The notes under the pieces are model-generated. The model had not been told where the DNA came from, did not search any database, and saw only the letters and a program-made list of their open reading frames with translations. The position numbers and the translations under genes were made by a program. Below are positions 1-62,892 of a stretch of 62,892 nucleotides of DNA, piece by piece. Position 1 is the first letter of the stretch, and each line of letters starts with the position of its first letter. Origin of the DNA: Ginglymostoma cirratum (taxonomy: Eukaryota); assembly GCA_024137785.1 (NCBI GenBank), contig JAHRHZ010000017.1:7600722-7663613 (forward strand). The letters are read 5' to 3'.

Positions 1-510
1 TTGCCTGAGCTAATATCTTTCCTCAATTTTGTGTCTATATCATCTTTAACCAGTAATGCAACTCCACTATTTTCTCCTTTTAGCCTATCCTTCCTAAATG
101 GTGAATACTCCTGGATGTTCAGTTCCCATTCCTGGTCACCCTGCAGCTGTGTCTCCACAATCCTACTTATATCTATTTGCATGATTAGTTCATCCACTTT
201 ATTTTGAATGTTCCATACATTCAGGAACAAAGCCATAAGGATTTTCTTTTTAAGTTCCTCATCCAATTCCAGGCAACATCCTAGGGGTGAATCTCCTTTG
301 CAGCCCCTCCAGTGCAATCACATCCTTCCTAGAGTGTAGTGACTAGAGCTGCACACAGTATTCCAGCTGTGGCCCAGCTGAAGTTCTGTACCGCTCCAAC
401 ATGACCTCCTGCTTTTATAATCTATGCCATGCCTGTTAAGTGCAAGCGTCCCATATGCCTTCTTAACTACCTTATTAACCTGTCCTACTACCTTCAAGGA
501 TTTGCCATCT
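1..510 (-). mobile_element. Decayed CR1 LINE fragments (endonuclease N-terminus plus RT C-terminal part)
   Basis: Minus strand reads ETxLQGDQEWELNIQEYSPFRKDRL (APE domain start). 260-510 resembles the CR1 KAYG..LYRTSxxPQLEYCVQxxSxHxRKD region. Confidence 0.7.
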
Positions 511-1289
511 TCAGGTCCCTAGCATAACAGATGCCAGGATGCAATTCACTACACGTGATATGAAGAAACAGCTGGAGGTACTGGATACTGCAAAAGTCAT
601 GGGCTCTGACAAAATTCTAGGAATAGTCCTGAAGATTTGTACTCCAGAACATACAGCAGCCCAAGGGAAACTGTTCTAGTACAGCTATACCACTGGCAGC
701 TAACTGACAATGTGGAAAATTGCCTAAATATGAACTCTACACAAAAAGCAGGAAAAATCCAACCCAGTTAAATACCTCCCCGCTACCTTTGATGCTTAGT
801 GATGGAAACTGATTGATTGATCGATTGATTAATTGTCACGTGTGCTGAAGTACAGTGAAAAGCTTTGCTTACGAGCGGTATAGGCAGATCTTGTAAGTAA
901 GGACATACAGATCAAAAAGACTTAGACAGAGACATAATGGTTACATTGCACAAGGCGTGTGCTGGGGGGATCAACATTAGCGAGAATTGCATTATTTGAG
1001 GCAACAGAGTCCATTCATCAGTCTTAAAATGGCTGGGAATAAGCTGTTTCTGAACCTGCTGGTGCGTGTGTTCAGGCTTCTGTATCTTCTGCCTGATGGA
1101 AGAGGTTGTAGGAGGTTATTACCAGGGTGCGATGGGTCTTTGATGATGTTGGTCACCTTTCCGAGGCAAGAGCCATGTAAGTGAAGTCTATGGATGAAAG
1201 ATTGGCATCCATGATGGTCCTGGTCAGAGCAGTTGCCATACCAGGCCATTATGCACCTGGACAGTATGCATTCAATGGTGCATCTGCAG

Positions 1290-1390
1290 AACAAAAACAA
1301 AGTTGCTGCAAAAGCGCAGCAGGTCTGACAGCATCTGTGAAGGAAAAAAATCAGAGTTAACGTTTCGGGTCCAGTGACCCTTCCTCAGAA
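1290..1390 (-). mobile_element. Short Penelope-pLTR-like element (subfamily A) inserted in the Rex1 copy
   Basis: Interrupts Rex1 RT; same sequence family as 5471-5687 and 52697-52911. Confidence 0.8.
1355..1390 (-). ncRNA. Minimal type I hammerhead ribozyme motif
   Basis: Minus strand tt-CTGAGGA-A-GGGTC-actg-GACCC-GAAAC-GTT-aact: intact core boxes, perfect 5-bp stem II and palindromic AACGTT in place of stem III. The 5' arm of stem I is truncated. Confidence 0.7.
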
Positions 1391-4300
1391 GTTTGTAGAA
1401 GTTTGGGAGGAACTTTATGGACATGTCAAATTTCCTGGCCACCTGAGGAAGAAGAGGCGTTGTTGTACCTTTTTACCGGCGCATCTACGTGGGAAGTCCA
1501 GGATAGGTTGTTGGTTATTGTCACTCCAAGGACAATGATGCTCTCCACTCTCTCAATCTCTGCTCCGTTGATGTAGATGGGGGTATGTTCTCCTCCTTTC
1601 TTTCTGAAGTCGATGATCAGTTCTTTAGTTTTGCCGACATTGAGAGGAGAAATTGTTCTCTTTGCACCACATCACCAAGCCCTCTATCTCCCTTCTGTAT
1701 TTTGACTCATCGTTGTTAGATATCCATCCCACTACAGTGGTATCATCAGTGAACTTGTAGATGGTATTTGTTTAGAACTTGGCAACACAGTCGTAGGTGT
1801 ATAGGGAGTACAGTTGGGCTGAGGGCGCATCCTTGGGGTGCTCCAGTGTTGAGTGTTATTGTTGAGGAAGAGTGGTTACCTATCTTCACTGATTGTGGTC
1901 CGTGGGATAGAAAGCTGAGGAGCCAGTTGTAAAGGGCAGAGCCGAGACCAAGGTCATGGAGTTTTGAGATCAGTCTGGAGGGGATCATGGTGTTGAAAGC
2001 GGAACTGTAGTTAATGAGCAGGAGTCTGACATAAGTGTCCTTGTTGTCCATATGTTTCAGGGATGATTGCAGGGTTATGTTATGGTAATAGGAAAATTGT
2101 AGGGGATCGAGGCAGGCTGGAAGACTGGAGTTGTTGTGGGCCATGACCAGCCTTTCGAAGCACCTCATGATTATTGAGGTCAGAGCCACTGGGCGGAAGT
2201 CATTAAGGCACATTGCGTGTGTGTTCTTAGGTACGGGGAAGATGGTGGTCTTGAAGCAGGTGGGGACTTCGGCTTGCAGGAGGGAGAGGCTGAAGATGTT
2301 GGTGAATACCTCCGCCAGTTGGTCTGAACAGGATCCGAGTGCTCGGCTGGGGACAGCATCCAAGCCCATCGCTTTCCTTGGGCTGACTCCCAGGAAGACC
2401 AATCTGATGTCTGCAGTGGTGACCAAGGGAACGGATGTGTCTGGGGCTGTCAGGGCAGGCATCACCGCGCCGCTAGCATTCTGCTCAAACTGAGCATAGA
2501 AAGCATTGAGCATGTCAGGGAGGGATGAAATGTGACATCAAACACTGCTACAAAACAGTACAGAACTAACGTATTCACTGATGCTCAATTTGGTTCCACC
2601 GAGGCAACTCAGCTTCTGACCTGATTAAAGCCTTTGTTTAAATGTGGATCAAACAGCTGAATTCCAAAGGTGAGGGGCAAGTGACCACCGTTGACATCAT
2701 GGCCACAATTGACTGAGTGTGGAACCAAACAGCGCCAGCAAAACCTGGAATCAATGAAGATTTTAGTGTGAACTCATACCTTTCAGAAAACAGACAACGT
2801 GATTTCTTATACTTCACACTTTTACTTCCATCAGAATCAATTTTTAATTCTATTGATTGGACTAGATTAAAATATAGAAAGACAGGTCCAAAGGCAAAAG
2901 GATAGTCAGCTAAAGAAATAGACCATGCGGTTCTCGTAAGCTAATTCTGAGAAAAAATAGATCAGTAAGATATTTTGCTAAACAGTTATTGCTGCATATA
3001 AACACACTGTCAAGCTCACCATGACAAATGAAAAAGGCAAATAAGTTAGTATAAAGGAATGCATACAAGATCTATCAATATGTTCAAGTCGTTGATTTTT
3101 AAGCATAAAATGTAATTGCTTTTAAATGAATCTAATAATATCTTACATAAGGAATTCACAGAGGTTTGAAGTTGGTTCAGATCTAAACTATTACACCACA
3201 TTGAAACTGAGTAAATAACATGGATCCGCTTATAAATATAAATATATTGTTTTGTTATGACAAACATAACTCGTGCTCCTTATCGTTAAATTTTCCCTTT
3301 ACCAACATTTTATACCAACACATATAATTTGAAATTTTATTATGTGTTCATTAACCATTGGAAAAATTAATATATAATACAAATGATAAACCAATTTCAA
3401 ATTCTTATTGCAATCTACCGACATAGTGCATATTACAACATTAATTATCTTTACAGCAGGCAAAGTAGCTAACATTGATACTAAGAGATTGCATTGCAAT
3501 GGCTAAGTAACTGTGACTCAATTTGACCCTTAATTACTCACAACATAAAACAACAGTCCTTAATAAGCAAAACACTAGTGTCTCCCTCAAGTGGTAGGAT
3601 TTGTCATGCGTAACTCACTCCAACAGCCACCTCCTGTATTGGCCTCAAGATATGAGCTAATTGGTTGCAGAAGAAGTCAGTCAAATTGGTATGACTAAGA
3701 GAGATTGTTCAACTTGAAAGTAGCACATGATTAACCTTTATATCTGGTTGCTATTTGTACTATAATTTAAATTTGGACCAAATGGGATAATGATTATAAA
3801 TATATGGTGACAGTATATAAAGCACACAATTATACTCTCATCTTCTAGCACCAAAGAAATATTTTGTATAATAAATACTTTTTGGGTGGTTCACTATAAT
3901 TAAATTGGAAACTCCTAAAGGCCAGTACTTCAATTCTGCAAGAGGTTTGATCAAGCTTTGAAGATATTGCCATTGTATACATCATAAATACTGTTTACTT
4001 ATAGGATAAAAAATGTGGCTAAACTGATTTTTTTTGTCTAGAAAGACTGCACATGTTAAATTAGTTCAAACCTATTTATTATGACTTTCACACATCCATT
4101 GACCTGGCAAGATGCAGCAGTCAGGTATTAAATTGTAGGTAACCAACATCTGCTAAACTAATAGTTGGCAGAATTATAGTGGTGTCAATGTAGACTAATT
4201 TTTCAATCTTTGTTTATTTGTAGTATGTTATTATCTTCGAATTCCACACTATGAGCAATTAGTGCTTCTACAAAACCAGCTGGTTTAAGCAGTTTTGATC

Positions 4301-5470
4301 AATAGAATTAAATAATATCAATGCATTTCACATTTTTCATACGTCAAAGTGTGAAATACATAGGGACAACAAAGCTGCAAAGCAATATTTACTATGGAAT
4401 CAGAAACACCAATGATCAGTTATGTTTGAGGGGAGAAAATAAACTGGTAAGGCACAAATCACAGTCGACATTAAATGCCATGATGATTCATATTAATGTA
4501 GAGCACTATGTGTGTGACCAATAGCAAACACTCTCTCAATGGCATATGTTCATTTTATCTTAAAGATGAGGCCTGTCTTGTTGGGTTTGAATCATAATAA
4601 AAATGTACTAACAATTAACAGCACCGTGTTTAGAACAAATCTATAATTATCCTGACCATGTTTAATCACACAAATCTTAAATGGAACATTTCCTGAATGC
4701 TAAGCCTGGAGTTTTAATCATATATAGGATATGGGCAGAGCTAGCAGATCAGTTTCTATCTATTGCCCATACTTAAATTGCCCTGAAAAAGGTAGTGGTG
4801 ATGTGCCTTCTTAAACAGCTGTGATCTGTGTAGACTGGATATTCCCAAAGTACTGTTATGGAAAGAGTTCTAGAATTTTGAAGCAATACTTCAGTAATAG
4901 ATCCAGAAAATGACGGGTACATATACAAACGATATGTATGCATAGCATATCTTAACATAAACATCAAAAATGACCCCATCTTGTTTTCTTTACTAATGTT
5001 GTTTAACTTGCTGAGTGTTCCAATCTTTCCCTATTAATATTTCAGATTTCCAGAACCTACAATACTCTGTGCCATGTCCTGAGAGAGTAGTTGCGTGGGA
5101 AATCTCACACACAAATTCCACGGAGAATTGTACTGCATGAGCTGTTGGAAAGTGATATCCAATTTACTTCTCCATTCACTTGCATTTTTTTATTTCTTTT
5201 ACAAGCAAATACATAATTTATTTTTGGAAGTTATAATTGATGTAATACTATATGAATAAATCACCATCTTCATTCAACATACTAGACAAGGTGGTGTTCC
5301 TTTACTGCTGCAAACTCCAAATAAATTCTGTGAATTATACAATGATTGCATACTATCAATAAAGAAATCTAGTACACAGAGGTTGTCTATCCGTGAAAGC
5401 TATATAAATATACTTTTGGTCCCTGTATTTCAAAACTCACCACAAGTTACAAACAGCAGAACATTTTATG

Positions 5471-5687
5471 CAAAAACCAAAAGAACTGCAGATGCTGTAA
5501 GTCAGAAACAAAAACAGAAGTTGCTGAAAAAGCTCAGCAGGTCTGGCAACATCTGTGAAGAAATATCACAGTTAGCATTCCTCAGTTCTGAGGAAGGGTC
5601 ACCAAATCCAAAACATTAACTCTGATTTCTCTCTGCAGATACTTCCAGACCTGCTGAGCTTTTCCAGCAAACTTCTGTTTTTGTTGG
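5471..5687. mobile_element. Fold-back Penelope-pLTR-like element with a central decayed hammerhead
   Basis: Arms aacaaaaacagaagttgctgaaaaagctcagcaggtctgg and ccagacctgctgagcttttccagcaaacttctgtttttgtt are inverted repeats. Centre is agtt-CTGAGGAAGGGTC..aaaacatt-aact. Imperfect TSD agaacattttatg (5458-5470) / agaagcttttatg (5688-5700). Confidence 0.8.
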
Positions 5688-6399
5688 AGAAGCTTTTATG
5701 TGCTTGTTATTGTAACACAAAATGGACAAAGTTGAAATTTGATACAAGACTCCGTACTCAAAAGTCACATCTGTATAGTCAACCTATTAGTTTGAAAACT
5801 GTGAAGAAAAAACTTGTATTGTGCCTTTGTGCCTAAAATTACTTCAGAAAATGAGGAATAGCAAGCATGTAAACAGGAGAGAATGCAAATTTTCTACATT
5901 CTGATCTTTCAATCTCAATCAGATGTCCAAACCTACAATGCAGTAATTTTCACAGAATGGTGGCTCAATTTAGTGAATGGCCACCTACAAGTTGGAATAT
6001 CTCAAGATCCTTTGCAGTCATGTTGTATTTTGTAAATCTGAAGCTTCTAACGTCAATCAGCAAAGTTTTTATTTCATCTATTTTAAGTAATGAAGGTTTC
6101 TGTTAGCATCAATTAGTGGAATACATCTGACCGATTGTGAGATGATTCTTTACCTAATCATATTACCCTTATAGCCAAAGTGCAAATACTTAACAACTTT
6201 CAATTATTCATCATTAATTCCAACCCATCGATTGCTTTGTTGAATACTGTAGTATGGCTTAATTGTAAATTTCAATGCTTAACTAGAATAACAATCTAAT
6301 TATCTAACACACAAATAGCCTGTACATTCTGATTTTGCGCATAATTGATAAAATTAAATCAAATTCAATTTTCTGATTTATTTAATGTTTCATCAGTTA

Positions 6400-6516
6400 C
6401 AGGCCTGAAATGTTAACTCTGTTTCTCAGTCCATTGGTGCTCCCCAACCTGCTGCACAGTTCCAGGGTTTTCGGTCCTTATTTCATATTTTCATCATCCA
6501 CTGTATTTTGCTTTTG
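6400..6516 (+). mobile_element. Older diverged copy of the Penelope-pLTR-like element (similar remnants at about 5005-5075, 6935-7060, 26015-26085, 51080-51125)
   Basis: cctgaaatgttaactctgtttctc..acctgctg..tatttcatattttcatcatccactgtattttgctttt follows the family pattern. Confidence 0.6.
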
Positions 6517-7679
6517 TTAACTGATATGATTAAATAATTGCAGATACTTTGGAAAAAGAACATTCTGAAAGATCTGCAATTGAGAAACAGCTCATTGAAA
6601 TATATATGTTGATGAAGATTGATTGACCTTTATCTTGATTAATTATGATTCAATGTCTACAAATCCTTTTGCAACTGTCAGTTGTATTAGATTCTTTGAA
6701 AATAGGTAATAATTTAATAGAGTACAAGTACAATTTATGGGCATGTTATTTCAGTACTTTTATAAAACTTGCATAGGAGTCAACAACAGATGTAAAATTT
6801 TAACAATTAAATCAAATCTTACCAAATAAATCAACCTGCTCAACAACAGAAACTTGCAATATTGCATCTAAAGGTCATCACCCATAACCACAGGGAGGAT
6901 CAGGCTTAAGGTTCAAAGATAGTAAAATAATCATGGAGCTGAAAGGTTAGCTCTCTAACTCTCTTATTCTCTCCACAGTTGCTGCCAGATCTGTTGACTA
7001 TTTCTAATAGTTTCTATTCTCATTTCAGATATACAGCATCTGTGGTGATTTACTTCTGTGCTTAAATTCATAGTTCCAAAGTGCATTTAAAGATATTTAA
7101 TAACACAAAATGTACATATGAATTAGAAGTAAGAGGAGACAATGAGCCCACTCTGCCACTCAATAAGATCATGGTTGCTCTAATTGTAGCCTCAAATCCG
7201 CATTACCAATTACCTTTGATAACATTTCACCACTTTGCTTAATAAGAATTTATCTACTTCTACCCTGAAAATATTCATAGACATTTCTTCCACCATCTTT
7301 TTCAGAAAGAGAGCTCCAAAGATTGATGACCCTCTCAAAGAAAAATAAAGTCACCTAATCTTTTATGTTTTTAAATTGGTGACTCTGGATTTTTAAACAG
7401 TGGCAGCTACTTCAAGATTTGCAACCCATTATATTCCTTTGTTTAGCATAGCAAATTGAATTTATCATGCAACCAACAAGCTGCATGTCTTCCCCAAGTG
7501 GGCATGGTAAGGTTTGAAGGGTGTGCAGTCAATTTCTCATCAAACTGCAGTTGGTGATAAACCTGGAGAACAGTCGTCGCAATCATTTCCCCTCTTTCTC
7601 GTGGTGGTGGAGGGATAAATTTGGCGTAGTATATCCCTGTCCAATTACTTTTTTTCCCTTTAATTGGGAGTATCAATAA

Positions 7680-7940
7680 AAACAAAGTACTGGGAATGCA
7701 GGAAATCTGATATAGAAACATAAGTTGCTGAAAACATTTAGCAGGCCAGGCAACAGCTATGGAGACAGGAAAGTTGACATTTTGGGTCAATTTGATCAGA
7801 ACCAGTTAAGTTAGAAACGTACTGGACTTTAAATAAGTAGAAGCCGGGAAAGGGTCAGAGGTCAAGAATAAAAGGCGAGCTCTGAGATAAAAGATAGAAA
7901 AGGATGATGTTGCAATGACTAAAGGAATAACAATGAGAAT
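7680..7940 (-). mobile_element. Older Penelope-like 3'/pLTR remnant
   Basis: gaatgcaggaaatctga..gttgctgaaaacatttagcaggccaggcaacagctatggaga..gttgacattttgggtc is the reverse complement of the family pattern. Confidence 0.55.
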
Positions 7941-7943
7941 GGG

Positions 7944-8024
7944 AGATAACACGGTGTGGGGCTGGATGAACACAGCAGGCCAAGCAGCATCATAGGAGCA
8001 GGAAAGCTTGACGTTTCGGGCCTG
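7944..8024 (-). mobile_element. Young subfamily B Penelope-pLTR-like element with the 3' half of the hammerhead
   Basis: Near-identical reverse complement of 46780-46858 (ggcccgaaacgtcaagctttcctgctcctatgatgctgcttggcctgctgtgttcatccagccccacacc..gttatct). Confidence 0.85.
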
Positions 8025-8883
8025 ATTGAGCCGCCTAAAGCCCATTTCCTTTTTCTTGCCAAGTTTAAGCATCGAGTTTAATCAAGTTTCGATTGGGGGA
8101 AAAAGTGCAGATTAACTTCGTCATCTGATAGCTCATCGCTATCCCCTTGTGACCAACTGCGTACAACGTTGAAACACAGCAGATAGTTCCAAGAGGAAGT
8201 AGTGGTACTGTTAATGAGCTTACACCACTTTAACCTACAATGGACAAAGGAATCGCGCCGTTCTCTTCGGTGCAAGGAGTTCAGACAGTAGAATCTGCAT
8301 TCCAGCTGAACCGAAATCAGTATATTGTACGTAACATTAACCTTCTCAAAAAGGGACGTTTCAGACTATTAATCATTTCTATCGGAGGCTGTAATTGGTT
8401 AGAATGCAGCAGTTCAGATATTTCTCATTTCAGAAACAAATACCCAATTTAGACCAACTGCACATCGAGTTAATGTCAGTAAGTTAACATTTAATTCAGC
8501 AAGAGAAAGCTTTTGCTGTCAAATATATGGGGCTGTACTCCGGGAAAATATAGAGATTTCCCTCCCGTTAAAGTTAAAACCTACCCTGTACGCTAGCCAT
8601 AGGAGTACACCGTTGTAAGAGGGCGTAGATTCAGCAAATAAAACCAGAAGATTAATGTCATCAATCTATTGGTCCATGTCCTTGAAAACTGATTTATCTT
8701 TGCCAGTTTACAAGATGCCTGCCAGCGAAGGTAGGGCAATCTGAAGAGCCGAAACAAATATGCCCACAGGTTCATTTCACCACCACTGTAAAAGTCGCCA
8801 TCGGCAACGTAGTAATAAGCAGTCAGAAATAGATTACCGACAGTCGCCATGGAATATTTAAAGCAAATAATGCAGTCGGTAGC

Positions 8884-10749
8884 TTTATTAATAAAACATA
8901 ACTTCCAATTAATGTGAGAAACCGATCATTGGAAACCAACAGATTTTCAAGTCCGAGAGGAATTCGATAACAATTTAACTTTTGTATCTTAACTCAGTTG
9001 GGATAAAATGGAAATGCGTCAGCAATTTACTCTCAATGAGACTGAGCCTCCTGGGAGTATAAAACCGATTGAATTTAGCGTTAAGAAGTGCAGTCGTTGC
9101 GTCAAATAGTTGTGATTGGAATAAGGTGCCCTCTGCTGGAATTAGCACCTCCTCCTCCTGTCAGTTGAACGGTAATTGAATGAGGCAATATGATTCCCAT
9201 TGCAGGTACCCCTTCAAATATACCAGCGGCGCCAAACCACCTGGGATTGCTGAATTTGTCCCCGCTATATAGGAATTTAATTTCTATAACTGAAGATTTT
9301 AAAACGCCAAAACAAAAATCACGTGCACCTTGAAATCTGCTGTGATATGCAGCAGTGTCCTTTATGTGAATTGTTGCGACATAATAATATTTGACCACCT
9401 CAAATTTGAAGATGCAAGCAGTTTGCTCAGTGGAATTATTTATTGAAAGAAGCATTACTTACAGTTTATCAAGGATAACGTTATTTACATTAAGATCCAG
9501 CTTCCTTTTAGTTACTGGCTTCCTTGTGCTGTATCCACGATGTGACGATGACGCAGTCTATTTTGATTCCAATAGGCTGGACTTGCTGCAAAACTAGAGG
9601 CATTTTTAGAGAATAAAACAAAATATTTAAAAAGAAACTAAAATTTTCCAATAGATAGCTGAGTAGAATTACCATCGTGTTAATGTCCAATCGCCTCTCT
9701 AATACTCTGCCTACTGTGCTTGAAGTCTCAGAAACTGCTAATGCCATTTTAGAGACGGTACATTATATTAAGGCAAAACATTTCTAAATATAGTGGGTGG
9801 ACGAGAGAGACTTGATGTAAGACATGTTAAATTAGATTCGATTCTGGAATGGGGTTTTTTTCCATTTTGCAAATTAATATCTTGTGTTTCCTTCGCCTGC
9901 TGTCGTTCTATTCACATACAATCTCTGCATGTCACTGCATAGTTTATCACCTTTTTATTATGAAAGCTTTACCAGACGCAGTCACTACATTGAGTTAACA
10001 TTATTACCTTTACAATGATTGTTCACAGAAATTACAGAATAAATATGCACACTTCGAAATCTTTGTGTGTTTGAGAGAGAGAAAACATTAAAAGTGCTTC
10101 TTACAAAGCTGTTAGTGGTATAAGCATCAACATTGACGAGCTTTTTTTTAAGAAAGTGCATTGTTTATAATAAAATCTTGGCGTCATATTCACAAATTGG
10201 AATCCTTAGATGCGTCGTAGAGTTTTTTAATACTCCCCTCTTGAATATAATATATATTTATATATAATATATAAAAAAATTAAATAACACTGAACGATAG
10301 AGCGTTGCAGTCACTTTAATTACCAAGTTAACTTCTTGTAATTTGAGCGAGTTATACCCCGGCAGCTTTACACATGCAGCAAGACTGCAGTCAATGTTTC
10401 ACAGATTATGCTCTCGGCGTTCATTTGGGTGAGAGAGGGAGAGAGCAAGAGAGAGCCATCACTTCCTGCCAAATAAAGTGAACAAAGTCGCTGCCAGTAA
10501 TGAATAGGGTTATTTATATGACGGTCGATAACCAGCCCTCTATATGACTACAGACGGCACAGTCAGTTCTCGTTACCATAAAAAAATATGATTGATATCA
10601 TTGCTGGCTAAAGTCTGCAAAGGCACTTCATTGAATATGATTTGAATATGGCCTTTCGTCCAAAGCAACCTAATGAGGGGATGGCGGATAATTTCCCTTT
10701 ACCTTCTAAAACATGCTGTGTTTGGGGTTCGTTTCTGTTGGTATGATAT
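8884..10749 (-). other. SLITRK3: Probable SLITRK3 3' UTR with alternative AATAAA signals
   Basis: Repeat-free AU-rich sequence after the stop codon; minus-strand AATAAA at 9954-9959, 9439-9444 and 8884-8889. The true end cannot be determined from sequence. Confidence 0.5.
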
Positions 10750-13374
10750 CTAAAATCGGTATGATGTCTTCTCTAGTACTTCGAGGTAGTCTGGCTTAGT
10801 TTGAAGTTTGGCCCTTAACTCGAGGTATTCGCTCTGGGTTTGGTCAGGATATCCCCGTCCAGATGAGCCAAAAAGAATCGTTTCTTTAAACCTGGCATCT
10901 TGCTGTAAGTCAGGATATTGCATGCCAGGAGGGTGGACATGTAGCTCTTTTAACTTGGGCACGGTGCCATAGAGGCAGTCCACAAAGCCAACCGTGTGAG
11001 CTGCTCTATCTCTGTCCAACACACTGGGATAAATAACCCCATTTTCTGGAAAATTTGCAAAATCGTTAGTCTGATTGATCGTGACTATGGTATTAAGGTT
11101 GCTGTTAGACAGTGACGTTTTCCATTCCTTGTCTTTCTCCAGAGTTTTGTAATTAGTATTATTTTCCTGAGTCTCTGCGAATTCCTCCTCCATTTCACCC
11201 TCACGTGGTTTATAGATGGGATTGTTGCACATTTGAGTGACGGGGTGGGGGATGTAGTCGTAAACGTGGCTGGCCGCTTTCTCGGGTGAGTTGGCAGCTC
11301 TCTCCTCGAAGATTCTGCACTGCATTTGCATACCAGTCAGGTCTACGTCTTGCCGTCTCCTGAAGGGCGATTTCTTACGCCTCCTAAGCACGAAAGCGAA
11401 GAGACCCGCGGCAATAAATACAGCTGAAATGAAAATTATCAGAAGGCTCAGGATCAGGACTGAAAGAGGAATGGCGCCACCTTGCGAAGAGAAGCCGAAC
11501 CCCGTGGTTGTAGAAATCACATTACCATTCCCCCCGGAGCCGGGCACGGCCGGAGAGGCAGCGGCATGTTTCAGTTCGGGGCATAACACCTCGTAGTCGA
11601 CCATCTTCAGATCCACCCCGCTTAAGAACTCCGGCGTCTCGCACAGCACGTTGCCAATCAGTTTAACTGTACTGATCTTTTCCACCCACTGCTTGAGAGC
11701 AATCAAATCGCACGAGCAATCCCAGGGATTCTGGTTCAGATCGATCTGTACAATGGAGTCCAAATGCTCGAGCACTCCACTCACCGGCAGATACAGAAAG
11801 TAGTTATTTCTCAGGTTCAGCCTACCCAGAGAGGTGCCCGTGAAAGCGTCCGTGGGTAGAGTTCGGAGAAGATTATTGTTGAGAAACAATAGCTGAAGAT
11901 TGGGCATCAAGCTGAAAGACGCTGGTTGGATTTCCCTTATGATATTGTATTCAAAATATAGGTATTCTAAACTGTGCAGCCCTCTGAACATGCCGGGGGT
12001 GAGACGTTCGATTTCGTTGTTGTTCAAATACAAGGTTTTTAAATTTGGAAGATTCATGAAAGCACCATCTTGAATATATGACACACTGTTGCTCCCCAAA
12101 TGCAAAAGATCCAAACTGGAGAAATTCCAGAAATCTGATCTGTAGATTTTCTGAATTAGATTCTCAGTTAAATACAACTTCTTAGCGTTCAGCGGCCTTG
12201 GTATTAATTCAGACATATTTTGGATCGCTTTATTTTTGCACTGTACTGTCAATCCCAAATCATTGATATGTAAGCTACAGGAACATTCCGTGGGACAGAT
12301 AATAGGGATGGGTGGCCTGGTCTGATAGCCTGCAACTATCGGCTGATTTTGTCCCGAATAAACGCTGCGTAGAGTTGGCTGTGCTTTTAAAGTGTTTGGA
12401 GTCTTGGTTGCTTTTGGTAATTTACCTGATGTCTTGTATTCAACAGAAGAGGCCGTGTATGTCACTGATAAAGACATAGAGGAAGGTTTGGTAGGCCACG
12501 CATTGTCGTTACTGGAAGCAAGCTGTGGGATTCCCAAGCTGACCTCTACCTCCACACTTGAGTGAATCGGGCACAATTCACTTCTCCTGATCTCCCTCAA
12601 ATCCTTGCCATGGAGATGGAACGGTGTCTCACACGTAATTTCCCCGACAAGAACCGTGTACGGTATGCTTTCTAGCCAAGACTTCAATGGCACAATGTCA
12701 CATGTACAGTTCCATGGGTTCTCCTCCAATTGGATCTCCATGAGACGCCGGCCAATGTATTCTAGCGTCCCCTTGTAAGCCAACGACTTTAACCTATTAC
12801 CACGCAGATCGATGTGGGTTAAGGAAACTGCCCTGAAGAGATTGTGCGGTAGAAGGGGTATCAGATTGTCATTGATAATCAACACTTTCAGTTTATTGAG
12901 GTTCCGAAATGCACCGCCATCAATCCTCTTCAGCACGTTGTAGTCGGCCTGCAGATACTCCAAACTCTCCAAACCCAAGAATGTATCATTTCGAAAAACC
13001 TCTAGTTTGTTTTCGTGTAAATATAAGCGTTTCAGAAGTTTCATGCCATTAAACGCACCTGCCTGAATGTCCTGCAGTGCGTTGTTTCCAAGGTTAATTG
13101 ATACTGCGTTAGTTAGAAACAGAAACCCGTTAGAATAGAGTTTCCTCATAGAGTTTCTTTGTAGGTAAAGTTTAAACGGTCTTCTCCATGACTCGGTTAT
13201 CTGACTAATATTTGTAAAACCTTTACTTTCACAGTGTATTTGCAAAAAACTCTCCTTTTCTTCGCAGTAGCATGGATCCATGCAAGGTTCATCTAACTCT
13301 TTCGAGTCCTCCATCAGTGGAATCGACGTACTCCATCCTAGAGCTATTGTGCTTAAAAGGGTTATCCAGAACAT
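10750..13374 (-). CDS. SLITRK3: SLIT and NTRK-like protein 3; single coding exon, 874 aa from the probable start M36 of the 909-aa ORF
   Basis: Signal peptide MFWITLLSTIALGWS, two LRR clusters each capped by an NPWxCxC LRRCT, TM helix IPLSVLILSLLIIFISAVFIAAGLFAFVL followed by RRRKK, cytoplasmic NPIY, and C-terminal LELRAKLQTKPDYLEVLEKTSYRF. These match recalled human SLITRK3 (MLWIILLSTIALGWT...PDYLEVLEKTTYRF). The ORF's first ATG (13479) probably lies in the intron. Confidence 0.96.
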   Translation of the reverse strand: MFWITLLSTIALGWSTSIPLMEDSKELDEPCMDPCYCEEKESFLQIHCESKGFTNISQITESWRRPFKLYLQRNSMRKLYSNGFLFLTNAVSINLGNNALQDIQAGAFNGMKLLKRLYLHENKLEVFRNDTFLGLESLEYLQADYNVLKRIDGGAFRNLNKLKVLIINDNLIPLLPHNLFRAVSLTHIDLRGNRLKSLAYKGTLEYIGRRLMEIQLEENPWNCTCDIVPLKSWLESIPYTVLVGEITCETPFHLHGKDLREIRRSELCPIHSSVEVEVSLGIPQLASSNDNAWPTKPSSMSLSVTYTASSVEYKTSGKLPKATKTPNTLKAQPTLRSVYSGQNQPIVAGYQTRPPIPIICPTECSCSLHINDLGLTVQCKNKAIQNMSELIPRPLNAKKLYLTENLIQKIYRSDFWNFSSLDLLHLGSNSVSYIQDGAFMNLPNLKTLYLNNNEIERLTPGMFRGLHSLEYLYFEYNIIREIQPASFSLMPNLQLLFLNNNLLRTLPTDAFTGTSLGRLNLRNNYFLYLPVSGVLEHLDSIVQIDLNQNPWDCSCDLIALKQWVEKISTVKLIGNVLCETPEFLSGVDLKMVDYEVLCPELKHAAASPAVPGSGGNGNVISTTTGFGFSSQGGAIPLSVLILSLLIIFISAVFIAAGLFAFVLRRRKKSPFRRRQDVDLTGMQMQCRIFEERAANSPEKAASHVYDYIPHPVTQMCNNPIYKPREGEMEEEFAETQENNTNYKTLEKDKEWKTSLSNSNLNTIVTINQTNDFANFPENGVIYPSVLDRDRAAHTVGFVDCLYGTVPKLKELHVHPPGMQYPDLQQDARFKETILFGSSGRGYPDQTQSEYLELRAKLQTKPDYLEVLEKTSYRF

Positions 13375-13448
13375 CCTTTTTCTTTCTCTCTGTTCAGCTG
13401 GAGGTGCAGCAGCTATTAGGCGTGGGGGAGCTCCTGGAGATGCAACGA

Positions 13449-14914
13449 CTGTACACAGAAGATACGTAGAAAATGGCATTAGATTTTAGAATTCCCTTAA
13501 GAAAACCACTGCGTCCTAACAAATTGAATCCATCCTTTCAATGTATATAGACACCCCAATCGTACATACAGACATCTTCTAGATTTCTCTACAAATACAA
13601 GAGTATTCTACATAAGAAAGAATGTTATACACCTCTATCAATACCCACAAACAAAGGCACGAATATATTGCAGCAATTTCCTGGAAATATGAAAGACATT
13701 TGACAGCATCCCAGGCGCATACGAAGATAATGACATTTCTGCACTGCCAGTAGCTGGGGAATGATTAGTATTTCTCATTTATTTTAATAGTTTTTTGTTT
13801 TTAAAAAGGGGAGAGAATGGGGAAATTGGTGAACTACTGCTAGAGAGAATAAAAACGTCTGAATGTTTGATGATGTCCAATCCAGAGAGTGTGCAGAAAA
13901 CTGGGCTGCACCGTGTGTTGGGAACAGCCAAATCTGTGTATTGTCCTCATTTTTCTCCTTGGAATAAAAGCAGTCTGATATCTCCCAATTTAATCCAATC
14001 ATGTGCACTCTAAACCCGGAGTGACAGACACCAACCGTATGATTGCTGATGTGAAAACTCATTTACTTTGGGGCGGGGCGGGAATCTATCAATTTAGAGG
14101 TTTGTAAATTGAAATATATAAACATTTCCCACATATCCATCTTAAACTGTGGAAGGATTGAGGTCAAACACAGCACAATATCACCGAATCAAAACCTGGT
14201 TATCTGATGGGTTATTCTGGTGCCTACATTTGCAGACCCTTTGGCAACGACCGTCAATCGGCTTGGGCTTAGAAAGGATCTTGCACATCTTTAGATGCTG
14301 TGGTGACCAGCTCTACTAGCCCGTTTTATTAGATAGAATCAGAGAAAAAGCCGACTTTGCGCATAACTATGACATTACATTGTCTCTAAGTAATCACGGA
14401 TTTGCTTATTATAATCTCCCCACATAAAGGTGAAACGCTGACAGTGACCCTGGATAAACAATAATGGGTGTTTTTTTTTAGAAAAGAAAATCACTTCAGA
14501 CGATATACGTTTGAACAATTTGTGTTTGAATTTGTATTTTTTTAAACGAAACCCCTTAACCTGCGCTGGAGAGCGATGACAGCTCGGTAAATAAACTCAA
14601 AAGGTTAATGACAAGGAGCGGAAAATCGGGACAATGGAAAGGGAAGTTCAAAAATAGAAATTCCTCCGGTGCTATTGAGATGAGGATCAAATATGGTACA
14701 CGGAGTGGAGAACAGAGAGATAAACCGGGAAAGACGCAAATTCCAATAAAGGCATTTAAACAATCTGTTACTGTCCTACCAGCCAGATACAATAATAACA
14801 TTATTCTATTAGGAACAACGCCTTCAAGAAACCTCACTGAAATAGCAGCTCACCACTGAATATTTTCACACAATGGAGCCGTGTCTGAAGTGTCTAATAC
14901 AGCAGTCTACTTAC
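13449..14914 (-). other. SLITRK3: Probable SLITRK3 intron 1 (5' UTR intron, 1466 bp)
   Basis: Minus-strand donor ACG|GTAAGT (plus-strand acttac at 14909-14914). Acceptor ttttctacgtatcttctgtgtacAG ends at 13449, with a CTAAT branch point at 13482-13478. SLITRK genes typically have non-coding 5' exons and one coding exon. Confidence 0.7.
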
Positions 14915-15250
14915 CGTCCGTAGCCGATTTTAGTTCAAGAAGTGAAAAGAGTTGAGGATATGCTCGAGCTGCCTTCACTCCCGTTGTTGAAGAGTCTGAG
15001 GAAAATGCCGACGTGATAAGAATGTAAGTGAATCTTTAAAATGCAGCTCGCTCCCTCTCCCGCTCTCTCTTTCTCTCCTGTCTCTCTGCCTCTTCAATGA
15101 TGGCTGTGGAAAGTCTGCCTCTAGCTCACCCCCAAGCTGCAGGGACCGTTCGAGGCTGCTGCTTTCAGCCAGTGCACCAGCACATTTGGGATGTTCAGTT
15201 GCATCGGAAAATCACTTGTCCTCGACCAGTCTCTTGATTTTCCCTTTTAC
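14915..15250 (-). other. SLITRK3: Probable non-coding exon 1 of SLITRK3 (5' boundary/TSS approximate)
   Basis: Lies between the consensus donor and a CRE/microsatellite/GC-box promoter region; contains a GA-rich tract as in many neuronal 5' UTRs. Confidence 0.55.
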
Positions 15251-17560
15251 GTCATGGGATGAGCTTTGAGGACTGAGCGGCTGACTGAAGCGAGCCAGGA
15301 CTGTGTGTGTGAGAGAGAGAGTGTCTGTGTGTGTGAGAGAGAGAGAGTGTGTCTGTGTGTTTGAGAGAGTGTGTGTGTAGGTGGGGGTTGTTGAGAATGT
15401 AGAATACGCTTGGCACTAATTTTTTTTTGGAAGGGGGTGGTAAACATTTACTTCTGGCTTCTCTCACGAGATTTTCATCGACTCAGTCCTTTTCTTGCCC
15501 TTCCCGAAGAAGAGTTCGGAGCAAAGGAGCGGGAAGTACTCAGCAGCGCCCGGAATAGCATCTGTTTTAATGGGTCACCAGCGGTTTTCTGTTCGACTGA
15601 ACAGTCACGATTAACAGGCAGGCGGTTCTAGCGAGACCGTTGACTGGGGGATTAGATCCAGAATCGTCCGCTCGGGGAGGGCGGGGGGAGACTCAGTGCG
15701 TTCCAGGCTGACTCCCAACAGATTTCGCCTCCCCCCCGCTTTCCAACAGCACACTGACAATCAGAAGGAGCCTGCAGCACCGCACTCTTCCGGCTTTAAT
15801 CTGATTTATTTATCTCCCACTGGCGCGTTGCTTGGTTTCCCCTGCACCAAACACTCACCGTTTATATATAAAAAAAACACGATGATGACAGTTCAACGTC
15901 GTTTTCGCTAAAAATAAAACCCCGTTATCCTTGTGTTTGGCGTGTGCGCTTGCTGTTCAGGGATTCGGGTTCATTACAGTCACAGAAGCAGTTTGTAATC
16001 TCTCTCTCTCTCGCTCGCTCTGACCCCCTCCCCCCACCCCTCCAGGATGCTGTTCAAATCCTGACAGGGCAAGAGTCGAAGAGAGGCTTAAAGAGGCCGC
16101 GCTGTCGCCCCACAGTTAATTCAGAGAGCGCTGAATGAAGCGGGTCGCCAGTGCTAATCCCAGCTCCAGCCCCGCCTCACACTGAAGCTGCACAGGGTCC
16201 GTTCATACAAACCGACTCCCGGGGTCAGCAAATATGATCCAGCAATTCAAAATCAAGATGGTCGGCACTTTCTGCACCCACGCTCCTTGCGGTGCTTCGA
16301 GACACTTACTTTATTTTAACATGCGTCGAATTGTACGAAAGGACTGAAAAGACTTTCTGGATGCTCCATCCCTGATTGGTTAGTCGGAAAGCAGCAATCC
16401 CTGGGACACGCTCTTCCTTAAAGGGGTAGATACACCAAGGTTGAAAAAACTGACTCGAAATCATCGCTTTCTGGCGCAAAACCCGCCGGCGGTCTCTTGC
16501 TGCGAAGCGATTGTGTTCAGGAATGGCGATGACTGCAGTCAGTGCCCCAGCTCTGGGGTGTACTGCACCGGCCAGGGCGCCACAACACTTCTATAACCAG
16601 CTCATTCACTGCGAGAATGGACCTGCTCCAGCTGACGCTTTGACCGACCCGATTCGCAGGCAGCTTTTTTTTTCAGTTGGACAATGACCTCAATCGCACC
16701 CCCCCACAACAGTTTTTTAAGGGGTGTTGGGGGGAGAGAAAGACCGTTTATAATGACCGTGTGCCAGTTTAGACATAGCGCTTATCTCAGTCACAGCTCA
16801 CCCCGAGCAGCTGCAACACCACATCCATGTATCGCACTTTGCAAATATTTACTTCTTACACGGCGGGCAAGAGCTGTGTGAGTGCCCTGCAGGATAGTGA
16901 ACTGGGGCTCACTAAGGGGCTACTGCTATTCCGGACATTTAAAAGAAAGATATATATTGGCATTTCTTGAAAAAAAAAGCTATCACAAATCTGTAGAGGC
17001 TGCTTGTAAATATTAGGTGTCATGGCAAACTCGGGTGAACAGCAGCGGCCAGGCTAGGCTAATGTCTTCGGTTCAAGGGCTAAATATCTCCATTAGCGAA
17101 ACAATTTAGCAAAAGTAAACGCGACCCCGCCCCCTGTGGGACCCGAAGACAGCAGAACCGCCCCCCCCCCCAACCCCACCACCTCCACCCTTCACCCCGG
17201 CACGTTATGGAAAACATGTTTATTACAGAGAGGCGGTAAATCTCACTCATGACCTCGGTAATTTCCCAGTTTGATGGGTTACTTTCCAGCAAGGCAGCGC
17301 CCCGGAGTCTGCGCGGAGATTCCGCTTTGCTGCAAAAGATATATTGTAGAGTGGCAGGGAAATCAAAGCGAACGATCCATCAGCGAGAGATCGTTATTCT
17401 CGTCATGTTAGCCCTGGTCCTTTCTGCTCCTTCCCCCCCCCCCCACCTCCCCCCAACCCCACTGTCCACGCGGATGTGTGTTTGCACTTAAGGACTGAAG
17501 AAATCCCCTTGTATAGAAGAGCGAGTGACTGTAGCGGCGGGAATCACCCGTTATATTTTT
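15247..17560 (-). promoter_or_regulatory. CpG-island-like promoter of SLITRK3
   Basis: GC- and CpG-rich. CRE/ATF-like TGACGTAA on the minus strand at 15247-15254, Sp1 GC-box ggggagggcgggg at about 15674-15687, CCAAT-like gattggtt at about 16374, and poly-C tracts. Confidence 0.65.
15301..15378. repeat. Compound (GT)n/(GA)n microsatellite at the promoter
   Basis: ctgtgtgtgtgagagagagagtgtctgtgtgtgtgagagagagagagtgtg... seen directly. Confidence 0.9.
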
Positions 17561-20351
17561 GAAATCTCTCTTTCATTTCTACCTACTAGAAGTCACTGTT
17601 GAGTTTTCTCCCCCGGTTGCAGGAGCGCAGGCAAATTCAATTCCCTTAACCCAATCAGGAACTCACGAAGGAATTCAGACTTGCACTCTTATCGGTTTTT
17701 ATAAGGTGCATGCTGATGGAAAGTCATGACATGCCACATAACTTCAAAATAAACTCATGCAGTGATGTCCGATTTTACATTTGAGGGTTCCAGTTTACTG
17801 ATTTGAGTGAAACACCTTTTATTTTTGTTTTGCAAATACCTTCAGTTATTTAATGTTTTATTCTCGTGTTGACTGATTGAACAGTGTTCGGGGACAGTAC
17901 CATTCATGTAGGATCGAGGGAGCAAGGTGTGCTAGTGCTCACAGATGGCGCTGTGTCATTCCACTTTGTTTTGACAGCAATCAGACTTGCAGATGTTAAA
18001 CACACCGACCATCTGAAATAAACTTCAGCGGCCTCATCCTCTACCTCCAGCGGTAGGGCCATGCTTCAGCGAAGGGGACAGGTTGTCCCTTCACAGCTAA
18101 CAGAAACACTGTGTGAGGCGGAGTCTCAGCTGGAGGGGATGTACACTGCCATTCCTTACATGAAGCTTTATCACTCCTTTCCATAATTTCTCCGCCAGTT
18201 TGACGAATAAGACCTCAGATAGAGGAGGACGAAGTCGTCGGTACATTGTCAATTTCTAATGGCGGGGGGGAGGGGGGAGAGGTGGGAGGTGGTGTTGCAT
18301 GCTGGTGTGTAGTCTCCTCACATGCTCCTCTTTACGGTCAGTCTGGTTTATCGCTTGAACGATAATCGTCACCAGCAAGCTGCATATAGATGTAAATAAG
18401 CGTGCGGACCATCCCATAAGATGTGATGAACTCAGGTGCCGCCCCTGTGTCTGGAATGGGCATCGTCCGAAACATAAAGATAAAATTAACATGCCTATGT
18501 ACAGCACAACCCCAAACCGCACCCCCCCCACCGAAAACAACAAATTGGCTCTCCCTTCTTCTACATTCACAACCATTTTAAATAATAGCTACACAGCACA
18601 AATATGGAAAAACACATTATTAAATCAGCCAAGTGGTTCACAAAGTGTTGATATCCTGCACAGTGCTTTCTGGGTTCTGGCACAGAGAGTGGCACACATA
18701 GAATTGCCAATTCTCCAAGCATTGCCCCGAGGTCTTCATTAATTGAAGATTAATCCAGCGAGCAATTGCTGTGGGGGAACAGGAAACAATTTCCTCCAGT
18801 TCCTTGCATTTTAATTAATTACGTTTCTTTTTTAAAAAATGATAATTGAAAATAAACGTGTTTTAACATTGAAGCAGACAACGAGGAATCTGTTTCAGTG
18901 GGGAGGAAGGGCTAGGAAGGTCAATATTTGGAGCAATGGTTTGGGTGGGAGGGCAGAGGGGAGATGGGGCAGCCGAATACGTCCAAGCAGTTAGCAACCA
19001 GATATACTGTGTGGGTGCTTGTGTTTTTACATGGTATCTTTTAGATGTGCAATGGTTTCGAAAGTATATTTTGGTGCAAGATGTGCAAATGCTTCCTGGA
19101 AATATTCTGTTGTCGATGTTGTAATGGCCGCAGGTCGCGTTGAATAAATGTTAACTATAACATAAACTGAGGAGTCAGATTTATTATGGGAACTGACACC
19201 AGCAAGAATGGGGAATGCATCTCTGAATATGGTGCGCCCACCACGAGGATCGATCATTTTGGCCGCAATCTCAGTCCAACAGAACATTGGGCTAAATGTG
19301 GTTTCTATTGAGGTACATCTATTCGCCATTCGCCTAGACAATTGGTCTTCTTTCAATGAACAGAAATCAGATGTACACGCTAGAACCCAACTCATCATTG
19401 TTTTTTTTTTCAGTCTTCTCGATGTCATCATAGCCTTAATCAGACCGTTGGCATCACCTTGCTGTTTCTCTGGCTTCCTTCAATCTCCTGTCTACCTTTC
19501 AACGTAATCCATCCACCTTCCAAACTTCTGTTTTTAATCTCAGTTTGCCCTTCAATTGTTCTCAGTGCTAACTTTGTGGCATTAGATATCTAATTTACGC
19601 AGTGAGTCATTCACGTTATTGTTCGGGCACTTTCAATTGGTGAGTGCAGACAACAGTAAATTTGTATGGTTGTAAGTTCTGAATTTGCTTTTCTCAACGT
19701 GAGTTTCCCTTTCTTCAGTCCTCCATTGAGAGGCACGACTCATCGTGTGCGATCGTGCCTTGCACCAACATTAACCAGTGGGAACCTAATAATAAGCCAA
19801 ACTGTGTACACTTTATAGATGTACCCAATAAGTTTGCCCTGCCCATTGTTTCTCAAACTACATCGCCGAAATATATAATCCTCCACATCTGCGCAGCACA
19901 CACGCCCCAGTAGTAAGGGAGCGTTCTAACCATCATTGCAAGCTACGGCGATGGTTAACAAGCTTCTTCTGAGAAGCAATCCAAGGTATTTTTAAAAATA
20001 GCAAATGAAAGGACGCAGCGATGCAGGACTAGGAGATTTACATTTGTGTGTGTGTGTGGAAGCCTGGCTCAAAAACAGGGATGTAGTGTAGATAGTGACT
20101 TCATAAACAACAGATGTGCTGTTTAATAAAACGCCAATCCCCGAGAGGTTTACAAATAAACCAAGCGCGCGAAAACAAAATCCCACATTTCATTTAGAGA
20201 ACACATTAAGAAGCGTTTACATTCCACCATCCAACACGGTCTCATTTATTTCTGTCGGGGTCGACAAGTTTCATTGTTCCAGATACTGACTTTCAAATTC
20301 GCGAGGCTAGCAGCTAGGAATATAACAATGCCGGCTAGGTATGATCTTCAA

Positions 20352-20446
20352 TGACATGATATAAAGTCATCGACCTGAAACGTCAGCTCCGTTCCTCTCT
20401 GCACAGACGCTGCCTGACCGGCTGGGTGTTTCTGTTTTGATTTCAA
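20352..20446 (+). mobile_element. Diverged Penelope-pLTR-like element
   Basis: aaagtcatcgacctgaaacgtcagctccgttcctctctgcacagacgctgcctgaccggctgg..tttctgttttgatttca. Confidence 0.6.
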
Positions 20447-22339
20447 TCACTTTACCAGCCCCTGTCATCTTGGCCGCTTATCCGCTTACGTGATTAACAA
20501 CGGAACCCGAAAGCCAACAGGAGGCGTACTTAGCAGGGTCTGTTTTCACGGAGCTGCTAGAGGAAGGCGCAGCGGTTACGCTGGGCTTAGCGATTCCGAT
20601 CAACCAACATACATCATAGATTCCTTACCGTTTTCCCAAATGCAACATAGAAACAATCTGCTCGATTCCGTACATTTATACACGTCGGCAAGAGTCATTC
20701 AGTTTGGCAAGGGATGAAATATTGCTGCGTCTTTGCTCACTGCGCGAGTTCATACCAAAATGATCATTTTAATCTAACAGCACTGAAACTGGAGTCGGAA
20801 CAGAATCTGATAGTTTCTGATTTTTTTTTCACGAGGGATTTCGCCCTTACCGGATACAATCTGCTCAGGCTGTGTTTTACTCTTCGTGTGAACCCATCAC
20901 ATTTCGCCATCCGCGATTTCTCTTCACAGATGCTGTCCGGAGTGTTATGTATTTCCAACATGTTCTATTTTTGTTCCAGTCCCTTCAGAGTCCTAGTCAA
21001 ACTACTGGTCATTCCTTTTTCTAAAAAAAATACATCATCTTTTTAATGTGTTCTCTACCTGTATAGCTGAAGTAGCAACTGTTCCAAAGAAAACCACTTA
21101 AGGGCACACATTGTAAAGGTCGAAACAGCAGTACACACTGTACAGTCAGATTTAGAATTAATTACCTTGAAAAGGAAAAGCACCAAATAATGGGACAAAG
21201 TCAGTTCCAGTTATGAAACATGACAAAATTGTATCGCTTAACAAACTCATACACAACATGCATGTAATGTGTCAGTGTTGCCAGCCACGTGGAGATTATT
21301 ACACTTTCTTTAACACGGCGTTCAACATTAGCGGCATAAGAGAGCAGTACTTTACATGTTAACACAGAGAAGCAAGTGCGCCAGAGATAACTCGCCTTCT
21401 ATCTTTCTATGTGTACCTTTCCCACCCGATCCTTGCTTGTTGAGGCCACCGGGCTGCGATCAGGCAAATGACTACTTCACACTATCTTCTTCCCTCTCCT
21501 CGAAGGACAGTATTAACATTAATATCCGACAGCAATTATTTTAGATTGTAATTTGGATTTGGGACAACGCGATTCTTCTCTTCTCGTCACCGATAGTTTC
21601 CGGCCAAACTACCAAAGTCGGTATGCTTACTACGTATTCACTTTAAATGTCTGAGTTGCTAAAGTGCCAAGATTTATGTCTATCCAGCTATTTATAATAT
21701 TAACAGAAACTTCTATGTTGAACTCAAATAATGCGAGTCATTTTGCATGCCAGATTCTACAGCACTTACTTTGTTCTAAGTATAGAGTGTTAAATATGGT
21801 ATTCGCAGTTAGATGTCATAGACTCCGGTTATGGAGAAACGTAGAGTCCCACATGAGAAGCAGCAGAATGTGCAATGTCTGAACAATCCACATGGTGAAT
21901 GGGCCGCAGTCACCTTTGCAGAAATCTCTCTCTCTACTTCTAACTTGGGAAACAAAGTCAGCAGCAAGTCAAATTGATCACAAGTTCAATCCGGGCATCT
22001 TCCTGATTCACTAACTACTCGTCTCTGCAGCCTTCCAGTCAATCACAAACAGACAGGACCCCGGGCTGTATGCTGACGGTCAGCCGGGAATTCAGAAATT
22101 ACTATTGGTTTCATGAAGGTTTTCACCCCACTACACTAATAGTCAATGTGGAACAGTTGCCGACGCTTTGGAAGAAAGTTCTAATTCATTTAGAGGTTTA
22201 AAAACCATCTCTGTCCTTTTTTTAAAAAGGAACCATGCATCCACGATAAAAAAAAATTAGGGATTGCTTTGGCGAATTTCAGGAGTGTATGAGACCTTCT
22301 CAGCAAGGTGTGACCGGAATAACAGCATATCTTTCGGTC

Positions 22340-22460
22340 AAGTTAAAGTGGCTGTAGCCCTACCGTAGGACTGCTCTTTCATTAGAAAGAGAGAGAGAGA
22401 ACTGGTAGTGGTTTACAGTGGAGAGGTTGGGGAGAATCTTTCATGGTAACCTCAGCCGGT
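22340..22460 (-). mobile_element. tRNA-derived SINE fragment (same family as 56940-57132 and about 50860-50970)
   Basis: Reverse-complement similarity to the copy at 56940-57132, including the catgaag core and actttacct-type tail. Confidence 0.5.
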
Positions 22461-25400
22461 TACATGTTTCGTTAGTTTAGTGTTATATTGCGAACATTTA
22501 CCGTGAAGTGATAATGGCTGGGCTATCCTGAATATCAGAGGAATCCAAACCCAAATCTCAGATTTTGCAGGTCTGTCGCTAGTTTAATGGTCCCCGGAAG
22601 CAAGAGCACTTTAACAACGATACATTTATTTTCCCAGAAAGCTCCTATTGCTTTCGCATTCACTGTACATGGCGACTAAAAAGGGAGAATGCGAGTCGCG
22701 AATAATGGTATGGAACGCACGATTCAGCATCCAGCTATCTGTAATCGTGGAACGGCATACATCACATTTTAACGATAGATAGCGCTGTTTTATGCATTTG
22801 CGCAGACCTTTCGAAACGCAGTCAAGATATCTTCATTATTTAATCTTTCAAACAGAGTCTTTTGGACTTTATTATTTTTAATTTGAGGATGGTGTCCGAA
22901 GTAAACCCAGTTAGTTACTTATCGATAATGCCTCGGGGAAGAGTTCGTGGTTGAAGGTACCAATAAATTTTTGCTGTCAAACAGTCATATGCCGTGTTTT
23001 TTTTTGGTTAAGGACAGGTGTATAAAAGGTGCAGTGAAATATCCAATGATTTAACATTTCTGCAACATCACACGATGCAGTTCCGAACACAAAAAAAACT
23101 TAATGGTGATGTTTTAAAAACAACAGATCATCACTTGTATCCGTGAAGCGTGGAAAGTGATGAGAAATCGATTGAGGGATCGTTAACTTTCTGTACAGAT
23201 GTTTTACAATTAAATCTGAAGGGGCTTTCCCACTGAACGGTCACTAGAGGCTCGTGGCCCGTTTTACATCACGAGGTGATAGTTTAGTCGCTTTGGGTTT
23301 AATTAAGACGCGGTCTGTTGTTTAAATCCCCATGTAACTGATCTCACCATGCTTCCAATTCAGGTTCAATAAATCACAGCCGCATTTGTCCTATTCAGCT
23401 TGCATAAAATGATGTTTTCTGAAGTAAAACCGTTTTGGTCAGCTTTTCCCAATAAAAGGAAATGCCCACAGAACACAAACTACGTAAGCCGCTGTAAAAA
23501 GTGTTTCAGAATTAGACATCAAACTAAACAAAGAATTTTCTATCCAGTTTGCCGTGTTGCTGCAACATAGTGTGATCAATAATGTAATATTGATTATACA
23601 TTATGTTATTATAAAGGGCATGTTAATATGTTAATACTGTTAATATGTGTTTTTTGTTTGGTTAAGGACAGGTGTAAAAGGTGCACTGTTAATATGTACC
23701 TCAAATCACATTTAGTCACACCGACTCGTGTTTAATTTGGAGATGGCTGAGAATGTTTGGTTTCTTCCTGGCTTCCCTCCATTGCTCCTAAAAGTCATCA
23801 TTCATGATGGGAATGTGGTTCTAAGGCATCCACTAATCTCCCGTCCGAATGGCATTTTTTGAATCCAGACACAAAGTGCAGATTCATTTAAATCTAAGGG
23901 GAAAAGAAAATGCTGCAGATTTTGATTATGCTCTTCGGTCTGACACCCCTTGACTTCTGTCCAGCAGGAGTCATTGGACTGATTTATTTATCTCATTGGC
24001 TGGCACGTGGGTTGTCAATCCTCTAGGAATGTTTTAGCATCTCCAGAAAATAAAGACTGTTCTCTTGGATGCTGCTGGGAGCCAACTGAGAGGGGAAAGT
24101 AAAACTCAAATGCATTAATGAAAGCGTTCATTTCTGTCATTTTCTTTGATTTTTTTTATTAACTACTTCTGAAGACATTGGATATGAACAAACTGAGCGT
24201 TTAACTGTTTAAATTGAAACATGAAGTCATAAAATGAAACATTTGGTAATAGGCCCAAAAGGAGTTGGTGCATTGGGCATTAGTCCTAAATCAACTGGAC
24301 AAAAAAGTGTTGCATGTGTAGTTGCCATTGGATACTGATTGGGCTTTGGAAAGTTGTCTCAGTTCCTCTTTCACACAAAGAATCTTGTTTCACTTACACT
24401 TGACTGACCACCAATAATTGATTAACTCAGCACTGACACAACTTCAAACTTTCCTGCTTTTACGGCTTCATCCTACCATGAGGTGAATTTATGCTTAATG
24501 TCATTGGGGCAGTCTGTCTGCTCAAATTTGCAATGTAATTTATAAGGGAGCAGATTACCAGCATCATGAAGCAATCAATTCATGTATGAATTCTAAAGAG
24601 TATGAGCTAAGTCTATGTTTATCAGCTATCATTTGAAATAAGATATCATTACTTTCAGAGATTGTTCTAAATGTTCACATTTATATTATGTAGTGTAGCA
24701 GCAAATTACGGCCATATTGAGTTTATATATAGTTCATTAATTGGATTGCGTGTTTATAAATGACCCAAAAAGATATAGAGATTTATGCCAGTATTCCAAT
24801 AAGCACAACCAAGTAACATGGTTCCTTTATAATGCAATAGTATTAACATAACCTTTCATTTCTACCCCAGCTTTTAGATATTGTTACAACCAGGTGAAAA
24901 GAGATTATCAGCTCCATTCTTTTTAAACCCTTCTCAGTCCATCACAAGAAATATTTCTCTTTTTGGCACATAGATATCACATTTCAATTAAACATAACTA
25001 TCCAGATCAAAAAATGATGGGGAGATAATTCTGACACTTTCTTGAGTGAGTGTAGAACTCTATTCCCTTTTAAATCTGAGAATCATAACAAGTATCAAAC
25101 ATCTACACAGATCACACCACAAAAAGAAAAGGGAGGGAGGTCTACACAGGCAGCAAGGTACACACTATTGCAGTTTAAAATTTTTAAAATACTTGAGTTT
25201 CAAGGGTGAAAGCTGAGACCAATCATTTAGCTGCTTCCTCAGGAGTGGTGAAGCTACAGATAGCATTATTCACGAAGCAATTGAGCTTTTTTTTCCAAAT
25301 TGTTATCCATCAGTATTAATATTTGAGATTGTAAGTGAGATTGAGAGAGAGAGGAAAGAGATTTCAGTATCCTCACTGTTATCAGTCCACGTTGCTTTCT

Positions 25401-27076
25401 TTCCACGTCATTGCTCAAATCAAGTGACTAAAACAGTTTTTCTTTTATCTAAGTCTAGTTCCTTTTAAAAGTTAAAGCTTTCTTTTACAAAAATATGTAG
25501 TTATCAAATCACTATGCAAAACAAAGATGTGAATTTCTTGATACTACATGGAGTTTTTGTGCCTCCTGATTAAAATGGTTATCTCAATGTAGTCAGTTTT
25601 ATATATTCCATCTGTGTTGCCTCTGCTTGTCAGCTTATAATAGCAGCCATTTTAGGTCAATATCTTCCCTTTTCAACATTATATTTAGTGATTTTTTTTA
25701 GTCTCGGATACTGCAAACAAATTATGGGCAATGAAATCACTACTCCACGTTTACCATTATCATGAGAAGGTATTTTGTTACATTTGTATTTATTTTTCCT
25801 AATTAAAACATCCACAATATAAATTCATACATCTAAAGTTAATACTGAAATGCTGTATGTCAATTGCAAGAACTGCAGCGATAAACTGCTAACATAGAGT
25901 CTGGGCACCAGGTAGTTCTGCACACCTAATTTTTTATCTGTCAAAGACAGTCTTGCCACCATATTAGTTATTTTCTGATACATTTTTAACCCTAGCTTCT
26001 TGTTTCTCGTAGATTCTATCAAATTGAGTGCTTCCTTTATCTTTACAGATTTCAGCATCTGCAGAAGTTTGCCTTCTGTTTTATTGTCTAGTTTGTATTA
26101 ACAGAATTATACATTGGTAATATTTGATAAAGATTGTATTGGTGTATGGCATAGTGACAAAAAAAGCACTGTTGCACAGAAGACAAGATAGCAATAGATG
26201 AGAAAGGCATTTCAGCCCAATAGATCAAAACCATTCAAAAAGTTAAATCTAAGTATTTCCCTTATTACGTGGGATTAGGAGATATGGAGGATCAAGAAGA
26301 TTTAGGCACTGTTACAACAATGGTAAACAAGAACTACCAATATTCAAATTCTGTCACTTGATTATAATATCCAAGAATTTCATGGATTAAAGTGAACTTT
26401 AAAAAGGACGAAGACTGATCAAAAATAGCTGCTGTACTCACCGGACCACACTTTGTGAAACCATGTCGGTACACAAATTCTGAATTTGCCGAAGTTACTA
26501 TTTCATCCAAAGATAGTGAAATCAGCCAATGAAGTAAACATCAAAACATTTGCACCTTTTGTCAAATAACACTTGCATGATAAGTTTGCATATTGGGAGA
26601 TAAAGTTTGATGGTGGAGCATTTTGCTTGGAAAAACAACAAGGCTGTACTCAAGAACGTGAAAATTAACCTAATATCAGTAGCTTGCTTGGTAGAGCAGA
26701 GTAAAAAAAATGAATTAATAACAACATGAAGCTAGAAGTCTCTCTCCCCCATCTTTCTTAACTTCAGAACAGCCCCTGATAAATAAGCAACTTATCATGA
26801 CATTCATTCACCAAGAAGTCAAGCACTATAAATTTCACCACTGCTGCAAAATATGAGTCAGCAGTTAGACAACTGGTTTCAGGTATAAAACCTAACATCT
26901 CCAAGACTCATAGGGTCTTTTTTAAAAAATGTGTAATCTATTCTTCCTGTACACATGAAACATCTTCTCCTTTTAAAAGTTATTATCTATGTTTGATGTC
27001 ATGTCTAGTATTACTTGGAATTAGAATTCAACAGCATTTCTTTTTCTTTCATTCAAGGAAACCTTAAAATTTGGCT

Positions 27077-27108
27077 TTCTGTGTTCATCCAGCTCCACAC
27101 CTTGTTAT
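27077..27108 (+). mobile_element. Very short (32 bp) 5'-truncated subfamily B insertion with 14-bp TSD
   Basis: ttctgtgttcatccagctccacaccttgttat flanked by cttaaaatttggct at 27063-27076 and 27109-27122. Confidence 0.85.
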
Positions 27109-29404
27109 CTTAAAATTTGGCTCCTTCATTTTAACCTAGTTAATTGTATCTCAATCGAAGCATGATAGCTAAACACTTAAAAAAAATGTTTTGTTGTCAC
27201 TTACCGAGAGAAATTAAAAAGAGGGAAACTAATTCTTCCTCCCACCTTGTTGTAAAATTATGCTCATGTACATAAGTCACCAATGGTTAGAGAAAAGGTA
27301 CAAAAGGTAACCAAAGAGATGAAAGGCATGTTGCTATTCATCTCAAAAGGTTTAAATTAAAAAAATGAGGAGTCATTTTATATTATTATCTGGATTATAA
27401 CTTTCAATTCTGGACATTGCACCTGTCAAAGATTTATTGACCTGGGAAGGATTACGGTACATATTTACTTGACTTTAAACTGTTGTAATACATGCAAACT
27501 TTGAGTAGAAGCCCATGCCAATGCCTGTAGATGAGAATTGGGCCTCATGCGTTTACAGACTAGGGTGATGTACCGATGGTTTGTCATGTACTTCCTTTAC
27601 ATCAGTGTCCATGTTTTGACCTAGGCTTTATTTCACTAACTGACTTTTAAGGAACATGAATCAATGCAATATTACCAGATTAATTAATCAATGTATTCAT
27701 ATCAAACTCCTTTGCTCACTATTGCAGAGGAGACATTAGCATACTTTTTAAAGTAGGGTTAATGTCTCAGTAAAAGTCATTAGCCAGAAAATAGCAAAGC
27801 TTTGACTCTAGATGAGTAGAAGTTTCTTGATCTCTGTAAAGTCAGTTCAAACATTTGGAAATTCACTTTAAATGATTGTGAAATAAAGTTTGAAGCAACT
27901 GATCAAAGCTGCCTTTCACAACATTAAAATGTTCATTCTGCTGGTAAGAGTTCACACTAGAATAGATTATGCATGCTTCATTAGCAAAGTTCACTGTCTA
28001 ACAGAATGACTTTATCTGCTGCTACTGGCAATTGCTAACCAATTGCAATGAACCAGATGAATAATGGGAAATTGCTTTATTATGGCACTCAGCATGCACA
28101 ATCCATTTTAATAAACCCAAGCCTCAAAATTCATTGTCCTGGAGAGATACAAAAACCAGACACTGGAGGTGATTGCACATTCATTGTTGCTTTAAACACC
28201 GGGCAGTATGGAGAAAGGAGTCAAGTCAAAAGAAGTAGTACAGTTATAACATTGGATGACTTGATATGCATGGAGAAGTTGACTTTATGTATCAGGGTCA
28301 AGTCACCTGGGTCATATGTAAATGAGGAACAGGTTGGACAATGGATAGATGGACAATGGATGGCTTTAGGGCTAGCTGAGGTGTTGTTTCGGAGCTGGGA
28401 AGAAAAGTAATTGTCAGAAATCCTCTGGCCACATTTGAATAGGTATATACAATTAAATGAAAGCATTCTTGGACCCTTCAACGAGTGACTCCAGAGTCAA
28501 TGAGATCTTATGGCCTCAGATCAGATAAAATAAAAGCAGCTTCCTGCTGACTGTGCATTTTCTAGTAAATCAGTACTACTGCAATTTTAAAAGCTCTTTT
28601 TTAGAAAATGCTAAGAGAAGCAGGTCCCCCAGGTGGAGGACTTCAATGCCTTCAAAACTGTCAATTATCCAGTGTATTAGACAGCCTCTCAGGGAATTTC
28701 TGCATCTTAGATATTTTTAAAGGGTCTACCCTAAACTTCATGTAACATGGCAGACATCTGACATTAGGACAATGTAGACAGCCAAATTATGTTGTTGCCT
28801 CAATGAACACTGTGACTGACTCTTAGACTTGGAGACAATAATAATAAATAGTACGTCAATAAGTACTTAGAATGAAGTTCTTTAAGCTCTAGGCATGATT
28901 AGGATATTATGCTGGTTGTCAGGATACTTGGGGGAGAGACATGCAGGATGTGTTGCAAGTTGTCACACTGCAGGTTAGCACATAATAAGATGAAGCTTTT
29001 CCTGTTGACTTATGGTTAAGTGTTTGGTGATGGACTGAGAAAGGCCGAGAGTGCTCAAAAATATTGAGGTTCTGGTCAATTCCAGTTTTCCTACCTGATG
29101 GTATCCATTGGAAAAGTGAAGAAATTATTGGCCATGTTTTTGCCTTAATGCAGACAGGCAAAGCTGTTTGATTGATGTTGCCAATGTTTCCTCCTGCCTG
29201 GAATGTCTTGAGGCACAAAAATTCAGGGCCACAATTACTATTGGAGAAACAGGCAAGGACAAATGTGACAACTACAGGGCTGCAGATTTTTTTGTTGAGA
29301 ATTGTTCAAAGGACATGATCATCTGGCAAAGTCAGAACCTATTTCTCATTACAAATTTCCCTAGAGTATGAGGTGGTGAGCTGCCTTTTTGAAGACTGCG
29401 ATTA

Positions 29405-29765
29405 GTGGGGAGATGATTGTATAGTGGTAATTTCACTGGGTTAGTAATCTCGAATCCCAGGCTAATATTAGAGGCTTTGGGTTGAAATTCAGATGGCAAA
29501 TGTTTGAATTTCATTAAGAAAATCTAAAATTCAAAGCTGCTTTAATGGCGCCATGTAACCATTGTCAATTACTGCCTTAAAAATATAAATGTGGTTTACT
29601 AATGTCTTTTAGCAAAGGAAATCTACTATCCTTACCTAATCTGGCCTACATGTAACTCTAGACTCACAAAAAAGTAGTTGACTCTTAACTGTCCTTTGGG
29701 AAATCAATGATGAGCAATAAATGCTGGCCTAGCCCTCAATGCCTACGTCCTATGAGCAATTAAAA
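29405..29765 (+). mobile_element. SacSINE1/DeuSINE-like SINE
   Basis: tRNA-like head (tagtggtaat..gggttgaaattc), Deu-like core ggtttactaatgtcttttagcaaaggaaatctactatccttacctaatctggcctacatgtaactctagac, and LINE-type tail gcaataaatgctggcctagcc. Confidence 0.7.
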
Positions 29766-29769
29766 AAAA

Positions 29770-30950
29770 TCCATATGGGGCAGATACATCATCAATTCTA
29801 TTAGGGACAGAGATCCAGAATCTTGATCCAATGATAGTGAAACAGCAACAATATATTTCCCAGTTAGATAGCATATGCAGGCAGTGGTGTTGCAATGTGT
29901 CTGCTGTCCTTGTTTCTCTAGATGGTAGAGGTTTTGAGTTTGGAAGGAGCTTTGGTAAATTGCTGCTCTGCATTTTGTAGATGGTTAATAATTCTACTGT
30001 GCACTAGTCATGGAGGAAGTAAATGCTTCAGATAGTGGATGGCAGACTGATCAAATTGGGTGCTTTACCTTGAATGCTGTCAATCTTCCTCAGTGATACT
30101 GCAGCTGCACAGATCCAAGGAAGTGTAAAATATTTTATCACTTTCCTGATTTGTGCCTTGTACACAATGGATAGGCAGAGAGGAGGTGAGCTTATTCCTG
30201 CAAAATTCCTGTTCTCTGACCTGCTCTTGGAACCATGGTATTTATATGACTCATTTAGTTAATTTTTTCATCAGTTGTAACTTTCAGAATATTGACATCA
30301 TGAATTTCATGACGTTAATGTCATTGAATTCAAGGACTGATATTTAGAATCTTTCTTTTTGGAGAGAATCATTACCTGCACTCTGCACTATGAATATTAC
30401 GTGTCACTTAGCAGTTTAAATCTGAATACTGTGCAGAATTGGGTCATCTGGGTATGGACTGCTTCAGTATCTGATGAGCCATGAATCGTACTGAGCACTG
30501 TACAGTAATCAGTGAACATCCCCACTTCAAACCTTATTACCCAAGAAAGATCATTGATAAAGCAACAGAGGATGACTTGGCTTAGAACACCAGTTGAGGA
30601 ACTTCTGCAGTGAAGTTCAGGGGCAGGGATGTTATGGTTTCCAACAACGGCAACCATCTTTCTTTTTGGTAACTGTGACTTCAAACAGTGGTTAGTTTGT
30701 ACCTTATTCCTAATGACCACAGTCTTGCTATTGCTCCTTAATGGTTCACTTGATCAAATGTCTTGATGTCAAGGATATCACTCTCACCTCACCTTTGGAA
30801 TTCATTTTGTCTGCATTGTCCATACTGATAGCTGAAATCTGTGATGAAACTTAAACAGTGCATCAGGTTATTGTTGAGTTAATGATACTTGAAATCACTA
30901 TTTCTGAAATCTTTCTTTACTTTGCTAATGATTGAGAGTTGACTGATGAT
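29770..30950 (-). mobile_element. Decayed L2/CR1-clade LINE 3' portion
   Basis: ORF 30720-30397 resembles RT motifs (VLSQVILCCFINDL..VGMFTDYCTV, from LGPxxFxxFINDL..FADD). Confidence 0.65.
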
Positions 30951-31279
30951 TCAGTACTTGGTTAGAAAGCATTATTTGAAGAGGGAAAAAAATGCAGGGT
31001 TATAGGGCAAAGCTAAGATGTGGGATTAGCTGGATTAGGTTTTTGGTGACCTGGCACAAATACAACAAGAATTAAGGCCTCCTTTTGTGTTGCTTCCATT
31101 CTATGATTCTTCCACAATTACATCACACACAGCATACTAAGTCATTTTAGGAAATTTTAAACAAGCTATGTGTGCTTTGATCGTGCGAGAAATGGAAGTT
31201 GGGCCCTTTGTACATTCAATGGCCTAATGCTTGAAATATGCTCCTCTGTAAGATTAATTTGTTTAGTGTTTGATCACAA

Positions 31280-32240
31280 ATGTGTTAATGAGTTAAATGA
31301 GGAAACTCAATGTCACATTTCCAAGAATGCAGATGACAAAAAAATTGGGTGGGAAGGTGAGCTTTGAGGTAGAATGCAAAGATGCTTCAATGTGATTTGG
31401 GCAAATTGAAGGAGTGGGCAAATGCATAGCAGACAAAGTATAATGTGGATAAATGTGAGGATATCCACTTTAACAAAAACAGGAAGGTAGATTATTATTT
31501 GGATTGTAACAGATTGTGAAAGTGGGAGGTGCAACAATATTTGTATACCAGTCGCTGAAAGTCAGGAGGCAGTGAAAAGCCAAATGCTATGTTGGCCTTC
31601 ATAGTGAGATGATTTAAGTACAGGAACAGGGATTTCTTGCTTCAAATATATGGGGCTTTGGCGAGACCACACTTAGAGTTTTGTGTGCAGGATTGAATTC
31701 CTTATCTGAGGAGCGATATTCTGGCTTTGAAGAGAGTGCAACAACAGTACAACAAAATCAGGTTGATTGCTGAGATGTTAGGACTGACATATGAAAAAAG
31801 TATTGGTTCATTTGGGATATATTCGCCGGAGTTTTGAATAACGGGAGTTTCTCATTTAAAACTTTAAAATTCTAGTAGGACTAGACTGGGTAAATGCAGG
31901 AAGGATGTTCCCAACGACTGAATTAATGACCAGGGATCACAGTGTAAAGAAACAAGTCAGGTCACTTATGACTGTGTTGAGGAGAAACTTCTTCACCAAA
32001 TGAGTGGTGAGTCTACGGAGTTTATTTGCACACAAAGCAGTTGAGGCCAAAACATCAAATGTTTTCAAGAAGGAGTTAGATATGGTTCTTAGTGTTAAAA
32101 GGGATGAAAAGGTACAGTGACAAAATAGGAGCAGGATGCTTAAATTGATAATCAGCCATGAGGGGATCATATTGAATGGTAGAGCTGGCTTGCAGGGTTG
32201 AATGGCCTAACCCTTCTCCCTTTTTTCTATGCTTCTATTT
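31280..32240 (+). mobile_element. CR1 LINE 3' fragment
   Basis: ISKNADDKKIG (FADDTK), LARPHLEFCVQ-like motif and CR1 3' UTR gggttgaatggcctaacccttct..tctatgcttctat. Confidence 0.8.
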
Positions 32241-33584
32241 TTGAAGCAGCCCATTGCACTTAGTAAAACCAATCCTAGGGTTGACCTGCAAAACAAAGTC
32301 AGTAACCTTTGAGAATATCGAGCAGGAAGGGCACTCTTCCTCTTCTTATCTCCATATTAAAAGAACCAACCATGCCACTTCCAAGATTTTCTCTCTTCCT
32401 TACCCATGGTGTCTTCCTTACAATGGACAACCTTTTCTCCAGAACTCTGATTCAATTCATATCCAGCTCCGTGATTTTCAGACCATTAATCACTGCTCTG
32501 ACCTTCAGTCTAATCATATCTTATCTGCTTCCCCAGACCTGATCCTAGACCCATTCCTTACTTGAGTGTCATATGATGTTCGCAGCGGCACATTATTACC
32601 ACCACTCAATTGACAGACTGTGCTGCTATGTTGGTTCCAATACAACAAGACCAAGTGCCCAATATCTTATAATATCAATGCAGTAAGTTACCTGAACATG
32701 ACAACTAAAGATATACACTACAAAATCTATACCCAAAGATATCATTAAAAAAAACTGACTTTGGATGATCACATATTTGATGAAGTCCCACAATTTCAAT
32801 CTATCAACTTTTCATTCTCTAATCAGTTTTTAATCATAAGGCAATTGATGAATACTGCATCAATTGATTATTCATCAATTGATGAATACTGCAGTGCAAC
32901 ATCTTGCAACAAATCCCATGATTTACTGATGCAAAACAATTCACAACTTTAAACCAGTTAACACAATTTACTGCTTGAGTACTGTAAATTGCCATTAAAA
33001 TGTTCCAAAGCAAAGCCTGTGTAAATGCTAGATTCAGACCAAAACTGTCTATTATAAATAACTTGCTCTACTGATGATGTACAAAAATACAAAAGTTTGA
33101 TTCAAGCTTTAGATATTACTCAAGTATCCAGTTTTATTACGCAGCACTCTAACTACAACTAATCAACTGTCAGCTTTAATAAGACCACAAGGCTATGAAA
33201 ATGGAAACAATCGTTTGTAAAAGATATCTCTTTCATAAATCTTTCTACAGTTTTATAAAACTGAACTGCAGAATAAACACTGTGGTTCAAAGTTTTGTAA
33301 ATTATCTCTATTTTCATCGGGATGTTAAGGAATTTTAATCTCATCAAAATCTTTATTCAGGCGCAGTGTTTCCTGCAAAGAAATGAGTACTCAATCTTGT
33401 GGCTCGATAAATGAAAATGCATCAGCATGAAGTTACATATGTTTATTGAAAAAAATGTCATATTTTGAATTTGTTACTTTCCATCAAAGGAGGCAAAATT
33501 CATATAAACTTGATTTTTAATGGGCACTTAAAAATCAAATTAAACAAGCTATTCAACGTTAACCTTCGCTTAGGATTTGAATGC

Positions 33585-35750
33585 AACAAAGGCTCACCCA
33601 GTCCCGTCGACTCTGCAAAGTCCACTCACTAGTATCTGGAGATGTATCAAACTTGGGAGAGGTATTCCACTGATGAATCTGGCATAGCTTTATATTGTCA
33701 TAACCACAGAATTAAACCTATCTGCTAATATCCCAGATTCATCCATCATCATCTTTGAATATGTCCTACCCAACTGACAGAAGTGACCTATCAGAAGTGG
33801 TGGCCCTAGAATTTCACAATATTGATTCCAGATCCCGTGATGTTTCACATCATTGTGTTAAACATGGGCAAGGAAACTGTTGATTACCATACGCTGCCTT
33901 CCAAGGTGCGATCAATCCACAATTTACATGTGATAATCACTTTGAAGAAGCATTGACGGTGGAAAGGATGCAGAATATGCTCTAATTTGTGTATTTCAAC
34001 CTCCATAGAGAGTGAGTCACCAGATCCATTACTGAATGAGCTGGCTCAGTCCTGAAGGACATTGCTTCTTTAGCCATCAGAAAGGGCCTGCAGCATGTGG
34101 GAAAAAAATACATTGAGAGGGAATAAATCTCTTAACTTTGTCCTTGGTCAATTTGTTGGAAATGCATCTATTTGTGTTGGCTTAAGGAAGCATGACTGCT
34201 GCGCAGTCCTTGTGAAGCCCAATCTTCCCCTTGAAGATGCTGTCCATCATGTTGTACAGCACTGACACCACACTGAAGAAGACAGATTCAGATCATGTCT
34301 GAATTGGGAATTGGATGTCCTTGAGGTATTGTGAGCTTGCAGCAACAAAATTCTACATCAGTATTATCTGAAACTTCATGATTCAGCAAGTCCCTCTTCC
34401 TACCATTACAATCAAGTCACGGTACCAGCTCTTCTGTGATGAAGGGTACAGGACAGCATGCAACAGCTGACCAGGAATAGCAAGGCATGAGATATCATCC
34501 TAGCGAAGCTACAAGAAAGGAGTACATGCATGTTAAACAATGGAAATTGCATACTACGGGCATAGTTAAGTGACTTCATGGCTGATAGATTGGATCAGAT
34601 CTCTGTAGTCCTGTCATGTCTAGTCATGAATGCTGTGGGAGTTTATTTGAAAATTACTATGAGGATTATACTTTATGAACATCCACATTTTCAATTATGG
34701 CACAGCTCAGAAAATCATAGATCATAATACCAGCTCAGATGTACTGCTGACCAGCTGTGCTCCAGAATTAGCCTTGCCCCTAACCGAGCTGTTCTAGTAC
34801 AGCTACAAAAACTTGCATTAATTCAAAATGTAGAAGATTATTCCCTTATGTCTTGTCCAGGAGAAGCAGGATAAAGCAAGTCTAGCCAATTATCATACTG
34901 TCAGTCTACTTTTAATCAGGAGCAAAGTGATAGAAGTTATTGTTTATAGTACTACCAAACTTCTCAGCTCCATATCCTATTAGAAGCATGATTTCACCAT
35001 GGGAAAAAGAACTGAAGTCAAAAGGTAAAGTGAAAGTGACTTCCCTTGACATGAAAGCAGCATTTGACTGATGAGGAATCAAGGAGCCTTAGTTAAATTT
35101 AAGACAATGTGAATCAGGGTAAAGATGTCCACTGGTTTCAATTGTATCCAACACAAAGGAAAATAGTTGTTGGAGGCCAATCACCTCAGTCCCAAGACAT
35201 TGCTGCAGATGTTTCTCAGATAGTATTAGGTCCAGCCAGCTTTCAATACTTCATCAATGGTCATCCCTTCATCATAATATCAGAAGTGAGAATATTTGCT
35301 GGCGTTTACATAATATTCAGTTATATTTATAGCTCCATGCTAACCTGTAGTCAAGATCCATGCTATGATCCACCTTCACTCCTTCCACCTCAGGTACAGT
35401 GTGACAACAGTATGTATCTTTTACAAGATGCATTGTATCAAGTCACTAAGGCTCCTTCAACAACATCTTTTAAACCCATGGTGCCTACCAATGAGAAAGA
35501 TAAGGGCATCAGATGTATAACTGCACTAATACCTATATGTTCTCCTCCAATTTATACATTAACCTGAATTGGAACTCTATCCCCATTCTTTCACTGGGTT
35601 AATATTGTTGACCTCATTTCCTAACAGCATTATGAGTGTATTAACAATGTATAGACTAGAGTGGTTCAAGATAATAACTTACCACTATAATCCAACAGCA
35701 ATTTGGATGGGCGATAAATTCTAGCCTTATAATTCTCAAACCTCATGAAC
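33585..35750 (+). mobile_element. Long, heavily decayed L2/CR1-clade LINE (endonuclease, RT and tail)
   Basis: Same family as 535-2790. RT remnant LGPASFQYFINGHP..VRIFAG in ORF 35109-35567; tail ttggatgggcgataaattctagcc at about 35703. Confidence 0.6.
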
Positions 35751-35774
35751 AAAGAAAAATTCCCATTTGAAACC

Positions 35775-36600
35775 CACAGTTAAACTTACCTCTACCATAT
35801 TCTCAGGCAGTGCATTCCAGATCCTAACCATTTGGAATGTGCAAAGTTTTTTTCCATGTGTCACAGCTGGTATTTTTGCCAACTAACTTAAATCAGTGTC
35901 CTCTAATTCTGAGCTTTCTGTCAATGGAAACATTTTTTTTCTCTCTGTTCTAACTGGACTTTTTATCATTTAGAACTCCTCTATCTAATCTGTTTTTGAG
36001 GGAGAATAGTCAAAACCTCAGCAAGTGGTCCAAGTGTAATTTCTCAGCCTGGTAGCTTTGTTTTTCATCTTTTCTACACCCTCTCTGTTGCCTTCATATC
36101 CTTCCTAAAGGATTGCTCCCAGAATAGGACACAATGTTTCAGTTGAGGCTGTTTTCTTAACTTGCCAAGGCATGATCACTGATTTGTTCATATATACCTA
36201 CAGGTACCCCTGCTCTTGCCCCACCTTTAGAAATGTATCCTTTATTCTATATTGCCTTTGCTCACTATTCTGATATGGAATGTATCATTTTACATTTCTT
36301 TACATTCCACTTCATCAGCCACATGTCTATCCATTCAACCAGAATATCTATGCACCCTTGAATTCTACCACTATCCTCCTCACAGTTTACAATTCTTCAG
36401 AATTTTGAGTCATGTTTCAATTTTGAAATTTATACCCAATATCCAAGTCTAGGTCTGTAATAAATTTCCTAATAGCAATTTTTTGGGAGTCCACTATACA
36501 TCCCACCAGTTCAAATAAATAACTATTCACCACAATTTTATGTTTTCTGTCACCAGCTATGTATCTCAGCTGCCTTTTCCCCCATTTTTTATTCCAAGCC
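35775..36600 (-). mobile_element. Decayed CR1 LINE fragment
   Basis: tctcaggcagtgcattccagatcctaacca..cccagaataggacacaatgtttcagttgagg is the reverse complement of CR1 3' coding sequence. Confidence 0.6.
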
Positions 36601-37039
36601 TTCAATCCCTGCAGAAAGAAAATATTTGAATTCCTGGTGACCTGTTGAATAGATCACACATCAAAGACGACTAGAAATAAATTGGGACGTAATATTACTA
36701 ATTAATGTTTAATTTAACCAAGGTCCTGGAACCACAATTATACATGACATATCCCTTTAAAGGATATTCAATTCTTCAAACTGGTTCCCATTTGTATTTT
36801 CAACCTCACACCCATCATACTCACCTTTTTCCTTATTCATCTTACTTTTTATTAGTTTCCTCAACCAGCAAGTTCTGGCTATGTCTGTTATATGTTCCAT
36901 TTGTTGGAACATATCTTGACTTTTTGAACTGTTTCCTCTTAAAAGCAGTCTATTTTCATGTTATGAAGAAATGTGATCTAAATATTATTTTTAAAAGTTT
37001 ATGTAGCCCAAAACATATCCTGAACTTTTAAACAAAGGA

Positions 37040-37857
37040 TGTTATGACAAGATAAAGGCAATGAAAACATACCTTGACAATATTGTTGCACCTGCCAGGA
37101 GCAGGGAGCTCAGACGGAGGCATACAGTTTAGAGAACTTTCAGAGAGGTCACTCAGATCAGTTTGTGAGTGAGGTGAGATTACTGCATTCTTGAACTCTG
37201 AAAGAGATTTTGACCTGCTTGAGAATCAACAGCCATTGCCTCCTCTTTTTCCCTTGGCAACTCCTCTCAGCAAAATATGCAAATTGAAAAACCCACCAGA
37301 AGTCATCTTTCCCATTTGAGGAGTGTTCTAAAAAAGTACTTTCTTGGAATGCATCAGACCATCTGAACCAAGGGAATTCAGCAAATAGGACTGTTTCAGA
37401 AAGAGTCAGTGACAGCAGCTTGTGTATGCAGATTACATTCAGAAAAATAAAATCACCTGGGACATTTCATGATTCATCTTTTCATGAGTTAAACTGTTAC
37501 TTGGCCAACGTACTTCCAAGTTAAGATGTTGCAAGCTTTTCTGTTTTTTTTTGCTTCTCTTACATAAGCATGTATGTTAGTTTCTTTGGAGAGTTCAGAT
37601 ATATTTGTATATCCAAACAATTTGCCAATTGTCTTTTTACCTTTGCTTCAAGTTAGTTTGACTTAGTAATAAACCAGTCATATTTTGCTGATTAAACAAA
37701 CCTTGCTAAAATTTCCTCAACCCTGAACTGGACACAATCTGGCACTCATATGTTTTGTCATATCACCAGCCAGGTTAAATGTAAAATTTGCTGTGATCAA
37801 TGCAGGAGTCAGACTGGAAAAAGGAAACTGTGCAACTTTTCAACTTCAGTTATAACA
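37040..37857 (+). mobile_element. Probable solo LTR
   Basis: TGTTAT...ATAACA inverted termini and internal AATAAA at about 37668; no clear TSD. Confidence 0.45.
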
Positions 37858-40559
37858 GTTCTTTTACAGCTTTGTCAGCTAATCTTTAATTCCAAATTTT
37901 CTGGGCCAGGCTCATTCACATGCCGTTAAAATTGGCATTCATTTATTTACTATTTTTACTCCAGCTCATTCCTTGTCCTTTTCCATAACCAACCTATGAT
38001 ATCATGAATACTGGAGAATACTGCAATTGAGGTCCTGCTTGTGAGTTTCCTAGGTAACTGCATCAAATCTGACTTTGGAGAACATTAACCTTCTTACTAC
38101 TATGTCAATTTTACTAGAATTAATTTATGTGAAAAGGAAATCAACTCAGAATTAATTATACAGTAATATTAAAACTCAAACGAATCAGGAAAATTCATCT
38201 ATATACTGGTTACAAAGTGTGTGTTCTTTAAAATGCTGTCATTCTCATGATCTGACTTGGCATCATTTTTAGGTTTATATCTCTGGTAACACTCAAAATC
38301 TCACTGGATGCGTTGTTACTCACACAGTCACACCATAGCAAGTAGCTAAAAGCTGTTGGATTAAATTGCTGCCTCATATAGCAACTGTTCACGCACATTA
38401 TCACTTGAAGATAACTTGATAGGTTGTGGACATGTCAAAATGCATTTAAGCAGGAAGGACAGTTGTGAATATAACTTGTTAATGGCTGAAAACATTAGAA
38501 ATGCTGTTGATACCATTGATGGTGATTCTGTTGCACAAGAAATACTATTTGATTTTATAAAAAAGGAAATCATCTATTAAATCTGAAGTATTTTTAACTG
38601 TGTGTATCAGTTAAAGGCAGCAAGTCACTATATTCATTCTAATAGCTGGGAAATAAGTTGTAAATTTAAAAAAGTGTATGAATGGAGATTTACAGGCACA
38701 TCAAGAGCAAATATAATTTATTCATTTTCTAGTCACTGCTAACTTATAGAATATTTCTGATCCTATGGTAACAGCTTCTGAAATTTACTTATTGATTTGA
38801 CAGCATTCAATTGCATTTTGTCCTCATTCACTTTCTCCTTATTTTGATATGCATGTGCACTGTAATTTAGCTCTAATCAATCATTCAACAGATCATTGAT
38901 TTATCTTATATGTTTTATGTGGTAATTCCAAGTTGAGAATGTTTTAGCATTCAATGCTACGTAAAATCTAACTCTATTTGAACAGGATCAATTAAGTATG
39001 TTTTTGTCTACCATGTGTGTACAACTCATGATGTTATTTACCTATAAAGAGGAAGAGAAATTGAATAAGGCCTGAAATCAGGTGCATGATTGCCGAGCAC
39101 CCATTGATTCCCTTGCAGGCAACATGCAAACTTCCTACTCCCCACTTTTTCACACAATGACGGGAATGCACTTTCTGCATGTATGATGGTGGCAGGTTCA
39201 GGTGAGGCATTCAAAACTTAAATTCATTATGTAGAGGTATGGGGAAAAGACTGGAGAAAGACAAAATGTCATGATGCTGATTTGGAGAGCCAGTGCCGCA
39301 ATGGTGAGCTGAATGGCCTCCTTCTGCACTTCCATTTGTGCGCATTTTTGAAATCTATAGAAACTATAAGGACGTTATTAAGCGGCTGCACTCCTGAGCA
39401 GGGGCCATAAAATCTTGAAGGGCTCACCCAACTTGAAGCTGGCCTGCACTCTTAAAGTGCAGCTGCATTTTGACTGGAGCAAGTGCTGGAATTCACTGCA
39501 GAAATGACTTTAACTGTTCTGCCTAGACCCCAGGAGAGGTTTGTTAGGGTTCCAAATGGAATGCCCCAAACTGTTAAGTTTCCATACAAGGAGGGATAAA
39601 CTTGGCTTACCTGGTTTGCCCTCTTTATTCACCCACCTCATCAGTTGTTAGCAACAGCATTAATTTAAATAAGGATCCCTTCCCTTGTGGATACCTTTCT
39701 TTCAGACAAGAATGAATCTTTTAAAAATGAGTCAATTTAATCAAGCTTTCTTAAGTTAACAAAAATATTGAGTTTATTAATTACTGCATATGAGAAGAAA
39801 TACTAACACAAAACACACACTCAGAAAATAGAAATAAAAGGCAAGTCCAAAAACAGAAAAGACTGAAAACAATGATATACAGAATCAGTTTCTGTATTGT
39901 TCGAGAAGAACAGATAGTTGAATGTTGTGGATGTTGCAGTGGAGCTTATCATGAGCATGGTCATGGCTAGCTGAGCAGTCAGTTTCATCATCTCGAGTTT
40001 AACAGATAGGTTAAGATTCTAGCGTCCTGATACCTTTTGATTGTGAGTGAATTCCAGCATTGAGGGTAAGAGAAAGTCCTCTGTTGTCCTGTTTCTCTTT
40101 TAACTGGCTTGCAACACTCAGGCAGAAACGTCTTCACCTGCAACACAGAGCCACAAAAGAAGAGATTTTCGATAATAGTCTTCATAGCCATCTAACACTA
40201 GTACTCAGGGAGATACGTGTGAGAACATTCAGTCCCCCTAGACCCCTCAGGTAGATCTGAATTTGGTTTTTTAACCCCTACAATTCAAAGGAGCAAAATA
40301 TAAAATAAATTTAGAGTTTAGGACATGTTCCACAGTGGGTGACTCACTATTGAGCAGGGGTTCGTCAGCACTTTGTTATCTTTGTAGTCACAATAGATCA
40401 CAGTTTAGTCCCTTTGAAGTTTTTTGATGCCTCTAGGTTTTAGATCCCATTGGTCCCGTATAGATATTTTTTATTACTGCTGTTATTTTCTCTAGCAGTC
40501 CTCTCATAAATATATTGTTTTGGAATTAAAGGCTAAAAGCATCCACAATACACAGGGGT

Positions 40560-41500
40560 TCTTGCTTATGGACATGGCAGGGCCTTTGAAAGGAACAGAA
40601 AAGGCATAAAATGGCAGGTTTCTTCAGCATAGGACTAGAGACAATATTGCAAAAGGTAGAAAGTGAAGGCTCCTCCATGTCCATTTGACAAAGTGGATCA
40701 CCAAATAAACTCTTGCAAAGGCAATGGGAGCTGATAACCATACTGGTCAAATCCAGCAATGGACTTGAAAACATGATAGTGCCAAAATAAATACATTCCT
40801 CTTACATCTGTGGTCAACATCAGTGAGCACATCTCCAAATGTTATATTTCAATGGCTGTATCACTATTCTCATATACTGTTCAGTACAGTACACTACCAA
40901 ACATTTCCATCATTTAGGACTCATTATCATCCTCTTATTTGAACTTACACACTTAATACTATTGAAAGCCTCACACCCTATTTATACAGTCTGTTATTCT
41001 ACTCTGACATTCCCAAAATATCACACAATGGTCACTGGCACACAGTGTATTACCAAAGACAACAGCAGTTAGCTTCCTAGGGGCAGGAACAACAGCTTGC
41101 CTGTGCTTTGGTCGAGAAGATGGTGGTCACAGCATTGGAACATCCATGATCAAGACTATGGCCAATAATGGGGCTGAAAGGGTGGAAGATAACTGCCATC
41201 TTAAATTTTCATTCCTTGCTTCACTGATACACCATGACTGCCATCTGGAAGATGTACTACAACAACCCACCAAGGTTTCTTCAACCATGCCATCCAATAT
41301 CGTGAAGTCACCTAGAGCTATATACCGATAGCCTGTTGGTGAGGGAAGATTCCAAAGCCAGCGTTTTCTTGGGATACATAAAATATATCTCCTGATTCCA
41401 CTCAACTCTTGCATCAATAAGTGTCGCTTCATACGTGCTGAACTAAGCATTGAATCAATACCCTTCATCCAAGTACTTAGCTTCAATTAAAACAATTATC
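40560..41500 (-). mobile_element. Decayed LINE remnant (further L2/CR1 pieces at about 41500-41640, 42110-42390, 42880-43300, 50130-50640, 55215-55450)
   Basis: Degenerate endonuclease-like text (YIALGDFT in ORF 41486-41127) and similarity to the other L2/CR1-clade copies. Confidence 0.45.
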
Positions 41501-41664
41501 TGAAAGAACAAAGGCAGCAAACATATGGGAACATCACAAGTTGCAAGTTCCTCTTTAAGTCACACACCATTCTAACTTTGAAACATATTGCTGATACTTT
41601 ATCCTCAATCAGTTAAAAACTGAGAACTCACTGTCACTTTGGTCTTATCTACAAATATCAGGCC

Positions 41665-41800
41665 GATTCTCTTGTGGTATAGTGGTATTGCCCCCACTTC
41701 CGAACTAGAAGGCCAAGGTTCAATTCCCATTTGTTCCAGAGATGTGACATAGTGCATCTGACCAGACTGATTAAATTATCTACGTAATTTCCAGACCACT
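41665..41800 (+). mobile_element. tRNA-derived SINE head (related copy at about 56577-56665)
   Basis: A-box-like tggtatagtgg and B-box ggttcaattcc, followed by non-tRNA sequence; no complete cloverleaf. Confidence 0.55.
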
Positions 41801-44800
41801 TGAAGGGGTTCTTATGTAATGAGCCAGGAGACCTCGTTTCAAGTCCCACCTTCTTAAAAGGTGTGTCATAAAAAATTCTACAACAATCAGACTGCCATTG
41901 TAGGAGGCTAACAGCTGCCTTCCCAATAATGGACAATAATGAATGCAGACTTGGTTTACTTTACAAGAGAGAGCAAAAATAAACTTCTGCTAAAATTATC
42001 ATAACATTTAGAAATTAGCATATTTGTTACATGCTATAATAGTTATGTTTACATTTTCTAACATCTTCTACTCAGAAATAATTTCAGGTCTTCTCTCAAT
42101 TTTTAAAGTAATTTTTCAAAGAATGTGGGTATCTCTGCCCAGGACATATTTGCCAGCCATTTACTTTTACGACAGCAGTCCATCTGGTTCATTTTCACCC
42201 ACAATGCTGTTAGGAAGGGGGCTCCAGGAGTTTGACCCTATGGTGATATAGTTCAAAGTCTGGAATTTCCATTTAATGTACCTTCCAGGATTTTGGGGGC
42301 TGTAGTGATGAATATCAAGGAACAATGTTTACATTGTCTCTTGCTGGAGGTGGTCTTTTCTTGGCAATTATGTAGCATGGATGTTACAGCAAACTTTGTT
42401 CTAACAGGCACCATATGAAAGGGCACTCTCCATAAGCTGGCAAAAAAATATATAGCTGAAATACCATACAGTTTGTTGTATTGTTCTGTCCAATTATTGT
42501 AGTGTTTAATTTACTTACTTAAATGTAAATATACTTGCTGCTTAATTAAATGGGCACACGAAATATCAGCAGTTGTTTCAATGTTGAGTCAATTTCTCCT
42601 CAAATACCACAATCTACCGTGATGTTTGAGTAGTCAATTAATTGCATGAGTGAGAAGGCTCACTGCCACTAACTTTTATTTAAGGCAAAGTTACTTTATT
42701 ATTCAAGTGATTTATGCTGTAAGTCAGGTATAACAGTGATATGTATACCCCCTGCTTTATGCTTCTATTACTTTGTGTGTGGTTTTACATTGATTATGTG
42801 GACTTCTTGATTATCTGGACTATTTGATCAAATGGCGCACTCCTTGTCCCGTAAGTGCTGGTTAGTAAAAAGTTTGCTGTATTTGCCACTTATCAGAGCA
42901 AACTTGAATGCTGCCCAGATCTTACTACACATAGATATAGATTGTGTCAGTATCTGGGGGGAGTCACAAATGGTTCCGAACACTGTTCTATCATCAGCAA
43001 ACATCCCACTTCGGACCTTACGATGGAGGGAAGGGTCATTAATGAAGGAGAAGATGTGTGGATCGAAAATATTATTCTGAGGAAGTCTAGCAGTAAAATC
43101 CTATGACTGAAATGAGTGACCTCTAACAACCTTTTATCATTGTGATAGATATGACTCAAACTGAAGGAGAGTTTTCTCTCTTCTGCCCTTCCACTCCCTT
43201 CTCAAGATTCCCATTGGTCTGAACTTTGCAAGAGGTTCCTTGATGGAACTCTGTTAAATGCTGCACTGATGTTAAGAGTGGTCTCTCTCAGTTTATTTTG
43301 GGTTACACTCATTATTACCAAAGCATAGACCATCAGCAAATTATTGTATGTTTGTTGATTATGGGCAGGAACTAAATGTTACCACTTTACTACTAGTTAC
43401 TAGGTCAATTTCAGTGATTAGTTACTAGTGGAGTTCAAGTTCCTGTCCTCTTTGGTTTACCCTTCTGTGAATCATATTCCCTCTTCCCTAATCTCCTCTT
43501 GCCCTTGTCTTTGATTTCCCATCTTTCCCACTCCTGGTTTCTTCTTTCCCTTCTCTCATCACGAGTTCAGAATGTTATAAGATTGAACTTCCAAAATGCC
43601 TTCAACCAGATTTAGCACCCCAATTCTCAATGATCTGCAGGATAGTAGACTCAAGGAAACCTGTCCTGTCTTTTAAAGCCCCTATGAATATTGTTTGCCA
43701 GGCTATCAAAGGTACAATACACATTGGAGGCCAGTGTGTACTCCAAGTACACTATTCAATAACAGTTTGTGCTGCCAATAAAGCTGGTGACATATAATTC
43801 TAACTTGTTGGCTTTGCTGTTCTGTCCATATCAATGATCTCACACCATGATTGAATCTTCATGCCAATTAACAAGATATCACGTAGTCTTGAAATGGATT
43901 TCTCCAGCCTTTAGACATGCTCCAGCAATGTCTTTATGTGCTTTTTATTGAAGACTGGGCCCTTAGGGAAGGGCTGCATGGGGTGTTGGGGGTGCAGAGT
44001 AGCTTTGGAGGCTAGTTGGTAGGTGAGCAGATTAACTTCTGGCCTGTACTACCTGAAAATAGATAAGGCTTCACTGGCATCATGTTCAATTCTCTGATGA
44101 TACCCTAAGAAATTGAAGCACCGTTATTACTTATTCATATACACTCAGAGGGGGGAAGAAAGATCATTTTAAATCATTAGTAGTGTTTTGACATTGGATA
44201 ATGGCATCAGCATGCCACCTGCTGCTGGTTTTAACACATAGGTAACTGGAATTATCAACAATAGATTTTTCCTTTTCAGTGTGAAGATTTCATAATAGAT
44301 TTTGCTAATGAATAAATTAGAGTTTTCAAAATGCTAATAGTTACTGTACACTGCTGAGAAATAAAGAAATCTCATTAAAAAGACACAGAGTCCCTAATTT
44401 CTTATATATTAGGCAACAGCAGGTATCCCCAGCATCATCATTTTGTATCAAAAACTGTTAATGATTTCTTCAATGCAGTTAGTGGGTACTAGGTAGATGT
44501 AAAACTTTCATATCGCGGTTTGATTTTACTGAGTAAATGAAACAGTAAAATCACAAAATGGCGCCAAGAAATAAATCAAGGACTGGTCTGCTGAAGTTGA
44601 TTGTACTTTAATACAATATCCAATGAATGGATAAGAATCAGTGAATTGTGTGGTCATTTGATGCCCATAATTATGACATTCACCCCTGTTTATTGCCTTT
44701 ATTAGTTTTAATCCTTTTCTTTTCAGTTTTATATGTTCTGAAAACATTCTAAAATAATGAAATAAAATGAAAAAGAAGTTCCTGATTGTGAATATTACTG

Positions 44801-45231
44801 AGTTAAGTTGTGCTCTTCCTCTCACCTTACATAGTACCATTTTGCCTTTAACAATTTGGTGGTGATCTGGCAGAGCGAATATCAACGCTTATAGAACCTT
44901 ATAGGATAGGAAATAATAAAAAGGCAGCCTGATTGAATCCTGGCGACTTTTTGGTTGAATAATAAACTTAATTGCAATGAAAAAATAAATTACTTAATAG
45001 TGGAGGTTGTTTCCTGACTTTTGAGTATCTTAAAAACATTATGAACCTTTTTTTTATTCTCACCGTTCCTCTTGCGAAGGAGGTGATTCATGCAGGGGAT
45101 GATTCTGTCAGTTTTCCGCTACCACATACAAATAAATGCTATTTACGTGAAGCCCAGATAACTAATTGGTCCATTCTGCTGCGGAGATTTTATAGCAGAC
45201 CTTGATCTTGTTCCTTATCCAGAGATAACAC

Positions 45232-45259
45232 AACAGTACTTACCAGCAGGGGGTGCTAG
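45232..45259 (+). promoter_or_regulatory. CTCF-binding motif
   Basis: ta-CCAGCAGGGGGTGCTA closely matches the CTCF core (CCASYAGRKGGCRS), preceded by upstream-module-like acagtact. Confidence 0.65.
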
Positions 45260-46544
45260 ACAGCAATCAGGAAAGAGCCCTGACACATACTTGCCCTTTG
45301 TATTTTAACAAGCAATACCCCGTAACTCCGAATCAATTACTGTGATTTGTTAAAATGAAGGACCAACGCTAGATCCCTTGTTCTTTGTCTGGTTTAATAT
45401 ATGCCACAAAGGTGTGTGCATGTGTACACATTGAACCGTTGAGAGACCCTATAAAATAATGCAGTCTGGGTTTATTAATCTAAAAATCATAACAGGGAAT
45501 AAAGAAAAAAATTGAAAACGTTAAGACAAAAATAGCAGATGTTACAAAGCAATTCAGTTATGTCACTAAATTTCAGTGTTATCCAGCTTACTCATCATTA
45601 AGAAAACTAGCGAAAATTTAATATCAAATTTTACTAGATCGATGAAATTATTGTAAATGGCCCATAATAAATTGGTTGTGCAGTTAACTTGATTAAATTA
45701 TAATTCACATTTCTTAATGCTTCAAAAACTTATATGGTGCATCTTTACAAGATAACATGGTTGAATTGCTTTCATTGCTTTCTTCCATGATGGAATTTGA
45801 AAATTACTAGTTAAGGCGTTACCTATTCCTCTTAGATATTCTTCGAACAAACCTGTTTTACATGCTGCTGGCTGTGCCTAGACTAGTTGGTTTAAATCTC
45901 ACTGCTAAATTTTAGATTTATGTACATTTGAGTGGTTGCCCCAATATCAATGTAGGATTTGACCAATTGTGGCAATAAACGGTCTTGACAAAGCTGAAGA
46001 CAAAATTGAAGGGAACTGAGTATTTTGAGGCCTACACTGAGATAAATGAACATTAAAAGGTTTTTTTGAACATAACTACATACAAGGAATGGTAACAGAA
46101 GACATCTGTTGTACCTCCAGACCAAGTTCTAGTTCCATGTGATGTAATATTATCATGTTCTGCAATTCTTCTTAGAGCAAAAATGTACAGTTAATTTTAA
46201 GAGCCATGCCTGTTTATTTTTCGTATTTTTAAAAACTTGGGACTAAAGTGCCTTAAAACCAGTATTTTGTGAGGGTGGTTCATGCTTTGAAAAGCAAATA
46301 ACTTGATACGTAGGGCAGGTATTGTTATCAACTATTTGAACAAGCAGTTATTGAAGTTCTGTTCACCGACAATCCCCAGTTTAGGGTGTGTGTACTGATG
46401 CAGCTTTTGTTAGCAACATGAAGTTGATTGGTCTGTTGACTAGTGACAGTGATTCATGACAGAAACCTTTTGCTTGGAAAAGTTCTTGAGTGAATAAGTA
46501 GTTTGAGTTAGAAGCAAAAACAGATTCATAGGGAGAGAGAAATT

Positions 46545-46588
46545 GAGAGAGAGAGAGAGAGAAAGAGAGACAAAGAGACAAAGAGAGG
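46545..46588. repeat. (GA)n microsatellite
   Basis: gagagagagagagagagaaagagagacaaagagacaaagagagg seen directly. Confidence 0.85.
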
Positions 46589-46764
46589 GATGTAAAGATC
46601 TTCTCCCATCACAGTAGCTGCCACTTTTCTGCAGTAAAAAACTCAGCTTAAACCTGATGAAACCAATTAGGGCTTCAGGAATATTAGAGTTCAATTTATG
46701 ATGCACTGTGCCTGTGGATTGAATAATTAATCGTGTATTACACCACTCTGTCCAAATCTTTGAA

Positions 46765-46796
46765 CTGATGAAGGGTCAAGGCCCGAAACGTCAAGC
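46765..46796 (+). ncRNA. Minimal type I hammerhead ribozyme motif
   Basis: CTGATGA-A-GGGT-caag-GCCC-GAAAC-GTC-aagc: canonical core with a GUC cleavage triplet. The 5' arm of stem I is replaced by genomic flank. Confidence 0.7.
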
Positions 46797-46858
46797 TTTC
46801 CTGCTCCTATGATGCTGCTTGGCCTGCTGTGTTCATCCAGCCCCACACCTTGTTATCT
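46765..46858 (+). mobile_element. Young subfamily B Penelope-pLTR-like insertion with 12-bp TSD
   Basis: Flanked by atctttgaactg at 46756-46767 and 46855-46866; the repeats overlap the element ends by microhomology. Confidence 0.88.
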
Positions 46859-47527
46859 TTGAACTGTATCTTGTTTAACCATTAACATTTAATTCTTTAT
46901 TCTAACCTACTCCTCAAGACCTATTTGCCCATGGCCATGTCTTATCTCCCTCATTACTTGAAGCCTTTGAAAGAAGTGAAGGATCTGTAATATCATCAAA
47001 TAGGCCTCAAGATGGAGTGTTAGCAGTTGACAGTGAATCCAGATATAGTGTGAACTTTAGCATCAACAGCTGCTGAATGACAAATATCCAAAACCACACA
47101 AGTATCTCCATTTAGAAGTAAATTACATTAGGTTTTGTTAATCTCTTTTCCATTTTAGCAAAGTATACCATGCGTTGCTCTCTCACTTTTCTTTTATTAA
47201 TCCTGTATCCTAAAGATTTTTTGGCCTTGACCATGATAAATATATGAAAGAATGGATACACCTGCCACTCCTTCCAATACAAGATTAGCTTTCTTGCCAT
47301 TAATCATGACAACTGCATGTCAGAATACATCTCATGGGTGTATAATAGTCATGGAAGCTGAAATCTTGCAGTGTGCCTGTTATATCCCCCAAGAACTCAA
47401 CTTCTCCTTAGACTTTGAAGTTTTAAACACTTATAGCCTGCTAGAGGTCTTTCTTTTCAAATTATCTTCCAAATTATCTTTACTGTTGATGAAGATCTAT
47501 CATTCTATCCTGTCACGCCTCACAGAA

Positions 47528-47528
<1 letters not shown>

Positions 47529-47563
<35 letters not shown>
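47529..47563. repeat. (CA)n microsatellite
   Basis: Uninterrupted CA run seen directly. Confidence 0.95.
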
Positions 47564-47569
<6 letters not shown>

Positions 47570-48814
47570 AAGAAAAGTTCAGTTGTCTTTGTCAATGGGG
47601 TTTGCTGAGATGATCCTGTTGACTGTCAGGGCCTCCTGCCTCTGCTTCTCTGTTTCTTCACTTACTTGTTGGAGGCAAATAGAGACAGATTCACATTTAA
47701 AATCTCTGACTTATTGAATAAAAACCAGAGCTTACAGCAACTGATGAGGGGAAATTAACTGGCCTTTTTCAGGGTGGAGGATTTTCAGCGAAGAAAAGGA
47801 CAGCACCTTCCTTTCCAGAGGTCCAATGGCTTCTGACCAAACATTCACACCCAAATCTGTTCAGCTACTTGAGAACCAATTATAGTTGTTGGCAGACAGA
47901 AAGCCTTTGTCATTGGTCTATGGAGCAGTGACTGGCTGTAGAGCAACTACTTGTTGCTGGTCAAATCTCATTTTGTATACTTTCCTTGTTTCCAGCTCTT
48001 CTGCTCATAAATGTCCTCCACTGCTTGTACGTTAAGAGAGTCAAATAACCTTAAAAAAGATACAGCAATCTTTTCCACAATCCTTACTTTTTTTCATCAT
48101 CCTTTCTGCATTTCAGCCAACATTTCAGACAAAAATACAAGAAAGTAAGAAGGTGTGGTGTTTACACTTAGTACTCATTTACCCTCTAATATTGGCTGGA
48201 CAAAACTCTTGCCAGTTGGGTCCACTAATGGTGTCAAATGCAACCCACTTCTTTCTGCATTTGCCACTCATGGAGCTGTTTTCATCCTGATCTCCAAGAA
48301 CGCTGGTCTGCAGTAATCTATTACTCCCTGTGACAAACGTATTTTCTACAACCTGCCCCATTCCCACTGTGGGCTTTTCCTACACTTTTTCAGCATTGCA
48401 TAGGTTTTTTTCTCTGCAGTCTTGAATTCCTTTGCTTTCAGCATGATATTGCTGTTAGGTTGCTCTTCAGGACCTTTTCCTCCCACTTTTGTTGCTTGAT
48501 AGCTGAGCTGACCTTGTCATAAGTAGCACGGTACTGCCACTGTGCTTAACTTCTGTTGATCCATGCTGTTGATCTCTGGTTCCATGAGACTGGTCACTAT
48601 TTCCACCATGTTGCAAGATCAAGTCTATGCTCCAATGAGTGACTGTTAACAGGCTTTATTGAACATAACTCCAAACAAGGGATGATTAAAAATGGACATC
48701 TCTGGAGCCTCATAGATGTAGGTTGCCATTCGATGTGATCTGATATCGCTATGACATAGTTCCTTACACACACACAATCAGTAGCTATTCTTCACCTAAA
48801 GAAGTAGTTGATCT

Positions 48815-49525
48815 AGACATGAACATCGGAGGAATGAACTGCTCAGCAAGTTTACAGATTACATGAAAATTGGCGATGTGGTAAATTGTGATAAGGAAAG
48901 CCTTAGGCTATAGGATGACATAGATGGGCTGAACAATGGTAAATAGAATTTAATCATGAAAAGTGGGTGGACCAAAAACGCAAGGGTTGTATGGTACAAT
49001 CCTTGGAGGTTTAGTGGATCAGAAGGGTCTTGGTATGCATGTCCATAGATCCTTGAATGCAGCAGGATAGGTGGATAAGATGGTTAAGAAGGCACATGGG
49101 ATGCTTGCCTTTATTAATTAAACATTGACTACAAGAACAAGGAGGTTAAGGTGAAGCTGTTAGCAATGTTGGTTGAGCCACAGCTGGAGTACTGTGTGCA
49201 TTCTGGTCACCACATTATAGAAAGAATGTGATTGCACTAGACAGGTAATTTACCAGGATGTTGCTGGGCTGGAGGGGTTCAGCTATGAAGCAACAACAGG
49301 TAGACTCAGATAGTTTACATAGCAGACAGAAGGCTGAGGAGGGACATCATGGACATGTACAAAGTTATGAAGGGTATAGATAGGGAGAAACATTTCCTCT
49401 TAGTGGAGGGATTGATAACCGGGGGTCATGGTTTTAAGGCAAGGAGTAGGAGGTTTCAAGAGGATTTGAGGAAGTATTTTTTCACCCAGAGACTATTGGG
49501 TATCCGAACTCAGTGTTTAAAAGGT
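48815..49525 (+). mobile_element. CR1 LINE 3' fragment
   Basis: LSKFTDYMKIG (FADDTKIG), PQLEYCV and MYKVMKGIDRE..GGHGFK..RKYFFTQR motifs. Confidence 0.85.
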
Positions 49526-49531
49526 CCAAAC

Positions 49532-49931
49532 NNNNNNNNNNNNNNNNNNNNNNNNNNNNNNNNNNNNNNNNNNNNNNNNNNNNNNNNNNNNNNNNNNNNN
49601 NNNNNNNNNNNNNNNNNNNNNNNNNNNNNNNNNNNNNNNNNNNNNNNNNNNNNNNNNNNNNNNNNNNNNNNNNNNNNNNNNNNNNNNNNNNNNNNNNNNN
49701 NNNNNNNNNNNNNNNNNNNNNNNNNNNNNNNNNNNNNNNNNNNNNNNNNNNNNNNNNNNNNNNNNNNNNNNNNNNNNNNNNNNNNNNNNNNNNNNNNNNN
49801 NNNNNNNNNNNNNNNNNNNNNNNNNNNNNNNNNNNNNNNNNNNNNNNNNNNNNNNNNNNNNNNNNNNNNNNNNNNNNNNNNNNNNNNNNNNNNNNNNNNN
49901 NNNNNNNNNNNNNNNNNNNNNNNNNNNNNNN
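49532..49931. other. Assembly gap (400 N)
   Basis: Run of N. Confidence 1.
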
Positions 49932-49932
49932 T

Positions 49933-49998
49933 CAAGTTTTCCTGCTCCTATGATGCTGCTTGACCTGCTGTGTTCATCCAGCCCCATGCTTGTTATCT
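49933..49998 (+). mobile_element. Subfamily B Penelope-pLTR-like element abutting the gap
   Basis: caagttttcctgctcctatgatgctgcttgacctgctgtgttcatccagccccatgcttgttatct. Confidence 0.8.
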
Positions 49999-51194
49999 TA
50001 GAGTAGATATATGCTTGTTGACTAGTATTGACACAATGGACTGAATAGCCTTTTCCCATGCTGTAATAATTCTATGACACATTAACCTTTCATCTTATAG
50101 GCATCAGGGAAAATAAGTTGATTGTCTGGATTCATACCTCGCATAAAAGAGCCAGTTCAGGGTGTTGGAGACTAATCAATTCAATCCCAGAACAGCCTTG
50201 GGGTAAAATCCCAGCCTAGCACTTTTAGCTGCTTCATGAATGACTGTGCTTTCATGAAGGTCAGAAGTGGGATATTGCTGATGATTGCAAAATGTTCAGT
50301 AACATTCAAAACTCTTTGGTACAGGCTAATGCACAACAAAATCTGCATAGCTAACATTCAGGTTTGGCTGAGAAATGCCAAATAACATTTATGAGGCAAG
50401 TACCAGGTAATGAGTATTAGCAGCAAGAGAATTTAGCTATCTTCTCTTGAATTTTAAAGGCAATTATGTTTGCTAAATACCCATTGGTCGACATTGGTGG
50501 CAAGGTCAGTATTTGTTGCCTATTCCTAATTGCTCTTAAGGTGGTGGTGGTCTGTCATTTTCATGGATCACTGCATTCCACAGGTAAACCCACAGTGATG
50601 TTAGAAAAGGAATTCTAGGATTTTGATTCAGGCTGCAAAGACAGAGTGACATTGTTAATGTTAGTACTGTATCAAGTGTATTTGGTATACCTTAGGGAAC
50701 TCCACTTTCTACTACAACGAATGCAAGATCCAGGAGATCAGCTATCACAGTTTTAGAATTTAAAAAGCAGCTTTCTGTTTGTCATTTCCAAAAATAAATC
50801 CTTCTGAAATTTATTGACTGGAATAACATGGTGAAATAATATGTATTATCTTGTGTGGGGGACAGTTAGCTCATTTGAACAGATGAAGTGTGGATTACAG
50901 TAAAAAATATGGGTTCAGTCCCTGCACTGACTGTGGGAGTTCATTGAGGCCCTATCTCCTAATATGTACCAGATATGTGGAGTAAATCCCCTCTAGGTAT
51001 ACATAAATATTTGTCTCCATTGAATGAAAGAGGGAGATTGCTTACTAATATGAAACAAACTGAGATGTACATAGTGAAACAAAACAAAAAACTGTGGATG
51101 CTGAAGTTCTGAAACTAACAAAAATCTGACGCATAATTAATCTGCATTTGAAGGGGCAGGCATTAAACAAGAAAGGCCAGCATAGTTGCCTTAC

Positions 51195-51450
51195 GTGGAG
51201 GTGGCTCAGTGGTTAGCACTGCTGCCTCACAGCACCAGGGACCTGGGTTTAATTCCACTGCCAGGCAGCTGTGTGTGCAGAATTTGCACATTCTCCCTGT
51301 GTCTGTGTGGATTTCCTCCCACATTCCAAAGATGTGCATGCTAAATTGCCCATAGTATTCAAGGATGTGGAGACGAGGTGAATTATTGGGGGATGGGTTA
51401 CTGTGGATTTGTTGGGACAAAGAACCTGGTTCCACACTGTAAAGATTCTA
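51195..51450 (+). mobile_element. HE1-like V-SINE
   Basis: Head gtggctcagtggttagcactgctgcctcacagcaccagggacctgggtttaattcc, V-domain tttgcacattctccctgtgtctgtgtggatttcctc..ccaaagatgtgc and CR1-type tail cacactgtaaagattcta. Confidence 0.85.
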
Positions 51451-52696
51451 AGTAGGTCATGTCTAACCAACTTGATTGAATTTTCTGAAGAAGTGACCAG
51501 GTCTATAGATGAGGTCAATACTTTAGGTGTAGTCTATTTGGATGTCAGCAAGGCTGTTGTTAAGGTCCATGTGAGAGACTGATAGCAGACATAAGAGCCC
51601 ATGGGATCCAATGAAATTTGGCAAATTGGATACACAATTAACTAAGTGATAGAAAGCAGAGAGTGATGGTTGAGGAATGTTTTTCCGACAGGATGTCTGT
51701 GTCCAGTGGAGTCCCATACGGGTCAGTTTTGGGACCTTTGCTGATTATGTTTTATATAAATAATTTAGACCTGAATATATGAGAGTTGATCAGTAAGTTC
51801 GCAGACAATGCAAAAATTGATATGGTGGTAAATAGTGAGGGTAGCCTAATGTTATAAACTGATATAGGTGGGTTGTTCAGATGAGCTGATCAGTGTTATA
51901 TTGAACTCAACCAGTTTAAATGTGAGGTGATGCACTTGGGCAGCACAAGATGAGGGAATACATGATGAATAGTAGGACCCTGTGAAGCACTGAGGATCAG
52001 AGGGACTTCGATGTGTATGTACACCCCAGTCACTTGAGATATCAGGGCAGGTAGTTAAAATGGTTAAGAAGGCAATAAAGGCATTGCCTTTATTCATTGA
52101 AGAATAGAGTTTAAGAGCAGGAAGGTTATGCTGGAACATTGGTTAGGCCACAGCTAGAGTATTATGTGCAGTTCTGGAATCCACATTATAGAAGGGATGT
52201 GTACCACTGGAAAGGGTGCAGAAGAGATTTACCAGGATGTTCCCTGAGCTGGAGAGTTTGAGTTATGAAGAGAGATTGGACAGGCTGTGGTTGTTTTCCT
52301 TGGAGCAGATGAGATTGAGAGGAGACGTGACTGAGATGTATAAAATTATGAAGGGCATAGATAGGGTTGACAGGAAAAAACATTTCCTCTTGATGAAGGG
52401 ATCAATGGCCAGTTAGCACAGATGTAAAGAAAGGGGCAGAGGGTTTAGAGGAGATGTGAGGAAAACATCTTTTTACACAAAGGGTAGTGGGAAAATTCAC
52501 TGCTTGTGAAGGTGGCAGAGGTAGAACGCTTCATAACATTTAAGAAGTACTGAGATGTACACTTGCGATACCAAGGCACACAAGGCTATGGACCAACTTC
52601 TGGAGAATGGGATTAGAATAGTTAGGTGGCTGTTTTTGACTGGTGCTGACAAAATAGGCTGAAGGACCTTCCTCTGCATTGTAAATGTCTATGATT
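51451..52696 (+). mobile_element. CR1 (HER1-like) LINE RT and 3' UTR, decayed
   Basis: RSCLTNLIEFSEEVT..VYLDVSKA..SGVPYGSVLGPLL..YINNLD..SKFADNAKI..VQKRFTRMFPELESLSYEERLDRL, ending tgtaaatgtctatgatt. Confidence 0.9.
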
Positions 52697-52911
52697 GCAA
52701 AAATGGAAATTGCTGGAGAAACTCATCAGGTTTGGGAATATCTGTGAAGAGAAAAGAGAGTTAACACCTCTAGTCCAGGAATACTTCTTCAGAACCAAAA
52801 TGAAAGTACTATTGCCTGAAGAAGTATCACTGGATTTAAAACATTGATTGTGTTTTCTCCCCACAGATGCTGCCAGACAAGCTGAATTTCTTCAGCAATT
52901 TTTGTTTTTGC
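52697..52911. mobile_element. Fold-back Penelope-pLTR-like element with two opposed decayed hammerhead cores
   Basis: Inverted arms aaattgctggagaaactca.. / ..gctgaatttcttcagcaattt. CTGAAGAA occurs on the minus strand (52785-52792) and the plus strand (52816-52823). Confidence 0.75.
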
Positions 52912-54770
52912 TTGTTACAAATGAATGTAAATTGCTTTATTTTGAAGATTAATTCTATCTATATATAGAATTAGTTTAACTGTAACTACAATACATTCTG
53001 GACAATGTGCCTTGAATGCTGAAGAGCAGAGGGCAAGTTGTCAAGTGACAACATTCAAATACTTAGATCTCATAAAAGGAACATAATTTCAACAGCTCCC
53101 ACCCCCATCCCAAAAAGACCACTTTTCAAAGTAAAAATAAATATTGTGGAAGAGCAAATCTGCACAGTAATTGGGATTGTGAAATTTATAAATACAGAAA
53201 TCTAACAGTTTATATTCAATTTCAGCTTTTTATATAAAAATAAACTCTTCCAGATGTTATAGTGTAAACTTCTGGAAATGTGAATTTTTCCCTTGTCTGT
53301 TCTAGACCTGCAGCCATGTCAGTGTTGGTGATTATTGTCTTGCTATGCTAGCACACTGTCATTTTTGTGTGTGCTTTTGTGTTTATTGTGCACAATTGGT
53401 GTATTATATGTTTCCCTTAGCTAGTTTCTGATCCTTTTCATCATTGCTCTTTCAGATTATGACTTCAGAAGACTTGGTCTCATGGCAGAGTTTCAAAGCC
53501 TCTGTGAGTAACCATGTTCCCATTGTGGGCGGTGTAATTCTGGTCTTTTGTGCTACTAATGAACATAGCTCCACACCTGTATGTTGGTCATGCATCATCT
53601 TCATCCTCAGTTGGTGGGCCAGAAATGTGCACTATATCTCAAAGAATTTGGGTATGTGGTGGTATGGCAACATCATTCTCACTTGCCTCTGCGGGTAACA
53701 ATAAACTAACTTCCAGAGGCATAGCTCTGAGGTGTACATGGTGACAAATCTTGTTTTGTCAATCTACACTTTAAGATAAATCATTTAATTGCGCGAACTA
53801 TTCACTTGGCAAGACTTTTTGGTCTAGTGTAATGTGGTGAGGATGTTGCACGGTTTGCAAATTATTTGACACATAAGTCCTTGAAACCTCTGCCCACATC
53901 TTGCAGCTCATTGTCTGATATTTCTTCAGGTGCACCCAAGAAACTGAATATGGTATTACTTGCCATGGAGTCACTTGCAGACTTTTTTAAAAAGTCCTGT
54001 CTGCTATTTGGAAATGGAGAAATAACTTGCGATTAAATTGAAGTATTATCCACTCATGGCGATTGAGACCAAAGGAATGAAGGAATGTGTGAGGGCGCAA
54101 AAGGTTTCTGTATTGTTGTGGCTGGTGGGTCTGGCATGCCTTGCCCATCCTTATTAACTTTCCAATGTCATTGTTGATGCTTAGTCAATAGACCATTTCA
54201 CATACCAGTCATCTCATCTGCTGTCTACCCATTTATCCTTGATATAGTTGTGACAATATATTCTGGCAGAGATAAATACTTATTTCCCTTTGAAGATTAT
54301 GCCTCTCAAGACACAGAATTCATCTCTGCAAGGCTAAAAGCATCTGAATGTCTGGAACCTGTCATTTTCGAAGGGTGAATTGACACAATACTTTCTTTGT
54401 GCGTCATTAGTTGTTTGATTGGAGCTACTCATTTTATGCTGAACAAAAGACAACAAAGCCATCTTGAGTATATCTCCAACCTCAGTGTCCATGCTGTCAT
54501 CTCGTAGATTTAGGGGAACATCGGCACTCTTGATCAGGTTTGGTAATCAACTCAGAGTATCTAGAGTGATCAATTTGATATGAGGTTTGTAGCAGAAGCC
54601 AAACTCCTATCCCTGTGCTTTTACCAGTACCATTGTGGTCCAGATGGTGCACTGATCAATGATTTACACCAAAAGCTGTATCCAAAAGTTTGCAATCAGT
54701 TTGCAAACAGTGCATTGTTTACTGGATGGATACGTATACAATCTTGAAACACTTAATACTAGAACAAATG

Positions 54771-54925
54771 GAGATAGTAGGAACTGCCGATGCTGGAGCC
54801 TGAGATAACAAGGTGGGGAAAATTTTCTGAAGAAGGGTCCAGACCCGAAACGTCAGCTTTCCTGCTCCTCTGATGCTGCCTGGCCTGCTGTGTTCATCCA
54901 GCTCTACACCTTGTTATCTTATATG
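54771..54925 (+). mobile_element. Subfamily B element with partial inverted 5' arm and TSD
   Basis: agataacaaggtg (about 54803-54815) is the inverse of caccttgttatct (54907-54919). Flanked by agaacaaatg at 54761-54770 and 54926-54935. Confidence 0.85.
54823..54858 (+). ncRNA. Minimal type I hammerhead ribozyme motif
   Basis: tttt-CTGAAGA-A-GGGTC-ca-GACCC-GAAAC-GTC-agct: intact core and stem II. Confidence 0.72.
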
Positions 54926-56704
54926 AGAACAAATGTTTTGTATTTTGGTGGAATAATTGGGTTGCATTTGCAATAGACTTTTGGATCTAAATGCAATTGG
55001 TTTACTATCTTGCATGATACTCACTTCTAGTCCTTTTTGTATAGCCTAGGCTTCCAAGATTGTACTCTATATTGTGTTGTGGAATTGCAGGGTAGCGTTT
55101 TCTGATGACACCACTTCATTTGAGAGAAAGAAACAGATGGATGATCATCCCACCTTACATATGGCGCTCTTTCTTTAGGAGTGCTCTCAATACGGTTCTT
55201 TGTTGGAAAAGTTTAGAATGCTTGGGAACGCCACTAGCTGTCAATTCCCCTCCAAGCTATACACCATTCTGAGTTTGAATACGTCAATGCTCCTTCATTG
55301 TCACGAGGTAAATATCTTTGAACTCTATCCGTAATAGCACGGTTAGCGTACTTAACTCCAAGGACTTCATCAGTTTAAAGAGGCAGCTCATCACCTCTTC
55401 AGGGATATTTGGGGCTGGGTAATAAATGCTACACTCATATCTGATGAACAAATAAAATATACCTATTCCTCTCGAGATATCAGTTACCTTGAAAGCATGT
55501 ATCCAATTAATGGTAACAAATGTATTGTTTATATTACCCTTCATGATTTTATTGACTCCAGTTTGAGGGTGCATTTTAAAGAAAAACTCCATCTTGGAGC
55601 CATGTTACAGGCTTATACTCTCTTGATGTCCATCTGAGGAGTTTTTCATTAATCTATGAATGATCAGGCAGTTGATCAGCGCTAGCATATGCTGATAGGG
55701 CAGAGTGAAACAAAGCAGAGTTAAATCAGCATATTTTGAGCATACATATCAAGCAATTCCACATCTGTACATCGTGAGGAACAAATTATGAATATATTTT
55801 TGGTGTCTGTAGAATCAATTTTGTCGGAACAGGAAGGGAATTAGTTGTTGGAAATGTATCGGCTGTAACAATAACTGGTATAAAAATTGGAAAATTGCAT
55901 GGAAGCTTAAATGACAGCATTATGCATTCATTTTAATGCAACTAACTGCAACAGGTGGTATGTCTGCAAGTAGTGTAAAACCTACATGGAAAATTAGAAA
56001 AACTATATGAGGTTTAAATGAGCAGAAATGAAACCTGTGTAACTAATTGAAAAATCTACCTATAATTTAAACCTCAGGAACATTAAACCAGTTCTTTGCA
56101 CTGTAATGGGTTTCAGGCACAGGAGGTATCATGCGAGCTCTCAGTAGTTTATTAATGTACTCCGAGCAGGATAAAATACTATTTCTTCATTTTCAAATAC
56201 TTTTATATTAAAGAACTAGGGATTGATTTTAGCAGGAAAAGGAAATTGTAGAATGCAAATAACTTGTATCTCCCTTCCAGAAACCCTCAAGATCTTTGAA
56301 GCATAGGCCCTATATTACTTCATTTTAACTTCACAAATTCTGTAAAACTTCAATGAGGGAGACTGATGCAAAAGGTTTCACTTTTAATTCTGAATCTTTG
56401 TAGGCCCACTAGTACTTAGCCCTTTTATATTGTGGCACATTGAACTTTGATGTCCGAGATATTGTACAAATGCTGCTATAACTGTTTCCACATTTATTCA
56501 CAGGATGTGGACATTATTATTAAGGCCAGCATTAAATAATTTTAGAAGGTGGAATGGAATAAAACTGAATGAATTGAGGGTTCTTGTGGTGCAGTGACCC
56601 TCCATGTGAGCCAGGATGCTCATCCAAGTCCAATGTAATAACATTGCTGAACAGGCTGATTAGAAAATATTTACAACTGAATGATTTGATAAATTATTTC
56701 AAAG

Positions 56705-56915
56705 GATGCTTTGCTGTGGCTCTGGAGCTCAAATGACAGACTAGGTAAGGATGGTAGATTTTATTTTCTGATCGCCATTAGTCAAATAAATAGGTATCTT
56801 ACAACAATATGGTTATTTTGTTGTCAGAATTACTGATAGCAGCTTTTTATTCAAGAATTGATTTAATTAATTGATTTCAATTTCCCCAGCTACTGTGCAG
56901 GAGTTTGAAACCATA
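56705..56915 (-). mobile_element. SacSINE1/DeuSINE-like SINE fragment
   Basis: Reverse-complement similarity to 29520-29700 (ctaggtaaggatggtagatttt..cattagt). Confidence 0.55.
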
Positions 56916-56935
56916 CCTAAATACCATTAATCCAA

Positions 56936-57132
56936 TTGGGTCAGTTAGCTGGACAGCTCGTTTACATTGCAGGGTGATGCCAACAGCATGAGCTCAATTC
57001 CTGCACTTGTTGAGATTACTATGAAGGATTGTCTTTACCTCGTCCCTTGCCTGAGACATGGTGACCATGAGGCTACATCACCACTATGAGAGACCAGCCC
57101 TACTGCCCTCTGGGACTGTAGTAACTTTACCT
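56936..57132 (+). mobile_element. tRNA-derived SINE
   Basis: tcagttagctggacagc..gtgatgccaacagcatgagctcaattcctgcac head and actttacct tail; related to 22340-22460 and 50860-50970. Confidence 0.55.
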
Positions 57133-57612
57133 AATTGAATTAAACAATCATTATACTCTCATACCTTACTAAAAGTAGAATCTGGTATTTGTTGGACCAA
57201 TTGTTTTGGTGTAAAATATAGTCAGACTGTGTAAATTAAGCAGCAGAATTGCTGGTACCTAATCTGTACAGAGACTGGTCCCACTGCAATCTGGGAAGAG
57301 GGGACCTGCTAAGCAGCTAGATGTCAGCTTTCTTTTGTTATTATGTATTTGAATAAGCAGTAGGCCTAATACCTGTTAAAGAAAAATTAGGCACCTCACT
57401 AGTTCGGTAGACTTTGAGCATCCACTCAAAATTTTATTTAAGCCTATTATCATCACAAATCCTTCTTATGGAGTAAGAAATGGCAGGAGTATTTTCCACA
57501 CTCCGTGGGAAGTGTGTTCACTACCCCACCACTTTCAAGACTCGAGTAAGAACCACTGCCAAAATTGAGATCTCCTGTCAGGCCTTGTTGTAGAACACAA
57601 CTTTATCACTCC

Positions 57613-57797
57613 TGTTGATACCAAAAATAGCAGGTGCTGGAGTCAGAGTCAATACAGTATAGATCTGGAGGAACACAGCAGGTCAGGCAGCATCAGAAGA
57701 GCAGGAAAGTCGACTTCCTGATGAAGGGTGTAAACTTTCCTGCTCTTCTGATGTTGCCTGACCTGCTGTGCTCCTCCAGTTCCACACTGTATTGACT
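57613..57797. mobile_element. Fold-back Penelope-pLTR-like element (subfamily C) with 13-bp TSD
   Basis: Arms 57647-57710 and 57734-57797 are near-perfect inverted repeats. The loop retains CTGATGAAGGGT (57718-57729). TSD actttatcactcc at 57600-57612 and 57795-57807. Confidence 0.88.
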
Positions 57798-58910
57798 TTA
57801 TCACTCCCACCCCCTTCTGAGGATTTAGCTAAACTTTGAAAATCAATTTCTACTGATTTTTGAGCTGTTTCCTTTGAGTGTACATTGGCTTTTATGGGCA
57901 GCAGGAGCTCTGTCGTCCAATAAGAATGTTGGAAGAAACCTACGTTAGGGAGCCCTGATATGGTTTAAATTAATCACCACCAGTCAGGCCTCTCATCCCT
58001 TTAGGGAGTTAAATCTTGAGATCAAGAGTTGCTGGTCAATCAGAGATATGAAGCTGTACAACCTAGGATGTGCCTACAGGAATTGTGATCATTGCTAGTA
58101 CTACAGCTAGACCGCAGCAGCAATGGAGAGCATGCCTCAGAATTAAGCTAAGTATATTAGGCTCACCAGGACCATTCAGGCAAGCTCTAGTGAGGGAAGG
58201 AATGATAATCTTTGCTGCCAAGGGCCTGGTACATTCATCCTACTCCCAAACACACACACCAAGTCCGCGAGGCACTTGTTTGGATATACTTAATGGTGTT
58301 CCAAATGGTGAAATGTCCATCTCCGGTAGGAGACCTCCAGAGGTGGAAGCAAGAAGCCTTCAAGAGGTGATTTATGGGCCTCAATCATCCTCAGCCTATG
58401 GCATGCCACCTTTTTCATTGATGGCAAATGCCGTCAGCAGCTGAAATCTGACACACACTGAATGCTATACCATTCCATCCATTTTCTTTTAAATTATTCC
58501 TAAGAATCTGCAAAATCCCAATCAGTGTCTTTGCAATACTGATAAAAATCCAGTCCAAGATGGAATTTTTTAAGTTGTAGAAAAATATTTGACTTTAACT
58601 TACTTTAAACATTCCGTCTCTCTTTATTTATAACAAAAAGACATAGCAACATCACTCTTCATACCCAAGTCTTTTAACTTTGATAAAGTAGAAATACTCA
58701 CCTGATCTTATTTATTAAGACTGCCACTCATCTCACTGTGGCTCCTGATCAAAATTGACAAACATATGATTTCTCCATAATGTCACTCTTGACTATTTCC
58801 AAAACTCAACCCTCTCATACAACTTTCAATTCCTGGTCACATTGAGGCTTAAAATATGGCTGTTGGGGTGGGGAGAGGGGTTGAAACCCAAAGCATTATC
58901 AATTTATGAC

Positions 58911-59146
58911 TGAAATGACTCCACAGAGTCTGGTATCTCATCACCAATTCACCCTTTATATACACATGAAAAGTCATTGACACTGATCCAGCTTCCTCAG
59001 AGCCAGCTCTCAGGGTGAACAGAATCTCTGACATTCCTGTTTAAATCTGTCAGCCAGGGCTCCCTGATTGGACTGTGTTAACAACCCCAATCAGGGAACT
59101 CAGATTCTATGATGTCCACCTGGCCGACCTTGTTACAGTCACTACA
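58911..59146 (-). mobile_element. Short solo LTR (236 bp)
   Basis: TG...CA termini (minus strand tgtagtgactgtaac...gtcatttca), imperfect 5-bp TSD atgac/gtgac, internal ccctgattgg..ccaatcaggg inverted CCAAT pair, and TATA-like and polyA-like motifs. Confidence 0.65.
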
Positions 59147-59989
59147 GTGACAGTGTGCTGAAACTGACTTATTATACCATTGGATCTCAACTCACTCTTC
59201 AAGCAGTTAGTTACAGAAAACAATTCACTAAGTTGCTTAATTGTATGATCTCATCTGCTCTGTAGGAGAGGACTTGATCTGCTTGCTTTTAGCCCTGCTC
59301 CAGTCTCCAAGCAACTTTGCATGTAACTTTAAGTAAAATACTAAATTCCAGGCAATCAGTCCTAAATTTTATATAAGATTAGCCCTTAGCATTTAAAACT
59401 CTTACCTCCAGTTTAAGTCTTACCAGCCATAATGGGTAGCCAGACAGAGTGGGTTGAATGGTCTCTTTCTGTTCTGTACTTTTCTATGGTTTGATAGTGA
59501 TCTCAGTCTGATGATCAAAGTATGTAAGTTTAGTAGATTTTCAGAAGTATTGTCAATTGCTCTAAACATGACTGTATCTGACATTTGACCAGTTTTCTAA
59601 GCAATTGGGTTCGAGTCTGACTTACTCCAAAGGTGTATAATATAATCTCTGAACATATTGATTTAAAAAAAAATCCAAGCAGCTATAAGGGCAAGGCTGA
59701 CTGGCAGGAATTGAATGGTGATCAGAAATTATCACAATTTAGAAAAGGTATTAGGATAATAGTAATCGGGTTATCCAGAATAATAGCTTCAAGTATTCCT
59801 TTTAAATTACTAATAACAGGAAGCTCCTTGGATCCATTTGCATTCACACCATCCAAGACCCCGGTTCCTTTCTTTCTGCTTGTAGAATTGAGCAAACATT
59901 TGATTCAGGAGTGTGCAGGTGTTTGTCATTGGCATCATCCATGTATGAAAGACAATTAACACACAGCAAACTTTCTATTTCGGCTGAAG

Positions 59990-62815
59990 TTTCTTCATAT
60001 GACAGACCTTTGCTGATGGGTGAACAGGCTAATTAGACATGTTCAGCTACAAGTGCCACAGATGAAGCTTGCCGTTGTCTTTTTGGGATTTTTTTCAGTG
60101 TTTTTGTTTGTTCCCAAGTCACTGTCGTGAATACTACTGTACATCAACTCACAAGAGGTGTCACCATTTCCCCTGATATATCTTCTGACTCCCAGATATA
60201 AGAATCAATGTTTGGCGCCTTCATGCGTGCAAACATCCTCGAAGTAGAGACTTCAGCAACCTACTGGTCATCTGGCTCTAGCTATTTCACTTTATAGCAA
60301 GTCCTTGGATATGTGACCTTCCTCTATTCTGCAGAATGTGCCCAAGCCAATGGAACTGAATAAAAAGAAGATTGATGGAAAATCTCAGCAGGTCTGGCAG
60401 CATCTATGGAGAGAATCAGAGTTAACCTATCGGATCAAGCGACCCTTCCTTTGTTTGAGTTCTCAAAAATTTGAGAGCTATGTCATTAAGAGGACAACTG
60501 CGTTTAGGATTTTGCCCTGTCATAATGCCGCACAGACAGCAAAGATGAAAATTGCTGATTTTTTTTTTCCTTATGGTAGTGGATTGACCATGAAGTCATA
60601 CAACAAGATTTTGTGAACATGGGGCTGAAAGACTATCAATTTGGCTCTAATGATGCTTGAAGTTGTTCTGTGTGCATTTCTGAGTTACCAAAGGTAGAGC
60701 TGCTATCCCCCAGCATATGTCTAGAACTGCTTCAAGCACAGGTTTTCTATCACTATTTGCCCAAGGTAGCAGAACCTCCTAACCACTTCCAATGAGGTAT
60801 TATTTAATGTGATCTGTGGTGGAGATGAAACACCTTATCCATGACCACTGTTCTTTTGATGTTTCTTGCCAAAAAGAAAAGTTTACAGGCATCGGTGAAA
60901 CAGTCCATACATCCTTGTAGCTGAGTTTTGCTGTGGACGATAGCATCATCAGCATAGAGTATTCAGCATTGATCTGAATGTGGTATGTTTTTTACTTCAT
61001 TTTCAGCCTCGATAGGGTTGTTTAGTTTTCTCTAACCATGTATATAGGCAGAATCCTTTCATTTTTGCAGGAAATGTAAAGGTCACAACCATGGTGAAGA
61101 AAATGCCAAATAGATTAATGTAAAACCCATACTGTTTCACCACGTTTTGACTCAGAAACTTAAAAGTGGAACAGTTAAACTGTGAAGTGCATGTTGTTAT
61201 CATGGAAAGAGATGATGAGGCTGAAGTGTTTTGACGGACAGTGAATATTTCCCCAAAGCTTGAGGAGTTCTGCTCCGTTGATTGTTTGAATGCCTAGTGA
61301 GATCTATGAAAATAAGTTAAAGAGATACATTCTATTTGGTAAATTCTCTTATAGATGGCATGCGAATATTATTTCAACATTATACCTGCCAGCATGGAAA
61401 CCCAGCTTTGTATTCAGGTAGATTTAGCTTGCAAGTGAATGGAGATTCTTAACTACGATTCTAGCAAGTCCTTCCCTGTGACATTAAGGAGTGAGATGCC
61501 CCTAGGGTTGTTACAGTGCCTTCTGTCATCCGTGTTTTGTATTAGTGTGATGATTTTTGTATTGTGCATCACCTCTGGAATGGAGCAAACTTTCCAGAAG
61601 AAGAGAAGGTCTTAAAGCAGTGGCAATAGATGGGGCTTTCCATATATTGACAATTCAGTGGTGATTTCATTCTTAATGTGTGTCCTTCGATTTGGTAAGC
61701 AGTCTATGGCATTCTCAAGCACAGTTGATGAAATTTCTTGATCTGTTTTTCCATGACAGGAAGCTGCAAGACAGTATCAGATGGTTACTGGGAGATGTCC
61801 ATCTTACCGGAGTACATCTCATTGGGCATTGGTTTACTTCTTTTGGTGAGTATTCCACTATCAGCCAAATTTATGGGCACAGCTTTGGAAATGATAAGAC
61901 CAAGCCATCTTTTGATCCCGTCATACATAGCTCATAGATTTATATGATGAGAGGCAGCTTAGATTTCTTGAAATAATGTGAATTACAGCGCCTCCCTTTC
62001 TTTTCTAAAGCTGTATTAGATACATTCATGTCATGCACCATTTTAATTGTTGGGTTTATATTTGCATCAAACCAATGTTTGGGGATCCACTGTTACCAGA
62101 TGATGTTTCTGCTGCTTCACACATGAATGCACTTGGTGACATCCAAGCTTCATTGAAACCAGCAATGAAGGTTTCCTCATAAACCTTTAGTGGGTAGCAA
62201 TACTTCCAGTGATGCAGAGTGCTGGTATGTGGCATTATTCCATGTGCAAGAGGTATTAATGCCTTGTGCAAATGTTTGGAAATTTAGATGTTTTAGGGGC
62301 ACTTCTTCATTCCACTGCTAAAAAGAGGATGGTTAGTGCCGCAATCTGTGCTATGACAGATGTTGATAAAGAGAAAATTGACCCAACTGCACCTTCTTGT
62401 GATGTCTAGGCCCAGTTTGTGCATATACCTAGATGATGCCATGATAGCTTGTGGCTATCTGCCTTAATAGAAGGCAATGTTGTTGGAGAGTCAGTTCAGG
62501 GTAGAAAACTCAAGGAGGAATCCTCCGCCATTATTGAGCTTGTCTAACCCATGATGACCGAGTATGATTAGCCATGAGTCGCTGTCAAGCCCACCGTATG
62601 CTCTGAAATAATCTAGAGCGAATAACCTGTTATCATTTGCAGTGTTTCTTAGAATATCACCTGTGTAGCAATAGAGATCTATTTGTTTGAAATGCTGGCA
62701 GACAGAATTGATGAATAGAGCCATAATTCTTTGCCAGAGGCAAATGAAAGAACCACTTGATAAAATCAAAATCAGCCCAATGTCTCATTTCACTTTAACC
62801 TTTAAGTCATTGCTA
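59990..62815 (-). mobile_element. Decayed RTE-clade LINE
   Basis: ORF 62769-62491 (LFALDYFRAYGGLDSDSW..LGHHGLDKLNNGGGFLLEF) resembles RTE endonuclease GDFNARVG..W..LG..G.G..N.NG..LLEF. 60220-60325 reads EGHISKDLL*SEIA..R*PVG...FEDVC, like RTE C-terminal DGRIPKDLLYGEL..R..GRP..FKDVC. Confidence 0.7.
60352..60450 (-). mobile_element. Subfamily A Penelope-pLTR-like element inserted in the RTE
   Basis: tggaaaatctcagcaggtctggcagcatctatggagagaatcagagttaacctatcggatcaagcgacccttcc. Confidence 0.75.
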
Positions 62816-62825
62816 TCAAGATAAT

Positions 62826-62892
62826 GTTACAGAACTAATCCAGGTGCTGAAGTACGATAACAAGCATGGGGCTGGATGACCACAGCAGGTCA
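62826..62892 (-). mobile_element. Subfamily B element, truncated by the window end
   Basis: caggtgctgaagtacgataacaagcatggggctggatgaccacagcaggtca is the reverse complement of the subfamily B 3' end plus tail. Confidence 0.75.

Follow-up and report, generated by a model that had tools for sequence, protein, structure and literature searches.

Hammerhead-bearing stubs in a Ginglymostoma cirratum contig, probable 5′-truncated pseudo-LTRs of Penelope-like elements

A dispersed repeat family of three subfamilies

The 62,892-nt window, by which we mean the whole stretch of DNA analysed, was searched with nhmmer using a profile of 11 seed arms. Nineteen related arms were found at 16 loci (E<0.01), 11 of them being the profile seeds themselves, and the reversed window, used as control, yielded 0 arms. 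The repeats occupy about 3% of the window (1,917/62,892 bases). About 15 related elements in three subfamilies (A, B and C) had been proposed in the initial annotation, and both the number and the grouping are borne out: identities are 65-84% among members of A and 84-97% among members of B, compared to 74-82% between B and C and 53-68% between A and B/C, which separates the groups. The proposed high copy number was supported as well, with an element depth in X3 of 5.6e6 versus 11-40 in unique flanks, a figure that marks a very abundant repeat and is not a copy number. The shark host suggested in that annotation is likewise supported. Two runs tentatively taken as RNA also contained element contigs, from which neither strand nor ends nor level can be read. 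Shark-specific patterns had 0 matches in viral contigs and 0 in metagenome contigs.

Family A includes a solo arm with an exact hammerhead core at 1290..1392 (-), with CUGA at 1388, a 5-bp stem II and the triplet GUU at 1361-1359. This arm sits in a LINE RT remnant, where tblastn shows the LINE protein cleanly interrupted by 33 inserted codons; a 7-nt duplication with one mismatch in its flanks (1400-1394 / 1291-1285) is by itself not beyond chance. At 5468..5685 lies a head-to-head pair, consisting of an inverted arm (-) with a tail (5468-5506) and a forward arm (+, 5584-5685) with a decayed core. Its fold-back centre is 2-4 nt 5′ of CUGA, and the tail scores 28.5 against a background 99th percentile of 23.5 (forward arm, 18). 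The second pair of this family (52697..52911; CUGA at 52792 (-) and 52816 (+), 23-nt spacer) has two decayed cores and no recognisable tail. The family further comprises an old tailed arm that has lost its core (6934..7050, +; nhmmer E 2e-6, tail score 36), an old 3′ fragment (20914..20975, +; E 0.004) and an arm with a decayed core found with the nhmmer profile (60358..60452, -). Other old arms are a tailed one (+, 6400-6515) adjoining a short opposite CUGAUGA piece (-, 6370-6396; together 6370..6515, E 3e-7), a tailed arm with a decayed core at 7690..7815 (-; E 1.6e-11), upstream of which a pyrimidine-rich stretch may be a longer pseudo-LTR piece, and an arm with a decayed core at 20358..20445 (+; E 2.8e-8), about 7 kb upstream of an LRR gene. 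The weak 17th locus (4983..5075, +; nhmmer E 0.17) is possibly a very old tailed arm, with a tail score of 22, above the 95th but below the 99th percentile of the background.

The family B solo arm at 46765..46858 (+) has an exact core and starts exactly at CUGA; it is devoid of the stem I 5′ arm and has a 4-bp stem II, GUC at 46790-46792 and an exact 12-bp target duplication (46756-46767 / 46855-46866). A second arm (7944..8026, -) starts inside stem II and is identical to 46779-46858 at 79/80 bases. At 27072..27110 (+) only the 39-nt 3′ end is present, within an exact 14-bp target duplication (27063-27076 / 27109-27122). Two further copies are incomplete, one cut by an assembly gap (49933..49998, +, nhmmer profile; N 49532-49931) and the other, a 3′ end, by the window edge (62855..62892, -; E 0.001). 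In the family B pair (54771..54919), a short inverted arm with a 32-nt tail (54771-54822, -) abuts a forward arm (54824-54919) that has an exact core, with CUGA at 54827 and GUC at 54852-54854; the flanking duplication is 10 bp (54761-54770 / 54926-54935). The family C pair (57613..57797) consists of a tailed inverted arm (-) starting at the GUC palindrome and a forward arm that begins at 57715 and has lost stem II, flanked by an exact 13-bp duplication (57600-57612 / 57795-57807).

The pairs at 52697, 54771 and 57613 are also found in organism A, a relative that is about 4% diverged, which indicates that most copies are old. With this, and with the A arms only 65-84% alike, the claimed recent activity is not supported for most copies; the nearly identical copies at 7944 and 46779 may, judged from their sequence, be the only young ones.

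Hammerhead cores and stems

Exact CUGANGA..GAAA cores are located at 1363-1388 (-), 46765-46788 (+) and 54827-54850 (+). Exactly these three places were matched by a strict descriptor (CUGANGA, at least 3 bp in stem II, GAAAN-NUH), compared to a mean of 0.065 expected from 200 order-2 Markov simulations, none of which gave more than one match. A loose core pattern is weak on its own, since it gave 13 matches versus 5.8 expected. The catalytic boxes (CUGANGA, GAAA and the NUH triplet) are exact in 3/19 arms, and the other 16 are decayed or truncated; the core decay in A copies consists of CpG-type changes. The cores match the published minimal hammerhead consensus CUGANGAH-G..C-GAAAN-palindrome-NUH, as given in the PMC4209133 supplement. 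Stem II of the three exact cores comprises 5, 4 and 4 bp and has the G10.1-C11.1 pair; A9 is followed by an extra base, and a palindrome replaces stem III (AACGUU in A, ACGU in B). When cofolded, two A strands pair via AACGUU and B prefers other pairings. With boxes, stem II and palindrome present, assignment to the minimal type I hammerhead class is supported.

The three cores had been described as intact. Their places and catalytic boxes were confirmed, but stem I has just 2, 0 and 2 contiguous pairs (1290..1392 being one of the arms with 2, the forward arm at 54824 the other). A 4-pair stem I arm persists in the decayed A copy at 5588, and in part in those at 52792 and 7800; among the published minimal hammerhead examples stem I is as short as 2 bp (PMC4209133). 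The 2-nt CA loop described for the core at 54827 cannot close, and the stem II loop is CCAG on a 4-bp stem. Covariation of the stems, whose absence in stem II had been named initially as one way to refute the claim, was not beyond shuffles among nine window copies (193-427 of 500 shuffles were as high), and an Rfam scan of the window gave no hammerhead family at E<=5. Rfam microRNA matches were set aside, as they are the palindrome of the family C pair and lie below the cut-off. Because tandem partners and most of stem I are missing, the window copies likely do not cleave in place.

Insertion anatomy and the link to Penelope-like elements

The copies have a short 3′ end in common, which follows the cleavage triplet by 65-69 nt, and a second end, the tail, lies 30-40 nt beyond it. 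Exact target duplications of 14, 12, 10 and 13 bp were found at 4/13 tested sites (a duplication score of at least 10 occurs in 0.3% of 1,979 random intervals); at the other 9/13 no duplication was beyond chance, and old copies were without any. In 3/4 of the head-to-head pairs the tail is only on the inverted arm, and one pair has no tail. No head-to-tail tandems were observed (0/17 window loci). The 5′ ends are variable, being inside stem II (8026), at GUC (57714), about 55 nt behind CUGA (27072) or in the last 20 nt (54822). However, where CUGA is kept, the 5′ junction is within 25 nt of it in 6/7 window insertions, versus 27/75 in the families of other animals. From organism A, 791 and 729 contigs reach beyond 54824 on the 5′ side, where they share a C-rich run, and thus longer copies exist; the loose-end positions in the organism A contigs match the ends of the window copy by construction and are not proof of a hot spot. 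A tRNA-derived SINE was considered and rejected: no Pol III head was found 5′ of the body by ARAGORN, which is insensitive to decayed heads, and the target duplication abuts CUGA at 46765.

As had been noted initially, the window contains no intact Penelope-like element (PLE) RT/GIY-YIG ORF. Except for one LINE RT, 0/269 frames matched Pfam, and 107 PLE proteins gave 0 tblastn matches. Gene models reading through family B had no PLE protein match (0/13), and no RT continuation of an ORF starting at the ribozyme was seen in these 13, a weak result from only 13 candidates. We also searched for the ribozyme box in contigs of other animals and obtained 122 loci. In 35/105 of those with enough flank, a same-strand PLE-protein match ends at most 600 nt upstream of the box. 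One of the 122 loci, L005, consists of an RT ORF flanked by one inverted and one direct copy, and its homologues carry RVT_1, PF26215 and in some cases GIY-YIG (PF01541). Stem I, which was absent from the search pattern, is at least 3 bp long in 99/124 of the other-animal copies, and swapped partners reach this length in 25%; its pairs are of several types, and it therefore covaries there. The insertion anatomy and the position of the box behind PLE ORFs support the proposed pseudo-LTR origin. The shark profiles had no match to the 122 loci outside the box, and the shark-PLE link consequently rests on box and anatomy. The shark element might belong to the Neptune clade, a guess prompted by the Zn-finger-like linker of L005.

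Minimal hammerheads in pseudo-LTRs of metazoan PLEs have been in print since 2014 (Cervera and de la Pena 2014, PMC4209133). The examples described there are alike in being type I, with CUGANGA plus one extra base, a G-C first pair of stem II, GAAAC-GUH and a palindrome in place of stem III, and in occurring as thousands of solo copies from truncated PLEs, with some opposite-strand pairs. The window copies differ from them in their short stem II (4-5 bp) and the loss of most of stem I, and the alignment in supplement file 2 (part 2) of that paper is without cartilaginous fish. PAc, the Poseidon of Anolis carolinensis (Frangieh et al. 2024, PMC11167929), likewise has two 3′ ends that differ by the length of one tail and follow the ribozyme at about 65-105 nt, and it inserts in AT-rich DNA. 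Its ORF starts at stem II, whereas the family B frame is open in one copy and no gene model runs into RT. Among the other-animal PLEs, L005, L020, L040 and L050 have the same 21 fixed bases of the box, and in L037, L044, L081 and L100 there are inverted and fold-back copies whose centre lies immediately 5′ of CUGA. They differ from the shark copies in that stem I and often the ORF end are kept, with no detectable homology outside the box.

Origin of the stubs and role of the ribozyme

Taken together, the roughly 17 insertions are very probably dead, 5′-truncated pseudo-LTR stubs of endonuclease-bearing PLEs, which makes them an ordinary case of a known kind, with copies that are likely inert. 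Truncation of an autonomous PLE at the 5′ side gives the structure seen here (PMC8557442, PMC11167929), while the initial annotation had proposed a retrozyme-like, non-autonomous system, a reading that is not supported, with 0/17 loci in tandem. The palindromic copies could instead be MITEs or microRNA-like hairpins with an incidental ribozyme likeness, as the four long inverted repeats and the Rfam microRNA matches (57674-57770, 43.8 bits, cut-off 75) might suggest, but this is hardly credible: the arms are unequal, with the tail on one, duplications vary from 10-14 bp, solo arms occur in both orientations with duplications of their own at 27072 and 46765, and in other animals the box is linked to PLE ORFs. 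Monomers shed by non-LTR retrozymes, i.e. tandem ribozyme repeats spreading through circular RNA, are a very improbable source. Such elements are also non-coding, ribozyme-bearing and related to PLE pseudo-LTRs, and are reported in the one chondrichthyan sampled (bioRxiv 10.64898/2026.07.22.740005); moreover, 29 (X3) and 2 (X10) contigs of organism A join the B end to the B start, so that some head-to-tail units may exist there. However, non-LTR retrozymes are defined by head-to-tail units with a ribozyme in each; as no window copy is in tandem, these are not retrozymes as defined. In addition, the copies start elsewhere than at the cleavage site, unlike a cut or circular monomer, and inverted pairs with a one-sided tail are marks of PLE insertion.

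It is also improbable, though less so, that the arms are a separate SINE-like mini-element of about 100 nt, which would start at the ribozyme, be transcribed as such and be re-mobilised in trans by a PLE protein. The junction clustering near CUGA would fit, as would the family B gene models, 13/13 of which have no more than four proline-rich codons before the core and 3/13 an inverted arm directly upstream. On the other hand, the 5′ ends vary, some copies in organism A extend further upstream, and no tRNA gene or head was found (ARAGORN, insensitive to decayed heads). Since the stubs are without stem I, no end could be set by the ribozyme that they carry.

For truncated PLE stubs, a pathway can be drawn from the PAc work (PMC11167929). 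The PLE's own RT/GIY-YIG protein would have copied the stubs from a master that is likely elsewhere in the genome. It would make a staggered cut in AT-rich DNA and use both cut strands as primers for reverse transcription, which would begin at two internal RNA sites and give the short end and the tail end. The cDNAs would usually reach a length of about 100 nt and halt at the ribozyme or a little beyond it, so that one arm would result in a solo stub and two joined arms in an inverted pair. The hammerhead in these stubs would be passive cargo, and that of the master would cut after GUH, acting with the help of protein as a dimer held by the ACGU/AACGUU palindrome.

The junction clustering possibly reflects a ribozyme-linked stop of reverse transcription. 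A bolder version, which we regard as rather unlikely, is that the folded, protein-bound hammerhead serves as stop and joining point, with cDNA halting at its 5′ edge (stem I), skipping stem II or annealing at the palindromes. Equally doubtful is the corollary that the PLE would thereby programmatically shed very many ribozyme-headed stubs of about 100 nt, together with fold-back pairs. As to what the PLE hammerhead does, mutating the ribozyme left PAc insertion in vitro unaffected (PMC11167929).

The shark families found here extend the hammerhead class described in 2014. Their importance would go beyond that only if 5′ junctions truly cluster at the ribozyme edge. Were the PLE hammerhead to act as stop and joining point, it would shape insertions, rather than or besides cutting RNA. 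In a family of very high copy number with mappable junctions this role would be testable by counting alone, and the shark genome would offer tens of thousands of junctions for that count.

Repeat arms and their insertion sites

Self-BLAST together with a profile built from 11 arms recovered 19 arms at E<0.01 over 16 loci, 8 of them outside the seed, and the same profile, applied to the reversed window, found no arm. A 17th, weak locus lies at 4983; the motif and inspection by eye revealed two short arms in opposite orientation, 54771-54822 and 6370-6396. The dispersed repeats seen in the initial annotation are real and total about 1.9 kb, or 3% of the window. Their subfamilies A, B and C can be aligned across the entire body, with identities of 65-84% within A, 84-97% within B, 74-82% between B and C and 53-68% between A and B or C. 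Two very old arms, 20358-20445 and 20914-20975 (both +), lie in CpG-rich sequence, some 7 kb upstream of an intact 911-codon frame for a leucine-rich-repeat membrane protein (10750-13485, -), which is presumably SLITRK3-like and whose exact sequence is absent from the protein collection searched. Arm 20358-20445 retains its CpGs, so this locus may be unmethylated or regulatory DNA. A 400-N assembly gap (49532-49931) runs right up to a family B arm; where inverted or tandem structures of Penelope-like elements (PLEs) break assemblies, such a gap would be expected.

The 3' end is common to all arms, at 65-69 nt behind the cleavage triplet; the 5' ends vary. Exact flanking duplications of 14, 12, 10 and 13 bp were found at 27072, 46765, 54771 and 57613, respectively; a duplication score of this size occurred in 0.3% of 1,979 random intervals, and scores at the remaining nine of the 13 sites tested did not rise above chance. 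The insertion at 1290-1392 splits a broken LINE reverse transcriptase (RT) remnant (RVT_1; 992-2537, -) cleanly by 33 codons. Homologues of this remnant in fish and sharks carry PF00078 and PF09004, and we take it to be Rex/Babar-like. Fragments of another LINE, 67-74% alike and presumably CR1-like, lie at 270-500, 49049-49500 and 51576-52491, and a 43-nt direct repeat (22994-23036 and 23647-23688; 91% alike, 650 nt apart) is unrelated to the element.

Head-to-head pairs were observed at four loci. At 5468, 54771 and 57613 a tail of 30-40 nt past the short end is present on the inverted arm but absent from the forward arm, and the pair at 52697 lacks it altogether. Four old solo arms are tailed as well, and similarity among the A, B and C tails exceeds background. 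In truncation, inverted copy and one-ended tail the window loci match the PLE signature of PMC8557442, namely strong 5' truncation, an inverted copy that is likewise 5'-truncated, and a tail of 30-40 bp that is often one-ended. PMC11167929 explains such structures by RT starting at two internal positions and by cutting and extension of both target strands.

Minimal hammerhead cores

The three cores initially reported as intact, at 1355-1390 (-), 46765-46796 (+) and 54823-54858 (+), were confirmed in position. A loose core pattern gave 13 matches against 5.8 expected, whereas a strict descriptor (paired stem II and NUH triplet) returned exactly these three, where 200 Markov simulations averaged 0.065. 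An Rfam search of the window matched no hammerhead model; the cores agree with the minimal hammerhead consensus of Cervera and de la Peña (PMC4209133). Stem II has 5, 4 and 4 bp in the three exact copies, with loops of 4 nt. In these copies stem I, which joins the bases directly preceding CUGA to those directly following GUH, is reduced to 2, 0 and 2 contiguous pairs, because the insertion begins at, or a few bases from, CUGA. In predicted folds stem II is retained and CUGA pairs with the 3' side instead. Covariation of pairs among nine window copies does not exceed that of shuffles, and the boxes of A copies were lost through CpG-type changes.

Stem II is missing in three arms of fold-back loci, 5560-5587 (-), 6370-6396 (-) and 57718-57735 (+), each time by a deletion with short direct repeats of the core on either side, which is what an RT skipping a hairpin would give.

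Published minimal hammerheads show no activity as monomers and only weak activity as dimers (PMC4209133 and the review PMC6765202), and the ribozyme of PAc, the Poseidon PLE of Anolis carolinensis, requires its protein. The ribozyme copies in the window have no tandem partner. Given these properties, they are likely inert.

CUGA is retained in seven window insertions, six of which begin no more than 25 nt from it (1388, 5588, 46765, 52792/52816, 54827 and 57718); the exception, at 7800, is seemingly longer. In families of other animals this applies to 27 of 75 (75 of 124 rows, omitting those with fewer than two partners or under 150 nt of flank and the duplicate L111, with three fold-back values assigned by hand). 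The contrast (binomial p about 0.01) is post hoc and across species, and the clustering at CUGA is only suggestive. Copy starts do not coincide with the cleavage site, except for the inverted arm at 57714. We found no publication on such a 5'-junction hot spot in a search outside most subscription papers and Dfam/Repbase.

Association with PLE reading frames

As initially noted, no PLE ORF is present in the window: 269 frames of at least 55 aa gave a single Pfam match, to the LINE RT, and tblastn of 107 PLE proteins gave none. The box pattern alone was found in at least 123 stretches of metagenome contigs (at least 122 loci). At one of these, L005, an RT frame is flanked by an inverted and a direct copy, and RVT_1 and PF26215 occur in its homologues, some of which also have GIY-YIG. 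Among the matches listed, 35 of the 105 boxes with at least 250 nt upstream have a same-strand PLE-protein match ending within 600 nt upstream, nearly all within 147 nt. Stem I, which was outside the search pattern, has at least 3 bp in 99 of 124 listed matches, with several pair types, compared to 25% for swapped partners. An inverted arm lies upstream of 23 of 113 listed boxes, a count to which a pair contributes both of its arms and in which one locus appears in duplicate. At L037 1643-1721, L044 3477-3563, L081 and L100, also in other animals, the centre of the fold-back pair is a short, imperfect palindrome lying 10-15 nt 5' of CUGA. L090, a GC-rich contig of bacterial appearance, has the same box with good stems; the hairpin after it may be a true stem III.

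In sharks, the ORF of a PLE generally stops a few hundred bases ahead of a ribozyme of this kind. The shark profiles matched the listed other-animal loci nowhere outside the box, and none of 13 gene models reading through family B continues into RT; the shark-PLE link thus rests on the box, the anatomy and this ORF position. Family B, open in one frame through ribozyme and body at 54827-54919 (+), is frequently incorporated into shark gene models (13 detected, one of them a named ZNHIT3 isoform). It is translated within two Stegostoma tigrinum models, P0160 and P0189, the former identical at 22 of 23 residues and reaching into the tail; this favours a shark as host of the window. All 13 have at most four proline-rich codons before the core, and three are immediately preceded by an inverted arm. 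Both features may reflect selection by gene prediction, and the inclusion of family B in these models is likely an annotation artefact.

Abundance, age and classification

Contigs of four runs were aligned at 85% likeness to 52560-58160, a stretch that excludes the near-identical pair 7944/46779. For organism A, a relative, 97,628 (run X3) and 74,139 (run X10) contigs aligned. Summed depth at the B copy reached 5.6e6 and 6.2e6, respectively, against 5-45 in unique flanks; the B copy is a very abundant repeat there, although depth gives no copy number. Another abundant repeat lies at 56487-57047 (depth 3,800-5,600). Contigs extending 5' of 54824 (791 in X3, 729 in X10) gave a consensus of low overall agreement (0.35-0.37) ending in a C-rich run, and longer copies exist alongside many short ones. 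The B end is joined back to the B start in 29 (X3) and 2 (X10) contigs, and some tandem units of family B may exist in organism A.

Such tandem units would be in keeping with the retrozyme reading of the initial annotation. None of the window's loci is a head-to-tail tandem, however, and its copies are not retrozymes as defined in bioRxiv 10.64898/2026.07.22.740005, whose supplements catalogue chondrichthyan retrozyme families. The suggestion of recent activity was likewise not supported for most copies. Single-copy contigs of organism A differ from the window by about 4% (77/1,911) and extend from flanking sequence into each of the three inverted insertions of 52560-58160, indicating that these predate the split from organism A. 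Expansion of PLEs in the introns of the whale shark has been reported (10.1101/443036). The elements are very probably truncated PLE ends with minimal hammerheads, a known kind, and the copies in the window are mostly old.
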